DNA of 64,000 nucleotides from Candidatus Bathyarchaeia archaeon (GCA_037481775.1 JBBFKZ010000001.1:128001-192000); one strand, 5' to 3'; positions 1-64,000 are shown, counted from the first letter of the stretch. The notes: generated from the letters alone by a model not told the origin. Made by a program: numbers and translations.

Positions 1-216
1 TCCGCCATCCTTTAGCTTATTATAAACGTAAACAGAAACAATTAAGTGCGAGCACACCAAAAACAAGTTAACATTCGGTATGAGTAAACAGTTGGAACCT
101 TGTTTTCTCTTGATAGTGCCTTTGTATCCGGCATTTTAAATTTTAGACTGGGCTGCTAATGGTTAAATGTGGGTTTGCGAAATCATATCGTTCAGACAAG
201 GCAGAGGAGAATTACT

Positions 217-1446
217 GTGTCTTCTAGAGTGTTCGTTTACAAAAAATTCTCTGAGTTTTACAGTAGCCCCTCCACAGTTATTCCCTCTCCTTCATCGCTT
301 AGCCAGCGAGAACTAGGTTTTCTTCTTTTCAAAGAGCGCGTCATGTTAAGACATAAAAGTTTTGAAAGCATGAATCGTCTAAAGCGCTTTCTCAGCGAGA
401 ATATTCCTTCAGATGTTTATCACTCTTGTGCCATTTATGAAGATCCAGAAGCTGAAATGGATAAGAAGGGTTGGCTTGGTGCAGATTTGGTTTTCGACAT
501 AGACGCTGACCACATACCTACCCCCTGCAATAAAATTCATGATGAGTGGACTTGTAGCGAATGCAACTTCAGCGGAAAGGGCATAACACCTGAAGCTTGC
601 CCAATTTGCGGCGGGCAAAAATTTGAAACTAAAACTTGGGCTTGTGATCTCTGCTTAGGAGCTGCTAAAGAAGAAACCGCCAAGTTGATTGATATTTTGG
701 AGAAAGACTTCGGTTTTTCCCAGCAAGAAATGCACGTGTTTTTTTCAGGGCACCGTGGATACCACGTTCAAATCGAAAAAGACACAGTTAAGACGCTAGA
801 TGCTACGGCCCGCAAAGAAATAGTCGATTATGTTTCAGGTATAGGTCTGTTCCTCTTAGATGATGAAGCACAGAATAAAGCTGGCAAGCGGCGGCGTTCA
901 AACGTTTTTAGCTTACATGATTTTGGTTGGCACAAACGCCTAAAGTTGGGCCTCCAAAATTTTCTTATGAACGCCACAAAAGAAGATTTAAAGAACGCTG
1001 GGATAAAAGGAAGGTATGCCGCTTTTTTGGAAAACAGAGCGGTTCTTCTGAAACGGTGCATAGAAGAAAACAAATGGGGCGGCGTCAGAGGCATCAGCGT
1101 TGGAACATGGCGAAAACTAGCCAAATACATAAAGGAGCTTGAATCCGCAAAAATCGACACTGTTGTCACCACCGACATTCACCGCTTGATCAGAATGAAC
1201 GGTACCCTTCACGGCAAAACAGGCTTTTTGAAGATCGAGTTTCCAGTGAAGCGTTTAGCTGATTTTGATCCTTTCAAGGAAGCAGTAGCTTTTAAAGAAG
1301 GCACCGTGAAAGTGTTTGTCTTAGACGCACCAGAATTTAGGTTAGGTGACAACATGCTGGGTCCCTACAAGAATCAGAAGGTGGAACTTCCAACTGCAGC
1401 GGCTGTGCTGCTAATTTGCAAAGGCAGAGCTGAGGTGGCGCAGTAG
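217..1446 (+). CDS. priS: DNA primase small (catalytic) subunit with Zn-ribbon insert
   Basis: AEP motifs DLVFDIDADH, FSGHRGYH, IDTVVTTDIHRLIR; lies upstream of GINS. Probable GTG start at 217 after GAGGAG (ORF track starts 169). Confidence 0.93.
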   Translation: MSSRVFVYKKFSEFYSSPSTVIPSPSSLSQRELGFLLFKERVMLRHKSFESMNRLKRFLSENIPSDVYHSCAIYEDPEAEMDKKGWLGADLVFDIDADHIPTPCNKIHDEWTCSECNFSGKGITPEACPICGGQKFETKTWACDLCLGAAKEETAKLIDILEKDFGFSQQEMHVFFSGHRGYHVQIEKDTVKTLDATARKEIVDYVSGIGLFLLDDEAQNKAGKRRRSNVFSLHDFGWHKRLKLGLQNFLMNATKEDLKNAGIKGRYAAFLENRAVLLKRCIEENKWGGVRGISVGTWRKLAKYIKELESAKIDTVVTTDIHRLIRMNGTLHGKTGFLKIEFPVKRLADFDPFKEAVAFKEGTVKVFVLDAPEFRLGDNMLGPYKNQKVELPTAAAVLLICKGRAEVAQ

Positions 1447-1448
1447 TA

Positions 1449-1997
1449 ATGTATGACGAGATTTATGCTGCTTGGCGGCGTGAAGCCGAAAACGAGGCAC
1501 TTGGAAGTTTACCTACTGACTTTTACAAGCGAGTCGCGCTTTATCTGCAGAAGATTAAAGAAGAAAATAGAATGCTTGATAAGAAAACGGTGAAGGCAAG
1601 CCTCCTTGAACATGAAATGAAGCACGCCAAGCGCATGATAAAAGCGATAGTCTGGTTACGATACAAAAAGCTCTTGCGAATTATCAGTAAAAACCAGAAA
1701 ATTCCAGCGGAATTGTTGGCAGCTGAAGAAGCTAAATTATGGACGAGCTTCGCCTCATTCGCAGAGGCACATCAAAAGTTTGTAGGGAACCTTCTACGCG
1801 GGCAAATTTCTGATGATAGCACGCCAAAAATACAAAAAAGAGTTACTCTGAGATTTGTGAAAGAAATTCCTGCGATAATTGGCGCAGATATGAAGACTTA
1901 TGGACCTTTTATGCCAGAGGACATCGCGTCTGTGCCGGTAGAAAACGCAAAAATCTTGATTAAACAAGGTTTAGCTGTATTGATTGATACTTCTTAA
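1449..1997 (+). CDS. gins51: GINS complex subunit (Gins51/Gins15 type)
   Basis: Helical A domain plus C-terminal B domain (LRFVKEIPAIIGADMKTYGPF...VPVENAKILIKQG); follows priS. Confidence 0.88.
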   Translation: MYDEIYAAWRREAENEALGSLPTDFYKRVALYLQKIKEENRMLDKKTVKASLLEHEMKHAKRMIKAIVWLRYKKLLRIISKNQKIPAELLAAEEAKLWTSFASFAEAHQKFVGNLLRGQISDDSTPKIQKRVTLRFVKEIPAIIGADMKTYGPFMPEDIASVPVENAKILIKQGLAVLIDTS

Positions 1998-2099
1998 ATG
2001 CATACAACCAGTGTTTGCCAACAACTCGATTCAAGCAATATTGAAAGGCGAAAAAGAGTTCAGAGAAAACGTGGTTCCTATGCGAACATGCATTCAGTG

Positions 2100-2156
2100 C
2101 CGTCATATTTGGCGGCTATTAGCCATTCATTGCAGAAACCTATAGAGGGGCTATCG
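2100..2156 (+). repeat. Dispersed ~55-bp intergenic element, copy 1
   Basis: CCGTCATATTTGGCGGCTATTAGCCATTCATTGCAGAAACCTATAGAGGGGCTATCG; reverse complement of copy 4 with 4 mismatches in 57 nt. Confidence 0.95.
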
Positions 2157-2319
2157 CACACTTTTCGTTTGCTTAGAGTACCGTGGGCCCCTCGTAGATT
2201 AAGATAGAAGCGGTACATGCGCTATGTTAAGTCGTGTTTCGTTAAGTGTTTGCTCAAAACTTATTAACTTCCATCATTTAATCTTCACTAATTCATGAGT
2301 ATTTGTGGATAAGACGAAA

Positions 2320-3579
2320 ATGAGCAGCATAAGTAAAGCCTTGCCTAAACAACCAGAAGTTAACATAGGCACCATAGGGCATGTAGATCATGGGAAAACA
2401 ACTTTGGTGCAAGCGTTAACGGGCGTCTGGGCATCTCGGCACAGTGAGGAACTGAAAAGAGGCATAACCATCCGTTTAGGCTATGCGGATATGCCGATTT
2501 ACAAATGCCCAAAATGCGAAACGCCGCGAAACTATTCAACTAAGCCTGTTTGCCCGAACTGCGGCTCCGAAACGGTTTTCGTTCGTGCTGCGAGCTTCGT
2601 TGATGCGCCGGGGCATGAAGCGTTAATGGCAACTATGCTTTCAGGTGCCGCCATAATGGATGGCGCGCTACTTGTGATAGCCGCTGATGAACCATGCCCT
2701 CAACCGCAGACCCGCGAGCACTTAGAGGCAGCACAGATTATCGGCATAAAAAACATAATAATTGTCCAAAACAAAATTGACATAGTTGATGAGAAAAGAG
2801 CCCGCAAAAGCTATGAAGAAATCAAGGAGTTTGTTAAAGGAACCATCGCAGAGAACGCACCTATAATTCCTGTCTCAGCGCAACGTGCAATAAACATTGA
2901 CGTGCTGCTTAACGCCATAGAGGAAATTATACCCACGCCAAAAAGAGATGAAACAAAGCCGCCGCTCATGTATATTGTCCGCTCTTTTGATGTCAACAAA
3001 CCTGGAACACCTATTGAAGAATTGCAAGGCGGCATTATAGGTGGCACTATAACTCAAGGGAAATTTGCAGTTGGAGACGAAATAGAGATACGACCAGGCA
3101 TCAGCATGGAAAAAGAAGGCAAAACAGTTTATGTTCCTTTGATAAGCGAAATAGTAAGTTTGCATGCGGGCGAGAGAGACGTAAAAGAGGCGACATGCGG
3201 CGGATTAGTTGGTGTTGGAACGTTGCTTGATCCATCTTACTCGAAAGCAGATGGCTTAACTGGAAACATTGCGGGGAAAACAAGTTTACTGCCTCCAGTA
3301 TTGTCAGAGCTAACTTTAGAAACCCATATTTTAGAAAGGGCTGTGGGAACCAAAGAGCAGTTGAAAGTCGAAAAAATAAACCCTGACGAAACATTGCTTC
3401 TTCATGTAGGCGCCGCTGTAAACATTGGAAAAATTATATCAATCAAAAACAATATTGTTAAAATCAAGTTGAGCCGACCGATCTGCGCACAACCGAACTC
3501 TAGAGTTGCCCTAAGCAGAAAGATTGCGGCGCGATGGAGACTAATAGGGTACGGAATAACATTAGATAAGGCTACATGA
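2320..3579 (+). CDS. eif2g: Translation initiation factor aIF2 gamma subunit
   Basis: QPEVNIGTIGHVDHGKTT, RHSEELKRGITI, Zn knuckle, DAPGHE, NKID, WRLIGYG. Confidence 0.97.
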   Translation: MSSISKALPKQPEVNIGTIGHVDHGKTTLVQALTGVWASRHSEELKRGITIRLGYADMPIYKCPKCETPRNYSTKPVCPNCGSETVFVRAASFVDAPGHEALMATMLSGAAIMDGALLVIAADEPCPQPQTREHLEAAQIIGIKNIIIVQNKIDIVDEKRARKSYEEIKEFVKGTIAENAPIIPVSAQRAINIDVLLNAIEEIIPTPKRDETKPPLMYIVRSFDVNKPGTPIEELQGGIIGGTITQGKFAVGDEIEIRPGISMEKEGKTVYVPLISEIVSLHAGERDVKEATCGGLVGVGTLLDPSYSKADGLTGNIAGKTSLLPPVLSELTLETHILERAVGTKEQLKVEKINPDETLLLHVGAAVNIGKIISIKNNIVKIKLSRPICAQPNSRVALSRKIAARWRLIGYGITLDKAT

Positions 3580-3584
3580 GAACT

Positions 3585-4022
3585 TCAAGCACTTATTATC
3601 CCACGCGCTTTTAACAGTTCATGCGCTTTCTTAAGCAGAATTTTGGCGTTTTGGAAAGTAAGCTTTTCTATTGCGCTTTGATAATCTAGCCAAGTATACC
3701 CAATATGCTCGTAGGATAATGCGACTTTCTCTGTGCTAGTTTCGGCTAAAAAGAAAATTACTTCCTTGTGAACCTTTGCGCCTTGCCTTCTGTAAAAGTA
3801 CTCTATTTTTTCCCTGAAACCTTCAATGAACCGCGCGTCAGTTATGCCAGTTTCTTCTCGAAGTTCTCTAACGACCGTGTCTTTTTCACTTTCATTTGGC
3901 TCAACATTGCCTTTTACAAAATCCCAATGCCCAGCTTCATAATGTAGAAGAAGATATTTAACATCTTTATTCTTCAAGAACACTACGGCGCCACAGGATT
4001 TCTCATGAAGCAACGACTTCAC
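3585..4022 (-). CDS. Nudix hydrolase (Ap4A hydrolase-like)
   Basis: Nudix box KGNVEPNESEKDTVVRELREETG; SCGAVVF, GHWDF and LSYEH motifs. Confidence 0.9.
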   Translation of the reverse strand: MKSLLHEKSCGAVVFLKNKDVKYLLLHYEAGHWDFVKGNVEPNESEKDTVVRELREETGITDARFIEGFREKIEYFYRRQGAKVHKEVIFFLAETSTEKVALSYEHIGYTWLDYQSAIEKLTFQNAKILLKKAHELLKARGIISA

Positions 4023-4209
4023 TACCTTTTTGTGTTCAACTCAGTTTATGCAAAGGTTATTTAAAAGTAATACGTGCTTTCGGAATGCCGTGACATACGT
4101 TATTTCTGCTTTGAAAGCTGCATTATTAAGTGCTGAAGAACAAACAATTTTAATCCTACTTAAAGAGACTTTAACAAGGATCCTGAAGCTTAATGGTGCG
4201 AATGATTAA

Positions 4210-4623
4210 ATGAAGCTCATAGGCGAAACTGTTGGAGTGATTTTGGACTCAAACGCTTTGTTTGTTCCCCTTCAATTTAAAATCGACATTTTCAATGACC
4301 TAAAAATTCTACTAAACAGGAATTTTGAACTGATTTTATTGTCACCTGTCAAACGTGAACTAGAAACACTTGCGGAAAAAGGTTCGCCTAAAATGCGTAA
4401 AAATGCCTCTTACGCATTGAAGCTAGCTGAAAAATGCAGGTATATCGAAATCGCTGCATCAGATTCAGAACCCACTGATAACTTAATAGTTAAAATAGCT
4501 AAAGAATGGCGTTTCCCAGTATTCACCAATGACAAACAACTTAGGAAGAGGCTAAGAGATATAAATGTGCCAGTAATTTATGTGAGACAAAAATCGCGTC
4601 TCGAAATTGACGGAATGATCTGA
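4210..4623 (+). CDS. PIN-domain ribonuclease (Fcf1/Utp24-like)
   Basis: VILDSNAL, TDNLI, VFTNDKQLRKRL; conserved position before rpoE'. Confidence 0.88.
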   Translation: MKLIGETVGVILDSNALFVPLQFKIDIFNDLKILLNRNFELILLSPVKRELETLAEKGSPKMRKNASYALKLAEKCRYIEIAASDSEPTDNLIVKIAKEWRFPVFTNDKQLRKRLRDINVPVIYVRQKSRLEIDGMI

Positions 4624-4626
4624 AAA

Positions 4627-5229
4627 ATGTTTAAACTAATAACACTACAGGATACTATTCGCATTCCGCCTGAAACCTTTGGCAGCCCTCTCGAGAAAGT
4701 AGGTCACGACCAAGTAAAGGTCAAATACGAGGGTGTTGTAGACGAAGAGTTAGGCTACGTCATAGCAGTGACAAGTGTAGACGTAAGCCCCATAGGAAAG
4801 ATAATTCCTGGAGATGGCGCAACTTATCATAAAGTAACGTTTTCGCTGTTAACTTTTTACCCAGTCCTTCAAGAAATAGTTGAAGGCGATGTGGTGGAAA
4901 TTGCGGATTTTGGTGCCTTTGTACGCATAGGGCCTGTAGACGCGTTGCTTCATGTTTCGCAGCTCATGGATGACTACATGTCTTATGATGAAAAACAAGG
5001 AGTTTTACTTGGAAAGGAAACTAAAAGAAAATTAATGAGCGGAGACCATGTACGCGTCAGGATAACAGCCGTTTCTCTCGGCAGGGCTGGAAGCTCAGGG
5101 AAAATCGGTGTAACTGCGAGGCAACCGTTTCTGGGCAAGCTAGAATGGATTAAGCTCGAGACTTCTCAACCGAAAGAAAACGCAGAGAAGAAAGCAACAG
5201 AAAACAAAACAGAACAGGAGCGCCAATGA
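4627..5229 (+). CDS. rpoE1: RNA polymerase subunit Rpo7 (E')
   Basis: IRIPP, IIPGDGA, S1 domain FGAFVRIGPVDALLHVSQ, RQPFLGKLEW. Confidence 0.96.
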   Translation: MFKLITLQDTIRIPPETFGSPLEKVGHDQVKVKYEGVVDEELGYVIAVTSVDVSPIGKIIPGDGATYHKVTFSLLTFYPVLQEIVEGDVVEIADFGAFVRIGPVDALLHVSQLMDDYMSYDEKQGVLLGKETKRKLMSGDHVRVRITAVSLGRAGSSGKIGVTARQPFLGKLEWIKLETSQPKENAEKKATENKTEQERQ

Positions 5230-5230
5230 G

Positions 5231-5416
5231 ATGAATGAGAAAGCTTGTACGAACTGTCATTTCATAACTAAAGAAAACGTGTGCCCAAAGTGCAAGTCAA
5301 CAAGTCTAAGCGAAGACTTCAGCGGCATAGTCATTATGTTCGAGCCGGAGACTTCAGTTATTGCAAAGGTTATGAGCATAAAAGAAAAAGGGCGTTATGC
5401 CCTAAAGATCAGGTAA
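5231..5416 (+). CDS. spt4: Transcription elongation factor Spt4 (RpoE'')
   Basis: ACxxC...CPxC...SEDFSG...GRYALKIR. Confidence 0.95.
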   Translation: MNEKACTNCHFITKENVCPKCKSTSLSEDFSGIVIMFEPETSVIAKVMSIKEKGRYALKIR

Positions 5417-5492
5417 ATCTTGCCTTTGCTAAGGTAAACACGCTATTAAAAATGCTTTAAGGCAGATTCGCCTGAGTTAAAAGGGTTGAAAA

Positions 5493-6023
5493 ATGGCTGT
5501 TGCCTATACTATCACTTCAGAACTTCGTGCGAAGCTTAAAGAGCCTTTTGGCACTTTAATCCGTGGCTCATTTGATGAAACCATCAACAAACTAAATGAA
5601 ATCTTGAAGACTGAAAAACCGCCCGTTCTGGTGTCCGTCGGAGACATGGTTTCACGTAATCTTCATGAACATTTGATTCCCACGCAACTTTTTATTACTG
5701 ATAACAAGAGCATGCGAAAAAGAATAAAGCCGAGAATGTTTGCGGCTAAACTTTTTCATGTTAAAAATCCGCCTGGGACAATAACTGAAGAAGCAAAGGC
5801 GGCGGTAAGGTCTGCCTTGGAAAGTGGCGAAACTGCTCAAATAATTGTTGACGGAGAGGAAGATTTGCTGACACTTATCGCCGTTCTATACGCGCCAGAG
5901 AACTCGTTAGTCATTTATGGGCAACCATCAGAGGGTATAGTAGCCGTCAAAGTTACCTCTGGAAAAAAGAAGGAAGCCACAGAAATTCTAAAAGCGATGG
6001 AAACTGTTCGAAAAGCTAAATAG
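5493..6023 (+). CDS. GTP-dependent dephospho-CoA kinase (DUF359)
   Basis: LKEPFG, VGDMVS, NPPGTIT, VDGEEDLL, YGQP; conserved position after spt4. Confidence 0.9.
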   Translation: MAVAYTITSELRAKLKEPFGTLIRGSFDETINKLNEILKTEKPPVLVSVGDMVSRNLHEHLIPTQLFITDNKSMRKRIKPRMFAAKLFHVKNPPGTITEEAKAAVRSALESGETAQIIVDGEEDLLTLIAVLYAPENSLVIYGQPSEGIVAVKVTSGKKKEATEILKAMETVRKAK

Positions 6024-6068
6024 GAAGTAGAAGTATGAAACTCTCTGCTCTAAACAAGTGATGAAGAG

Positions 6069-6380
6069 ATGGAAGTTAAGATAGTATCAATAAAGGCGAA
6101 CCCTCTTCTGAAGCGGAAGGAAGCTCGTTTCAGAGTGGAACATGATGTTAAAGGGAAAACGCCTACGCGATTGGAAGTTAGAAAGGCCATAGCGGCTGAA
6201 CTGAAGATAAATGAAGAGCTTGTTTTTATTAAGAACATGCAGACCTTAACTGGGACAAACACAACTTTTGGAGTTGCTAACGTTTATGAAACGGGTGACT
6301 ACGCAAAACTTATTGAGCCTGAGTACATAAGAAAACGTAACAGTCCCTCAGAAGAACAAAAAGAAGAGGCGGCGAAGTAA
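6069..6380 (+). CDS. rps24e: 30S ribosomal protein S24e
   Basis: NPLLKRKE, TPTRLEVR, EPEYIRKRN. Confidence 0.93.
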   Translation: MEVKIVSIKANPLLKRKEARFRVEHDVKGKTPTRLEVRKAIAAELKINEELVFIKNMQTLTGTNTTFGVANVYETGDYAKLIEPEYIRKRNSPSEEQKEEAAK

Positions 6381-6381
6381 A

Positions 6382-6645
6382 ATGTCGAAGAAAGCAAGCG
6401 AAAAGAAAGAACCTGCTGCAGAAGAGGTAAAAACGCAGAAGTCCGGCAAAGCAACGCCAGCGCCTAAAGCAGAAAAGAAGAAAAAAGATGAGAAGGGCGT
6501 TCACTCTTTGTATAAAGTAGAGGGTGAAAAAGTTACGAGGTTGCGTCCAACCTGCGAGCGCTGCGGGCCAGGATACTTCATGGCTAACCATCATGACCGC
6601 TACACTTGTGGTCACTGTGGTTTCACCCGATATAAGCAGGCTTAA
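6382..6645 (+). CDS. rps27ae: 30S ribosomal protein S27ae with N-terminal low-complexity extension
   Basis: CERCGPGYFMANHHDRYTCGHCGFT. Confidence 0.95.
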   Translation: MSKKASEKKEPAAEEVKTQKSGKATPAPKAEKKKKDEKGVHSLYKVEGEKVTRLRPTCERCGPGYFMANHHDRYTCGHCGFTRYKQA

Positions 6646-6681
6646 TAAGCAGTTTTAAATTCTCAGTGTACATATACTCTC

Positions 6682-7116
6682 GTGATTCGCATGCTTAGAG
6701 TTAACGTGTTCATAACGAGCATTTCTGCAGAGCGTTTTTGGGACATGAGAAAACCATTTCCGCCCATACAGATAAGCACGAACATTAACATTGTGGGCAT
6801 GGAGAAAATAGCGGACGGCACCTTGGATGTCCCATTTATTTTGTCAATAAATTATAACCCGTCAATAGCGCAGATAAGCCTCAAAGGCAACGCCTACGTT
6901 GCTGGTGACAAAAACGAAATTGAGAAGGCACTTAAGGATCACGATGAAAAGAAGCCGCCGCCACAGCCTATCGTGCAGTCAATATCCAACGTGGTCTTCA
7001 TTGAATCAGTTCTCATATCGAGGACACTGAACATTCCGCCGCCGATTCCTTTGCCGCAAGTGCCTGAAGTCAAACCGCCAGCTGCAAAACCTACCGGCAG
7101 AGATTACACTGCATAG
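6682..7116 (+). CDS. Conserved archaeal hypothetical protein (possibly SecB-like fold)
   Basis: Alternating beta strands, a helix, then a PPPIPLP tail; the fold call is an impression only. Confidence 0.6.
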   Translation: MIRMLRVNVFITSISAERFWDMRKPFPPIQISTNINIVGMEKIADGTLDVPFILSINYNPSIAQISLKGNAYVAGDKNEIEKALKDHDEKKPPPQPIVQSISNVVFIESVLISRTLNIPPPIPLPQVPEVKPPAAKPTGRDYTA

Positions 7117-7156
7117 AATAAAAGAAGCAGACAACCCAGGTGGGCAGAACCACTGT

Positions 7157-7930
7157 TTAAGAGATGTATGTGGTTTTTTTATCTTCTTCTCTGCGTATTT
7201 CTTCAGCTTGTAACGCCCTTTTCTCCTCGATTTTCTGCAGCCGCGCCAGCATACTTTCTGCCTTGGCAATTTCCTCGTTAAACGCAGTCAAATCAACATT
7301 TAAGTTAAATATCTTATTCAAAACTTCTAAAACGCTTCTTGCAGACAAAGGGTCAGGCAAATATCCACGTGTTTCTCCCAAGAGGCAAAGTGCTTCGATT
7401 TTCCTAAACCGCGCTAATCCCAGTATTAACCCTGCTGTGCCGACAATAGGGCTTCCTGAAGCGCTAACGATGGCGCCTGCACGCAATGCGTTATCCAAAA
7501 GTTCCTTAGAAGTGGCAGCCGCAAACACTTTAGGTTTATCTTTTGCTTCCATGCGGTAGCCACCGATGGTTACGATGGTCTTCACACCATGTTTTTGAGC
7601 AAAATCAAGCATTCGACCAGCAATTTCGTATTGTCCTTCAATCGTTTGCGATTGGCTATCGCCAGTAAAAAGAATCAAATCAGTTGTGTCTCCTTCGTTT
7701 TTCCAGAAATAGAAGGCTCCACGCAGAAGGCGAACACTTCCTTTCTTGTTTACGAGCACAAAATAGGGGAAATGTGGAGAATAAAGATGCGCAAACTTTT
7801 GTGCTTTCAACTGTTTGATTAGATAACGTATGGCAATTTTTCCCACAAGCCCTAAACCTGGAAAGCCTTCGACCAAAACGGCGTTAGAGGGGTTGATTTG
7901 TCTGAGCTCTTTGATGTATGTTTCTTTCAT
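7157..7930 (-). CDS. Proteasome assembly chaperone (PAC2 family)
   Basis: LVEGFPGLGLVGKIA, FTGDSQ, TIGGY, LLGETRGYLPDP; follows nop10. Confidence 0.9.
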   Translation of the reverse strand: MKETYIKELRQINPSNAVLVEGFPGLGLVGKIAIRYLIKQLKAQKFAHLYSPHFPYFVLVNKKGSVRLLRGAFYFWKNEGDTTDLILFTGDSQSQTIEGQYEIAGRMLDFAQKHGVKTIVTIGGYRMEAKDKPKVFAAATSKELLDNALRAGAIVSASGSPIVGTAGLILGLARFRKIEALCLLGETRGYLPDPLSARSVLEVLNKIFNLNVDLTAFNEEIAKAESMLARLQKIEEKRALQAEEIRREEDKKTTYIS

Positions 7931-8097
7931 TTTGGCAATTGCTCCTCTTTCAAGATTATTCTATATCTGAGGTATTTATCGTCAGGAGAAAACTTGGGCG
8001 GATGGGGAATCCGAACAGTCCCGCCGCAGTAGGGGCATACATCCTTCTTTAGAGTGTACCGATTGCAATCTGCGCATTTTCTTAATAGCCAGACCAT
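7927..8097 (-). CDS. nop10: H/ACA RNP protein Nop10 (56 aa, missing from the ORF track)
   Basis: Hand translation MVWLLRKCADCNRYTLKKDVCPYCGGTVRIPHPPKFSPDDKYLRYRIILKEEQLPK; follows aIF2-alpha. Confidence 0.95.
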   Translation of the reverse strand: MVWLLRKCADCNRYTLKKDVCPYCGGTVRIPHPPKFSPDDKYLRYRIILKEEQLPK

Positions 8098-8885
8098 TAC
8101 TTTTCCCTTCTAAAAACGCCTTGACCACCAGCCTTAACGATGTTTGAGACGACATTTTGTGCAACTTTCTGTAGAATTTCTTCTGCGCGCTTATAGTTCT
8201 CTGCCATTACCTCAACAGCATATTTTGGAGCAGCAATTACAAAGAAATTAACGTTTGCACCTTTTACTTTTTCGGTTTTCACCGCGTTGAGGAAAGCGTT
8301 TTTGATTATCTTAACGCCGTTAGGTTTCATGCAGCGCACTTCAAGAATACCTTTTACCTTCACCAGTTTAACGTGTATTCGCTCAGCCGCAACCTCAGCA
8401 AAAGCCTTAGCGAAATTTTCAGGAATACCTATTTTCATCAAAACTTCTGGTCCTTCAGTGATCGTTTTTTCAAAACCTTCGTATAGACCATACTTTTCCT
8501 CTACGAGGGTTCCAGCCTTCGCATACACTTCTTCAACTGGCAATCCGAGTTTTTCTGCAACATCGCGAAGCAAGGACTCAGCCTTTCTGCCTTGCTTCCA
8601 CAGCTTAATCTTTTCAATCTTTTCTCGCTTAGTCACCCGTCTAAGGGATAAATCAATGTGGCCTTTTTCCGTATCTACGCGTAAAACTTTCAGAACAACT
8701 TTTTGTCCTTCCCTGACAAAATCACGAATGTTCCTTATCCAGCTGCTGCTAATTTCAGAAACATGCAGCAAACCGCGCTTGCCATATTCATCAAGTTTGG
8801 CGTACGCTCCATAGTCAGTGACAGTTTCTATCGTGGCAATTACGAGATCGCCAACTTCAGGCCACTCGGGTTTGCGTTCCGCCAT
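8097..8885 (-). CDS. eif2a: Translation initiation factor aIF2 alpha subunit
   Basis: S1 domain PEVGDLV...GLLHVSEISSSWIRNIRD, KGHIDLSLRRV, AAPKY; probable start MAERK. Confidence 0.96.
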   Translation of the reverse strand: MAERKPEWPEVGDLVIATIETVTDYGAYAKLDEYGKRGLLHVSEISSSWIRNIRDFVREGQKVVLKVLRVDTEKGHIDLSLRRVTKREKIEKIKLWKQGRKAESLLRDVAEKLGLPVEEVYAKAGTLVEEKYGLYEGFEKTITEGPEVLMKIGIPENFAKAFAEVAAERIHVKLVKVKGILEVRCMKPNGVKIIKNAFLNAVKTEKVKGANVNFFVIAAPKYAVEVMAENYKRAEEILQKVAQNVVSNIVKAGGQGVFRREK

Positions 8886-8898
8886 TAAATTTTCGTCC

Positions 8899-9096
8899 CT
8901 ACTCAAGTACTGATTGTAACTCGCCTTTTATTTTTACTTTACCGCCCGTTGGCTCCGCAAGCACTTCACTACACACATTGCAAACAACCTTGTTCGTCGC
9001 GTTACTGAAGACTAACTGCTCATTTCCACATTTCAAACATTTGATGCGTAAAAAGCGGCTTTTAGGCTTAGGAATAAGTTTGTCCCATTCGGTCAT
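8899..9096 (-). CDS. rps27e: 30S ribosomal protein S27e
   Basis: PKSRFLRIKCLKCGNEQLVF...CNVC..LAEPTGGK. Confidence 0.96.
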   Translation of the reverse strand: MTEWDKLIPKPKSRFLRIKCLKCGNEQLVFSNATNKVVCNVCSEVLAEPTGGKVKIKGELQSVLE

Positions 9097-9111
9097 TATA
9101 CTTCCTCCTCC

Positions 9112-9387
9112 TTAGGCTATAACAAGCTTCCTCAAGCGTATGCCATCTTTGTGGCGCATGTAACCACATTTTTTGCACTTAAGCCTTAAAGTCTGCTTTT
9201 TTGTAGTTTTAGCAAATTCATGCTGAAGCGGATATTTTTGTCCACCATACCCTTTCTTTTCGCGTTTGTGATGCCGCTCGCCTTTCGCTAACGCACGACG
9301 CTTTCCTGCCTTGTAGAGACTGACCGAATGAACCTGATGAGCCTTACATTTCGGACAGTACGTGGTAATTTCCTTAGGTACGTTCAT
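9112..9387 (-). CDS. rpl44e: 50S ribosomal protein L44e
   Basis: MNVPKEITTYCPKC..H, KGYGGQKYP, AKTTKK, CKKCG. Confidence 0.96.
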   Translation of the reverse strand: MNVPKEITTYCPKCKAHQVHSVSLYKAGKRRALAKGERHHKREKKGYGGQKYPLQHEFAKTTKKQTLRLKCKKCGYMRHKDGIRLRKLVIA

Positions 9388-9518
9388 GTTTATCGCTTCC
9401 AACTTCGCAATAGAAAAAACATGCACACTCTTATACTTTTTCTGTTTCTATCTCGCATTCTCTAATAGAAAAGACGCCTGCGACATAATTATTTGGAAGG
9501 CGCGCAGCACCCTGCCGT

Positions 9519-9571
9519 GATAGCCCCTCTATAGGTTTCCTGCATTGAATTGCTAATATGCGCCAAATATG
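9519..9571 (-). repeat. Dispersed ~55-bp intergenic element, copy 2 (inverted relative to copy 1)
   Basis: GATAGCCCCTCTATAGGTTTCCTGCATTGAATTGCTAATATGCGCCAAATATG; one extra C compared with copy 4. Confidence 0.95.
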
Positions 9572-9681
9572 CTACTTCAAGTTTTGTGAAACATACCCTT
9601 TCAGCCAGCACGTACTGCTTATACCCCAAGTATGGCTGATTAGAAAAATAGAAGGTCTTAGCAGGCGTGGTGCTTGAAGTT

Positions 9682-10023
<342 letters not shown>

Positions 10024-10121
10024 CTAGACGAGCAATATTAGGCTTTCTACCACAGCTGTACGCAGGTTACTTTTTCGCAAAAACATAATTTCGTCGAGAA
10101 TTATAGTCTATACAGATTAAA

Positions 10122-10904
10122 ATGCGCAAGTATTATTTGCCGCGTGGTATGCGCTACGCCACACTTGAAGAGCGGAAACATTTTTACACGCAAGAGTTTA
10201 GTCTCGAAAAACTGCAAGGATGGCTTGCAATGCTTAAGGGCAGGGTCAAATTTGCCGCTATTATTGGCAGACACACTAAGATATACCCTGAAAAATACAG
10301 GGATGACGCTGACACAACTATCCTTATAGACGAGTACAAAAGTCTAAGCGAATTGCGTGATTACTTAATTGAGTTTTTACCCGAAGCAGCATATTATGAT
10401 CGAAACGTTTACGATGAAAACGACCGCAAAACAGGGCAGGAACTTGCGTTTGACCTTGACCCAGAAAACATTACCTGCCCCATACACGGAACTCTCACTG
10501 ATAAGATGAAGCGGCATCAAGGCTTAAGCTTCTGCAAGATAGAACTAAACATGGTGAAGGCGCAAGCAGCTAACCTCTACGAGTATCTTGAAAAGCAGTT
10601 TTCGAATATGAAAATTGTTTATTCTGGTAGAGGGTTTCACATTCACGTTTTTGATTCCGAGGCTTACGCCTTTAGCCGAAAAGAACGGCGCCAAATTGCC
10701 CGTATAGTAAAAGAAAAAGGCTTTCAAATTGACGAGTGGGTAACTGCTGGAGGTATGCGGTTGATTCGGCTTCCTTACAGCTTGCACGGCTTGGTGTCAC
10801 GTATTGTGCTTCCAGTGGAGAAAAGCGAACTTGATCGCTTTGATCCCGTACATGACGAAAGGTGCATGCCCAAGTTTCTAAGCCAATCTACGCTTATTTC
10901 TTGA
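10122..10904 (+). CDS. Second archaeo-eukaryotic primase (PriS-like) protein
   Basis: AEP motifs ELAFDLD, YSGRGFHIH, IDEWVT..RLIRLPYSLHG. Confidence 0.8.
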   Translation: MRKYYLPRGMRYATLEERKHFYTQEFSLEKLQGWLAMLKGRVKFAAIIGRHTKIYPEKYRDDADTTILIDEYKSLSELRDYLIEFLPEAAYYDRNVYDENDRKTGQELAFDLDPENITCPIHGTLTDKMKRHQGLSFCKIELNMVKAQAANLYEYLEKQFSNMKIVYSGRGFHIHVFDSEAYAFSRKERRQIARIVKEKGFQIDEWVTAGGMRLIRLPYSLHGLVSRIVLPVEKSELDRFDPVHDERCMPKFLSQSTLIS

Positions 10905-11060
10905 CTTCTTTGGCTTTCTTCTCTTTTTTTCCATAATAGTAATACTTTTTCTTTTTCTCGGCTTCTGCTTTTTTTGCCTTTGACATCAAAACTCCTCAAA
11001 TCCTTATATCTCACAGTATTAATAAAAAGATTATCCAAGAAATTTAAATCGAAAGATTTA
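10682..11060 (+). repeat. 379-bp diverged direct repeat, copy A
   Basis: Colinear with 14175-14553; covers the 3' end of the PriS-like gene, the micropeptide gene and its upstream region. Confidence 0.92.
10894..10986 (-). CDS. 30-aa Lys-rich micropeptide MSKAKKAEAEKKKKYYYYGKKEKKAKEVKK (copy A)
   Basis: GAGGAG SD upstream; 13 synonymous and 1 non-synonymous codon differences versus copy B. Confidence 0.8.
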   Translation of the reverse strand: MSKAKKAEAEKKKKYYYYGKKEKKAKEVKK

Positions 11061-11214
11061 ACATGATTGCCCTTTCTTTCATAAATAATAGAGAACTCGA
11101 AAAATTCGATGTTCGTGTTTATGGGCTTATTTTATGGACTGCACATTTTGTTTGAGTTGGCTTCTGGCAGTAAGCAGGTAAAGAAAAAAGGAGGTTCTGT
11201 ATTTCTAGCAGACT

Positions 11215-13866
11215 TTAGCGTTTTCTGAGCATTAGCACCATTAGGACGCCAATTGCAATTATAGCTATAAAGAGAGCTATTACAGCAGGGATGAAATACT
11301 GATCAGCTATTGATGCTGGCTGAGGTGTGGGCGGAGGTGAAGGTGGAGGCGCATCGCTTGCGTAGAAGTATGTTGTGGCTGAAGAGCCATAGTAGGAGTT
11401 TGATCCCTTGAAAGAGGCGGTAAGCATGAATTTACCCGGTATTTGTGGGGTCCAGACAAAGCTGAAGGTGCCGTCAGCATTGGTCGTGGTAGTGCCAATG
11501 TCGTAGAAGTTGTTGTTGCTGTCAAGAACGCTTAGAGTGACTTCTACACCCTTAACGTTTTCTGGGTACACTTGCTGCTGATAAACATATTCCATAAATT
11601 TGCTTTGGCATTCTTCAGACACTGCTGGTACGCCGTTTGGGAACTTTAAAGCAACTAATCTTTGTTGCGTGCCAGGAGAGATGTCAGTAACACTGCCTGT
11701 TATTGTTATTGGCGTAGCAGTTGTAACACCTATGTTCGGCGCAGAGACAGTGGTTTTGGTCGGACCTTTGCCGAAACAGTATAACATGTTATCATATGCG
11801 TTTAGCGAAAATAGTTTCCCGTAGGCAACTGCCGCGGATCTAATGTATGTACCTAGTTCACTCCAGATTAGTTCGCCATTAGACGCATTCAGCGCTAGCA
11901 TTTGTGCGCCATGGAACAAGGGCGGATTGTATTCGTGGCCAATTGCGAAGTATGCTACATCACTTGTTTGGGCATCACAGTTGAAAACCCACAGTGGCCA
12001 AATACCGTACGGAGTTTCAAGTCCAGGATCCCCTATCAGCGTAGTTGTGTTAGTATACCATCTTAGGTTCCCCGTTTGCGTTTCAAAAGCCCAGATGTCT
12101 CCGCCTAAACCGTACCAATACATTACACCGTTTGCAACCCATGACTTAAGACTAAACAGATCGTAGGGATTGGGTGTTCCATCTCCGTATGGAGTTTTCA
12201 GCGTTTGTTCCCATAGTTTGTTTCCTGTTCGTACGTTGTAAGCGACCACTTTATAGTTGACGTCGTTTGCGATGGCAAGCACTCCTTCTCCGAATGAGCT
12301 TGTTGTTCTAGTGAAGGGCAGTAGCGCAGAGCATTCAGGGTAAGTCAAGTTTTGTAACCATAGCACATTGCCGGTATTCACGTCCATGCTTGCCACTACA
12401 AGCCAGCCGGGCACTTCTCCGCCAACTCCTTGTCCGTGAACGTAACCACCGCTCATAACGACGGCGTCGCCAGTTATAGCATTTATGGCTAATGATGGGC
12501 TGATAGGTTTACCAGAAATTTCTGTTGGTACAGGTTTTGCCCACATTACGCCGAGACGGAAGTCGATAACCGTATTTACTGATGGCCCCCAACCCCAAGA
12601 GTTGCCAAGTGCTTGAGACATGTTGAAAGCGCATAGAACTGGCGTGGTGATGTTTACTGTGCCTTTTATTGGTGGGCTACCGAAAGTTGGGGCAGGACCA
12701 AATGTTGGCATAGTACCACGTGTCGAGTTGATGTAGTAACCTATCAAGTGACCATGAGCATCTGTCCTAAGTGTCATTGAAGTGCCGTTAACAACGCTGA
12801 GAACGTATTTTCCAGTGAAGGCTGAATACATGTTGTACTGTGTTCCAACGTTGGAAATCGGTATGCCACCAGTTTCCGATGCAGAGAGAGAACCAACAGT
12901 CCAAATGTAAGGACCAACAACACCGTACATGTTAACAGTTTTCCATTCGGCAGTCATACCACATCGCAGCACAGAAGTGGTGTTTATTACAAACAGTGTT
13001 TCGCCCGTGTATATGTCCACTGCGACGATGCCATTTGAGTAGCCGGTGGTTTCAGGGTACCATGTTGAGTATAGTATACCGTTTATAATTACTGGCGCGT
13101 ATTGCGGCCAATACTGTCTTGTCGACCAGTAATGGCCTGATTCTTGGTTTCCTTCTATAGGGCCGCCAACCACGCCGCCTGGGCACCAAGGTTTGGTCCA
13201 TAGCACGTGACCAGAATATACTGATTCTGTGTATGGGTTATATACGCTGTTAACCGCGTAAAGCCCTGTTTGCGCGAAGGTAACTCCGGCAAGACCAAGC
13301 CACGGTCCAGTTATCTTGTACCAGTTTTCCACATTCTGCGCTGAAACGGGGGTTTCCCAATATTCCGTCGGAAGCGGAGTTTTTGGATATGCATACTCGT
13401 AAACTGGTTCCTCTTTCACCGTTAGCTCTACCCAGTCAGTTTCGCTTGGTTGATTTACTAACCCGCCAAATGGATTAGCAGAGCTGCGAGGACTTAGCGT
13501 TTGCCCTAAATAGACGAATCGGAATTTGTATATGCCTGCTTTGGTTGGAGTAAACGTGGTAAATGTACCGCCAGTCGTGTCGCCCGTGAAATTCCCCATA
13601 TACACGATGGTTCCATCAGGTTCCATGCGGTAAAGCGTCATGTTCGTGGGGCGTTCATTTGTTTCCATTGGTGTGGCAAGGAAAAAGTTAATAGTCGCTG
13701 TCTGACCGACGCCTATGGGGTTTGGTGCAACATTAATAAATGCGTATGTTGGTATTGGCGTTCCTACTGGAGGGTAGACTTGACTTAAAGCTATTGGCAA
13801 TGTCAATGTGAGTGTCAATAGAATTGCAAGAATTATGTGAAAAAATTTGGCTTTGGCAATTTGCAT
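11215..13866 (-). CDS. Secreted, C-terminally anchored PQQ-like beta-propeller protein
   Basis: Signal peptide, Ig-like N domain, repeated A.D..TG..LW blades, Pro-rich linker, TM+KR tail; probable start MQIAK. Confidence 0.85.
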   Translation of the reverse strand: MQIAKAKFFHIILAILLTLTLTLPIALSQVYPPVGTPIPTYAFINVAPNPIGVGQTATINFFLATPMETNERPTNMTLYRMEPDGTIVYMGNFTGDTTGGTFTTFTPTKAGIYKFRFVYLGQTLSPRSSANPFGGLVNQPSETDWVELTVKEEPVYEYAYPKTPLPTEYWETPVSAQNVENWYKITGPWLGLAGVTFAQTGLYAVNSVYNPYTESVYSGHVLWTKPWCPGGVVGGPIEGNQESGHYWSTRQYWPQYAPVIINGILYSTWYPETTGYSNGIVAVDIYTGETLFVINTTSVLRCGMTAEWKTVNMYGVVGPYIWTVGSLSASETGGIPISNVGTQYNMYSAFTGKYVLSVVNGTSMTLRTDAHGHLIGYYINSTRGTMPTFGPAPTFGSPPIKGTVNITTPVLCAFNMSQALGNSWGWGPSVNTVIDFRLGVMWAKPVPTEISGKPISPSLAINAITGDAVVMSGGYVHGQGVGGEVPGWLVVASMDVNTGNVLWLQNLTYPECSALLPFTRTTSSFGEGVLAIANDVNYKVVAYNVRTGNKLWEQTLKTPYGDGTPNPYDLFSLKSWVANGVMYWYGLGGDIWAFETQTGNLRWYTNTTTLIGDPGLETPYGIWPLWVFNCDAQTSDVAYFAIGHEYNPPLFHGAQMLALNASNGELIWSELGTYIRSAAVAYGKLFSLNAYDNMLYCFGKGPTKTTVSAPNIGVTTATPITITGSVTDISPGTQQRLVALKFPNGVPAVSEECQSKFMEYVYQQQVYPENVKGVEVTLSVLDSNNNFYDIGTTTTNADGTFSFVWTPQIPGKFMLTASFKGSNSYYGSSATTYFYASDAPPPSPPPTPQPASIADQYFIPAVIALFIAIIAIGVLMVLMLRKR

Positions 13867-14080
13867 TTTCCTCTTTTCTCCTTTTTTAAGGCACATTACA
13901 TGCCAATTCCAATGTCCTTTGACTACGTATATAAATTTTAAGATTAAATCCTGATCGCAGAGCACAGCCTTCTTTATGAACTAGTCAGCACCATTGTTAC
14001 TAAAACAGGCGCTAAGCGCCTAATATGCGGACGGCGTACATTCATCTGGTCAAAAGCTGTTAAAAGCGCCTTCAACAATT

Positions 14081-14121
14081 TGCCGTCAGTATAAATCACT
14101 GCAATCTACGAGGGGGCTTAT
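14081..14121 (+). repeat. Possible degenerate relative of the dispersed element
   Basis: TGCCGTCA...TCACTGCA..CTACGAGGGGGCTTAT resembles both ends of copy 1; AATCTACGAGGGG is also found inverted at 2188-2200. Confidence 0.45.
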
Positions 14122-14174
14122 TTTCGATTCAAGCTAAGAGATTTGTTAGCTAAACAGCTATATCATATTAACAC

Positions 14175-14397
14175 AGAACGTCGCAAAATTGCGCGCGAAG
14201 TAAAAGAAAAAGGCTTCCAGATTGACGAGTGGGTAACAGCAGGCGAAATACGGTTGATTCGGCTTCCCTACAGCTTGCACGGCTTGGTGTCGCGTATCGT
14301 GCTTCCAGTGGAGAAAAGCGAGCTTGAACGCTTCGACCCTGTTCAAGACGAAAAATGCATACCGAAGTTTCTACGCGAGGTCACGTTTACTTCTTGA
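14175..14397 (+). pseudogene. 5'-truncated fragment of the PriS-like gene
   Basis: ERRKIAREVKEKGFQIDEWVTAGEIRLIRLPYSLHG... matches only the C-terminal ~70 aa of 10122-10904. Confidence 0.88.
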
Positions 14398-14479
14398 CTT
14401 CTTTGGCTTTTTTCTCCTTCTTTCCATAATAGTAGTATTTTTTCTTCTTTTCAGCCTCTGCCTTCTTTTGCTTGGACAT
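14387..14479 (-). CDS. 30-aa Lys-rich micropeptide MSKQKKAEAEKKKKYYYYGKKEKKAKEVKK (copy B)
   Basis: GGGAG SD upstream; ATG and TAA conserved with copy A; 29/30 aa identical. Confidence 0.8.
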   Translation of the reverse strand: MSKQKKAEAEKKKKYYYYGKKEKKAKEVKK

Positions 14480-14599
14480 TAAAATCTCCCTTAATGCTTA
14501 TTTGCTTTGTTCAAATAAAGATTTTACTCAAGAAGCAGAAATTGAAAGGTTTATTTGCCATCTCACTATTACTTGAGAGTAAATGGAAGGGGCTTCTTT

Positions 14600-15973
14600 A
14601 TGGAAAAATTTGATGTTCTTGTTATAGGCTCAGGCTCTGGAATGATTATAGCTTCCGCCGCTGTTAACCAAGGCTTCAAAACCGCAGTGGTAGAACGCGG
14701 CCCAATGGGAGGAACCTGCTTAAACAGAGGGTGCGTCCCGTCAAAAATGCTTATTTACCCCGCGGACATCGCCGCCAGCATCCAAGAAGCAGCAAAGCTG
14801 GGTGTAAAAGCCTCAGTCACATCCATTGACTTCAAGGGAATAATGGAGCGGATGCGCCGCCTCATCACGGGAGACGCGACTGCCCAAGCACGGGCAGTGG
14901 AAAACACGCCTAACCTAAAATGGTTTAGAGACACGGGCGAATTCATTTCCGATTACACAATGAAAGTGGGCGAGCACATTATAACCGCAGAGAAAATTTT
15001 CATTGTTTCAGGTGCGCGACCAGGAATTCCTCCGATTAAGGGAATCAACAGCGTGGATTACCTGACAAGCGACACCGTTCTGATGCTGAAGGAAAAGCCA
15101 AGCAGCATCATAATAATCGGCGGCGGCTATATAGGCGCTGAATACAGCCACTTCTTCGCAAGCATGGGCACAAAAACCACAGTAATCGAGTTTACGCCCA
15201 AAATTCTACCTGGAGAAGAGCCTGAAATTTCTGACTTACTGAAGAAAGAGATGGAAAAAAGAATGGAGGTCTATACAAATTCTGAGGTTGTCGAAGTCAG
15301 GCAACAAAGCGGCGTTAAAACTGTAGTCACCAAAAACCGCGAAACTGGCAGCATAAGCGAATTCTCTGCAGAAGCTTTACTGGTTTCAACAGGCCGAGTC
15401 CCGAACTCGGATGTTCTGAAGCCTGAAAGGACAGGGGTAAAACTGGATGAACGTGGCTACATAAAAGTGAATGAGTATCTGGAAACTGGAAAGAAGAATA
15501 TTTGGGCTTTAGGCGACGCCATCGGTAAACAAATGTTCAAGCATGTTGCCAATTACGAGGCAGAAATCGCTTGGCATAACGCTGTTCACGATCATAAGGT
15601 TCCGATGGACTATTCAGCAGTGCCTCATGCAGTTTTCACTCATCCGCAAATAGCCTCTGTAGGATTGAAAGAGGCGGAAGCTAAGCAGCAGGGATATAAA
15701 ATAATGGTCGGGAAAGCATTTTATCACGAAACAGCCATGGGGGCTGCCATGGGTGACCCGGAAGGCTTCGTAAAAGTCATCGTCGAACAAAAAACAGGTA
15801 AAATCTTAGGTGGACACATAATAGGCCCAGAAGCCTCAATACTCATTCAGGAGATTGTTAACGCTATGGTTACCGAAGACAGAAGTTTCGCTCCGATAAT
15901 AAGAGCAATGCATATTCACCCAGCGTTGTCAGAAGTTGTTCAGCGAGCATTCGGAAAACTTAGACCATCTTAG
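14600..15973 (+). CDS. Class I pyridine nucleotide-disulfide oxidoreductase (dihydrolipoamide dehydrogenase-like)
   Basis: GSGSG, GGTCLNRGCVPSK, GGGYIG, HIHPALSE. Confidence 0.88.
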   Translation: MEKFDVLVIGSGSGMIIASAAVNQGFKTAVVERGPMGGTCLNRGCVPSKMLIYPADIAASIQEAAKLGVKASVTSIDFKGIMERMRRLITGDATAQARAVENTPNLKWFRDTGEFISDYTMKVGEHIITAEKIFIVSGARPGIPPIKGINSVDYLTSDTVLMLKEKPSSIIIIGGGYIGAEYSHFFASMGTKTTVIEFTPKILPGEEPEISDLLKKEMEKRMEVYTNSEVVEVRQQSGVKTVVTKNRETGSISEFSAEALLVSTGRVPNSDVLKPERTGVKLDERGYIKVNEYLETGKKNIWALGDAIGKQMFKHVANYEAEIAWHNAVHDHKVPMDYSAVPHAVFTHPQIASVGLKEAEAKQQGYKIMVGKAFYHETAMGAAMGDPEGFVKVIVEQKTGKILGGHIIGPEASILIQEIVNAMVTEDRSFAPIIRAMHIHPALSEVVQRAFGKLRPS

Positions 15974-16090
15974 TTTTGGCAGAAACGCCTCGCAAGACGT
16001 CAGAGCGCGTTTCCCCAAAATCATGCTGGGCACATAAAATTTCATAAAAGTTATATTAGCGGATACGAAAGGAATAGCGAGTGAAAAGCA

Positions 16091-16375
16091 ATGCCTTTTT
16101 CTAAAGTTTCAGGCGTTAATAATGCGCATAAAGTTATGGTATATGCCCTAAGCACGTGTGTATGGTGTAAAAAGATCAAGCAGTTCCTGAGAGACAACAA
16201 TGTGGAATTCGAGTATATTGACGTAGATTTATGCGAAGAGGGCGAGAAGGCAAGAATTCGCGAGGAACTGCAAAGCAAAAGCGGCAGCTTGAGTTATCCA
16301 ACAGTAATTGTGGATGATAAGATAGTGATTGTTGGTTTTAAGGAAGATAAACTGAAAGAGGCTCTGGGAATATGA
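16091..16375 (+). CDS. Glutaredoxin-like protein
   Basis: LSTCVWCKK, SYPTVIV. Confidence 0.88.
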   Translation: MPFSKVSGVNNAHKVMVYALSTCVWCKKIKQFLRDNNVEFEYIDVDLCEEGEKARIREELQSKSGSLSYPTVIVDDKIVIVGFKEDKLKEALGI

Positions 16376-16935
16376 CTGAAATCACAATTGAAGCAGTGCG
16401 GAAAAGGGCGGAAGCAGACGCCAAAACATATGGATACTACTTGAACCCTGACGCCGAGCTTCTGCAAGGGCTCCTTGAAGGGCTGAAAGTTAATGAGGAA
16501 CGCTATGGTTATCCCTCTTGCCCCTGCAGGCTAGCCTCAGGCAAGTTTGAGTATGACCGGGATATAATTTGTCCATGCGACTACAGAGATCCAGACGTCA
16601 GCGAATTCGGCGCATGCTACTGCAGGCTTTACGTTAACAAAGAAGTTTTTGAAGGCAAAAAAGAGCTGCCAACGGTTCCAGAGCGGAGACCACTGGAAAA
16701 GCAGAGTAGAGCTTACATGGCTACATCGGTAGCTAAAGCAGAAACAGCGAGAGAACCAGCGGGCGTCACAGTCAAGGAACCGGAAAAAGTTGTGGAAGTC
16801 AAGCCGAAGTTATGGTATTGCAAACAGTGCGGTTACGTCGTTTTCAGGGATGAACCACCGTACATTTGCCCCATCTGTAAAGCAAAGAGAGAACTGTTCT
16901 CAGAGATAAAAGCACAAATCGACTTTACGGGGTAA
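16372..16935 (+). CDS. Ferredoxin:thioredoxin reductase catalytic domain fused to a rubredoxin-like domain (FDR-like)
   Basis: CPCR, ICPCDY, CYCRLY; C-terminal CKQCGY...CPICKA. Confidence 0.9.
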   Translation: MTEITIEAVRKRAEADAKTYGYYLNPDAELLQGLLEGLKVNEERYGYPSCPCRLASGKFEYDRDIICPCDYRDPDVSEFGACYCRLYVNKEVFEGKKELPTVPERRPLEKQSRAYMATSVAKAETAREPAGVTVKEPEKVVEVKPKLWYCKQCGYVVFRDEPPYICPICKAKRELFSEIKAQIDFTG

Positions 16936-17003
16936 CCTATATTTCCCATTTATTGTGAACTCATCTAGTTAGCTGGTCGATTAATAGTTTAGTTTCAATT
17001 ACG

Positions 17004-17830
17004 CTATTCGCAAGCTTGCGGGGTAACACTAAGGGTGTCTTCCATTGCTGTAAGCCATGAGGTTTCGAAATAACTCTGAACTATCTCAACGAGTGAGGGA
17101 TTATTTGACATTAAAATTGGAGTTTCATTTGGAGCCGCCGTTGCAGAGATAGAAATACAAACTTCCTTCTTGTCATAAATCGCTAATGCAACCCTATGAG
17201 AAGTATTTATGTACCTGAGATTGAAAAGGGGATTTTTCTGCACAGATTTTGTTACGTGGATTAATGAATTTTCATTGTCAGATTTATTTATGATTAATCG
17301 GAACTTTACCCCTCTTTCCAAAGCCTTCTCGCATTCGTCATCGACATTGTGAATAAATTGCCTAAATTCATTCAATGTTGTAATAGCATCTAAACTTGTT
17401 CGAGTATTCTCAATTTTTCTTTTCACTCTTTTGATAACTTCTCTTTCAGGAATCAGGATGAATTGAGAATCCTCTTCCTGAATTTGCGATTTTATGTTTG
17501 AATTTTCCTTCTTGAACTTTCGGAGTAGAATAGTTGCTTTTTTCTGGTTTTCAGAAACCTCGTTTTTTTTTTGCTTGCAACCAAAATAGATAAACAATCT
17601 TCTATTGAAACTGGTTTAAACTCTGTTGGTCTAGATATTATTTTTTCAACCAAACTTTTTTCTTGTAGCTCGGCAAGCACCCGGTAGACTTCTTGTCTAG
17701 CCATTTTTGAATGCTTCGCTATTACTTTTCCAGATGCCTGTTTTAATCCGATAAGGCCAAGGTAGACCTTTACTTGCGAAATAGTAAGCCCCAGTCGAGT
17801 TAGAATTTGAACAAGTTCTTCCTCAACCAT
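17004..17830 (-). pseudogene. TrmB-family regulator split by a frameshift in an A10 run
   Basis: ORF 17492-17830 carries the TrmB wHTH; ORF 17004-17597 carries the PLD-like effector domain (AIYDKKEV); they join at T10 17563-17572. Confidence 0.8.
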
Positions 17831-17980
17831 TAACCTCTTAGTCTCCGCGGTTCCCTATTTATTGAAATCACATGCGGGCAACAAGCGTTTTGTCGCCACA
17901 AAGTTTTATGACAAATTAATAAATATTCTACAGTTTATAAGTTTTCTTGCTTCTATAAAATGAAAGGAGAAGAAAAATAC

Positions 17981-20527
17981 ATGGGAATTGCAAAAGGCAA
18001 AAAAGTTACTGCTTTGATTCTGGTGCTAGCAATATTCGCTGCGATTACTGTTTCCACTGTACAATTTGAAGCACATGCGATTGATTTTCCAACGTTCTTA
18101 TGTGTAACCGCTTCACCTAACCCCGTAGGCGTCGGTCAAGTCGTTTACGTTGGCGCTCAGTTCAGTAAACCTGCACCCACAGTTAGTGGCTGGAGCGGCG
18201 ATTTATATGAAAACGTAACCATCGAAATAGTAGACCCTGACGGAGCGAAGACCGTTTTAGGACCATACGTTTCAAGCGCAGCTGCAGGCGTGCAGACTAC
18301 CTTTACGCCCAACAAAGTCGGTAACTACACTCTCCAAGCCCATTACCCTGGAGAAATATTAGATGGCAAAAGCTCTTATAATCCCACACCTGGAGGCCAA
18401 ATGCAGAGTCTATGGGGTAGCAGAATGTTGCCCTCTGACAGCCCAGTAGTTACGCTGGTAGTGCAGAACGAACCAGTAGTACCAATATATAAGACCCCGC
18501 CGCTTCCAACTGAGTTCTGGACTCGCCCAATATACGGAACTAACTGGAACTGGGGAGAGCTTGCAGCCAACTGGTTTGGACTAGGCGGATCCGGCATTGG
18601 CGCATTCAGCTATAACACAAATTTCCAGCCGTACGGTACAGCACCCAACACGCCTCACATCATGTGGACAATGCCAACCCAATTGGGGGGTCAACCCGGC
18701 GCACCTATACCTGCTGACGAATCAAGTTGTTATAGCTGCACATCACTGCTTCAAAACTATTTTAAGCCAAACGTGATCCTCCACGGCATACTCTTTTACA
18801 ATACGTATATGTATAGAGGTACTTTGATAGGCTGGAGAGCCGTGGACATTCACACAGGCGAAATAGTTTGGGAGCGGACACCAGGCGAAACAGGCAACGA
18901 GAGAATCGACTGGGGCCAAGTATTCAACTACAATAACTATCAAGAGTTCGGCTCGGCAGCACACCTGTATAGCGCACCTGGCGCTGGCGGTTTTGGCGCA
19001 GGCGCAGCAAACTGGTTTGGAGTATACGATCCATTCACGGGGAGATGGCTAGCAAACGTTACTGATGTTCCAAGTACATCGAAGATAGTTAATCCCGATG
19101 CAAGTCTGAGGGGAGAAGTAGTCGGCTACTACGTTTCCGGCGGCAATCTAATCATGTACAATTATACCAAAATATTCCAAGGAACCGGCCTATTCGTTTC
19201 CGCAAGTGGCACAATTAACGCCTCGTCACGTAATCCTATCGTATGGTCTGTGAAACTGCCAACTACATTCAACAATGCCTCCATCAGCCTAAGCATTGCC
19301 GCAGTAACCAACGACGTAATACTCATGCGACAAGTCCCCGGTGCAATCTCATGGCAAGGAACCAATGCTGGCTACTCGTATGACGCAGGCTACGACGCAA
19401 AAACAGGCGCATTATTGTGGGGACCAATAAACCAAACGGGCATATGGAACCCATATGAAGACACATCTTTCCTTTGCGCTGGAGAAGGCTACTATGTGCT
19501 ACACAACAAGGACAGGAATATAGCGTACGGCTTCAGTCTAAAGAACGGACAGAAGGTATGGGGTCCAGTTCAACTGCCTGGTAGCGGCTATAGCAGCGTC
19601 TACCGCTCTGGCATAATAGGTTACGGTAAAGTCTACATCAATGACGTCGGCGGCTACGTAAATGCTATCGATCTTGAAACCGGAAAGATCGCGTGGACCT
19701 TCTTCCGCGGAAGCGCTGGTTACGACACTCCCTTTGAAAGTTATCCAATTTTCGGCTATAACACGCAGAGCTTGGCCGACGGAAAGCTATTCCTTACAGA
19801 AGGCATCATGTACACTCCACCACTGCACCCATCGTACCGACTTGCGATAAACTGCACTGATGGCACACTAGTATGGAAGATATTGCAGTACGCTTGCACT
19901 TGTACTGGTCCTATCGCAGATGGCTACCTGATTTCATGGAACAGCTTTGACAACCAGATATACTGCTTCGGCAAGGGACCAACCGCGATGACGGTTGCAA
20001 CGTCGCCGGCGGTTTCAGTGGAAGGCAGCCGCGTACTAGTAACAGGCACAGTTATGGACAAATCTGGCGGCACGAAACAAGATGTCATTACAACACGTTT
20101 TCCAGATGGACTTCCAGCTGTTTCCGATGAAAGCATGGAAGCGTGGATGGAGTACGCGTACATGCAGCAGGTGAAGCCGACGGACGTGAAAGGCGTTGAT
20201 GTTACTATTACGGTGCTTGATCCGAATGGTAACTGTTACGATGTGGCTAAGACGACTAGTGATGCGAGCGGCTTTTACAGCGCCACGTTTGAGCCGCCTG
20301 TCCCCGGCAAGTACACGGTGATCGCCACCTTCAGCGGTTCAGAATCCTATTACGGCTCATCTGCAGAAACAGCCATATACGTGGAAAGCGCACCAGCAGA
20401 GACACCACCACCAACACCGACGCCAGCACCAATGACAGACACGTATGTCTTAGGCTTAGGCGCAGGTGCAATAATTGCGATCGTAATAATAGGGCTAGTA
20501 ATCATTCTAATGCTTCGAAAACGGTAG
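17981..20527 (+). CDS. Secreted, C-terminally anchored PQQ-like beta-propeller protein (paralog of 11215-13866)
   Basis: Same architecture: SPNPVGVGQ, PLPTEFW, G..VW blades, YCFGKGPT, PTPTPAP, TM+RKR. Confidence 0.87.
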   Translation: MGIAKGKKVTALILVLAIFAAITVSTVQFEAHAIDFPTFLCVTASPNPVGVGQVVYVGAQFSKPAPTVSGWSGDLYENVTIEIVDPDGAKTVLGPYVSSAAAGVQTTFTPNKVGNYTLQAHYPGEILDGKSSYNPTPGGQMQSLWGSRMLPSDSPVVTLVVQNEPVVPIYKTPPLPTEFWTRPIYGTNWNWGELAANWFGLGGSGIGAFSYNTNFQPYGTAPNTPHIMWTMPTQLGGQPGAPIPADESSCYSCTSLLQNYFKPNVILHGILFYNTYMYRGTLIGWRAVDIHTGEIVWERTPGETGNERIDWGQVFNYNNYQEFGSAAHLYSAPGAGGFGAGAANWFGVYDPFTGRWLANVTDVPSTSKIVNPDASLRGEVVGYYVSGGNLIMYNYTKIFQGTGLFVSASGTINASSRNPIVWSVKLPTTFNNASISLSIAAVTNDVILMRQVPGAISWQGTNAGYSYDAGYDAKTGALLWGPINQTGIWNPYEDTSFLCAGEGYYVLHNKDRNIAYGFSLKNGQKVWGPVQLPGSGYSSVYRSGIIGYGKVYINDVGGYVNAIDLETGKIAWTFFRGSAGYDTPFESYPIFGYNTQSLADGKLFLTEGIMYTPPLHPSYRLAINCTDGTLVWKILQYACTCTGPIADGYLISWNSFDNQIYCFGKGPTAMTVATSPAVSVEGSRVLVTGTVMDKSGGTKQDVITTRFPDGLPAVSDESMEAWMEYAYMQQVKPTDVKGVDVTITVLDPNGNCYDVAKTTSDASGFYSATFEPPVPGKYTVIATFSGSESYYGSSAETAIYVESAPAETPPPTPTPAPMTDTYVLGLGAGAIIAIVIIGLVIILMLRKR

Positions 20528-20672
20528 GCAACTAAACCGCGCAAACCCACCTTTCCCCCTTTTTCGTTTAAGTCGCTTATACTGATTCAAACACAACAGA
20601 GAACAGGATGAGAGGTTAAAAAGGACTGAACAGAAAAGCAACAGTAGTATTGTTTTAAGTAAATTCCATTCC

Positions 20673-20828
20673 TTATGTATCTGCTATAATTTCTATTTCG
20701 ATTTTTTCCCAGTTGTCCTTTACTCCTTTCAAAGAAGTCACGGCGCCAACTATTGTGCCGCTTAAGATTTTTTCCACAAATTCATTAAGCGGAATTTCTT
20801 TGCCATCAACTCGAAGTTTTAAACTCAT
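20673..20828 (-). CDS. 51-aa protein resembling the C-terminal domain of archaeal MobB-like proteins (missing from the ORF track)
   Basis: Hand translation MSLKLRVDGKEIPLNEFVEKILSGTIVGAVTSLKGVKDNWEKIEIEIIADT; GAGGTGA SD upstream. Confidence 0.7.
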   Translation of the reverse strand: MSLKLRVDGKEIPLNEFVEKILSGTIVGAVTSLKGVKDNWEKIEIEIIADT

Positions 20829-20913
20829 AACGGTCACCTCATATAATGCTGTTGCGTTTAGTAGTAAAAGTTTTTGTAGAAAGAAACGAATCCATACAAA
20901 GAGGTGTGTAGCA

Positions 20914-21573
20914 TTGAAGAAGCCTGAAGTTTATCTTGAACCTAAAGAGCGCATCTTGAAAATCCTCGAGTTGCTGGAGAAAGAGTATGCAGACGCAAAA
21001 ATCGCATTAAACTACACTAACCCACTCGAGCTGCTAGTGGCTACAATGCTTTCTGCCCAGTGCACTGACAAAAGAGTCAACATGGTAACAAAAAACCTGT
21101 TCAAAAAATACACGAAGGCAGAGGATTACGCCAACGCGGATTTAAAGGAGTTGGAGCAGGACATAAAATCCACAGGCTTCTACCGGAACAAAGCCAAGAA
21201 CCTAAAAAAATGTTGCCAACTGCTAGTTGAAAAGTACAATTCACAAGTGCCTAGAACGATGGAGGAACTGCTTGAACTGCCGGGCGTTGCGCGGAAAACA
21301 GCAAACATTGTCTTGACCAACGCATTCGGCGTAGTTGCGGGAATAGCGGTGGACACGCATGTCCGCAGGCTTACCCAAAGGCTGGGGCTAAGCGAGAACA
21401 GCGATCAAGACAAAATAGAGAAAGATTTGATGAACATGGTTCCCAAAGAAAAGTGGGCGCGAATAACAGATCTACTCATTTTTCATGGCAGACGCGTTTG
21501 CACGGCAAAGAGGCCTAACTGCCCGGCATGCGTGTTAAACAAGATTTGTCCTTCAGCATTCACTTTTGGCTGA
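20914..21573 (+). CDS. nth: Endonuclease III
   Basis: LSAQCTD, Hh[18 protein letters not shown]-terminal CxxxxxxCxxCxxxxxC; probable TTG start after GAGGTG. Confidence 0.95.
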
Positions 21574-21626
21574 AAGCGTTACTGATTTATAAATCAGCAG
21601 ACGTTAAGATTACTGAGGATTTTGAA

Positions 21627-22106
21627 ATGGCAACTACACTCAAGGTTGGCGACAAAGCACCTAACTTCACATTGCCCAACACAGATCTAAAACCAGTAAG
21701 CTTGAAAGATTTTGTTGGCCAAAAAGTGGTTTTAGCCTTTTTCGTTAGCGCCTTCACTTCAGTCTGCACAAAAGAAATGTGCGCTTTTCGTGATTCTATG
21801 GCTAGATTAACCAACATGAACGCGCAAGTTATCGGCATAAGCGTGAACGACCCCTTTTCGAATAAGGCTTTTGCAGAGAAGAACAAGTTGTATTTTCCAG
21901 TTCTAAGCGATTACAAACACGAGGTTATAAAAGCATATGGCATTGAAATGGTTGATTTTGCAGGCCTTAAAGGTTACACAACTGCGAAACGTGCAATTTT
22001 CATTATAGATCAAAACGGAGTAATACGTTATGTGTGGATTGCGGAAAATCCAGAAGTAGAACCAAACTACAGCGAAATAGAGGCTGCGCTTGAAAAAATA
22101 AAATGA
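21627..22106 (+). CDS. Peroxiredoxin (Bcp/AhpE-like)
   Basis: [29 protein letters not shown]. Confidence 0.9.
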
Positions 22107-22157
22107 AAAAAGGGGCAAGATAATTTAAGTTTCAAAATCGCTTAAGTCTTAAACATA

Positions 22158-22210
22158 TAAAAAGCAGAAACTTGATATTTCTGAGAATTCCAAGTCTGCT
22201 TTTTTATTTT
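22158..22210 (+). terminator. Bulged hairpin followed by a T-run
   Basis: AAAAAGCAGA(AA)CTTG...CAAGTCTGCTTTTTT downstream of the peroxiredoxin gene. Confidence 0.45.
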
Positions 22211-22312
22211 TAATATTCAGCAACGCTTGCAGCTTCAAAAAGTATATTAAAGCATACAAAGAGTTATTAGCATCGCAAATCTGATGTTTAATATTTGTCG
22301 GTGACTTGTTGA

Positions 22313-23155
22313 GTGGCCTTTGAAATCCAAGAGTTACTTGATGTCATAAAAATAATCGTTCTATTAAACCTTAAAAAAGGTAGAAGATTGCAAAAGTCAA
22401 TGCTTAAGCGGCGACTTGACAAAGTCTGCGCGAGTTTCACCTGCATCGAAATGAGCGAGCTTGAAAAAGCCTTGAAAGAAATGGAAACTGAAAAACTAAT
22501 CACCGCGCAAGACGACGTGATCCAGTTGACGCCGCAAGGCGAGAGATTGAGCAAAGAATGGGAAAGCCTCCTATTAAAGAAAGAACCCATTCTAGAGGTT
22601 GTCGCTGGCCTCGTTGATGGCTCGATAACAGGGCTCGTAGTAATTTTATCCGCATTCATAGCTGCATTGACTACGCGCATGGCGATTTTCGCGGCTTTTC
22701 TGACGCTGAGCGCTGTGGCCATCACAAACTTTTCCAGCTTCCTTCTAGGCGGCATAACAGAAGATTTAGCTGACATACTGACCTTGCAAAACTTAATGAA
22801 TTACAGTTTAAGCGACATTCCAGACAAAAAAGAGCGAGACAAATCACTGCTTCTTATAAAAAAACTTTTTACCCTGTTGAATAAGGAGATTCATCGTTCT
22901 AATCTTTACGCAGCAATAATCTGTGGCACCACCACGTTTATAGCAGGTAGTATACCCATACTCGCCTTTCTCGTTTTACCCAGCCCTTTTGATATCGCCG
23001 TGTCTTTATCTATAGTTGCCTTCATCGTAGGATTCTTCCTCGTGCGATACCGCTCAAAAAGAACCCGAGTTAATTGGAAAATAACGTTCTTTGAAACCAT
23101 TGCCATAGTCTCCATTGCAACTGTTGCATCGCTCCTTCTGGGCGGAATAGCATAA
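22313..23155 (+). CDS. Winged-helix fused to a VIT1/CCC1-like membrane domain
   Basis: wHTH wing IQLTPQGE; GLVDGSITGL and about 5 TM segments. Confidence 0.7.
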   Translation: MAFEIQELLDVIKIIVLLNLKKGRRLQKSMLKRRLDKVCASFTCIEMSELEKALKEMETEKLITAQDDVIQLTPQGERLSKEWESLLLKKEPILEVVAGLVDGSITGLVVILSAFIAALTTRMAIFAAFLTLSAVAITNFSSFLLGGITEDLADILTLQNLMNYSLSDIPDKKERDKSLLLIKKLFTLLNKEIHRSNLYAAIICGTTTFIAGSIPILAFLVLPSPFDIAVSLSIVAFIVGFFLVRYRSKRTRVNWKITFFETIAIVSIATVASLLLGGIA

Positions 23156-23322
23156 AAATCGTATTCAACAAGAGGTAACGGCAGTTTCGCTTATTCTCTA
23201 AGTAGGCTCAATTACTCTCTTTTGCAGATGCTTTGAAATGGCGCTTGGCATTATTATTCTGTTTAGGCAAAATTTGAAAGGGCGGTTCAGATTAGGATGC
23301 TAAGCACAGTTTATTGTATTTG

Positions 23323-23703
23323 TTAAATTGAGCGGCAGAAGACGCATGTTTCCTTGGAGGGGGCAGGGGTCTTTTTTTGGCAGGGTTTACACATTAGGCC
23401 TTTTTCACGGATTATTTTGCAGGTTTGACAGAAAAGTTCTAGGATTTCTTTTTGTGATGATTTTTCGTGTAAAAGCATGTTCGTCATCTGATCTATGAGC
23501 AGTTGTACTTCGGGGCTGTCTTCAATTGTTATGAGGTTTCCTCGGTTTTTTGTTGTGTATCTGCTTATTGCTGATTGGGTTAAGCCTAGAATTTCAGCTA
23601 CTTGCTGTTCTTTCATTCTATGTTTTTCCACGAAGTTTCGGGCTATTGCGGCTTTTACGGCGGGTAAAACTGTTTTTACTCCTACCTCGCAAGGCAGTAA
23701 CAT
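23323..23703 (-). CDS. HTH transcriptional regulator with Cys motifs (COG2522-like)
   Basis: MLLPCE, QQVAEILGLTQSAISRY, CxxC...CxxC. Confidence 0.8.
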   Translation of the reverse strand: MLLPCEVGVKTVLPAVKAAIARNFVEKHRMKEQQVAEILGLTQSAISRYTTKNRGNLITIEDSPEVQLLIDQMTNMLLHEKSSQKEILELFCQTCKIIREKGLMCKPCQKKTPAPSKETCVFCRSI

Positions 23704-23746
23704 GTGTTCACCAGTTGGTCTAATTTCTGTTAGAAACATATATAAA

Positions 23747-23782
23747 TATGACGCGTGTCATATCATTTATGACGTGTGTCAT
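23747..23782. promoter_or_regulatory. Tandem palindromic operators ATGAC-N4-GTCAT
   Basis: ATGACGCGTGTCAT (23748-23761) and ATGACGTGTGTCAT (23769-23782), 21 bp apart, next to the TATA-like TATATAAA; weaker third site at 23841-23854. Confidence 0.7.
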
Positions 23783-23883
23783 GTCGGGCTTCGTTTCATA
23801 CAAACTTTTTGCACCCCAATCTCTCACTCCTTTACCCGGCAAGACACACGTCAAATAAAAGCTTTATCAAACGGGGAAAAGCC

Positions 23884-24820
23884 TTGATAAATTATCGCAT
23901 TGCTGGCGAAAAACGCGATTTGGCAGAGGCCCTTAAAGCATTAGATGCCGTGTGCAGAAAATGCGTGCCTGTAACACCGCTTGAATGCATAACACGTTGC
24001 GATGTCTGGAGGCTAAAGAATGAACTTCGAAAACTGCGGGGAGTTATGGAAAAACCAAATTTCATGAAAGAACTTCTAAATACTCTAAAGAATGAAACGC
24101 GACTGCAGATTCTAAAGACCATCGCAAATGAGGGTTATTCTGCAGATAAGCTTGATCACAATTTTAGAGAAGTAGGGCGCATGGACGGCAAAAACACTAT
24201 TTATGAAGAATGTCTACAACCATTGGCTGCGGTTGGACTGGTAGCGGAAAACATGAACCAGCGATTTTACGCTACGGTTTTCGGATGCATACTTGCCAAG
24301 AGGCTTGATGGATTTGCTGATTTGATTCGCTTCTTGCCAGCCAATTCAGAATGCTACGAGGAAACTCTACTGACCACACTGCTACAAGGACCTAAAACCT
24401 TTAAAAACTTAGCATCACTTGTTTCGCCGAATATTGCCCCGCGCATCTTGAAGCGACTGAAAACAGCGGGTTTAATAGAAACTCCAGAAGATAAAGATTG
24501 CGTGTTCTTCTTTAGGTCGAAGCGTGACCCAGCGAAGGAGACACTTTCTAATGCTGAACGAAAAGTTTACAATGCTATTTCAGAATGCGGAATTTCAGCG
24601 CGGCAACTTTCTGAGAAAACAGGGATTTCCCCGAGAAGAATCTACTTACACTTGCGCCGGCTAAAAGGAAAAAAAGCTTGTTTTCGTAAGAAGAACACCA
24701 AAGACCTATCGCTTGACAGCTAAAGGCTTAAAGTTGGCATCTTTGCTGCGGGAATTACAGGCGCTTGTTGAAGAAATCTGGAAATCTTCTGAGCAGTTAG
24801 ACAACAGCGAAAACACTTAA
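23884..24820 (+). pseudogene. Multi-winged-helix regulator with a frameshift at an A7 run
   Basis: Three wHTH-like segments; removing one A from 24669-24675 continues as KKLVFVRRTPKTYRLTAKGLKLASLL... to TAA at 24820. Confidence 0.7.
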
Positions 24821-24975
24821 GCGCAAGAGAAAAAACAGGAATGGGAGCTTGCAGCTAAACTATAGCCCAACAGCATAACGGATATTGTTGGCTGAAGATA
24901 GCTTGCTCATTTTATTTTTAATGGCGAAAACTGGCGTTAAAAGTGGAAGAAAACATGCTTCGTTATTTTCTTTTT

Positions 24976-27126
24976 CTAATTGTTGTGTTCGTGTTTTTCA
25001 AGCTTTTTCGAAACATATTTTTCAGGGTTTTTCTTGAATTCCTCTTCACAATGCTTCGAGCAGAAATAGTAAGTTTTGCCTGCATACTCAGTTTGACCAT
25101 ACGCTGTCTCTGGCTCAATTTCCATGTCGCACACAGGATCCTTCACCGTGACCGGCGCTTCTTCCTTGAATGCTACGCTTCCTGGTTCATACTTCCTCAA
25201 GGTTTGGCTGTTAAGAGCAACTAATACTGTGCTCATAGACATGATTATGGCTCCAACAGCGGGAGGCAAAACTACGCCGTAACCGCTTAGTACACCAGCT
25301 GCCAAGGGTATGGCTACAATGTTGTAGCCTGCGGCCCACCACAAGTTCTGCGCCATCTTACGGTATGTTTTCTGTGAAAGAGCTATTACTTTTGTAACGT
25401 CTCTTGGGTCGTTTTTAACGAGGATTATATCCGCGCTTTCAATTGCTACATCTGTTCCCGCGCCGATGGCGATGCCAACGTCTGCCGTAACCAATGCGGG
25501 CGCATCGTTTATGCCGTCGCCCACCATAGCCACCTTATGACCCCTAGCTTTTAACGCTTTAATTGCCTCAGATTTTTGATCGGGCAGAACTTGCGCAAAA
25601 TACTCGTCTATGCCAAGATCTCGTGCAACCCATTTCGCGACGGCTTCAGAATCGCCCGTAAGCATGTAAACCTTCAAACCAAGGGTTTTCAGTTTAGCCA
25701 CAGCTTCCGCAGATTCCTTCCTAATCTTATCTGCCAACGCAAAGGCGCCGACAAGTTTTCCATCAGCAACTGTGAAAACAACTGTCTTTCCATGTTCCTG
25801 TAAAGTCTTAATCGTGTCATCGTTTATCTTTATTTTCATTTCATGCAGCAGCGCTTGACTCCCAACATATACTTCACTGCGCGCAACCTTCCCATAAGCG
25901 CCTTTTCCCGGTAACGCTTTGAAATCTTTTACTTTAGGAATTTCCACACCTTTATCGTTAGCATAGCGCACAATGGCTTTCGCGATTATGTGCTCCGAAT
26001 TACGTTCCACAGCCGCGGTAAGCGCCAGAAGCCGCTCTTGGGGAATGTAGGCAACAACGTCCGCGACGCCGAATTCTCCTTCCGTTAACGTTCCAGTCTT
26101 GTCAAAAACAACCGCGTCAACATCCTTAACCATCTCGAAAGCACGCCTGTCTCGGATAAGAATGCCACTTTTCGCAGTTATTGAAGTGGAAAGCGCCACA
26201 ACCAACGGGATAGCCAACCCAAGAGCATGAGGACAAGCAATCACAAGAACGGTTACTGTTCTTTCCAAAGCCACATACGCGCTGGCTAGGGCGGACCAAG
26301 CAACGAAAGTCACTATGCCCACGGCAAGTGCGACGTAAAAAAGCAACGCCGCAGCCCTGTTTGCAAAATCCTGCGTTCGCGACTTGCTTTCCTGTGCGGC
26401 CTTCACAAGCTTTATCACTTGTGCTATATACGTTTCTTCACCAGTCTTTTCCACCCTAACTTTCAAGGAACCTTCACCGTTGATAGCGCCGCCTATCACA
26501 CGGCTTTCTTTAGCCTTAAAAACGGGCGTTGACTCGCCAGTCAGCAACGCTTCATTAACAAAAGATTCGCCTTCAACAACGACACCATCAGAAGGAACCT
26601 TCTCTCCCGGACGCACCAGCACCACATCACCAACCCGCAGTTCTGACACAAGCACATCCACCACCTCACCATCCCGTATAAGATGTGCAGAGGCGGGCAT
26701 GACGCGGACAAGCACTTCAAGCGCCCGCGAAGCACCAAGCACGCTTTTCGCTTCTATCCAGTGGCCTAGGAGCATAACATCGATTAACGTTGCTAGCTCC
26801 CAAAAGAAGTCCATGCCCGCTATGAGAAAAACGGTTGCGGCAGAATAGAAAAAAGCTACTGAAATCGCCATGCCTATCAGCGTCATCATTCCCGGCTGTC
26901 GGCGCTTAACTTCCTCAACCATGCCCTGCAGGAAAGGCAATCCACCATAGACATAAATTATCGCTGAAAGAACCAACAAATTTTCTCGCTGGTAAGGCAC
27001 CACAATCCAGGTGAGTCCCAACCAGCTTTGAATAGTTTCAGATAGCAGCAAAACAGGAACTGTCAGCGCAAGAGAAAACCAGAATTTACGCTTGAACATT
27101 TGCATGTGATGAACATGATGAGCCAT
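24976..27126 (-). CDS. copB: Copper-transporting P1B ATPase (CopB-type) with C-terminal YHS domain
   Basis: CPH motif, [15 protein letters not shown], His-rich N terminus, KDPVCDM...YYFCS. Confidence 0.9.
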
Positions 27127-27207
27127 AAAATCAACCTTTCACAAAAAAGGGATGCGGACTCTAACTTATTTGAGTTATCCTTCTCAAAAAATGAGAAAAA
27201 TTTGCGG

Positions 27208-27699
27208 TTAGCCGCCGGGTGCGCCGTGGAACGGCGCGTTTTCCCAGAGCAGTTGCCACCAGTCGTCCTCGGTTATGGTCTCTGCCTTTACGATTACTTC
27301 CAGAATGGCCTTTAGCAAAGCATGATGTCGTTTCTCGTCAACCAAAATGGACTTCAAGAGAAACTTCACCTTGCTATTCGCTATTGTAGGCAGAATCTTC
27401 TCAATTTTCTTGATAAGCTCCGCTTCCATCTGGATGTGCTTCTCCACAAGCGCCCTCTGCGCATCAAGATTCTCCTGCGTTAAAGCCTGCGAAACGACCA
27501 TTAGAAAAGTAAGCGCGGACTCGTACAGGTCCGCGTGCTTCATGGAATCAAAGGCTATGCCTTTCAAAACGCTTGCTACAGCCGGGTTCTTAATATCAAC
27601 CACGCCCTTATTCAGGGAGTCAACAATTTCCTTCTCAACAATTATCTGGCGCTTTATGAACTCAACCAGCTCACTATTCGAGTTTGAACTCATTTCCAC
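27208..27699 (-). CDS. Ferritin-like/rubrerythrin-like four-helix bundle protein
   Basis: DSMKHA, EKHIQME, DEKRHH diiron-type motifs. Confidence 0.78.
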   Translation of the reverse strand: MEMSSNSNSELVEFIKRQIIVEKEIVDSLNKGVVDIKNPAVASVLKGIAFDSMKHADLYESALTFLMVVSQALTQENLDAQRALVEKHIQMEAELIKKIEKILPTIANSKVKFLLKSILVDEKRHHALLKAILEVIVKAETITEDDWWQLLWENAPFHGAPGG

Positions 27700-27726
27700 C
27701 GTTTATCCTCCCCCTTTTTAAGCATG

Positions 27727-28179
27727 CTAAGCTTTGTGCATAAGGGTTTCAGCAACGCGCTTGCCAAGCTCACGGCACATGCTCAGCGCTTTTTCATCAG
27801 GCGCATACTTCACCAGCAATGGCGGCTCGATCACTTGCATTTCAAACTTGTTCTTCATAATTTCAAGAAGCATTTTCGGTGCTTCACCACTCCAGCCGTA
27901 AGAGCCAAAAGCCGCACCTACTTTCCCCTTTAGATTCATACCCTTCGCAGCGGCGTCCTCAAACAGCCTCTTCATATCCATTGGCGTGTCATGATGATAC
28001 GTTGGTGCACCCAGAATTATAGCGTCAAAATTCGCTAGGTCATCAGCATCAACATGATAGCTCAGCTCCACTTCGGCATTGCCAGCGTTTTTTGCGCCCT
28101 CAGCCACAGCCTTCGCCATTTTCTCCGTGTTTCCACTTCGGCTATAATACAAAACAAGAATTCTCGGCACAAAATTCAC
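27727..28179 (-). CDS. Flavodoxin (FprA/WrbA-like)
   Basis: YYSRSGNTEKMA, GAPTY, AFGSYGWSGEA. Confidence 0.88.
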   Translation of the reverse strand: MNFVPRILVLYYSRSGNTEKMAKAVAEGAKNAGNAEVELSYHVDADDLANFDAIILGAPTYHHDTPMDMKRLFEDAAAKGMNLKGKVGAAFGSYGWSGEAPKMLLEIMKNKFEMQVIEPPLLVKYAPDEKALSMCRELGKRVAETLMHKA

Positions 28180-28385
28180 CTTTTAGAATAGAATGGTCAG
28201 CCAAATAATATGAACCTTTTGCAAATCAGGAAATAGCGGAAGAAAGAGGCAAAAAGGAATGCGCGTGTCTGTAAGGTTTTAGCAACGTGCATAACCACGT
28301 GTTTTTAGACGTAATATTCTTAAGTTGGAAACATAGGTTAAGTGCGCCAAAAAATTGTTTCCTTGAGAAAAGGAGAAGGCTCTTA

Positions 28386-29798
28386 ATGGAAAAACTAAAA
28401 ATTAAGAAATCATGGATGCTTACCTGCGCACTGCTCTTACTGCAATTAACAACTTTTGCTTCTGTCAGTCAGGCTTACGCCGTGATTCCCACAGGACCGC
28501 TTGATGTTGAAGTAGATGTAGGCGCAATACATTTCCGAGGAGAAATCGCTGACTTCTACATCCTGGTTTCTTTATCAGGTACGCCCATAGACGCAACGTT
28601 AACCGCTGATCTATATTATGAAGGAATGCTGGACTCTAATCTAACAGGTTTAATTCAGCCGGTTACTACAGGACTTTACAGAATAACCTACGCCATTCCG
28701 AATGATGCTTCGCCTGGGACATACGCTTTAGTTGTAAACGCTTGCCACAATTGTGCCAAAGGCACTGCATTGAAAACTTTCTTGATAAGTCAGACGCTAA
28801 CAGGCTGGGACGCATGGCTAATCGATATACAGAACAACATAGCAACTATAAAAACTGAAGTCAGCACGATTAAAGTATCTTTGACCAATATAGACGCGAG
28901 GATAACCAGCATAGAAGGCAACATCATTACAATTCAGACAGACATAGGCAGCATCAAGACTGACATAACCACGATAGGGATAACACTGACCAGTATCGCG
29001 GGAGACATGGCAACCATAAACACTGCCATAGGCAGCATCCAAGGTAACATAACGTCAATTCAAGGAGACATACTAGCAATCAGCACCCACGTAGGCTCAA
29101 TCAAAGTGGACATAAGCAGCCTAAACGCAACTTTAACAAGCATCCAAGATTCACTCGCGATAATCAGCACCACCGTCGGCACTATGGAAACAACCTTGAA
29201 CAATATTGAACTCGGCATAACGCAGGTGTCTGGAAGCACAGTGTACATAAGCACTGTCTTCGGCGATCTGCAGGGCACTTTAAGCACAATCCAAGGCGAC
29301 ATAGCCACCATAAACACCAACATAGGCATGCTGCAAACAGACATAAGTTCATTAAACGCCACTTTAAAGGAAATTAAAGAGTCAATCGCCACAATCGAAA
29401 CCAACGTGGGCCAGATGCGGGTTAGCTTGGACCAGATAAACGCGAAGCTTGTTGCGTTAGACGGTGATGTGGCAACGGTAAGAACAGACTTGGGCACAAT
29501 TAAAACAACCATAGAAGACATCCAACTGAAAGTAATAAGCATTCAAGGCGATGTGGCAACCATAAGCACTGCGCTGGGCGATTTAACGGGCAAAATAACC
29601 GATATCCAAGGGGACATAGTCACGATAAAAACAGACATCGGTGAAATCAAAGCCACACTACGCGACATGCAAAACCGTGGAGGAGAAAACGCTGGTGCCA
29701 CCTCGCTCTGGCTGGTACTCGCTGTGATCGCTGCCATCGTAGCGGTTACTGCGATAATGCTGTTTCTGAAGAAGCATGGAAAAAGCAAAGTTGCTTAA
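28386..29798 (+). CDS. Membrane-anchored surface protein with a long repetitive Ile/Thr-rich stalk
   Basis: Signal peptide, Ig-like domain, many IQGDIATI-type repeats, C-terminal TM. Confidence 0.75.
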   Translation: MEKLKIKKSWMLTCALLLLQLTTFASVSQAYAVIPTGPLDVEVDVGAIHFRGEIADFYILVSLSGTPIDATLTADLYYEGMLDSNLTGLIQPVTTGLYRITYAIPNDASPGTYALVVNACHNCAKGTALKTFLISQTLTGWDAWLIDIQNNIATIKTEVSTIKVSLTNIDARITSIEGNIITIQTDIGSIKTDITTIGITLTSIAGDMATINTAIGSIQGNITSIQGDILAISTHVGSIKVDISSLNATLTSIQDSLAIISTTVGTMETTLNNIELGITQVSGSTVYISTVFGDLQGTLSTIQGDIATINTNIGMLQTDISSLNATLKEIKESIATIETNVGQMRVSLDQINAKLVALDGDVATVRTDLGTIKTTIEDIQLKVISIQGDVATISTALGDLTGKITDIQGDIVTIKTDIGEIKATLRDMQNRGGENAGATSLWLVLAVIAAIVAVTAIMLFLKKHGKSKVA

Positions 29799-30475
29799 GC
29801 ACTTGTAGACTTAGGGAGCAGATCGCAATAGTAAAAGCGGTTATCCCTCAGCACTATCTCCCCCTTCTTGAAAGCTATCTTCTCATTAAATATGGGTCCA
29901 TCATAGACGAATGAGTGGAATTCGCCGTTTTCGCCGCATGGATCTACATTGGCTGGAAGCCTTGACAAAAACTCTTCATCGAACTCCCTGCCGACGAAAT
30001 CCTTGGCTAGAAGAGTTGAGTCAACAGATGTGACGACTGCTTTGAAGCCGAGTTCGATGAACCGCGAGGCAAGTAGCCGAGTATTCTTGCCCCATAAAGG
30101 AAACAGCCCTCTCATGCCAATTTCAGCTAAGAGGCGCTCGCGGTATTTGCGCACATCAGCTAGAAAAATGTCGCCGAACACAACCGAGCAGACGCTGTTG
30201 TCGCGGTACCGCCTCAGCACTTTCAGTAGTTCGCTTTCGTATTCAGCGTTAGAAGCCCCTTTACGGATGAACATTTCCTCGAGCGGGAAATGCAGCGTGG
30301 TTGCCTGTTGCTCCAGCAGAACGCGGCGCACGCCGTGAATGCTGATTCTGTCATAATCCCGTGTAACTGTTGTTAATAGCGCAATCACCTCGTAGTCGCC
30401 AGTATTTAGAACTTCGTAAAGCGCAAGAGCGCTGTCCTTGCCGCTGCTCCACGCCATGATGACTTTTTCCCGCAT
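29795..30475 (-). CDS. PP-loop ATPase (diphthine-ammonia ligase/MJ0570-like family)
   Basis: WSSGKDS, VFGDIFL, VDPCGENGEFHSFVYDGP. Confidence 0.85.
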   Translation of the reverse strand: MREKVIMAWSSGKDSALALYEVLNTGDYEVIALLTTVTRDYDRISIHGVRRVLLEQQATTLHFPLEEMFIRKGASNAEYESELLKVLRRYRDNSVCSVVFGDIFLADVRKYRERLLAEIGMRGLFPLWGKNTRLLASRFIELGFKAVVTSVDSTLLAKDFVGREFDEEFLSRLPANVDPCGENGEFHSFVYDGPIFNEKIAFKKGEIVLRDNRFYYCDLLPKSTSA

Positions 30476-30560
30476 TCAGATAACCGTGCCTTTTCTGCTT
30501 ACCTAATGTATGGGCTAGTTTAAATATTTCAGAGCCGCCATCTAATACCACTGGTTAAAC

Positions 30561-32042
30561 ATGAAAGTGCTCCTCATTAATCCGCCGCAGACATTTTATC
30601 CCGGCTCGGATCCGCCTGCAGGCAACCTCCCTTTGGGTCTAATGTATATAGCAGCTGTTCTTGACGGCGCCGGCTATAAGGTTGAGATTCTAGACGCTTT
30701 CATGACTAGTGCTGTGTTCAAAAAAATCGGTGATGCCACCATAGTGGGCATGCCTTACGAATCGATAAAGGAAGAGATTCACAGAAGGAAGCCCGACATT
30801 GTTGGCATAGCAAACCCGTTTACATCTCAAGTTGAGCATGCCATCAGAGTGGCTGACATCGCAAAGGAAGTAGATCCAGACATTTTAACGGTTGCTGGTG
30901 GCCCGCATGTCTCAGCTGCACCCGTTGAGTTCATGAAAGAGGCGCAGAACGTGGACATCGCGGTAACCGGTGAAGGCGAGTACACCATGCTCGAGATTGC
31001 CCCTGTCTATGCGGGAACCAGAAAAATGAGCGATGTGAAGGGCATAGTTTACCGAGAGAACGGTGTGGTGAAGCAGACACCCCCGAGACCGTTCATTAAG
31101 AACTTAGATGAGCTACCCTATCCTGCGTATCATCTGGTGAACATGGAGCAGTATCTTAGCCCCAGCAAGATAGAGTACCGCAGTTTCAAGGATAGAGCAA
31201 TATCCATGATAACCAGCAGAGGCTGCCCATTTAACTGCAACTTCTGTTCGGTTCACCTGCACATGGGCCGCACGTTCAGGGTCCATTCAGCAGACTACGT
31301 TGTGGATCACATAGAGTACGTGGTGGACAAGTACAGAGTTAAAACCATCTTTTTTGAGGATGACAATTTAACGTTTGACCTGAAAAGGTTTGAGGCCATC
31401 TGCGATAAAATAATCACGCGGGGCATCAGGTTCAAGTGGGAAACGCCTAATGGCATAAGAGCCGATTATTTGACGCTTGAGCTTTTAAAGAAAATGAAGA
31501 AGTCCGGCTGCCAAAGCGTCTTCTTCGGCATCGAGTCAGGTGACCAGTACATTCTGGATAACGTTATCGATAAGCGCCTTGACTTGAAGAAAGTGGTTGA
31601 AGTTGCCAAGATGTGCAAGTCCGTGGGGATAAGCACTGCCGCATTCTACATTATCGGTTTCCCCGGAGAGAAAAAGGAGCACATGCTTAGGACAGTGGAG
31701 CTTGCGCTTCGGCTTAAGCGCGAATATGATGTGGGCATGCTGCTTCATGTGGCGACGCCCTCGCTGGGAACACGTCTATACCGAGAATGCGTTGAGAAGG
31801 GCTACATTCAAGGGGAGCTGTCGCCGCGTGCCTTCGCCGAGGTAAGGCAGACATGGGGTATGCCGCTGATAAGGACAGAAGATTTCACGCCTGCAGAGGT
31901 GAAGGAAATAGCAGCCATGGCTGTTAAGCAGTACAAGCGACTGTTGCTGATTAACTACTTCAAATATCCGGGAAAAACGCTTAGGACCGCGCTGGATCAG
32001 CCAAAGCTCATCTGGAAATTCATCCAGAACCTGAAAACGTGA
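30561..32042 (+). CDS. B12-binding radical SAM protein
   Basis: PLGLMYIAA, GGPH, TSRGCPFNCNFC, GIESG. Confidence 0.92.
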   Translation: MKVLLINPPQTFYPGSDPPAGNLPLGLMYIAAVLDGAGYKVEILDAFMTSAVFKKIGDATIVGMPYESIKEEIHRRKPDIVGIANPFTSQVEHAIRVADIAKEVDPDILTVAGGPHVSAAPVEFMKEAQNVDIAVTGEGEYTMLEIAPVYAGTRKMSDVKGIVYRENGVVKQTPPRPFIKNLDELPYPAYHLVNMEQYLSPSKIEYRSFKDRAISMITSRGCPFNCNFCSVHLHMGRTFRVHSADYVVDHIEYVVDKYRVKTIFFEDDNLTFDLKRFEAICDKIITRGIRFKWETPNGIRADYLTLELLKKMKKSGCQSVFFGIESGDQYILDNVIDKRLDLKKVVEVAKMCKSVGISTAAFYIIGFPGEKKEHMLRTVELALRLKREYDVGMLLHVATPSLGTRLYRECVEKGYIQGELSPRAFAEVRQTWGMPLIRTEDFTPAEVKEIAAMAVKQYKRLLLINYFKYPGKTLRTALDQPKLIWKFIQNLKT

Positions 32043-32199
32043 TGTCAGATTGTTTAGGCTGAGGGCGTCTGCGTTTGCAACGCTTGATTACCGCTACAGC
32101 AACAATCACCACTGCAGCAAGATTATGACGCTTTTGGCGGAATCATAGGAACATGTATTAGGCACGGTGACTGAATAATGCTTAGAGATGCTTTGATTT

Positions 32200-32793
32200 A
32201 TGGCTAAGACATTAATTGTTTATGGCACTCGCTATGGGGCAACAGCCCGAACAGCAGAAGATGTTGCGGCAACTCTTCGTAGTGAAGGCTTAAGCGTTGA
32301 AGTGGTTGACTTGAAAAAGGGCAAAGTAGCGGACATAGCCGAGTACAACCTCATCATTGTCGGTAGCGGGATCCAAATAAACAAGTGGACTGGCGAAGCG
32401 CAGAAGTTCCTGAAAAAGTTTCAGAAAGAACTAAAGAACAAGAAGGTCGCGTTATTCGTTTGCTGCGGCAGCGCAGAGCCAATAGATGACAAAGCGGACA
32501 AAGCCCAGTCGATAGCGGATGCCAGACGAAAATATCTGGAGAAGAAAGCCGCTGAATACCATCTTCAACCCGTCGCTTTAGGCTTGTTCGGCGGAGTCTA
32601 CAACTTCAACAAGGTGTCCTGGCTGTTTGGCAGATTCATGCAGGCGGTGAAGCCGCAGCTAGAAAAAGCTAGTGTGCCCCAAACGGAACCCGGCCTCTAC
32701 GACACAAGAGACTTAAGCGCCATACGCAGCTGGGCAAAAGAACTCGCCCAAAGAAGCAATTATCAGCGTAGTGGCGGGCCCGCTGGGATTTGA
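32200..32793 (+). CDS. Flavodoxin-domain protein (HemG-like)
   Basis: IVYGTRYGAT, IIVGSGI, LFGG, DTRD..AIRSWA; 3' end runs into the tRNA. Confidence 0.82.
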   Translation: MAKTLIVYGTRYGATARTAEDVAATLRSEGLSVEVVDLKKGKVADIAEYNLIIVGSGIQINKWTGEAQKFLKKFQKELKNKKVALFVCCGSAEPIDDKADKAQSIADARRKYLEKKAAEYHLQPVALGLFGGVYNFNKVSWLFGRFMQAVKPQLEKASVPQTEPGLYDTRDLSAIRSWAKELAQRSNYQRSGGPAGI

Positions 32794-32869
32794 ACCCAGG
32801 TTCTTCGGCTTTCCCCCGCACAAGAGCGCCCGGAGGCCGACGCCTTAATCCGTGCTGGGCTACGGGCCC
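32772..32869 (-). tRNA. tRNA-Arg(CCG) with a 19-nt intron at 37/38 (32811-32829)
   Basis: Acceptor GGGCCCG/CGGGCCC-GCCA, anticodon arm TCGGC-CTCCGG^A-GCCGA, T arm CTGGG-TTCAAAT-CCCAG; canonical bulge-helix-bulge. Confidence 0.95.
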
Positions 32870-32926
32870 ACCCTTTCAAGGCAAAATGCGCTGCAGGAGA
32901 TTTAAACTTGACCGCGCCGGAAAGGG

Positions 32927-33442
32927 CTATTCTTGCGTTAACTCTTCGTTTATCCACCAAGCTTTTTTCTTTCCAGACTTTTCTCCCGCGTAATATTCGA
33001 TTACCGCTTTGCCCAGCTGCCTCTTAGAGTTTCTCTGCATCTTCCGCAGCCTGTTCAGCACAAGCCACCTGTTAGTCTTCAGATACTCCGCAAGCTCCGG
33101 CGTGGTTGCGCCCTTATAATGCAAAAGGTAATCCACTATTTTATGGTCTATTTCGTCAAGACAGAAGGCATGCGGATTAACCCGTCCATGCTCGTATGTG
33201 AGAAGCTCCAAGTCTGCAAGATACTTCTTGATTTCGGATAACTGCTGCTCGATTGCATCCATGCGCTTCTCTAACGCGAGAAGCTTATCAGGTCTAGGCG
33301 TTTTCTGCAGCTTTTCCATTATGGCTTCTCTGATAAAGTCGCTTCGATCACCTTCAGGAACGCGCAGGATTAGCTCTTGATAAACTTCTTCAGGGATCTT
33401 CGCCGAAATCACCCTAAGTTCGCTCACCGCAATCACACTCAA
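32927..33442 (-). CDS. RHH + coiled coil + wHTH DNA-binding protein
   Basis: VISAKIPEEVY...RSDFIREAI; ATTPELAEYL. Confidence 0.72.
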   Translation of the reverse strand: MSVIAVSELRVISAKIPEEVYQELILRVPEGDRSDFIREAIMEKLQKTPRPDKLLALEKRMDAIEQQLSEIKKYLADLELLTYEHGRVNPHAFCLDEIDHKIVDYLLHYKGATTPELAEYLKTNRWLVLNRLRKMQRNSKRQLGKAVIEYYAGEKSGKKKAWWINEELTQE

Positions 33443-33551
33443 ACAAATGAGTATGCCCGTCTTATTATTTCATGGTTTCTACAATCGTTTTTCTCTAAAC
33501 ATCTGAAAAGCTTAAATGTATTGGATCGGCGCTTTAAATCAGGGTTGGGTA

Positions 33552-34670
33552 TTGCCAAAAGTTACCATATCCCTAATCAAGTGTGATATCGGCTCGTTGG
33601 CTGGACACCATATTGTTCCCAAACCCATATTTGACATCGCGGAGAAAAGCCTCAAAAAAGCAACAGAAAACCGCATCATAAACAGTTTTTACGTTTTCAA
33701 CGCAGGCGACGATCTCGAACTGCTCATGGTGCATGAAAAAGGCGAACAAAACGCGGAAATTCACGGGCTCGCTTGGGAAACATTTAAGGAGTGCGCCAAC
33801 AAAGCTGCACAGTTAAAGCTCTACGCTGCAGGCCAAGATCTTTTGAAAAACGCTTTCAGCGGGAACATTCGAGGGATGGGCCCGGGCGTTGCAGAAATGG
33901 AGATAGAAGAACGAACTTCTGATCCAATCGTGGTTTTCGCAGCTGACAAAACATCTGCTGGCTCATTTAACTATCCTCTCTTTCGTATATTCGCCGATCC
34001 AATGAACACTGCTGGCCTCGTTATTGATCCAAACATGATTTGTGGCTTCAAATTCGAAGTTATAGACACGTTGGAAAACAAATCTATAATCCTTAAATGC
34101 CCCGAAGAAATTTATGATTTGCTGGCTCTAATTGGCACAGTAGGACGTTATGTAATCTCTCGCGTCTGGAGAGCAAGTGACAACTTGATCTGCGCTGCAA
34201 GCAGCGTAAGTAAGCTTTCATTAATAGCTGGAAAATACGTGGGCAAAGATGATCCAGTAATGATTACTCGGGCGCAGCATGGCCTTCCTGCTGTCGGCGA
34301 AATCTTGGCGCCTTTTATGCATAGCTACTTTGTGCAAGGTTGGATGCGAGGTAGCCACTGGGGGCCAATAATGCCCGTAGGAATGAAATCATCAAAATGT
34401 ACTGCTTTTGATGGTCCACCAAGAATAGTTGCCTTAGGCTTTCAAGTGGCGAATGGTCGAATTTCATGCGATGATGAAGGGAACCCGCTTATCGCGGACT
34501 TGTTCGATGATCCAGCGTTTTCATTGGCAAGGCGTGAGGCTATGCGTAACGCTTGTATGTTACGGAATATGGGTGAATTTGAGCCTGCACGTTTAAGTGC
34601 TGAAGACATGGAGTACACGACAATACAGCAAGTTCTGGAAAAACTCGGGAAGCGCTTCAAACCTCTTTGA
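33552..34670 (+). CDS. fbp: Fructose-1,6-bisphosphate aldolase/phosphatase (class V FBPase)
   Basis: IKCDIGS..GH, GDDLEL, GNIRGMGPGVAEM, YVGKDDP, GWMRGSH, MEYTT. Confidence 0.94.
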   Translation: MPKVTISLIKCDIGSLAGHHIVPKPIFDIAEKSLKKATENRIINSFYVFNAGDDLELLMVHEKGEQNAEIHGLAWETFKECANKAAQLKLYAAGQDLLKNAFSGNIRGMGPGVAEMEIEERTSDPIVVFAADKTSAGSFNYPLFRIFADPMNTAGLVIDPNMICGFKFEVIDTLENKSIILKCPEEIYDLLALIGTVGRYVISRVWRASDNLICAASSVSKLSLIAGKYVGKDDPVMITRAQHGLPAVGEILAPFMHSYFVQGWMRGSHWGPIMPVGMKSSKCTAFDGPPRIVALGFQVANGRISCDDEGNPLIADLFDDPAFSLARREAMRNACMLRNMGEFEPARLSAEDMEYTTIQQVLEKLGKRFKPL

Positions 34671-34683
34671 AATTCCTGTGGAA

Positions 34684-35247
34684 TTAAGTCGACGGAACAG
34701 TGTGTTTGGCAAAGTTAGCTAATACTGTGCATCTGTTCTCGACAATCGCGTGGAGCCTTCTGCGCAGTTCTTCCCCAACTTTTTCCTTTGTTTTTAGCAA
34801 AGCTACTTTTTTCGAAAGCTCTACATCGCCTATGCCAGTGAACCAAGCTTCAAAATCTCCACGGCTCAAATGAAAATTTATGGATTCTTCATTAACTTTC
34901 AAAATTTTATCGCAAAAATCTTGAAGGCTGTCCGCAGAGATGTTTAACGGCTTCCCTATACCCGCATAAAAGTGAAATGATTTATCTGGCGGCATCTGCG
35001 ATAATAGTGCTTGCGCCTTCTCTTTGTCAATCTCGGGCACACCAAGTGCTTTTTTGCCTTTTTCCGTTATGACGTATAGCCCTTTTGCAGGTGATGCGAT
35101 GTATCCCATGCGCGTGAGCCATATTATGTGCATCATGACTGACGGAAAATCTTTCCCCAATTCCCTTGCTATGGACGCTGGTTTTTCTGGTTTATCAAGT
35201 AACAGCATAATCTCTAGTATCTCACATCTAACAGGCGACAAGCTCAT
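34684..35247 (-). CDS. wHTH + DUF5752-like protein
   Basis: YVITEKGK wing; FHFY..IG...FHLSRGDFEAWF..IGDVEL. Confidence 0.7.
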   Translation of the reverse strand: MSLSPVRCEILEIMLLLDKPEKPASIARELGKDFPSVMMHIIWLTRMGYIASPAKGLYVITEKGKKALGVPEIDKEKAQALLSQMPPDKSFHFYAGIGKPLNISADSLQDFCDKILKVNEESINFHLSRGDFEAWFTGIGDVELSKKVALLKTKEKVGEELRRRLHAIVENRCTVLANFAKHTVPST

Positions 35248-35380
35248 AACTACAATACACCTTAGAGGTATATGTACATACAAACTAATCAACATTTCTT
35301 AATGTTTGCTGATTGAAGATAAGCAAAAGCTTTAGTATGGTGCTTTATAATGCTACAATGGAAAACGGTGAGCGCAAGGA

Positions 35381-36631
35381 ATGAAGATTGCCGTGCTGGT
35401 TTACGAGTATCCGCCTAAAATTGTTGGTGGATTAGGAACATATGCTGCTGAAATAACACGTAAATTTGTACTAATGGACCATGATGTAACTGTTTTTACG
35501 ATGAATGATGACTCGGGCTCTTTGCCTACACGAGAAATTTGGCGCGGCATAGAAATTCATCGACCGCTACACCTTGATGTTTCTGACTCATTACCCGATG
35601 TAATTGCTGAGGACATTAAAAAATGGGGCAGAGGTTTAACTTTATTCGGCAAGCTTCTTGTTTATAATTATCTAGCAGCGTCCAAGCTTATCAACGAGCT
35701 AATAAAAAAGGAAGGAATGAAGTACGATATCGTTGTGGCTCATGACTGGCTTTCAGTTATGGGCGGCGTCACAGTTAAAAAAGAAAGTGGCATGCCTTTA
35801 GCTTTTCATGTCCACTCAACTGAGAAAGGGCGAACTTTGGGGAATGGCTCAAGTGTGGTAAGTAACATTGAACTGCGAGGCGCTAAGATGGCCAACATGA
35901 TTGTCACAGTGTCTTATGCCATGAAGGATGAGCTAGTACAACTTGGGTTTCCATCAGAAAAAATTCACGTCTGCTATAATGGAGTTGATCCGCAAAAATA
36001 TGATCCTGCAAGCGTACCTGCAGAACAAGTCCGAAAAATCAGGGAACGTTACGGCATTAGAGATGGCGACATAATGATTCTTTTCATAGGAAGGCTTGTA
36101 GGCATAAAGGGTGTTGACAAGTTGATTATGGCTATGCCGCATGTCTTGTCCAAAATCCCCAACTCAAAGCTAGTAATAGTAGGCGTAGGCGACCTGCAAG
36201 AGTATCTGGTGAATTTAACCAGAACCATGCGGCTAGATGAACACGTAAAATTCTGTTTCGACTTCATTACTGAAGAAGAACGTATCGCACATTATGCTGC
36301 TTGCGACGTGGCGGTTTTCCCAAGCCATTATGAGCCTTTCGGCATTGTTGCTCTTGAAGCAATGAGCATGGAGAAACCTGTTGTTGTGGGTGCTGCTGGC
36401 GTCAGTGGAATGCGCGAAATAGTAGTTTGCAGTGGTGAAGAGCAATGCGGATACCATATAAATCCAAATAATCCCAACGACATTGCATGGGGAATAACAA
36501 GCGCTCTGGAAAATGCGGGAAAACGGGAATGGCTTGGAAAGAACGGCAGGAAAAGAGTCTTAAGCGAGTTTACTTGGAATAAAATTGCTGAAAAAACCAT
36601 TGAACTGTACGAGATGGTGCTTAAGCGCTGA
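35381..36631 (+). CDS. GT4 glycosyltransferase (archaeal glycogen synthase-like)
   Basis: EYPPKIVGGLG, AHDW, HSTEKGR, YEPFGIVALEAM. Confidence 0.9.
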   Translation: MKIAVLVYEYPPKIVGGLGTYAAEITRKFVLMDHDVTVFTMNDDSGSLPTREIWRGIEIHRPLHLDVSDSLPDVIAEDIKKWGRGLTLFGKLLVYNYLAASKLINELIKKEGMKYDIVVAHDWLSVMGGVTVKKESGMPLAFHVHSTEKGRTLGNGSSVVSNIELRGAKMANMIVTVSYAMKDELVQLGFPSEKIHVCYNGVDPQKYDPASVPAEQVRKIRERYGIRDGDIMILFIGRLVGIKGVDKLIMAMPHVLSKIPNSKLVIVGVGDLQEYLVNLTRTMRLDEHVKFCFDFITEEERIAHYAACDVAVFPSHYEPFGIVALEAMSMEKPVVVGAAGVSGMREIVVCSGEEQCGYHINPNNPNDIAWGITSALENAGKREWLGKNGRKRVLSEFTWNKIAEKTIELYEMVLKR

Positions 36632-36654
36632 ATGAGCTGGCGTATGGTGAAGCT

Positions 36655-37269
36655 TTGGACGCCAATTCGGACTTAAAGCGGAAGGCTGCTCAAGAAGCAG
36701 CAGCCCTACTATATTTTGGTATTGAAAAAGAGTATAAGCAAGCTAAATTGAAAGCTGCAAAAACTTTAGGCGTCCATTTTCTGCCATCCAACCTTGAAGT
36801 TGCTGTAGCGCTTGACAACATAGCTGAAGCGCTTGAAGGACCTGTTAGAAAAGAGCGGTTAATCCATATGCGCAGTGAAGCCCTAAAAGTAATGGAGGCC
36901 CTCAAGGGCTATCAGCCTCTCTTGATTGGCAGTGTTTGGCGCGGCACTATCCGCAGAGAAAGCGACATCGACATAGCTGTGTACCATGATGCCCCAGATG
37001 AAGTTCTAAGAGTTCTCAAGAGTAATGGCATGAAGATTGTTAAAACTGAACGCGTCACCACAACTAAAAAAGGCAAACCTGAAGAGTCCTTTCACATATA
37101 CGTTGAGACTTCAAGTAAGCAAAGAATTGAACTGGTTGTTAGAAAATCGGAAGAGGTAAACCGCAAAAGAAAATGTGAGATTTTTGGAGATGAACTTAAA
37201 GGCCTTAACATCCAAGAGTTGAAGCGTTTACTCAAAGAAAATCCTGTGGAAAAATTTATCCCGACATGA
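36655..37269 (+). CDS. Pol-beta superfamily nucleotidyltransferase
   Basis: LIGSVWRG...SDIDIAV; N-terminal AAQEAA.L...EKEYKQAK.KAA. Confidence 0.8.
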   Translation: MDANSDLKRKAAQEAAALLYFGIEKEYKQAKLKAAKTLGVHFLPSNLEVAVALDNIAEALEGPVRKERLIHMRSEALKVMEALKGYQPLLIGSVWRGTIRRESDIDIAVYHDAPDEVLRVLKSNGMKIVKTERVTTTKKGKPEESFHIYVETSSKQRIELVVRKSEEVNRKRKCEIFGDELKGLNIQELKRLLKENPVEKFIPT

Positions 37270-37389
37270 CATTGTTGTGTTTCATTTTCTGCTACTTGTG
37301 TTGCTGCTTTAGCGTTTTCCTTGAAAAAGGCACATAAGTGCGTGTTGCTATAGGTATCTGTAGCATTGTTGCTCTTGAGGGTTAAACCT

Positions 37390-37737
37390 GTGGAGATTGA
37401 TAAAAAGTCGTTTAAAAAGATGTTTCCGCATTTGGCAAAAGAACTTGAAGGCGGAGAAAGCAAGATTGCAATAGGCGCTGTAAGAACCGATTCAGATGTC
37501 GCTGAAAAATCGATGGATGACAAGTTTCGCAATTATAACCCTACTGTCATCGACTTTATACGGCGTTGCGATACAGAAGAACAAGCAGAAGCAATAATCG
37601 CGTATTTGGAAAAAAGGGGCGAGTTAACTCCGGAATATGCTGAAAAACTGCGAAAGCAGCTGAAGCAGGAAGGCGTACGAAGCTTCGGTTCCAAAAAGGA
37701 AGAGAATTACTATTTTAAGCAGGGTGGGCTCTGCTAA
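37390..37737 (+). CDS. DUF2095-like conserved archaeal protein
   Basis: FPHLAKEL, YNPTVIDFIRRCDT, GVRSFGSKKE..YY. Confidence 0.75.
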   Translation: MEIDKKSFKKMFPHLAKELEGGESKIAIGAVRTDSDVAEKSMDDKFRNYNPTVIDFIRRCDTEEQAEAIIAYLEKRGELTPEYAEKLRKQLKQEGVRSFGSKKEENYYFKQGGLC

Positions 37738-37851
37738 ACGTACTCATATCATGGGGGAAATCCATTATGACAAAAAAGCGCTTAGAGTTATTGCAAATGA
37801 TTTAATAGTTTTTCTGACGCAGATAGAAAAGGCGGAGGTAAGCAGACACTC

Positions 37852-38904
37852 ATGGGTAAGGTGGATAAAGATGCTTTTGCTTCTGAATTTTACAGTCGAC
37901 AGATAATCCTAAAGGAGTTAGGCTGGATCGGGCAGCGCAAACTTGCTAAGGCAAAAGTCGCCGTTGTAGGCGTAGGCGGTTTAGGCACGGCTTCCTCGCT
38001 TTACTTGGCACTTGCCGGTGTTGGACATCTACGTTTGATAGACCAAGATACTGTGGAAATGCCTAATCTGCACCGTCAGATCTTATACAGTATGGACGAT
38101 CTGCATTACCCTAAGGTGGAAGTGGCTGCTAAACGGTTAATGAAGCTTAACCCGCTCTTGAAGGCAGAGCCAATATCGGAGAATGTGAACCCAAGTAATG
38201 TTGAAAGGCTTTTGTCTGGCGTGGACCTCGTCGTCGACGGCTTGGATAACATGTTTACCCGTTATTTACTCAACCGCGCATGCATCAAACTGGGCATTCC
38301 TTATGTTTTCGGCGCAGCCATAGGCATAGAAGGCAACCTCTCAGTTTTCATGCCTCCCGAAACTGGCTGTTTAGAATGCTTGTTGCCGAGCCTGTCTGAT
38401 GCCGACTTGCTGACGTGTGACACGCGCGGTGTTCTAGGCGCCACCCCTGGAATAATCGGTACCATGCAAGCCATGGAAGCAATAAAAATATTAACGGGCA
38501 TGGGCTCGCCTCTTAAGGGTAAGCTTCTGATTTGCGACTTTAACGATATGTATTTCACCACGGTTGAAACATCAAAAGCTGCTAACTGCCCCGCTTGTCA
38601 AGGCACTTTGGAACAGCTGGCGCAGCATGCAAAGCTGGTTTGGCTTTGCGGTCGGGACACTGTAAATGTTAACCCTGAGAAGCCGTTAAAGCTGAACCTT
38701 AACGAAGTTTACGAGAAAGTGAGGCAAAAATTCAACGTTCGCCTGAAGTCTCATCTCGCCATAATTTTCGATTACGAAAATTTGGAGGTAAGTTTGTTCA
38801 ACGGTGGGCGCATGCTTATAAAAAATGTTAAAGACGAAAAGGCAGCGCTGAAAACGTATCAAAAAATCCTTGAAAAACTGGATATAACCCAATACACGTC
38901 GTAG
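37852..38904 (+). CDS. ThiF/MoeB (E1-like) adenylyltransferase
   Basis: YSRQ, GVGGLG, NLHRQ, DGLDN, CLECL, CPAC. Confidence 0.92.
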   Translation: MGKVDKDAFASEFYSRQIILKELGWIGQRKLAKAKVAVVGVGGLGTASSLYLALAGVGHLRLIDQDTVEMPNLHRQILYSMDDLHYPKVEVAAKRLMKLNPLLKAEPISENVNPSNVERLLSGVDLVVDGLDNMFTRYLLNRACIKLGIPYVFGAAIGIEGNLSVFMPPETGCLECLLPSLSDADLLTCDTRGVLGATPGIIGTMQAMEAIKILTGMGSPLKGKLLICDFNDMYFTTVETSKAANCPACQGTLEQLAQHAKLVWLCGRDTVNVNPEKPLKLNLNEVYEKVRQKFNVRLKSHLAIIFDYENLEVSLFNGGRMLIKNVKDEKAALKTYQKILEKLDITQYTS

Positions 38905-39021
38905 GGGCGCGGTTGCCTAACTTTTGTGTTAAATCTCTGCTTCAGGAATGAGAAATAAACTATAGAATAGCCATATAAAGAAAAGGAACGCGTCAACGGC
39001 GCGATTGCTGTAAAGTGGTGT

Positions 39022-39204
39022 TTACTCTATTACCTGAATTGCGCCTTGCGGGCATTGGGCTTCGCATGCACGGCAGACTAGGCATTCGCTGACGTTAACT
39101 GGGACGGATTTGCCGTCTTTTATCTCATAGACGCTGACCGGGCAAGTGTTAACGCAGGTTTCGCATCCGTTGCATTTGTCATTATCAACTACTATCTTTA
39201 CCAT
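39022..39204 (-). CDS. 2x[4Fe-4S] ferredoxin
   Basis: CNGCETCVNTCP; CLVCRACEAQCP. Confidence 0.92.
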   Translation of the reverse strand: MVKIVVDNDKCNGCETCVNTCPVSVYEIKDGKSVPVNVSECLVCRACEAQCPQGAIQVIE

Positions 39205-39266
39205 TTCACATACCTCTTGTAAGTTTGATTCAAACGCTACAAGTAAAATAAAAGTGTTTAGGTCGA

Positions 39267-41000
39267 TTAGCGAATTTCTTCACGTAGTCTAAGAAGAATT
39301 CCGTTGATTGTTGCCTCAGCTTTTTCTTTCCGCCGCTGATAATCCGCAATTGCTTTCTTGTACTCTTCCAACGGAAGTTCTCCTCTACTGTGGCGAACCT
39401 CCACTGTTCTCAAATTAGCTGAGATTTCAACAAGTTCTGCTTCTGCAATATCCAGCTGCCTAACCGAATCAGCATAAACCCCGCCGGCGCTGCGGAAAAC
39501 AGCCTTTAACTCAGCTATGTTCTTGTTTAGCGTGTCTATGCGGGTTTCCAGAGTTTTCCGTTGCACCTTGTATCGGCGCCTTGGAATCTTGCCCTTTTGC
39601 GCTCTTTCTTCAAGAAGCTTCAGTTCCAAGACTAACTTGTTTTTCTCTTCATATGCATCATTGAAGGCTCTTAATTGATCTGGACTGAGAATTACAGAAG
39701 CTTTTGGTGTTGCCACTCTTGGCGGTGCCGCAGCTTTGGGTCTTATTTTCCAGACAGCTAGAATCATGGCTCCAACCGCTGCTAAAGTCCACATCCACAT
39801 AGTAGGCCTAAAAGACGCCCAAAGTGGATTATAATCATATTTGATCTGCACAGTGTCTTCAGAAGGAACAGCGCTCTCTATGTTGCTGACTCCTTCTCTG
39901 TTAATTGTCAGCGTTTCTTGAAAGGCTTCTCTGGTTAAACTTGAGGATGGCTCTATTTCTGAGTACTGTGGCTCTATAAACTTCGCTCCTTCAGGGAGAA
40001 CAAAGTTAACGGTGACCTTGTCAATGTAGCAATTGAGATTGGGGAATAGATCAAAGTTCAAAGTGAAATGCGTTTGCTCAGAAGATACCTGGGGCAAAGT
40101 ATAATCCGCTGATAGGAATGTTGCTGTGCCGCTGTTTAGAGGCGAGGCTAACGTAGCAGTGACAAAGGACGCGTTTGCATCATCGGTTTGAGTGCTGACG
40201 ATCAAGTTTCTGCCGAATTCGTCACTTACAGCAATGTTTGAAGCCGCAGGCGGTAAGCCTATCTTAATAGAACTAATGCTACTTGTCGAGTTATTTACGA
40301 TGCGATATTTGTCCGAGACTGTTATGCCGCCGGCGGCGTTTATCGTAACTTGGCGAGTTAGCTGTTTCACGTTAATTATTTGAATGCTGCCGGAGCTTAA
40401 GGAAAAAGTTGCTGTTGCTGGCGAATAAGTGAATGCAGCTAAATTGTGCTTAACAAAGCTCGCTGTTTGAACTTCGCCGTCATTTTTTGTTATGGTAATA
40501 TTTTGGGCATCTTCAGGTAAAACAAGAGTAACCTCACAGCTGGCCGCATCCTTCACGAGACTGGGGTAGGCTGGAAAATCCAGCGTAAAATTGTTATAAT
40601 TTTGAGTGATAAGGCTGTTCGAGAGAATGAATGCTACGGTAAAAACTTGAGGCGCGCCCTGTGGAAAACTTATTTTTGCACCGTAAAAGCCACTTTGGCC
40701 TTCCAACTGCACGCCAAGGCTCATGGGAAAAACATTGTTGTCGTCATAGGCTATGCCTTTGAGAATGTACGCGCCGTATTTGTATGGGACGCCTATTAGG
40801 AAGTCGCCTGTTAATTGTCCAGTTAATCGCACTTTGTCCCTTATAATTACGTGGCCAGAGTACAAGACTTCAACTTGGTGATCAATCTGTTGTATGGTGT
40901 ATGTGGCTTCTTGAGACAAAACAGCTTGCGTGTTAAATGAAGACAATAGAACCGCAAGTGAAAAAATCATCAGCACTATTGTGGTAGTAGTTCTCTTCAC
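39267..41000 (-). CDS. Membrane protein with extracellular beta-sandwich domains and a cytoplasmic coiled coil (ribophorin I-like architecture)
   Basis: Signal peptide, repeated V.LPE.A strands, one TM, helical C terminus. Confidence 0.6.
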   Translation of the reverse strand: MKRTTTTIVLMIFSLAVLLSSFNTQAVLSQEATYTIQQIDHQVEVLYSGHVIIRDKVRLTGQLTGDFLIGVPYKYGAYILKGIAYDDNNVFPMSLGVQLEGQSGFYGAKISFPQGAPQVFTVAFILSNSLITQNYNNFTLDFPAYPSLVKDAASCEVTLVLPEDAQNITITKNDGEVQTASFVKHNLAAFTYSPATATFSLSSGSIQIINVKQLTRQVTINAAGGITVSDKYRIVNNSTSSISSIKIGLPPAASNIAVSDEFGRNLIVSTQTDDANASFVTATLASPLNSGTATFLSADYTLPQVSSEQTHFTLNFDLFPNLNCYIDKVTVNFVLPEGAKFIEPQYSEIEPSSSLTREAFQETLTINREGVSNIESAVPSEDTVQIKYDYNPLWASFRPTMWMWTLAAVGAMILAVWKIRPKAAAPPRVATPKASVILSPDQLRAFNDAYEEKNKLVLELKLLEERAQKGKIPRRRYKVQRKTLETRIDTLNKNIAELKAVFRSAGGVYADSVRQLDIAEAELVEISANLRTVEVRHSRGELPLEEYKKAIADYQRRKEKAEATINGILLRLREEIR

Positions 41001-41206
41001 TTGAATTCACCGAGTTTAGGTTTCTCTATGTTATTAGTAGCTTATTTATTTACTTTTAGAAAACGCGGGGTCTAATTGGTTATTGAATTTCGTTACGGCT
41101 ACGGTGGCGTCCCATGCTTAGAGTGGTCGATGCTATCCGTGAATAATTCGCTTTACATAAATTTTGATTTTGTTAATTAAAGAACAAGTTATCATGGTGC
41201 AGATTA

Positions 41207-41262
41207 ATAGCCCCCTCTATAGGTTTCTGCATTGAATTGCTAATATGCGCCAAATATGATGG
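41207..41262 (-). repeat. Dispersed ~55-bp intergenic element, copy 3
   Basis: ATAGCCCCCTCTATAGGTTTCTGCATTGAATTGCTAATATGCGCCAAATATGATGG. Confidence 0.95.
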
Positions 41263-41388
41263 TTTTCCTTTGTGATGTATCAAATCCTTTGTATGGTAAG
41301 TACGGATGTGGAAAGCTTGTTACGCTTTTCTTTTGGAAAATGCTTAATTAAGGGATGTGCTTATTCTGTGCAGACGGAAGTATAAGCG

Positions 41389-41757
41389 ATGAGTGATGAT
41401 CTTTCAAAGTTACCGCCTCAAGTTCAAGAGCGCTTGCTGAGGCTACAGCAGTTGCAGCAAACTTTGCAGGCTGTTTTGGCGCAGAAGCAGCAGGTAGAGG
41501 CGGAGAAGAATGAGGTGGAGCAAACCTTAGCTGAATTGCAAAATATAGCGGACGATGCTGTGATTTACAAGGCTGCTGGCTCTATTTTGATAAAGGCGGA
41601 TAAAGCTAAGGTAACTGAAGAGTTGGTTGAACGAAAAGAACTGTTGAACACGCGGAGCACTGTTCTCGCCCGCCAAGAAGAAAGATTACGTAGCCAAGTG
41701 AAGGAAACACAAGCAAAGCTTCAAGAAGACCTCAGTCCCGTTTCGCCATCAGCGTAA
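41389..41757 (+). CDS. pfdB: Prefoldin beta subunit
   Basis: LPPQVQ, coiled coil-IYKAAGSILIK-coiled coil. Confidence 0.93.
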   Translation: MSDDLSKLPPQVQERLLRLQQLQQTLQAVLAQKQQVEAEKNEVEQTLAELQNIADDAVIYKAAGSILIKADKAKVTEELVERKELLNTRSTVLARQEERLRSQVKETQAKLQEDLSPVSPSA

Positions 41758-41769
41758 TAGTCTGCTAGG

Positions 41770-42075
41770 GTGGAACATGTGGACGAGCTGGGGTTTCCCG
41801 ACTTAACCACCGAGCAAATTGAGGTGTTATGCTCTACAGCGGAGAATGCTGCCAGAAACTTTGTTCTCTCGAAGATGTCCGCCAAAATGGTGGAGAAATT
41901 GAACATAAGCGTGGAAGTTGAAGGAACAAAACCTGTGAATGTGACGGTTGAGATAGAGTTGGAGCTATCGCCGAAAATGAAGGAATTTGACGTTGAAAAA
42001 CTGGTGAAAGATGCGGTTAAAGAGGCGCATAAAGCAAGTGAAAATTACCTGAGAAAACTAGCATGTCCATCCTAA
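41770..42075 (+). CDS. DUF3194-like protein
   Basis: LTTEQIE...AENAARNFV; position after pfdB. Confidence 0.65.
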   Translation: MEHVDELGFPDLTTEQIEVLCSTAENAARNFVLSKMSAKMVEKLNISVEVEGTKPVNVTVEIELELSPKMKEFDVEKLVKDAVKEAHKASENYLRKLACPS

Positions 42076-43061
42076 ACATATTAGCTATTCTAGACGAAGT
42101 TGATGCCAAATTCGTTCTTTTACTATGTCATCACAACGCAGATCCCGACGCAATATGCTCAGCCTATGCTTTTCAAGGCTTATTATCAAAGGTAAAGCCG
42201 CACATTGCTGCTGAGATTGGCGCTGGACAGGGGATCAGCAGGCTTTCAAAGCACATCTTAAAGCGGCTGCCTATAACTGTGAACTTGAATCCAAATGTGG
42301 AGAAAGCTGATGCCATATTGCTATTAGACACTAATACAATTCAACAATTGGATTCTTTGTCTGAAAAAGTGGCGAGAATCAAGGTGCCTATAATCGTAAT
42401 TGACCATCATGCAGCTCATCCTGAGACGGAGCGTGTGGCGAGGTTATGTGTAACAGACGAAAAAGCCTCTTCTACATGTGAAATAATTTACGATTTTTAC
42501 AGGCAGCTCAACATTAAACCAGACTTAAATGCGGCTAAAGCGCTGTTTCTGGGGATAACCTTCGATACCCGCCACTTTGTTTTAGCTAATTCTGCAACCT
42601 TTAAAACTATAGCTGCACTCAGTGATATAGGCGTGAATCCTCAAGAGGAGCTGGCTGCGCTTGCTTTGCCAATGGACTTTTCTGAGCGCGTCGCGAGAAT
42701 AAAAGCGTGTAGAAGAGCCAAGCTAGTTAAGATGGAAAGCTGGATAATTGCTTTTTCGCATGTTAGTGCATATCAAGCTTCAGCCGCAAGAGCATTAGTT
42801 GACTTGGGTGCGCATTTGGCAGCAGTGGCGGGGCAAAAAAATGATAAGATTGAGATTAGTCTACGCTGCACCAGCGAATTTCATCAAGCGACTGGCATCC
42901 ACTTAGGAAGAGACATAGCCAAACCCTTAGGCGAGTATCTCCAAGGGATGGGTGGCGGACACGCTACGGCTGCGGGGGTTAATGGCATAGGATCCATAGA
43001 AAAAGGGCTTAAGCGTTGCTTGCGATTGGTGAAAGAAAAACTTGTTGTCACTAATCATTAA
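42063..43061 (+). CDS. DHH-family phosphoesterase
   Basis: HHNADPDA, LLDT, IDHH, GGGHATAAG. Confidence 0.9.
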   Translation: MSILNILAILDEVDAKFVLLLCHHNADPDAICSAYAFQGLLSKVKPHIAAEIGAGQGISRLSKHILKRLPITVNLNPNVEKADAILLLDTNTIQQLDSLSEKVARIKVPIIVIDHHAAHPETERVARLCVTDEKASSTCEIIYDFYRQLNIKPDLNAAKALFLGITFDTRHFVLANSATFKTIAALSDIGVNPQEELAALALPMDFSERVARIKACRRAKLVKMESWIIAFSHVSAYQASAARALVDLGAHLAAVAGQKNDKIEISLRCTSEFHQATGIHLGRDIAKPLGEYLQGMGGGHATAAGVNGIGSIEKGLKRCLRLVKEKLVVTNH

Positions 43062-43117
43062 TGGGTAGCTACTCTTAAATGTGGCGACTAAGCGTAACAT
43101 AGGCGGGCACAGCGACC

Positions 43118-43972
43118 ATGTCCATAATAGAAACAAAAAACCTCACATACATTTATCCCGGCGCAACATATCCCTCAATTAGCGATGTGTCAATAAAAGT
43201 AGAGAAGGGCGAATTCGTTCTAATTACTGGGCCCAGCGGCTGCGGAAAGACAACATTGTGCCGATGTTTTAACGGGCTTATCCCACATTTTTACCAAGGC
43301 GAATTAAAAGGCGAAATAACCGTGGCCGGGTTGGATCCCACTAAGCATCATACACACGAAATGGCAAAGAGCGTGGGCATGGTTTTTCAAAACCCGGAAA
43401 ATCAGCTTTTTGCCTTATCCATAGAGAAGGATGTAGCGTTCGGACTGGAAAATCTAGGTGTACCCAGAGAAGAAATACGGAAAAGGGTAGATTGGGCGCT
43501 CATGCAAACGGGCATTTACGACCTACGTGAAAGGTCACCGCATGAAGTTTCGGGTGGTCAGCAGCAACGCGTTGCTATCGCCGCTGTCCTCGCCATGCAG
43601 CCCGAAATAATAGTTTTAGATGAACCGACCTCTTTCCTAGACCCGTTGAGTGCAGAGAGAATATTTGAAGTGATACATGAACTTAACAAGAAACTTGGAA
43701 TAACCGTGGTGCTGGTGGAGCATCGGCTTGATTTAACCGCTAAATACGCCGATCACATAATAATAATGGACGATGGCAAGGTATGCTTCGACGGCGCGCC
43801 CAGAGAAATTCTAAGCACCGAAGAAACACGCCTAATCGGTGTAGGTATCCCGAAAGCCACGCTTCTTTACAATTTGCTTAGGAAGGAAGGCATAAAACTG
43901 AGCGATATTACGCCGTTGTCTTCGGAAGAACTGGCAACACTGCTGTTGGAGGCTCTGAAGCCACATGATTGA
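43118..43972 (+). CDS. ecfA1: ECF transporter ATPase A1
   Basis: GPSGCGKT, FQNPENQ, SGGQQQR, LDEP. Confidence 0.9.
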   Translation: MSIIETKNLTYIYPGATYPSISDVSIKVEKGEFVLITGPSGCGKTTLCRCFNGLIPHFYQGELKGEITVAGLDPTKHHTHEMAKSVGMVFQNPENQLFALSIEKDVAFGLENLGVPREEIRKRVDWALMQTGIYDLRERSPHEVSGGQQQRVAIAAVLAMQPEIIVLDEPTSFLDPLSAERIFEVIHELNKKLGITVVLVEHRLDLTAKYADHIIIMDDGKVCFDGAPREILSTEETRLIGVGIPKATLLYNLLRKEGIKLSDITPLSSEELATLLLEALKPHD

Positions 43973-44789
43973 AGCTGAAAATGTTCACTTTGTTTACCCC
44001 AACGGTGTGGAAGCCTTAAAGGGCGTTTCGCTGGTTATCAGGGAAGGCGAGTTTGTGGCTATAATGGGCCAGAACGGCGCTGGAAAAACAACACTGATCA
44101 AGCATTTTAACGGCTTGCTGAAGCCGACAAAAGGATCAGTGCGGGTAAACGGCGTGGAAACTACCAAAACCAGTGTTGCTTCCCTTGCGCGAAACGTTGG
44201 TTTTGTGTTTCAAAATCCTGATCATCAGCTTTTCAGCGAAACAGTCGAGGAAGAAATAGCTTTTGCATTGAAAAACTTTGGATTCGAAGCCGACGTGATA
44301 GAAAAGCGCATCAGTTGGGCTTTGAATCTTCTGGGGTTAGAGCAGTACCGTAAAACTTCACCTTTTCTGCTAAGCGGCGGCGAGCGAAAAAGAGTTGCGT
44401 TAGCCTCTGTTCTGGCTTGGGATCCGCAAACGCTGGTTTTAGACGAGCCAACGATAGGGCAGGACTATCAACAGAAGGAAAAGCTCCGCCAGTTTATTAT
44501 TCAAATGCAGACACAAGGCAAAACAGTTATTATAGTTACACATGATGTAGAATTTGTGGCTGAGTGCAACCCGCGAGTAGTGTTGATGAAGGAAGGAAGA
44601 ATTGTCGCTGATGGCGAAGGTAAAGGAATACTCACCAACCCTGAAGTTTTAGCTCAGTCATCTGTTGTTCTGCCGCAGATAACTCAAATTTTCATGAAAC
44701 TGACGCCGCTGGGTCTTTCGAAAGACGTCATAGACCTCTACGAAGCAAAGGAAATATTACTCAAGTGCTGGAAGGGAGGTAAGAAATGA
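43965..44789 (+). CDS. ecfA2: ECF transporter ATPase A2
   Basis: GQNGAGKT, FQNPDHQLF, PFLLSGGE. Confidence 0.9.
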   Translation: MIEAENVHFVYPNGVEALKGVSLVIREGEFVAIMGQNGAGKTTLIKHFNGLLKPTKGSVRVNGVETTKTSVASLARNVGFVFQNPDHQLFSETVEEEIAFALKNFGFEADVIEKRISWALNLLGLEQYRKTSPFLLSGGERKRVALASVLAWDPQTLVLDEPTIGQDYQQKEKLRQFIIQMQTQGKTVIIVTHDVEFVAECNPRVVLMKEGRIVADGEGKGILTNPEVLAQSSVVLPQITQIFMKLTPLGLSKDVIDLYEAKEILLKCWKGGKK

Positions 44790-45574
44790 GCTTTTTTGAC
44801 GGCTTAAAATTCCGCAAAGTCTACTCGCCAATTCACAATTTAGATCCAAGAATGAAGTTCATATATGTCTGCTCGGTGTTTGTAGCGGCGATTCTCTTCA
44901 GCGAAATTATTCCATTATCCATTCTTTTCTTGATGCAAATACCCTTTGTTCTATTGGCGGGCGTCCCAAAGGAGTGGCTCCGTTCGCTTCGCGGCGCCGT
45001 CTTTCTAGCCGCATTCATTTTCCTAATTAATATAGCAACCAGCTTTTTCACTTCAGGCTACATGCTGACAGCAGCCAATGTGGAAAATGCTGCTGCCTTG
45101 ACCCTGCGCTTTATAGTGCTCGTGGAAGCCTTCTCGGTTTTCTTTTTGACAACCTCTCCAGACCATCTGGGTTTGGCGTTAGAGCAGAGCCATGTGCCCT
45201 ACGAGTTCGCTTTTGCCTTCACAACTGCAGTGCGTTTTGTTCCTGTTTTGGCAGAAGAAGCTCATACGATAATGGATGCGCAAAAGGCGCGAGGGTTGGA
45301 GTTGGAGAAAGGTAGTTTCATGAAGAGGATTAGAAACTACATTCCAATTCTCATCCCGCTAATAGTCAGCGCTATCCGGCGAAGCCTCGAGTTGGCTGAA
45401 GCTATGGAGTCACGTGCTTGGGGCGCCGCGAAAAAACGCACAAACTTGTACGCGTTAAAGCTGCACAGAGGCGATTTTGCTTTATTGACGATAACACTCG
45501 CGGTTTTGGCGATTGCGGTTTATGCTAGGCTTTATGTGCCTGTGCCAACGTTAACTCAACTAATTGGAGTTTGA
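44786..45574 (+). CDS. ecfT: ECF transporter T component
   Basis: LDPRMK, AQKARG, AMESRA. Confidence 0.92.
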   Translation: MSFFDGLKFRKVYSPIHNLDPRMKFIYVCSVFVAAILFSEIIPLSILFLMQIPFVLLAGVPKEWLRSLRGAVFLAAFIFLINIATSFFTSGYMLTAANVENAAALTLRFIVLVEAFSVFFLTTSPDHLGLALEQSHVPYEFAFAFTTAVRFVPVLAEEAHTIMDAQKARGLELEKGSFMKRIRNYIPILIPLIVSAIRRSLELAEAMESRAWGAAKKRTNLYALKLHRGDFALLTITLAVLAIAVYARLYVPVPTLTQLIGV

Positions 45575-45711
45575 GCACCACTAATTTGGAGATTTTTCCT
45601 GGTTAGCTTTTAGCTGTTTTTGGTGAATTCCAGTTCATATTAACTATACATATAGCTTATTAATACTTACGACACACCATATTTTTCAAGAAACATCCGA
45701 CACTCTAACCC

Positions 45712-47290
45712 ATGGAGGGCAAAACCCACGAAGAAACAACAAGACCCAAAAACAGTAGACACTCTGGATCAGCCGCAAGCACCAGCAATAATCAGCGGTG
45801 CACCTACAAAACCTGCAGTTTTCCAAGAAGTCTACGCCCTCCAAGAGCCATACGTGTACGCGGCAATTGTCCGAGAAAAAGAAACCCAAAAGCTGCGCTA
45901 CGAAGTTATAGAGCCTACTCTCCAACCAAACGAGGAAAAGTATCTTCGTGAAATAAAGAATTTTCTGATGGATGAAGTAGACGTAAACTTGAAAGAAATT
46001 GAAAACAAAGACAAAGCAGAAAACTTTCTAAGACAAAAAATCCGGGGGATCATAAAAAAGTACCGCATGAAAATCCCAGCAGAAGCGGTTGACAAACTCA
46101 CCTATTACATAATAAGAGATTCCTTAGGCTACGGAAAAATTGACCCATTAATGAAAGATCCTTTAATTGAAGATATCTCTGCAGACGGCACAAACATTCC
46201 GCTCTACGTGTGGCATCGCTTCTACGAGTCGCTGCCAACAAACATAATGTTCACAAACGTCGCTGAACTGGATGCCTTCATAATTCGCCTTGCATATCTA
46301 GCTGGCAAAAGCATTTCTCTAGCTACACCAATTCTTGACGCGACTCTTCCAGAAGGAAGCCGCATACAGCTCACCTACGGCAGCGAGGTCACCCGAAGAG
46401 GCTCAACCTTTACTATAAGGCGCTTCAAAGCGGATCCGCTGACAATCTCGGATCTCATAGCTTTCAACACCCTTTCCTCGGAGATGGCTGCTTACCTGTG
46501 GTTCATCATAGAGAACCGAGCTTCAGTCTTGGTGGCAGGCGGGGTAGCCAGCGGCAAGACCACTCTGCTCAACTGCCTATCCATGTTCATAAAACCTGAA
46601 ATGAAAATTGTAAGTGTCGAAGACACTCAGGAGCTTAATCTCCCACATGAAAACTGGATACCCTCCGTAGTGCGCACTGGCTTCAAAGGTGATGACAAGC
46701 AAAGCGGCGACATCACCCTCTTCGACTTGCTGAAGGCGGCGGTTCGGCAGAGGCCTGACTACATTATTGTCGGTGAAGTGCGTGGTGAAGAAGCCTACAC
46801 GCTGTTCCAAGCCATGGCCACAGGGCACTTGGGCATGTCCACCATTCATGCTGAATCAGTCGACGCCGTAATTAAGAGGCTTGAATCCGAGCCGATGAAT
46901 ATTCCTAAGTCGCTTATTGCGATGACTAACGTCATTTTAGTTATGGAAAGAACCGAAGTTAAAGGGAGACCTGCAAGGCGAGTGAGCGTTGCATCTGAAG
47001 TAAAAGGAATTAATGCAGAGACAGATGAGATTCTAACTGAAAATGTGTTCCGCTGGAGCCCTCAGTTTGACAAGTTCACTTCAGGCGACAGCGTCCTCTT
47101 GGAGAAGCACATGAAGAAGCTGGGTTTAACCGAGGAAGATATACAACGTGAATTTAAAGCTAGGAAGACTGTTCTGGAGTGGATGGTAAAGGAGGGGATC
47201 CGACACTACAGTGACGTGGCCAAAGTGATCAGAGAATACTATGCTAACCCGAACCGTGTCTTCCAAAAGGCGAGAGTGGGGTTCAAATGA
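45712..47290 (+). CDS. Type IV pilus assembly ATPase (VirB11/FlaI family); 5' end apparently frameshifted
   Basis: GGVASGKTT, VEDTQEL, RQRPDYIIVGEVRG, TGH. The coding frame is open upstream of GTG 45854 with no in-frame ATG/GTG/TTG; ATG 45712 is one frame off. Confidence 0.88.
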
Positions 47291-48282
47291 GAAAAAAGCT
47301 CATGAAGAAACTCGCTACTGCCAAGGAACATTTAGCAGCGCTTAAAGGGTTAGATGAAAGTTCAAAACAAACACAAAAATCACTCTTGAAAGAACCTGTT
47401 GGGTTTTTGGAAAAGCCGTTATCTATAGCTTATCAGCTAATGGGCAGTAAAGCTGAGCGGTTTATGCCCCTATTCAAAGATTTAGACCAAACATTGCAAA
47501 AAGCAGGCTTAAAAATTAACTTCAAAGCATATATAAGCTTAACAATTTTATCGTCGCTATTGATCGCCTTGGCAGTAGCGGCAGTGTTGCCTCTATTGTT
47601 ATTTTCTATTTGCGCCGTGCCAATAAGCTCAGCGCTCTTATTCGGTTTAGGCGGCGGTCTACTCGCATGTTTTCTCTCGATTATTGGTTTTTACCTCTAT
47701 CCAGTTTATCATGCGGATAAGCATAAACGAGAATTGGATGACGAGTTGCCCTTTACGACTGGCTACATGGCTATCCTGTCAAGTGCAGCTGTTCCTCCTG
47801 AAAAAATTTTTTATTCGCTCTCAAACTTGAATGTGCCTTTAGCTGTTTCCGCAGAAGCCAAAGAAGTTGCAAAAGGCATCAACTTGTTCGGTTTAGACGT
47901 GATATCCGCCTTAGAAAGGGTGTCAAAACGCACACCTTCTGAAAAACTGCGAGGCATCATAGAGGGAATAATATCTACAATACACACGGGCGGCAACTTA
48001 AGTGCGTTTCTGAGAGGAAAATTTAAGGTCGCAATGAACCTGAAAAAAGTGGGACTCAAAAAGTACGCCGACAATTTGGCAATTCTGTCGGAAATTTATG
48101 TAGCCTTACTCTTGACTGGCCCGTTGCTTCTAGTCATTATGGTGTCGGTTATGTCGGTGATGGGCGGCAGCATAGGCTTACTCAGCCCCGACATGCTACT
48201 GGGGCTTTTAACTTATTTGGTGATTCCAGTTTGCGCTGTCGTATTCCTCCTAATCTTGGACTCAACTTCGCCAAAATGGTAG
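47287..48282 (+). CDS. Type IV pilus platform protein (TadC/T2SS-F)
   Basis: LDDELPF, GLDVISAL...TPSEKL, TGGNL. Confidence 0.88.
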   Translation: MRKKLMKKLATAKEHLAALKGLDESSKQTQKSLLKEPVGFLEKPLSIAYQLMGSKAERFMPLFKDLDQTLQKAGLKINFKAYISLTILSSLLIALAVAAVLPLLLFSICAVPISSALLFGLGGGLLACFLSIIGFYLYPVYHADKHKRELDDELPFTTGYMAILSSAAVPPEKIFYSLSNLNVPLAVSAEAKEVAKGINLFGLDVISALERVSKRTPSEKLRGIIEGIISTIHTGGNLSAFLRGKFKVAMNLKKVGLKKYADNLAILSEIYVALLLTGPLLLVIMVSVMSVMGGSIGLLSPDMLLGLLTYLVIPVCAVVFLLILDSTSPKW

Positions 48283-48288
48283 ATAAAA

Positions 48289-49104
48289 ATGCCCAAGATA
48301 GAGCGTAAAACGAAAAAACTTGCGATCATGATTTCAGCTCTGATAGCTACCGCAATAGTCCTTGCTGGCTATTTCACTGTTGGCCTCAGCCCCGCGTTAG
48401 ATGACTTCGTGTTTTTCGGTTTTCTCATCGTTATTTCGCCTATCGCGCTCTTGAATTATCTTGATTACAGGTGGAGAAAAGCTGTTGACGAGCGTTTGCC
48501 CGACTTATTCCGAAGCATAGTTCAAGCTCAAGAGACAGGCATGACACTTCACAGCGCTTTAGAAGAAGCAGCAAAAAGAGACTATGGTCCGCTAACTCCT
48601 GAACTGAAAAAGATGACTGCACAGATTTCTTGGGGTGCAAGTTTCGAGGAGGCACTTTCAGCCTTTGGAAAACGCGTGGGCACAGTGCTAACCCAGCGGA
48701 CGGTACCCTTGATAATTGAAGCTAGCCGTTCAGGAGGGCAAGCAGAGAAAATTTTCGGGCCTATGGGCAAATTTATCCAGAGCACTCTTCTGCTTGAGAA
48801 AGAACGCAGAACGCAGACCCGCCCATACATAGCCATAATCTACGTGGCGCTTTTCGTGTTTCTATTCACGATAGTGATTCTTTTCAAAACCTTTTTCACA
48901 AATGTCGACGGCACAGCCTTGTTTTCCATGTCAACGGTTTCACTTATTAATTTGCAGCGAATTTTCATGCATTTAACGATAATTCAAGGATTTTTCGGCG
49001 GTCTCGTGGCGGGCAAAATGGGTGAAGGCTCAATAACCGCTGGCTTAAAGCACAGTCTCATAATGATGCTGCTGGGCTATGTTGCATTGAATTTCTTTTT
49101 GTGA
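48289..49104 (+). CDS. Type IV pilus platform protein (TadC/T2SS-F), second copy
   Basis: LPDLFR...GMTL..AL, DYGPL, GLVAGKMGEG. Confidence 0.88.
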   Translation: MPKIERKTKKLAIMISALIATAIVLAGYFTVGLSPALDDFVFFGFLIVISPIALLNYLDYRWRKAVDERLPDLFRSIVQAQETGMTLHSALEEAAKRDYGPLTPELKKMTAQISWGASFEEALSAFGKRVGTVLTQRTVPLIIEASRSGGQAEKIFGPMGKFIQSTLLLEKERRTQTRPYIAIIYVALFVFLFTIVILFKTFFTNVDGTALFSMSTVSLINLQRIFMHLTIIQGFFGGLVAGKMGEGSITAGLKHSLIMMLLGYVALNFFL

Positions 49105-49535
49105 GGATGAAGAAAATGGCTAAGGCAGCTAAACGGTTTTTGCAGGATAAGCGGGCCATAACACCCGTTCTCAGTCATCTCTTGCTCACAGTCGTGGCAG
49201 TGGCGGTTATGGCCATTGCCACTTCAGCCACGTTCGTGATAACCACCAATCTCAGGGAGACTATGGGCGAACGCGTCTCAGTCGAAGACGTCTGGTTTAA
49301 CAGTTCCACTGGTACAGTGAACGTTTACCTACGTAACGTGGGTAAAACTGCCATCCAAGTCGTGGCCGTTTACGTGAACCACGTAGGCAGCCCATTCAAC
49401 TCGCCTTTTCGTTTAGAGCTAAATCAGCATGGTTGGCTAAGCGTTAATTGCACATGGAATCCTGGAGACACTTACTATATAGACGTAGTCACAACTAGGG
49501 GGACTCATGTTGCAGGTTATTACAAGGCGCCTTAA
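49101..49535 (+). CDS. Archaeal type IV pilin
   Basis: Class III signal KRA/ITPV plus hydrophobic helix; NVG...VYVN; VVTTRG. Confidence 0.85.
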   Translation: MRMKKMAKAAKRFLQDKRAITPVLSHLLLTVVAVAVMAIATSATFVITTNLRETMGERVSVEDVWFNSSTGTVNVYLRNVGKTAIQVVAVYVNHVGSPFNSPFRLELNQHGWLSVNCTWNPGDTYYIDVVTTRGTHVAGYYKAP

Positions 49536-52185
49536 ACTGTTTAAACATGGAAAACGCGGCATAAGCACCGTCATAGTCGTCATGCTAAGCCTAGTCCTCA
49601 TAGTAGTCATAGTTGGCAACGTAGTTCTCTGGAGCTATCAGATGAACCAGTTAGACATGGAAAGAATGCAGGAAACTCTGAGCCTCATTAATGCAACGCG
49701 CATAACCCGTTCCTCATGGAGCATCGCCCAAAGAGAGTACATTACCAGCGCTGGTAGTAAGCTAAGCGGAACGTTCGTAGATACAACTGCTGCCGATAGT
49801 CTCGCTGAAACTTTTAGAGAAGAACTTGAAGGAATTTATAGTTATAATCCTTCGAGTTATACGCTTGGCGGTGCAACAAGCTATGTATTAGGCGATATTT
49901 CAGACCTTGCGTTATCAGATGGAGTATGCATGAATTTCAGAAGTTACATGTCCAGTTCTCCCGCTAACGACAAGACTGACGCCTTCGTCGCTTACAGGGA
50001 TTCTACAACATCACTCAATACACCTAAATGGCGGGTATGGGATGGCGAAAGCTTAACATGGAACTCGCAGAGCGAGTTGCCAACAGCTAACAGCTCTGTC
50101 AGGTGGGTTCGCGTCGCATATTCGCCGCTGGAATCCAGAAGCTATGAAAAAATTGTCGTCACGCTGTCGGATGACGGCTACTTAGATGCTTATGTATGGA
50201 ATGGAGCAGCATGGAATGTTACAAGCAACATTGCCTTTCCCGGCACCTCCGCGAACGCGTATAGATGTTTTGATGTGGCTTACGAAAAAACAAGTGGCAG
50301 AGCACTACTGGTTTACTCAAGAGGCACGACAACAAACGAGATAGGCTACAGAAGATGGACGCCGGAAACAGGCTGGGGCCCTGAGCAACTTCTGGATTTA
50401 CCGTACACGTCAGGCATAGTGCGTTGGATCAGTCTAGCGAGTAGCCCTGGAGCACGTGCAGGAACAAGCGATGATAACGAGATAGCCATGATTTATCTAG
50501 ACGCGAACAACGATGTTCACGGCTACGTCTGGACTGGTTCAGCATGGAGCCTTATGGGTGCAACAGCAATCTGGGATGCCACAGCAGCAACGTCAACACG
50601 CGAGTGCATAGCCGTTGCCTACGAGCAGACCACAGGCGAAGCCATGTTCATCTGGGCGGATTCTGGAAGCAATCGTTTCTACTATAGAACATGGAATGGC
50701 GCAACCTTGAGCGCGGCAACTCTTCTAACTATAACAGCCACAGGAGGCGCTGGTTACTGGGTAACGCTGAAAGCTGATCCCGCATCCGATGACATGCTTT
50801 TCCTCGTAATTGATAGTGGAGCAGACCTCAACACGGCTTACTGGAACGGCAGTACATGGACAGTTCACACAGAACACGACGACACAGTCGACACAAATGC
50901 TAGGCGTTGCGCCGATTTCGCTTGGGAGCCCTCAGGCGGAAAAGGCTTACTAGTATGGGGAACAACCACTGGACAAATAGCATATAAGACGTTCGTTGCG
51001 CCAAACGCATGGGGCACGCAGCAAAACATTGCAATGGGCGGGGCAAGTAACATTCATCCTTGGGTGCAGTTGAGAACTAATCCTCGAAATGTCCCTGACG
51101 ACGTATTGATATTAGGCTTGGTCCTTGAGGGAACCGCTTATGATTTGGGCGCTATAAGCTGGGACGGGGCAACCTTAACCGTTCTAGGCTCAAGCGTTAT
51201 CTCAGCAAACACCACCGTAATTACATATGAGTGCTTCGAGTTGGAGTTCGCTAATTTTGGCGTGCCAACGTTTACGTGCGAAGTGGAGTTTTCAGGAAAA
51301 TCGGATGTCAAAAACTGGACCCAACTTCTCTGGGCAGCAGCTTTATCCTTCACAGTACCAGATGTAACAACAACGTTTCAATTATATAATTATAATTTGG
51401 GTCAGTATCCAACAAGTGGAAGTGGATACATAACCGACACCATCGGGCAAACTACGGTTCCAAAAAACCAGACTATACCAGTTTCCTCAACGGATTTTCG
51501 AGATGCCAACGGGAACTGGAAAATGAAAATAACTGGAACCAAAATCACCTATACGCAGTTTGAAATGCACGTTGACTGGATAGAATTTAAACCGACACTG
51601 TTTGATGTTTACCGCCTTAATGTCGTCAATAATTTTGCAGTGGATTTATCAACTTATCCGCGGGAACACATTCAGGGTTTAGAGTTGCTAATTAAGTATA
51701 AAGTCTCCGAAAGCTCGGAAAGATGGTTCTTAAAAGCGTATAACTGGCGCGCCGCTGCTTTCAGTGATGTAGGCTTCAACGTTACAGCTGGAAGCCAGCC
51801 GATACTTGGTGAATGGACTGAGTACGCTATAGCTGTTACAGACGATTGGGCTGATTACGTAAACGAAGAGGGCCTGGTTCGTGTAGAGCTTTTTGATGAA
51901 GGCACAGGTGCAAATCAGACTGTGTTGGAAATCGACTTCTTTGCAGTAAGAGTCATAATTGATGCCACACGCATAGACGTGAAAAACTCGAGTCCAATAA
52001 GCGTTCGCATCGTAGCAGTTTGGGTCATAAACTCTACAATGCATCAGCGCTACGATGTAGACATGTTGCTTAACGCTGGAGAAGCGGCAACGTATATCCG
52101 CGCGGACATAAAAATGCCGCAAGATACTTTTTTGGCAAAGGTTGTTACAGAAAGGGGCAATGTAGCCGTTTTCTCAAAAGACTAA
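49507..52185 (+). CDS. Giant minor pilin/adhesin with inserted beta-rich domains
   Basis: KRG/ISTV class III signal; C-terminal pilin half VKNSS...VVTERGN; internal W.G..W repeats. Confidence 0.78.
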   Translation: MLQVITRRLKLFKHGKRGISTVIVVMLSLVLIVVIVGNVVLWSYQMNQLDMERMQETLSLINATRITRSSWSIAQREYITSAGSKLSGTFVDTTAADSLAETFREELEGIYSYNPSSYTLGGATSYVLGDISDLALSDGVCMNFRSYMSSSPANDKTDAFVAYRDSTTSLNTPKWRVWDGESLTWNSQSELPTANSSVRWVRVAYSPLESRSYEKIVVTLSDDGYLDAYVWNGAAWNVTSNIAFPGTSANAYRCFDVAYEKTSGRALLVYSRGTTTNEIGYRRWTPETGWGPEQLLDLPYTSGIVRWISLASSPGARAGTSDDNEIAMIYLDANNDVHGYVWTGSAWSLMGATAIWDATAATSTRECIAVAYEQTTGEAMFIWADSGSNRFYYRTWNGATLSAATLLTITATGGAGYWVTLKADPASDDMLFLVIDSGADLNTAYWNGSTWTVHTEHDDTVDTNARRCADFAWEPSGGKGLLVWGTTTGQIAYKTFVAPNAWGTQQNIAMGGASNIHPWVQLRTNPRNVPDDVLILGLVLEGTAYDLGAISWDGATLTVLGSSVISANTTVITYECFELEFANFGVPTFTCEVEFSGKSDVKNWTQLLWAAALSFTVPDVTTTFQLYNYNLGQYPTSGSGYITDTIGQTTVPKNQTIPVSSTDFRDANGNWKMKITGTKITYTQFEMHVDWIEFKPTLFDVYRLNVVNNFAVDLSTYPREHIQGLELLIKYKVSESSERWFLKAYNWRAAAFSDVGFNVTAGSQPILGEWTEYAIAVTDDWADYVNEEGLVRVELFDEGTGANQTVLEIDFFAVRVIIDATRIDVKNSSPISVRIVAVWVINSTMHQRYDVDMLLNAGEAATYIRADIKMPQDTFLAKVVTERGNVAVFSKD

Positions 52186-53165
52186 TCAGCGCCTAGTTTC
52201 TTTTTTAACGAAACTATAGCTTCTTCTTGGTTTTCAGCCTCTATTGAATCGATGTTATACAATTCTGCCATTTTCTTCCCGTTTTCGCTGAGTTTTGGAA
52301 TTGCAATTAAGTAGGCTTTTTCAGGTGAAACATCGAATATCTTGGCAAATAATGCGATAACTGGCTGTTCTGACACAACTTTTTCAGTCGTAGTTGCCAA
52401 ATCAAGCACGATCATTTTCTTTGGCTCGTCGCCTTTGTAGGCAGCTATGTCGAAGGAATGGTTTGCGCCCGATTTGCCTTTGAGAATCGCGGGGCTTTCA
52501 ACCGTTAATCCTTTTTCTACGAGAGTTTCTCGTATTGTAGCAATCGCAAACCAGTTCAAGAAGGATTCTGCTTTGATATTCTCTGTTATTTTGTACGCGT
52601 ACACGTCTCTGATGACACATTCTTCAAATGTGGAATTTGTATGGCAGTTCCTGCAGAAATTGATGGTTACGGGAATGTCAAAGCTTTTACCGCACTCGTT
52701 GCACGTGCACCAGATTCCTGCTTTTCTATAATCAACATCAATTTTTCTCAGCGGTTCACGACATTTCGGGCAGACATATTTGTCTCCTTCAAGAAAGTTC
52801 TCCTCTACGTCCATGTAGCCGCATTTTATGTGCTCTATCAACGCGCTTTTTTGAATATTAATTGATTTACAGAAGGGGCAACAGTAACGAACAGAAATGT
52901 TTGCGGAATCACATTTTGGGCAAAAAATGACTTTGTCATAAAGCTTCCTTTCCAAGATACCTGTAGCGTAAAGCTTGTTTAAGAAAGGCAAGACCTGCGC
53001 CTGGTCACCTACAATGTCCTCCACTACTGGGTATTTATAACCGGCTTTTGGATCGTAAACAGGTTCAAGGCTTTCAAATTTTCCGCTCAGAAATTTGCTT
53101 AACAAAACTTGTACATTCCGATCCTTATAGAGTGTAGGCGTCTCTTTTTTTTCAGTATTTTGCAT
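52182..53165 (-). CDS. Multi-Zn-ribbon (TackOD1-like) protein with a PD-(D/E)xK-like C terminus
   Basis: CPKC, CPFC, HIKCG, CPKC, CNEC, CRNC; GKSGANHSFDI. Confidence 0.7.
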   Translation of the reverse strand: MQNTEKKETPTLYKDRNVQVLLSKFLSGKFESLEPVYDPKAGYKYPVVEDIVGDQAQVLPFLNKLYATGILERKLYDKVIFCPKCDSANISVRYCCPFCKSINIQKSALIEHIKCGYMDVEENFLEGDKYVCPKCREPLRKIDVDYRKAGIWCTCNECGKSFDIPVTINFCRNCHTNSTFEECVIRDVYAYKITENIKAESFLNWFAIATIRETLVEKGLTVESPAILKGKSGANHSFDIAAYKGDEPKKMIVLDLATTTEKVVSEQPVIALFAKIFDVSPEKAYLIAIPKLSENGKKMAELYNIDSIEAENQEEAIVSLKKKLGAD

Positions 53166-53443
53166 TTTATTCGATCTCTTCTGATGAACCCTTTGTTTAG
53201 CCTAAATTAATTACTCAGTGTTTTATATTTTGTTGAATTTGCAAATATTACTTTTACGCATGCCGTCCTTCTTAGTTTTGAGTTAAACGTTTCAGCTCAT
53301 TTTGAAGTATGAACGATTTTTTGGAGAAAACGGTTTGTATCTTCAACCTGCAGCTTATCAGAAGCGCTATTGCGCTTATGAGTCAGCTTTTTTAACGCGA
53401 AACCCGTATTCACACTGTGCACGTACATGGAGAAGGTAGCTGA

Positions 53444-54325
53444 ATGACAGATTACCCTCGTTTTGGCCCAGCGGGAATTCCGCCTCTCTTCAAAATTCTA
53501 GGTGCAGAATTGGCTGATGTTCCAAGACTTTTACGGGAAGAAGGGCTAGACGCTTTTGAGTATCAGGCAGTCCGCTGGGGGCAAACTCCTCAACTTAGGC
53601 GGGAGGATGCTGAGGCGCTCGGTGCTGAGGCAAGAAAGAATAATGTTTTGCTTAGTGTTCACGGTTCCTATTATGTTAATCTCTGTGGTAAAAAAGAGGT
53701 TGTGGAAGCAAGCAAAAGGCGCTTAATCGCCTGCGCAACTGCGGCGCAGTGGATGGGCGCTTACATTTTGGTTTTTCACCCCGGGTTTTATGGGCGCATG
53801 GAAAAAAGCTACGCTTTTAAAACCTGCGTCGAGGCATTGAAGGATACTGTTTCAGCTCTGAATGGTATGGGGGTTACCGTGAAGTTAGGTCCTGAAACCA
53901 TGGGGCGAGTTTTCCAAGTAGGCACATTGGAAGAAATCTTGGCTATTTGCGAAGAAGTTGAACAGACCCTGCCTGTTATTGACTGGTCGCATCTATACGC
54001 TCGACATCAAGGGGGCTTCCGAAAAACAGATGATTTCCGCGCTATAGTTGAAGAAGTTGAAAAAAGATTAGGGCCTGAGGCGGCGAGAAGCATGCACTGT
54101 CACTTCAGCAGAATTGAGTACACGGCCAAGGGTGAAAGGCGCCACCATGTACTAGACGAGAAAAGGTATGGCCCAGACTTCGAGATGCTGGCAGAGGTTA
54201 TAGCTGAATTTAAAATGCGCCCTGTCGTCATATGCGAAACGCCGCTTTTAGATGTAGACGCAATGAAAATGCGCGCAATCTTTAGAAGCATTGTGGAAAA
54301 TAGTGAAGGCGCTGGCAAGTCATGA
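53444..54325 (+). CDS. nfo: Endonuclease IV-like AP endonuclease
   Basis: FGPAG, HGSYYVNL, FHPG, PETMG, IDWSH, HCHFS, RRH. Confidence 0.85.
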   Translation: MTDYPRFGPAGIPPLFKILGAELADVPRLLREEGLDAFEYQAVRWGQTPQLRREDAEALGAEARKNNVLLSVHGSYYVNLCGKKEVVEASKRRLIACATAAQWMGAYILVFHPGFYGRMEKSYAFKTCVEALKDTVSALNGMGVTVKLGPETMGRVFQVGTLEEILAICEEVEQTLPVIDWSHLYARHQGGFRKTDDFRAIVEEVEKRLGPEAARSMHCHFSRIEYTAKGERRHHVLDEKRYGPDFEMLAEVIAEFKMRPVVICETPLLDVDAMKMRAIFRSIVENSEGAGKS

Positions 54326-54441
54326 ATGAAATATGCAGCAAGAGGCTACAGTTGGGATTCTTAGTTAGCGGGAAGTCAGCTACTTATGGGAGAAGCTTGA
54401 ATCGCGCGGGGTATAAGCTTGTATGGGAAATAATTTTGTTG

Positions 54442-57138
54442 TTAACTTAGGAAACTTTCCAGTTTAGTTAGTCCGATGATTTCGTCGAAGCTTAAGCCCA
54501 GCGCATCCAGCACTTGCTCAAAAGTTGACTGTAAGTATGCAATATATTTGTCCACGTCAACTTCATTGTTTGTCGCAAGCTCTACTGGTTTTACATGAGG
54601 CTCCCTAACGGTTTTGACGAAACTAATCAAATCGCCTGCTCGGATTTCTATACCGTTCTTTTCCAAAATCTTGGCAGCTTTAACGTGCTGTGGCGTGGTT
54701 TTCGTGTAGCGGTAAAGCTCTTCACCTAAAACAACATGAAAGGCAAGTTCGCTGAGGCTTTCCCATTCTCTTCGCTTCAGCCGCATGTAACGCTCACGTA
54801 CAATGTTGGCTATGTCCTTCTTCGCCTTTTCGAAGTCCGCCGGCGTCTTAACCTGCGCAAGCCGCTCTTTCATCTGGTTAAACGCGTTTTTTATGTAGAT
54901 GGGTATGTGCTTTTTCTTTCCTGTAAGCCCCTTAACGTCTACAGTGCCGTCTTCCAAAACACCCAGATAATTCTTTTTGCGGCTGCTGAAAACTGCGTAT
55001 CTGTAAACTTTATCCACGTCTATATTCATTTTTAGCGCTTGCTCGGTCCAACGAGCTAGCTCGGCAATTTGCTCCTTAGTGGGGTTCTTAAGGAAAAGGC
55101 TATCCGTGTCCCCGTAAAGCACCTGTATACCTAACTCGCCGGCTTTGTTGAGTATTTGCGTTATAGCATGGCGGCCTATGGCTGCAGTGGCTTCCGCTAC
55201 TGGCGGGCAATACAAATCGAAGCTGGCGGCTCCGAAAACTCCGTAGCTGGCGTTCAAGATAACTTTTAATGCGCCTTGGGTGATGCCATACCAGCTTCGC
55301 AGCTCAGCAGGCAAGCTTTTGTCTTTGGCTTTTAGTTTGTACCAGCGTACACGTAAATCTCTCAATGAGCCAATAAGCAGGCTTTCTAAGGCTCGTTTTC
55401 TGGTGCAAACCCAATGCGGCGTGCCAGGTATCACATTTTGGCGGCATTCCGAATGTGGACAGAGGATTGACTGGTAGCCGAGGTTCCAAACCTTAATTAT
55501 TGAAGGATATAGGCTTGGAAAGTCCATGACGGCGACGTTGAAGTGGACGCCGGGCACGGGTTCGACGACTATGGCGCCTTTGTATTTTTTGCCTTTGATG
55601 ATGGCGGTGGTTGCGGTTTTGCCTTTCTTCGCAAGTATGTCTTCAGCGTTGGGAATCAGCATGTTGCGTCTGCGGTGCTCTCGGTGCATGAAGTTGCGTA
55701 TCCAGCGGCTTACTCCCTGGCGGCTTACGTCTTCCATGGGCATGCTGCTTATTCGCGCGAGAACGAGGATTAGCTTCATGGCTAGCTCGTCTTCGACGCT
55801 GGTCAGTTTGAAAGTGATTTCTGAGTCTCTGAGGCAGTATTGCGCCAGTTCGGAGTAAGTTAGTTCTCCGAAGCTTTTTTCCAGCCGAATTTTTTCCACG
55901 CCTATTATGGCTTTGCCCACGTCATCAAGTGTCACGTCTCGATAACGATTGTTGTAGGCGTAGATTTGAATTGACCTGTTGAAGAAGAACTTGTATAAAT
56001 CAATGTGCACGCCATATTTCAGTAAACAGACGCGCTTACCAACCTCTATGGGAATCTCGCTCTTTTTAATACCTAGATTCAGCGCGCGGTGAGCAAGATA
56101 GCGTAGGTCAAAATCGTCGCCATTGAAAGTTAAAATGAACGGGTATTCCCATAGCACTTCAAAGACCGCTCTGAGCAGTTCTTCTTCCTTATCAAAATAT
56201 TCCAGAGAAACGTCCGCAGGCAAGTGTTCTTTTCCCTCACGGACACCTTCGCGTCTTAGAAGAAGCACTCTTTTTTTATTGTCTGAGCTGTATACGGAAA
56301 CACAGATGATTTTATATTCAGCCTTGCGCGGGTCTGGCACTCTCGTGGAGACAGGCGCGTAAACCTCTATGTCAATGGCTGCTCTGCGAAATTTAGGCGC
56401 AGGATACTCCAGCAGCCTCGCCCAACTTTCAACGTATTCAAGTTCTTCAGCTGACTCCTCTTTGAAAATGGCCTTTATCTGCTCAAGAGTTTCTTCAGTC
56501 TTCTCCAAGGTTACAGGAACAAGGTTGCCGTTTTTGACTTCATAGATCATTCCTGGAAAAAGCTGTCTATCATAAATGTAGCATTGGTAGTACTTTATTC
56601 GTGCCTCCCAAACCTTTGCTTCTTCATTATTCACCATTCCTTCAGATATTTTCGGGAAATCCTCCGGTATTATGTCTCTTATAGTGCCTTGTGGGCGGCC
56701 ACCTATAGCTAAAGGATCATTTGCAACAATTTTTGTTACCTGCACTTTCCTATCGAGAAGGGGATCGAACTTTTCTTCAAGAACAAAACGGTCAAAACCC
56801 TCATGCTTCACTAGTCGATCAATCTTCTCCAGCTCGTATTGTGAAAGGTTGGTGAAACAATAAGGCTTATGCCCAGTGTTATCATACCAGAAATAAATTT
56901 TTTCCGAGATAGGCTCATAGAGTTTAATCACCGCTTTCCTTGACTGCCCATCGTAGGCTGCTGAAACAAAATATGACGGCGGCAGGTTCTCTGGTGCTAC
57001 AGGAGGAAAAGCAAGTTTTGCTGCCTTTTTCGCGTCAGCAGGCGTCGCTTCAGTGCTGAACGCAACAGCTTTTGGCGCAGCTTCGTTGGGAGATTTCTTC
57101 TCCACCTGTGAATAGTCCAGTAAACTTCTCTGTGCCAT
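54442..57138 (-). CDS. polB1: Family B DNA polymerase (PolB1)
   Basis: ExoI DIEV, FNGDDFD, DFPSLYPS, KVILNASYG, YGDTDS, KKNY; WYDNTGHKPY N terminus. Confidence 0.95.
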   Translation of the reverse strand: MAQRSLLDYSQVEKKSPNEAAPKAVAFSTEATPADAKKAAKLAFPPVAPENLPPSYFVSAAYDGQSRKAVIKLYEPISEKIYFWYDNTGHKPYCFTNLSQYELEKIDRLVKHEGFDRFVLEEKFDPLLDRKVQVTKIVANDPLAIGGRPQGTIRDIIPEDFPKISEGMVNNEEAKVWEARIKYYQCYIYDRQLFPGMIYEVKNGNLVPVTLEKTEETLEQIKAIFKEESAEELEYVESWARLLEYPAPKFRRAAIDIEVYAPVSTRVPDPRKAEYKIICVSVYSSDNKKRVLLLRREGVREGKEHLPADVSLEYFDKEEELLRAVFEVLWEYPFILTFNGDDFDLRYLAHRALNLGIKKSEIPIEVGKRVCLLKYGVHIDLYKFFFNRSIQIYAYNNRYRDVTLDDVGKAIIGVEKIRLEKSFGELTYSELAQYCLRDSEITFKLTSVEDELAMKLILVLARISSMPMEDVSRQGVSRWIRNFMHREHRRRNMLIPNAEDILAKKGKTATTAIIKGKKYKGAIVVEPVPGVHFNVAVMDFPSLYPSIIKVWNLGYQSILCPHSECRQNVIPGTPHWVCTRKRALESLLIGSLRDLRVRWYKLKAKDKSLPAELRSWYGITQGALKVILNASYGVFGAASFDLYCPPVAEATAAIGRHAITQILNKAGELGIQVLYGDTDSLFLKNPTKEQIAELARWTEQALKMNIDVDKVYRYAVFSSRKKNYLGVLEDGTVDVKGLTGKKKHIPIYIKNAFNQMKERLAQVKTPADFEKAKKDIANIVRERYMRLKRREWESLSELAFHVVLGEELYRYTKTTPQHVKAAKILEKNGIEIRAGDLISFVKTVREPHVKPVELATNNEVDVDKYIAYLQSTFEQVLDALGLSFDEIIGLTKLESFLS

Positions 57139-57258
57139 CCCGATTCTCGTCCCTAGCCTACACTTATAGGCTAGCGCAGACTAAAATCTTTACCGACCAC
57201 GCGCAGCGGAGTTACGCTACTTCAGAATGCAACTATTTGCTTGAAATAGATAATAAGA

Positions 57259-57315
57259 CGATAGCCCCTCTATAGGTTTCTGCATTGAATTGCTAATATG
57301 CGCCAAATATGACGG
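57259..57315 (-). repeat. Dispersed ~55-bp intergenic element, copy 4
   Basis: CGATAGCCCCTCTATAGGTTTCTGCATTGAATTGCTAATATGCGCCAAATATGACGG. Confidence 0.95.
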
Positions 57316-57361
57316 GTGCTGCCGAGAAGCGCATGTGCAAAAACATATCTTACGTATTTCA

Positions 57362-57760
57362 CTATGCTGTTTGAGCCATTTGTTGCTCTTTTTTACTTTC
57401 TGCGGGTTTTTGTGGTTTTTCAATGATTTTCGCGTTTATCTGCACGATTTCGTCGGTTATTATGTTTCCTCGTACGGTTTTTCGTTTTCGTTCTCCTTCT
57501 TTTTTAGGGTTAAAGCCTGTTCCGCCGCTCAGTATGACTTTTCGGCGGCCGCCGCCGTGCACGTTTGCCCTCATGGGTATTCCGTCTTTGTCTGAGCCGC
57601 CTGTGATCTGTAGCTTGTGCGCTGGTAAATCCACTATGGAGCCGTCTACTACCTCGCCGATTTTTCTTCCAATGAGTGGTGCTGCACGTGTTTCTTCAAG
57701 CTCAACTACCTTTGAAGTTCCCGTCTCCGGGTCAGATACTATTACCTTGAATTTAGCCAT
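57362..57760 (-). CDS. rps6e: 30S ribosomal protein S6e
   Basis: FKVIVSDP, ITGGSDKDGIPM, GERKRKTVRGN. Confidence 0.96.
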   Translation of the reverse strand: MAKFKVIVSDPETGTSKVVELEETRAAPLIGRKIGEVVDGSIVDLPAHKLQITGGSDKDGIPMRANVHGGGRRKVILSGGTGFNPKKEGERKRKTVRGNIITDEIVQINAKIIEKPQKPAESKKEQQMAQTA

Positions 57761-57902
57761 GTGTCACTTTACTCTCCAGCGAAGTATGAAGTTAAGTATC
57801 TCTCTATTAAGGATTTATGGCGAATATGCCGCTGTTCAAGCCGTAAAAGTGCTTTTCTCTGGCATAAACATTTTAATCCAACCCTAGAGAAGTCTTGCTG
57901 TT

Positions 57903-59096
57903 ATGTGGCGGTTGGGCTTCTTCTTCCACGAAATTGCGTTCGGCTTGCTTTCGATATTTATCCCTCTGTATGTAGTAACACCAGCTGTTGGTGGTTCACT
58001 AGTTGACCTAGGCATAATGACTTCCTTAGCACTGCTTTCGGCTATACCTGCCTCCTTCTTCTGGGGTTACATCTGCGACAGAACCAGACATTATAAGCTC
58101 TACATTCTTCTGTCGTTTATTTCACTGGCTGTTATACTTTACCTTCTGACCTTCGCCACAGACGTTCGCACGTTCACTTTTCTTTACGTAGTAATGGCTG
58201 TCCTTCACGTCGCCCATGAAGCACCAAAAAACGTTCTGATAGCCGAGCACTACCCAAGGGAAGATTGGGGGAAATCCTATGCCCTTTATGAGGGCTTTAC
58301 GGAGATCGGTTCACTAATTGGCTTGCTAATAGGCTTGTTTACGTTCACAGCTGCTTTAACCCCCCCTCTCATCTTGTTTCTGTGCAGCGGCTTAAACTTG
58401 GCAGCTTTTATTTTATCCATCTTCTTAGTGGCGGATCCGCTTATAATCTTCGAAAGAAGACTGGTCAGCATAGAAAAAAAGATTGACTACACCTACAACG
58501 GCTCGCGGATCTTTGCTAAGCTTTCGGATGGATTATCTCTTCGTGAAAAGTTCAAAAGCGAAAACTTCAAGGTATTTAGCGCTGGCTTGGTTCTTTTTTC
58601 TCTGGCTTCCAGCTTATTCTTCACGCCGCTGCCAATATTCTTCTCCAAAGCGCTTGACTTACCCGAGAACATGGTATTCCTGATTTACGTGCTAAATTCC
58701 AGCGGCGTCATGTTCGGTTACTTTTTGGCAGGAAAAAAAGCGGCTTCTCCAAATGCAAAATTGCATGTTCAGCGGCTTGCGCTTCTTCGAGGCACATTAG
58801 TTCTCGCATTGGTCTTCATAGTCAATTTGGCTTTCTCGCCGACGCCTTTGGCCTCCGTAATCTTGATTTTCATGGGTTTCGCATACGCTTTTTATCATAT
58901 TCTAACGCTTTCGCTGTCTATGGAGTTGATTCCCGCTGGAAAAGCAGGTTTGTTTGATGTGCTTGTGGGCTTAGGCTCCTCTTTAGGCTCTTTTCTAGGT
59001 CCTTTCTTGGCTGAAACCTTTGGTTTTCTGCTTCAGTTCATGATTGCAAGCGCCATATTCTTTATGGCTTATGTGTTTTTCAAACTTTTTTACTGA
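57903..59096 (+). CDS. MFS transporter
   Basis: About 12 TM segments; WGYICDRT motif A. Confidence 0.85.
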   Translation: MWRLGFFFHEIAFGLLSIFIPLYVVTPAVGGSLVDLGIMTSLALLSAIPASFFWGYICDRTRHYKLYILLSFISLAVILYLLTFATDVRTFTFLYVVMAVLHVAHEAPKNVLIAEHYPREDWGKSYALYEGFTEIGSLIGLLIGLFTFTAALTPPLILFLCSGLNLAAFILSIFLVADPLIIFERRLVSIEKKIDYTYNGSRIFAKLSDGLSLREKFKSENFKVFSAGLVLFSLASSLFFTPLPIFFSKALDLPENMVFLIYVLNSSGVMFGYFLAGKKAASPNAKLHVQRLALLRGTLVLALVFIVNLAFSPTPLASVILIFMGFAYAFYHILTLSLSMELIPAGKAGLFDVLVGLGSSLGSFLGPFLAETFGFLLQFMIASAIFFMAYVFFKLFY

Positions 59097-59119
59097 AAAA
59101 AAGAAAAGAGAAATGAGAA

Positions 59120-60574
59120 TTATTCTGTATGTACTCGGAATAGGTCGATGTCTTCGCGCATTGCTGGTGTTAGCTCTAAGAATTCTCTGACTGCCCGCTC
59201 CACGTCTTTCGCTTGTGTTACGTATCTTCCAACGATAATGACGTCCGCGCCTTTCTCCAACGCCTCTTTTGCAGTTTCCGGTACTATTCCACCTGCGACG
59301 GCTATTAGAAATCGTTTGTCCGGGAAGGTTTGGCGCAGTTTCGGTATCAGATCCAGCCCAAGGGTTTTCCCTGTTTCCTGATCTATTCCTCTGTGGATTA
59401 CAATCATGTCTGGAAACTCTTTAAGCTGCTTAAGCTTTCCAATGGGGTCTTCCACGTTCAGCATGTCCACAACACCGTAGATGCCAAGTCGTCTTGCTTC
59501 GTGCACAAAAGCGTCTAATGTTTCAGGCGGCGCCAGACCGGCGGCAACCACCGCGTCGGCCGTGTCCTCGTAGGCTATGTCAACTTCAACTTTTCCAACA
59601 TCCAAAGTCTTCAAGTCAGCAATCATAAACGCGTCTTTGGCAACCTGCCGTAGCTCGTTTATCACGCGGGTTCCGTAACGTTTGATTAATGGCGTCCCAA
59701 CTTCGATGATTATTCTGTCGCTTCCAGGCATCTGAGAGAGAACCTTCTTAGCCTTATCCAGTTCTGGTGGGTCAAGCGAAATCTGCAGGTAAGGCGGTCT
59801 CCACAAGCGCGGAACCTTGAAGCCCATTATCGGGTGCTTAGCGCGGTCTTTCTCGTAGAGCATCTTGTCAAGCGAAGGATACTTATTTAAGGCTCTGCGT
59901 AGCGCCAGCTTTGTTGCGCCATAATTGTACTGGTATATCTTGCGATAATCGCTTGCCTGAGGATGAATAAAGACGCTGCATATGATCACCCAGTCATCCA
60001 CCTTCTCCCTTGGAATGATGCCCTCCTCCACCGCGTCCGCAACTGCCTTTGCAACCGCAGCTTGGGCTGGACCGAAAATTTTCCCAGCATCCTCCATGTT
60101 CTTCACAGTAACCTTCGGCACAAGCAGCGTGTGCGGCTTAGGCGGAAGATTCGGCCGAATAACCGACAGCAAAGGCGTGTGCCCTGCTGAAAGATTCGAC
60201 AAACTGGTAGCGAAAGCTTGCCCAACAGGCCCGTTTTTGTCGCCTATTAGGAGATCTATATGCGCTACCTCGCTTCCTTCTCCCAAGAGGGCTTCGCCAA
60301 TCAGGTATGTAGGCCCTGATTCTTCGACACATTCATCCGTGAACGGCATCGGTATGCGGTTCACAATGTCTTTAAAGTCGACATTGAACTCTTTAAGCCA
60401 AGTGTAAAGAGTATCTCGGTGTATATTAAGCTCCTTTGCGGTGCCTGCAACTGTCGGTCTTGTCGGTTTCTGTCCCTGCGAAAGTCTGCGTTCAACTTCT
60501 TTTTTAGCGGCTTCCGTCACAAGTTTTATGAAATCGTCTTTTGTTTCAGGCTTTTTAGTGTCTATATCCGACAT
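59120..60574 (-). CDS. fae-hps: Bifunctional formaldehyde-activating enzyme/3-hexulose-6-phosphate synthase with N-terminal HTH
   Basis: GEALLGEGSEVAHIDLLIG, FGPAQAAVA, YNYGATK; PYLQISLD, EVGTPLIK, ADLKTLD, HRGID, VAGG. Confidence 0.9.
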   Translation of the reverse strand: MSDIDTKKPETKDDFIKLVTEAAKKEVERRLSQGQKPTRPTVAGTAKELNIHRDTLYTWLKEFNVDFKDIVNRIPMPFTDECVEESGPTYLIGEALLGEGSEVAHIDLLIGDKNGPVGQAFATSLSNLSAGHTPLLSVIRPNLPPKPHTLLVPKVTVKNMEDAGKIFGPAQAAVAKAVADAVEEGIIPREKVDDWVIICSVFIHPQASDYRKIYQYNYGATKLALRRALNKYPSLDKMLYEKDRAKHPIMGFKVPRLWRPPYLQISLDPPELDKAKKVLSQMPGSDRIIIEVGTPLIKRYGTRVINELRQVAKDAFMIADLKTLDVGKVEVDIAYEDTADAVVAAGLAPPETLDAFVHEARRLGIYGVVDMLNVEDPIGKLKQLKEFPDMIVIHRGIDQETGKTLGLDLIPKLRQTFPDKRFLIAVAGGIVPETAKEALEKGADVIIVGRYVTQAKDVERAVREFLELTPAMREDIDLFRVHTE

Positions 60575-60882
60575 TTCTGTCGCCTCTGCGTCTGTATAGC
60601 GAGACGTGTATATAAGAATGTCGGAGCAAAACAATTGTTTCAACGAGAGCACAGCTGTTTTTTCTGAAATTCTGTCGGCTAAGAAGTTGATTGTTAAGGC
60701 ATAACACTTTTGGTTTAAAGAAACTGCTCCTGCATTGGGCTGATATCTGTGTGCATTCGTGCGCTGCGCGCTCTGTAAGTGTATAAGCGGTTAGCGCTAA
60801 AATTTAATAGTCCCTTAGATTTAGCGGTACATCTATATCTCCGCGTGTACTCTGTGTTAGCAAATATTCAACGGTGTCCTGT

Positions 60883-61074
60883 ATGTTTAGGCTTAATTGG
60901 GTGTGTTTAAGCTTGATCTTGCTTGGTTTTGTGCTTTTTCTTTACGGCGCTAACTTCTACGACGCAATAGTTGGCTGGCTGGGCGTTTTCGTCATTCTTG
61001 GAGGTGCACTTGCGCTTCTTCTTTTATACATTTATTGCGAGTTAAAGAAACAAGGATCTGTTCAGAAGCCGTAG
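60883..61074 (+). CDS. Small two-TM membrane protein
   Basis: Two hydrophobic helices around LYGANFYDAIVGW. Confidence 0.6.
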   Translation: MFRLNWVCLSLILLGFVLFLYGANFYDAIVGWLGVFVILGGALALLLLYIYCELKKQGSVQKP

Positions 61075-62597
61075 AGTCCACTGTACTTTTCTTCTAAATA
61101 CCGCAAGTAAGGCTCAGCGTCCAGTTTTCTTCCAGTTACTTTAGTTATCAAGTCTGGCGGGTCATACAAGGCGCCATGTGAATGAACGTTTTTAGCAAGC
61201 CATGCTATGATGTCTTTCGCGTTGCCCTGTGCAAGTTGGCTTCGCCAATCTTTTATATCGCTGGCTAAAGCGGCGAGCAGCTGCCCACTGTAGATGTTGC
61301 CTAAAGCGTAGCTTGGGAAGTAGCCGTAGTACCCGCTTGCCCAATGCGTATCTTGCATCACTCCTTCAGAGTCATTTTCAATTTTCAAGCCAAGAAGCTC
61401 CTCGTACTTTTGATTCCATACCTCTGGCAGCTGACTAACTTCGACTTTGTTTCCGAACAGGTCCTTCTCAATTTGGAATCGAATTATTATGTGAAGGCAA
61501 TAGGTTACCTCGTCGGCTTCCACGCGAATCTTTGAGGGCTTAACCTCGTTTATAGCGTGCACAAACGGGTCTAACTCAAGATGCGCTAGGCTCGAGCCAG
61601 CTATTGCTTTCAGCTTAGGTAGGAAGCTAATCCAGAATTCTCTGGAGCGCCCTACAATGTTTTCCACGAAGCGGGATTGAGATTCATGTATACCATAAGA
61701 GCAGCTTGCGCCGACAGGCTGGTATTTCCATTCTCTCGGCAGTCCCTGCTCGTACAATGCGTGTCCAGTTTCATGAAGCACCGAGAAGATTGAAGATGCG
61801 AATTCTTCAGGGTAATAGTGTGTTGTAATTCTCACATCGTCATAATATCCCGTGGTGAAGGGATGCTCCGTTTCATCGATGCGCCCAGCGGCATCCGACG
61901 AGCTAACATCGTAGCCCATTGCCTCTGCAAGAGCTTTCGCGATTTGCCGCTGCGCTTCAATTGGAACATTGCATTTAAGCACCGCTGTATTCGGCTGGTT
62001 TGGCGCATTCTGAATCTTCCTAAGCAGAGCAACTAGCCCCTTTTGAAGCTGCTCAAAAATAGGCGCGATTGCCGCAGCGGTCATTTTAGGCTCAAAAATA
62101 TCTATAAGCGCATCATAGGGTGTTGCTGTTGCCTTGACTTTCATGAGAATTTCTGCTTTTTCCCGGTTAAGCTCCACAAGTTTCTGCAGCTCAGGCTGAA
62201 GCAGGCTGAAGCATTTTGCAGCTTTTGCTTTTTTCCAACTGTTCACTGTTAACGCTTGCTGCTTGGCGATTTCTGCAACAAGCTTTTCCGGCAGCTGAGT
62301 TTGCTCATCATAATTTTTCTTGATAAGATAGACATTCCGCTTTTCTACCTCAGTTAAAGTGTCATATTGTGGGCTTGCGAGTATTTCGTTTAAGAGCTTT
62401 CCAATTTCTGGTGAAGTGCTCATCTTATGGCTGATGCGGCTTAACAGCGCAAGCTGCTGGCTCCGCTGCTCGATGCCCCTAGGCGGCATCATGGTTTCCA
62501 TGTCCCAGTGAATTATGGCTTCAGCGGATTGCAGAACAATCAAGTCTTTGGCTAATTCAAGCAGCTTTTTATATGCTAAGTGCACTTCGGATGCCAT
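61062..62597 (-). CDS. Thermostable carboxypeptidase, M32 family
   Basis: HPF, DVRITT, HETGHALYEQ, HESQS, IRVEADE, GYFPSYALG. Confidence 0.95.
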   Translation of the reverse strand: MASEVHLAYKKLLELAKDLIVLQSAEAIIHWDMETMMPPRGIEQRSQQLALLSRISHKMSTSPEIGKLLNEILASPQYDTLTEVEKRNVYLIKKNYDEQTQLPEKLVAEIAKQQALTVNSWKKAKAAKCFSLLQPELQKLVELNREKAEILMKVKATATPYDALIDIFEPKMTAAAIAPIFEQLQKGLVALLRKIQNAPNQPNTAVLKCNVPIEAQRQIAKALAEAMGYDVSSSDAAGRIDETEHPFTTGYYDDVRITTHYYPEEFASSIFSVLHETGHALYEQGLPREWKYQPVGASCSYGIHESQSRFVENIVGRSREFWISFLPKLKAIAGSSLAHLELDPFVHAINEVKPSKIRVEADEVTYCLHIIIRFQIEKDLFGNKVEVSQLPEVWNQKYEELLGLKIENDSEGVMQDTHWASGYYGYFPSYALGNIYSGQLLAALASDIKDWRSQLAQGNAKDIIAWLAKNVHSHGALYDPPDLITKVTGRKLDAEPYLRYLEEKYSGLYGF

Positions 62598-62748
62598 TTT
62601 TTTGTTTGTCTCCTGTTGTGCTTCTTTTAGCGAGCGCTTGCAAGAAAAGACTTGTGTTTCTAAATGAGGCTGCAGCGGTTGGCGCCTAATGTTGAACGTC
62701 GGTAAATCTTAATAACGGCTCGTGTAATCTGTTTTTGTGTGGTGTGGA

Positions 62749-63021
62749 ATGAAACGGAAGTTGATGGAGATACTGGCTTGCCCCATAGACAAGCATCACC
62801 CGCTTGAGCTTTATGTTTTCGAAGAAAAAGATGAGATAACTGAGGGTTTGATTGTCTGCCCTAAGTGTCTTCGGTGGTATCCGATACGAGATGAAATTCC
62901 CGAGATGTTGCCTGATGAGCTGCGGAAAGAAACTGAAGATTTGCCGTTTTTGAAGAAATGGCGAGAAAAAATTCCTGAAAAAATAGTTTTCGAAGGTAAA
63001 CCTTTTAGTCTGAAACGGTAA
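62749..63021 (+). CDS. Trm112-like protein
   Basis: LMEILACPIDK...CPKCLRWYPIRDEIPEMLP. Confidence 0.88.
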   Translation: MKRKLMEILACPIDKHHPLELYVFEEKDEITEGLIVCPKCLRWYPIRDEIPEMLPDELRKETEDLPFLKKWREKIPEKIVFEGKPFSLKR

Positions 63022-63029
63022 GAAGCGTT

Positions 63030-63977
63030 TTACTCCAGTTTTATTGCTTTATTCTTTGCTGAGGAGCGTAAGGCTGCTTCCGCGATCTCCAGCGCCTTTA
63101 AGCCGTCCACACCGGTTATCAGCGGCTTCTTCTTCGCTAGTATGCAATCGGCGAAGTGCTGCAACTCGAGTTTTAAGGGCTCCTGCCAAGCGTATCTCGG
63201 CATTAAAGTTGCTTTTTGATCCTCAATCCATAATTCCTGCGTCATGTAATCAAGCCGCATTATGGCGTTGCTGCCCGTGACTGTGAGCAGCCGCGTTTTA
63301 TACGGCGTTAACCAGTTAGATTCTATAAACGCGCTTTTTCCATCTTTGTAGGTAAGCATTATCTGCGCGTAATCCTCAAACTTTCTGTGCATCATGCTTC
63401 CTGTTTTTGCGTAAACCATGATGGGCTCCTCATCGAATATGAAACGCATAACATCTATGTCATGTATTGCCGTGTCTTTAACTACGCCTACATCGCCTAT
63501 CCTCTCAGGCCACTGAGAAAACCGCTTTGCAGTTGCACATACAAGTTCGCCGATTTCCTTTTTCTCCACCGCTCTTCTAATGTGCTGCAGCCCAGGAATA
63601 AACCTCATCAAAAAGCCAACTGTCAAGTGCAAGCCGTTTTTCTCGGCTGTTTCCAGAAGCGTTTTCGCCTGCTTCGTGTTCGCAGCCATGGGCTTCTCGA
63701 CTAAGACATGCTTTCCAGCGTTAAGCGCCTTCAAGGCCTCCTTCGCAAGCATGGTTGACCATGTGCATACGCTTACGGCTTCAATATCCTCATTTTTCAG
63801 CATTTTCGCGCTATTCGTGTATGCTTTGATGCCATACTGTCTGGCTATGCTTTTTGCTCTTTCAGCGTTTACGTCGCAAACAGCCACCAACTCTGTGGAT
63901 TCAATCTCTTTATAGGCGCGCGCATGATTTTTTCCCCAGCCTCCTACGCCTATTACCGCTACGCCCAGCTTTCTCAT
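63030..63977 (-). CDS. Gfo/Idh/MocA oxidoreductase (UDP-sugar 3-dehydrogenase-like)
   Basis: GVGGWG, HVLVEKP, DVGVVKDTAIHDID. Confidence 0.88.
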   Translation of the reverse strand: MRKLGVAVIGVGGWGKNHARAYKEIESTELVAVCDVNAERAKSIARQYGIKAYTNSAKMLKNEDIEAVSVCTWSTMLAKEALKALNAGKHVLVEKPMAANTKQAKTLLETAEKNGLHLTVGFLMRFIPGLQHIRRAVEKKEIGELVCATAKRFSQWPERIGDVGVVKDTAIHDIDVMRFIFDEEPIMVYAKTGSMMHRKFEDYAQIMLTYKDGKSAFIESNWLTPYKTRLLTVTGSNAIMRLDYMTQELWIEDQKATLMPRYAWQEPLKLELQHFADCILAKKKPLITGVDGLKALEIAEAALRSSAKNKAIKLE

Positions 63978-64000
63978 CTATTTCTTACTCCTCGACCTAA

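Follow-up and report, generated by a model that had tools for sequence, protein, structure and literature searches.

The stretch of DNA analysed here (the window) spans 64,000 nt of the 1.82 Mb genome of a Candidatus Bathyarchaeia archaeon (G000; window G000:C1:128001-192000) and contains four copies of a short intergenic element, at positions that differ by only 1–2 nt from those of the original prediction. Copy E1 (2100-2157, plus strand) separates priS (169-1446) and Gins51 (1449-1997), a Pfam-supported plus-strand pair covering 169-1997, from the aIF2-gamma operon downstream. Copy E2 (9518-9572, minus strand) is inverted relative to E1, carries a 1-nt insertion (GCAGGAAAC) and lies between a divergent unnamed ORF upstream (9684-10088) and L44e-S27e-aIF2alpha-PAC2 downstream. 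Copy E3 (41205-41262, minus strand) is preceded by a divergent prefoldin beta gene (41389-41757) and followed by the gene of a 577-aa Ribophorin-I-like protein (39267-41000), while copy E4 (57258-57315, minus strand) stands between S6e (57362-57760, minus strand, Pfam), which runs in the same direction, and a family-B DNA polymerase gene downstream (54442-57138). The first two junctions had been predicted at these coordinates, but the last two had been misplaced: 41207 is prefoldin (divergent)/Ribophorin-I-like protein rather than S6e/polB1, and 57259 is S6e, element, PolB rather than pfdB/membrane protein. Most of the predicted gene labels were confirmed by Pfam (priS, Gins51, aIF2-gamma, PIN, RpoE', Spt4, DUF359, S24e, S27ae, PAC2, aIF2-alpha, S27e, L44e, PolB, S6e and prefoldin), whereas the "ferredoxin" (9684-10088) and "nop10" (7982-8164) gave no Pfam match.

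A repeat search within the window aligned 2100-2156 with 57259-57315 over 57 nt (93 % identity), with 41212-41262 over 51 nt (90 %) and with 9537-9571 over 35 nt (86 %), and E3 and E4 are 98 % identical, so "near-identical", as the copies were first described, means identities of 86–98 %. The 52-mer proposed at that stage, searched with up to three mismatches, matched one of the four copies (copy 4, exactly) and nothing in 100 shuffles. As had been noted, the flanks of the copies are unrelated, giving no alignment with one another, and the window yields no match to the recombinase and transposase families PF00589, PF00239, PF07282 and PF01797. The four window copies fold with no advantage over shuffled sequences (z between −1.9 and +1.0) and RNAalifold predicted no structure for the element, the one hairpin showing changes on both sides in only three cells; Rfam at gathering threshold returned tRNA as the sole match type in the window.

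E1 and E2, which are inverted relative to each other, enclose a 7.4 kb cassette (2158-9517, based on Pfam and gene order in relatives) that comprises aIF2gamma, NUDIX, PIN, rpoE', spt4, DUF359, S24e, S27ae, an ORF, PAC2, a small ORF, aIF2alpha, S27e and L44e. PriS-Gins15/L44E-S27E-aIF2alpha-Nop10 is described as a conserved archaeal neighbourhood (PMC2643942), and in the window its priS-GINS half is severed from L44e, just as S6e stands apart from aIF2-gamma. Among the informative loci of relatives, L44e follows GINS in the same orientation within 3.5 kb in 91 of 110, and S6e immediately precedes aIF2-gamma in 22 of 23 loci of other genera, which contain no element match. The conserved aIF2-gamma promoter/leader (TGCTCAAAACTTATTAAC..., 2228-2304, plus strand; compared between G000, G018, G043, G021, G014 and four same-genus loci) is found 20–40 nt past the S6e stop in other genera and about 100 nt past E1 here. 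Element-free relatives have this canonical order and not that of the window. Two sister species (G003 and G004) show the order priS-GINS-E-L44e...aIF2gamma-E(inverted), which is the window order with the E1–E2 stretch inverted relative to priS-GINS; the GINS-to-L44e connection that a swap between copies was predicted to restore is therefore present in both, with a copy at the joint. The window and these two species are one inversion of the cassette apart. In G001 and G002, the element joins the same cassette to a block whose end in G000 is marked by a different copy, C1:57019.

The proposed whole-genome search for the 55-mer uncovered a family of 56 copies in G000 (E ≤ 1e-3), and the element is likewise multi-copy in several sister genera and in each of the five other congeneric species. 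A crude ORF map places 54 of the 56 copies between genes; spacing along the chromosome averages about 33 kb, and no homology extends past the core across the 56. As the element occupies 54 spacers and the next-largest family has about six members, it is the sole high-copy spacer repeat in G000. Its core consists of invariant blocks, CATATTTGG..TAnTAG and TGCAGAAACCTATAGAGGG, around a hypervariable box some 5 nt long, and it keeps 85–95 % identity between genera while the tail decays. The core closes with a TATA-like CCTATAGA plus GGGGCTAT, which resembles a stronger TATA plus GGGGGCTATAG module in sister genera. As a guess, a protein-binding or promoter-like role might maintain core identity across genera. 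A CRISPR repeat was rejected, the copies being single and nearest neighbours within contigs at least 3.9 kb apart. Archaeal origin recognition boxes follow the consensus of a dyad TTCCA-n-TGGAA and then a G-string, clustered beside cdc6; this candidate was rejected as well, since the core (TTCAATGCAGAAA, 8 nt, GGGG) has no dyad, a different spacing and a dispersed rather than clustered distribution. The spacer upstream of cdc6 contains TTTCCAATGGAAATTTTGGGGTG.

Comparison within the genus showed how the sequences on either side of the copies are distributed. We examined 60 copies in G002 and G005, 56 of which had both flanks mapped; the flanks of 48 of these 56 map to two different places in G000, and in 43 of those 48 both ends lie beside a G000 copy. 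Chromosome arms are permuted at the element genus-wide, and both products keep a copy. The window copies take part as well: the arms of E3 are separated in G005 (L122, L127), the S6e arm of E4 is joined to another down arm in G002 and G005 (L086, L142), and its PolB arm is joined to another up arm in G002 (L113). Under strict arm assignment, junctions equal to those of G000 amount to 2 of 22 in G002 and 4 of 25 in G005 (each at about 81 % nucleotide identity to G000), while G002 and G005, at 91.5 % identity to one another, share 9 of 14; junction loss scales with sequence divergence. The sister genomes are kin, so that their agreement overstates independence. A census of breaks across 400 kb of G005 found them at 8 of 10 copies, compared with 17 breaks at about 390 other spacers, the latter number being an estimate and the census covering one genome pair (Fisher p=3e-9). 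The predicted enrichment of the element at synteny breakpoints is thus seen in this census. The genome is fluid in any case, since 13 of the 25 informative breaks lack any copy; the 8–12 breaks attributable to copies make up about one third to one half.

Such an enrichment might arise by positional coincidence if the element were a cis-regulatory or small-RNA module at operon boundaries, where breaks are tolerated, and had no part in the exchange. Copies do stand at operon heads (before rpoB, aIF2-gamma, L44e and polB) and tails (after L30 and S6e), and the TATA-like core end with its sister-genus counterpart would suit a regulatory module. We nevertheless regard coincidence as very improbable: the enrichment holds when only 130 spacers, a third, are allowed to break (p=1e-5), arms join precisely at the copy with both products of each exchange retaining one, and the copies interact, as shown by their concerted evolution described below. 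Copies also face the next gene in a nearly random orientation (31 same and 23 opposite in G000; 8 of 14 co-oriented among G007/G014 copies with the second module), and Rfam gave no match across 12 element loci at E ≤ 1.

The junctions could also reflect metagenome contigs misjoined at a 55-nt repeat, as every compared genome is a metagenome assembly, several contigs of relatives end about 100 nt or less from a copy (G001:C25, G005:C25), and Logan contigs end within the element, bridging no junction. However, an independent 1.86 Mb single-contig assembly, L164 (98.95 % identity over 19.6 kb), has the G000 order across E1 and E2, so misassembly does not account for these two junctions, the only two of the 56 in G000 that an independent assembly backs. 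The alternative states are each common to two independent assemblies (G003 with G004, G001 with G002), and G002 and G005 share 9 of 14 junctions. Discordance rises with divergence, which would not be expected from random misjoining. An assembly artefact is scarcely credible as an explanation.

The copies themselves bear traces of exchange. They are homogenised within genomes, with a consensus that differs by species, and even between the 99 %-identical strains G000 and L164 copy interiors differ while the flanks stay identical: two copies (122 nt) show 9 differences where 1.2 are expected, and both L164 copies carry a box variant lacking among the 53 in-register copies of G000. Three polymorphic core sites, compared two at a time, show all four gametes in every pairing, which suggests several exchange intervals in the core, although recurrent mutation could also produce such a pattern.

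One way to read these data is that the core is recognised by a dedicated enzyme, either a site-specific recombinase or a nuclease whose cuts are repaired from other copies, so that the chromosome is shuffled like a large shufflon. The break rate per site, which far exceeds that of other spacers, would fit such an enzyme, and so would the rewritten copy interiors, the conservation of the core across genera beside a decaying tail, and the invariant blocks around a hypervariable box, as expected for a recognition site at the point of cutting or exchange. Tyrosine recombinases are also at hand, with six matches above cut-off in G000. They occur, however, in 36 of 41 relatives, with or without the element, and the co-occurring tyrosine/serine recombinase or transposase for which a search had been proposed did not emerge from the five families searched among these genomes. 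Serine recombinase is confined to a single one of the 41 genomes and missing from all those with many copies, TnpB occurs in 7 and Y1 transposase in 5, both lacking in G001, G003, G004, G007 and G014, and reverse transcriptase in none; no family tracks the element, which is weak evidence given that only five were covered. The core also lacks dyad symmetry around the box on inspection, and the mosaic haplotypes suggest that exchanges ended in two or more intervals. We therefore consider a dedicated enzyme unlikely, while homology alone has its own difficulty: a 55-nt stretch at 86–98 % identity offers little length for efficient homologous recombination, and for so small a target to account for roughly one third to one half of the breaks, more than homology may be needed.

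Sister genera offer a hint on the origin of the element. In G043 it measures some 100 nt or more, includes a short hairpin and additional modules and has no consistent ORF, and its start (CATATTTGGCG) and a later segment (CGCCAAACCATG) form an inverted match of 8–11 nt by eye, past which the conserved sequence runs on; the 55-nt core of the window genus has no terminal inverted repeats. Positions turn over between genera: both neighbours could be mapped for 23 G043 copies, and a G000 copy lies close to both orthologues in only 1 of these and close to neither in 13. Likewise, the site between S6e and the aIF2-gamma promoter is occupied in the window genus only. On grounds of size, copy number, position turnover and this short inverted match, the small, non-coding, intergenic repeat may be called MITE-like, and the original suggestion of a mobile-element footprint fits the longer form and the turnover. 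A REP/BIME repeat mobilised by RAYT, which would call for an imperfect palindrome of about 35 nt and a Y1 transposase, was rejected in view of the missing fold signal, the rarity of Y1 and its absence from five element-carrying genomes.

These observations would also agree with a still active non-autonomous transposon, the rearrangements being by-products of aberrant or alternative transposition rather than of recombination between resident copies. Within the genus, however, copy positions are stable and copy-bearing arm ends persist while only their pairing changes (the 43 of 48 above), a pattern that reciprocal exchange predicts and new insertions do not. The one presence/absence case among the 56 copies (L143 versus G000) is a replaced spacer and not a clean insertion, inspection of the 56 copies revealed no common or duplicated flanking bases, no partner transposase was found among the Y1 and TnpB families, and the viral contigs yielded no copy. 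Active transposition thus appears quite improbable.

We consider it probable that the core of this MITE-like repeat is a hotspot for homology-driven ectopic recombination. The element would represent the conserved 55–60 nt 5' core of an older composite intergenic repeat, likely once mobile, whose copies would now serve as dispersed patches of homology with unusually frequent ectopic recombination, probably carried out by the general homologous-recombination machinery and not by a dedicated enzyme. Non-crossover outcomes (gene conversion) would keep the copies of one genome alike, whereas crossovers would swap the sequence downstream of two copies, giving inversions between inverted copies or translocations. 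In the presumed order of events, the genus ancestor would have gained copies in the intervals from GINS to L44e and from S6e to the aIF2-gamma promoter, and later exchanges among copies would have parted both pairs. The central proposal that exchange at the element permutes blocks of core genes is supported, and both observations named beforehand as refuting it turned out the other way, in the element-free relatives and, across E1 and E2, in L164; of its wording as a site-specific recombination site, the exchange stands, and the evidence leans to a homology-driven process because of the mosaic haplotypes, the concerted evolution and the lack of a co-occurring recombinase among the tested families. 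The element thereby marks sites of chromosome-arm exchange between related species, splitting two otherwise conserved archaeal clusters.

Shufflons and invertase switches (R64 Rci/sfx, Hin/hix, Cin/cix) likewise use short repeats in both orientations, between which inversions permute blocks, and the element resembles them in having several short repeats in both orientations with inverted intervening segments. Those systems act locally, over a few kb, in the service of one gene and with a dedicated recombinase adjoining the sites, whereas here about 50 sites are spread chromosome-wide and the window holds no recombinase. IS elements and rRNA operons rearrange chromosomes by homologous recombination between dispersed repeats of 1–5 kb, inverted copies giving inversions; the element, a similarly dispersed substrate of ectopic recombination, is 55 nt long and encodes nothing. 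In Thermococcales, chromosome inversions are reported to be driven by the integrase of plasmid pTN3, a mobile-element tyrosine integrase that uses any sequence pair down to 104 bp, and archaeal chromosomes are there also shuffled until close relatives hardly align, through exchange between short identical segments yielding what homologous recombination would yield (PMC5495485). Here, by contrast, exchange centres on a single family of 55-nt repeats, and no integrase was seen to follow the distribution of the element. Correia elements are known at rearrangement breakpoints. Together with ERIC and REP, the Neisseria Correia element belongs to the small intergenic repeats of bacteria, such as MITEs, which according to a review are short, non-coding and multi-copy, can carry promoter-like sequence and add to genome plasticity (PMC10969869), features shared by the element along with a longer form in relatives. 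The element differs from them in the window genus by the lack of clear terminal inverted repeats, target duplication and a found partner transposase, in that the 5' 55–60 nt alone are kept, at high identity across genera, and in that about four fifths of its copies coincide with synteny breaks among congeneric species.

A repeat search recovered the four copies of the 55–60 nt element where the original prediction had placed them, at 2100-2157 (+), 9518-9572 (-), 41205-41262 (-) and 57258-57315 (-), hereafter E1 to E4. The stretch 2100-2156 pairs with 57259-57315 over 57 nt (93 %), with 41212-41262 over 51 nt (90 %) and with 9537-9571 over 35 nt (86 %). E3 and E4 are 98 % alike, E2 holds a 1-nt insertion, and no alignment among the four loci extends past ~55–60 nt. 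With the 52-mer first proposed and up to three mismatches, E4 alone was matched, and shuffles of the window gave no match. Pfam supported nearly all of the gene labels, except for the supposed ferredoxin (9684-10088) and nop10 (7982-8164), both with zero Pfam matches. Two junctions had been interchanged: E3 lies between a divergent prefoldin gene and a Ribophorin-I-like gene, and E4 stands downstream of S6e and upstream of a family-B polymerase gene. As had been stated, family searches returned no tyrosine or serine recombinase, TnpB or Y1 transposase match in the window.

The window further holds a single tRNA (32772-32869, -; Rfam tRNA 51 bits, isotype unnamed by ARAGORN), whose length of 98 nt probably reflects an intron, and a 503-aa ORF (28287-29798, +) in which the repeat search found internal repeats with periods of 63–315 nt. 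Pfam describes the gene at 59120-60652 (-) as a fusion of a formaldehyde-activating enzyme (Fae) with an OMP-decarboxylase/HPS-family protein, with weak N-terminal helix-turn-helix matches; in many genera it is conserved next to S6e or MFS. A likely replication origin precedes the window by ~24 kb; it is an AT-rich spacer of 425 nt (C1:103605-104029) that lies 5′ of a cdc6/orc1 gene and contains ORB-like repeats, namely TTTCCAATGGAAATTTTGGGGTG and its inverted counterpart.

In the whole genome under study (G000; 1.82 Mb in 54 contigs), blastn-short at E≤1e-3 detected 56 copies, 54 of them intergenic on a crude ORF map and distributed over all four kinds of spacer, i.e. tandem in both senses, divergent and convergent. 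The element is the sole high-copy spacer repeat of G000, occupying 54 spacers, with the next family counting ~6 members. Its 5′ edge is sharp, its 3′ edge fades into variable tails, and homology between any two G000 copies does not reach past the core plus a few bases of tail. Among 41 relatives, the element is multi-copy in all five congeneric species and in genomes of two further genera; none was found in the 16 genomes from other families of the order. A wider draw of 81 family genomes yielded matches at E≤1e-6 in 11 genomes from 10 of 70 genera, with at least 25 first-look candidates in seven genomes besides G000.

We then compared the gene order around the copies with that of relatives. 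S6e stands directly 5′ of aIF2-gamma in 22 of 23 informative loci from 25 other genera, the exception being the sister-genus genome G007, and three further loci stop short of the upstream gene; the element is absent from all of these loci. The aIF2-gamma promoter region (TGCTCAAAACTTATTAAC...) is kept across genera 20–40 nt past the S6e stop, and in the genus studied here the element and a ~100 nt tail are located upstream of it. In metagenome and genome collections, L44e is co-oriented and at most 3.5 kb downstream of GINS in 91 of the 110 informative loci, a count that leaves out 37 loci too short to tell; the gap is at most 304 nt in 30 of the 91, and one to three genes lie between in the remainder. 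The two archaeal clusters that the original prediction had cited as known are thereby confirmed from data, and the PriS-Gins15/L44E-S27E-aIF2alpha-Nop10 supercluster has been described by Berthon and colleagues (PMC2643942). In L177, a locus of another Bathyarchaeia lineage with a GINS 59 % identical, the L44e-S27e-aIF2alpha-PAC2 block is inverted ~9 kb downstream of GINS and no element copy was detected, so that the GINS/L44e neighbourhood is also breakable without the element.

Within the genus, the 7.4 kb cassette between the inverted copies E1 and E2 (2158-9517, aIF2gamma to L44e) was seen in three contexts, with a copy at each joint. The species G003 and G004 show the order priS-GINS-E(+)-L44e-S27e-aIF2alpha-...-PAC2, followed on the opposite strand by S27ae...PIN-aIF2gamma and then E(-), which equals the order of the window except that the segment bounded by the two inverted copies is turned round, and which provides the swapped GINS-L44e junction that had been predicted, with a copy at the joint. 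In G001 and G002 the same cassette is likewise flanked by two inverted copies, and its L44e end is joined via the element to a block located at C1:44-57 kb in G000, where this block terminates at another copy (C1:57019). In G003 that block is attached to the aIF2-gamma end instead. Two of the three cassette states are each present in two independent assemblies. Between GINS and L44e of G004 (locus L083, 8777-8894), a full copy is followed after ~20 nt by a 5′-truncated copy of a different subtype with duplicated GCCTATTAGCC, which may be the scar of an imprecise exchange.

That such arrangements are products of misassembly at the repeat is the less likely explanation. Logan contigs built from 31-mers of four DNA runs end inside the element and bridge neither the junctions of the window nor the alternative ones. 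The 1.86 Mb metagenome contig L164, 98.95 % identical to G000 over 19.6 kb, has the order priS-GINS-E-aIF2gamma...L44e-E-ORF9684 of the window; 207 alignment columns distinguish it from G000, as does a 3.1 kb indel, and it therefore represents another strain, assembled separately. This independent support covers two G000 junctions, E1 and E2. The indel removes window positions ~11061-14174, including a gene for a 916-aa PQQ/Ig-like protein, from the L164 strain and lies between 300-nt direct repeats (10682-10981 and 14175-14474, 83 % alike) inside two paralogues that Pfam assigns as primase-S-like; it is a recombination between these direct repeats and does not involve the element.

To follow the exchange of arms across the genus, 30 copies each from G002 and G005 were extracted with 1.5 kb per side and the flanks mapped to G000. 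Both flanks were mapped for 56 copies, and in 48 of these they fell at two different places in G000, with both ends within 600 nt of a G000 copy in 43 of the 48. Six of the 56 were collinear with a G000 copy, and two were collinear where no G000 copy had been detected, one of them being degenerate in G000 and the other lacking altogether. Under strict assignment, requiring the right side and the right strand of a G000 copy, junctions equal to those of G000 numbered 2 of 22 for G002 and 4 of 25 for G005, while G002 and G005 agreed on 9 of the 14 up arms present in both. G002 and G005 are 91.5 % identical in their flanks, and either is ~81 % identical to G000; junction loss therefore follows divergence, which evolution predicts and random misjoining does not. 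The same set of arm ends keeps carrying a copy and the pairing alone changes, so a copy is retained at both products, which is the hallmark of reciprocal exchange among copies already in place. At one G005 joint (C33:215419-215442) the up and down arms have copies in G000 (C15:16621 and C13:3916) and the core is missing; since only tail-like bases (TAACACGAGCAGCAG) are left there, the core was apparently deleted once the exchange had taken place.

How far the element contributes to the overall loss of synteny was assessed in a census of 400 kb of one G005 contig, which aligned to G000 in 37 collinear blocks with 36 joints. Eleven joints lie at G000 contig ends and are uninformative, 8 carry a copy in G005, 4 carry one on the G000 side only, and 13 have none, 2 of these touching a contig end on one side. 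Within this stretch, 8 of 10 element copies coincide with a break versus 17 in the remaining ~390 spacers (odds ratio 88, p=3e-9). That the copies merely coincide with operon boundaries, where breaks could be better tolerated, is thus the less likely reading, as the enrichment persists at p = 1e-5 if one third of the spacers are taken as break-tolerant. The genome is generally fluid; at the element, breaks are some 20–90 times more frequent per site, and roughly one third to one half of the synteny breaks that separate species of the genus are attributable to it. A pair of IS200/IS605-type genes (Y1 transposase and a TnpB-like gene) is found at G000 C10:3599-4928, and its 1.6 kb homologue elsewhere in G005 (C33:~250.9-252.5 kb) gives rise to two element-free breaks.

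The copies evolve in concert. Each species has its own consensus, mostly AGAGATTCATTG in G002, often AGTGGTTCATTG in G005, AGCAATTCAATG or AGCGATTCATTG in G000 and always GGAGCCTAATAG in the sister-genus genome G014. Between the L164 strain and G000, E1 and E2 keep identical flanks but have different interiors, with 9 differences in 122 nt versus 1.2 expected (p=5e-6), a density that a few other 61-nt windows share; the L164 strain has the box, the hypervariable centre, as CGGTT in both copies, a form found in 0 of 53 in-register G000 copies. Three polymorphic core sites show all four gametes for every pair among the G000 copies, which suggests several end points for exchange or conversion tracts, although recurrent mutation may also contribute. 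A CCAAT...CAGTAG subtype is tied to the L44e arm in four species, whichever the upstream arm.

The core consists of two conserved blocks, CATATTTGG-n4-TA(T/A)TAG and TGCAGAAACCTATAGAGGG, with the variable box of ~9 nt between them. In the sister-genus genome G043 it belongs to a longer form comprising the core, a short hairpin (TTGGCGC...GCGCCAA; 84.7 % paired, with changes on both sides in 3 cells), CCATGTTGAAAAC, a purine run and a TATA-like box with GGGGGCTATAG, the latter being common to G043, G007 and G014. This second module, at ~+60 to +150 nt past the core, presents a strong TATA-like box (TTTAAAA/TATATAA) and then GGGGGCTATAG, resembles the core's own CCTATAGAGGGGCTAT and is absent from G000 (loci L036, L037, L244, L248, L252, L255, L262, L265, L267 and L268 of G007 and G014; L345-L374 of G043); the next ORF is co-oriented with it in only 8 of 14 G007/G014 copies. 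By eye, long-tail remnants were seen in a few G000 copies (C1:5285, C5:9663, C15:16621 and C17:1833). We take the element to be the 5′ core that has survived from a MITE-like composite repeat. For 23 G043 copies with both neighbours mapped, a G000 copy was near both orthologues in 1 case, near one in 9 and near neither in 13, so positions turn over between genera. Active transposition, which would place new copies, is nevertheless less likely as the source of the rearrangements within the genus, where the arm ends stay the same.

Homology-driven ectopic recombination among the dispersed copies is the best-supported mechanism, in which gene conversion would homogenise the copies and crossovers between them would swap the arms; its enzymology we infer. 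A dedicated reader or nuclease acting on the core would also suit a repeat this short, with its two invariant blocks on either side of a variable centre and its rapidly rewritten interiors, yet we consider such an enzyme unlikely; none of the five families searched (PF00589, PF00239, PF07282, PF00078 and PF01797) tracks the element. Tyrosine recombinases occur in 36 of the 41 relatives irrespective of the element, a serine recombinase in one that is not a many-copy genome, TnpB in 7 and Y1 transposase in 5, neither tracking the element, and reverse transcriptase in none. A few integrase genes lie 0.7–1.1 kb from a copy (G002 C9, G005 C33), and by a rough estimate this proximity is at about chance level. 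Equally doubtful is the more elaborate form of this idea, in which a putative protein would break or exchange DNA at the variable centre, making the ~fifty sites per chromosome a genome-wide shufflon that rewrites its own sites in concert and reshuffles ~35 kb core-gene cassettes in a clade of Bathyarchaeia.

Several other roles were considered and dismissed. A promoter of the neighbouring gene is out, given that the next downstream gene has the same orientation as the copy in 31 and the opposite one in 23 of the 54 intergenic G000 copies, and the aIF2-gamma promoter in particular is a separate conserved sequence ~100 nt further. A regulon of information-processing genes shows no clear enrichment: 30 neighbours were scanned, 23 had Pfam matches, and 8 of the 23 are translation, transcription or repair genes, the rest being metabolic or transport genes. 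Against a structured RNA stand the missing Rfam match, the lack of Watson–Crick covariation in 137 in-register copies of 146 collected and an RNAalifold run on 24 G043 copies with 0 pairs and no consensus structure; the predicted folds of the four window copies do not surpass those of shuffled sequences. Small ORFs at the conserved ATG of the G043 form span 2–55 codons and are mutually unrelated, no larger autonomous element was found around G000 copies, and two patterns of the element gave 0 matches in viral contigs, leaving no sign there of a viral or plasmid carrier.

The element offers a testable handle on chromosome reshuffling in an abundant uncultured lineage, on the minimum repeat length that drives recombination and concerted evolution in archaea, and on the conserved function such a core may have. 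In practice, breaks at the element should be expected in synteny-based annotation, binning and scaffolding of these genomes. Archaeal gene order is usually attributed to slow random breakage or IS elements, and IS elements and rRNA operons are known repeat substrates for rearrangement. Thermococcales have been described to undergo chromosome inversions driven by a plasmid integrase (PMC5495485), and small bacterial repeats are reviewed as rearrangement substrates (PMC10969869). Repeats as substrates of rearrangement are hence an already known phenomenon. New is the element itself, which matches no Rfam family and of which literature searches found no description in Bathyarchaeia. New as well are its size, its cross-genus conservation, the proportion of its copies at synteny breaks, and its disruption of two gene neighbourhoods that rank among the most conserved in archaea, PriS-Gins15/L44E-S27E-aIF2alpha and S6e-aIF2gamma.
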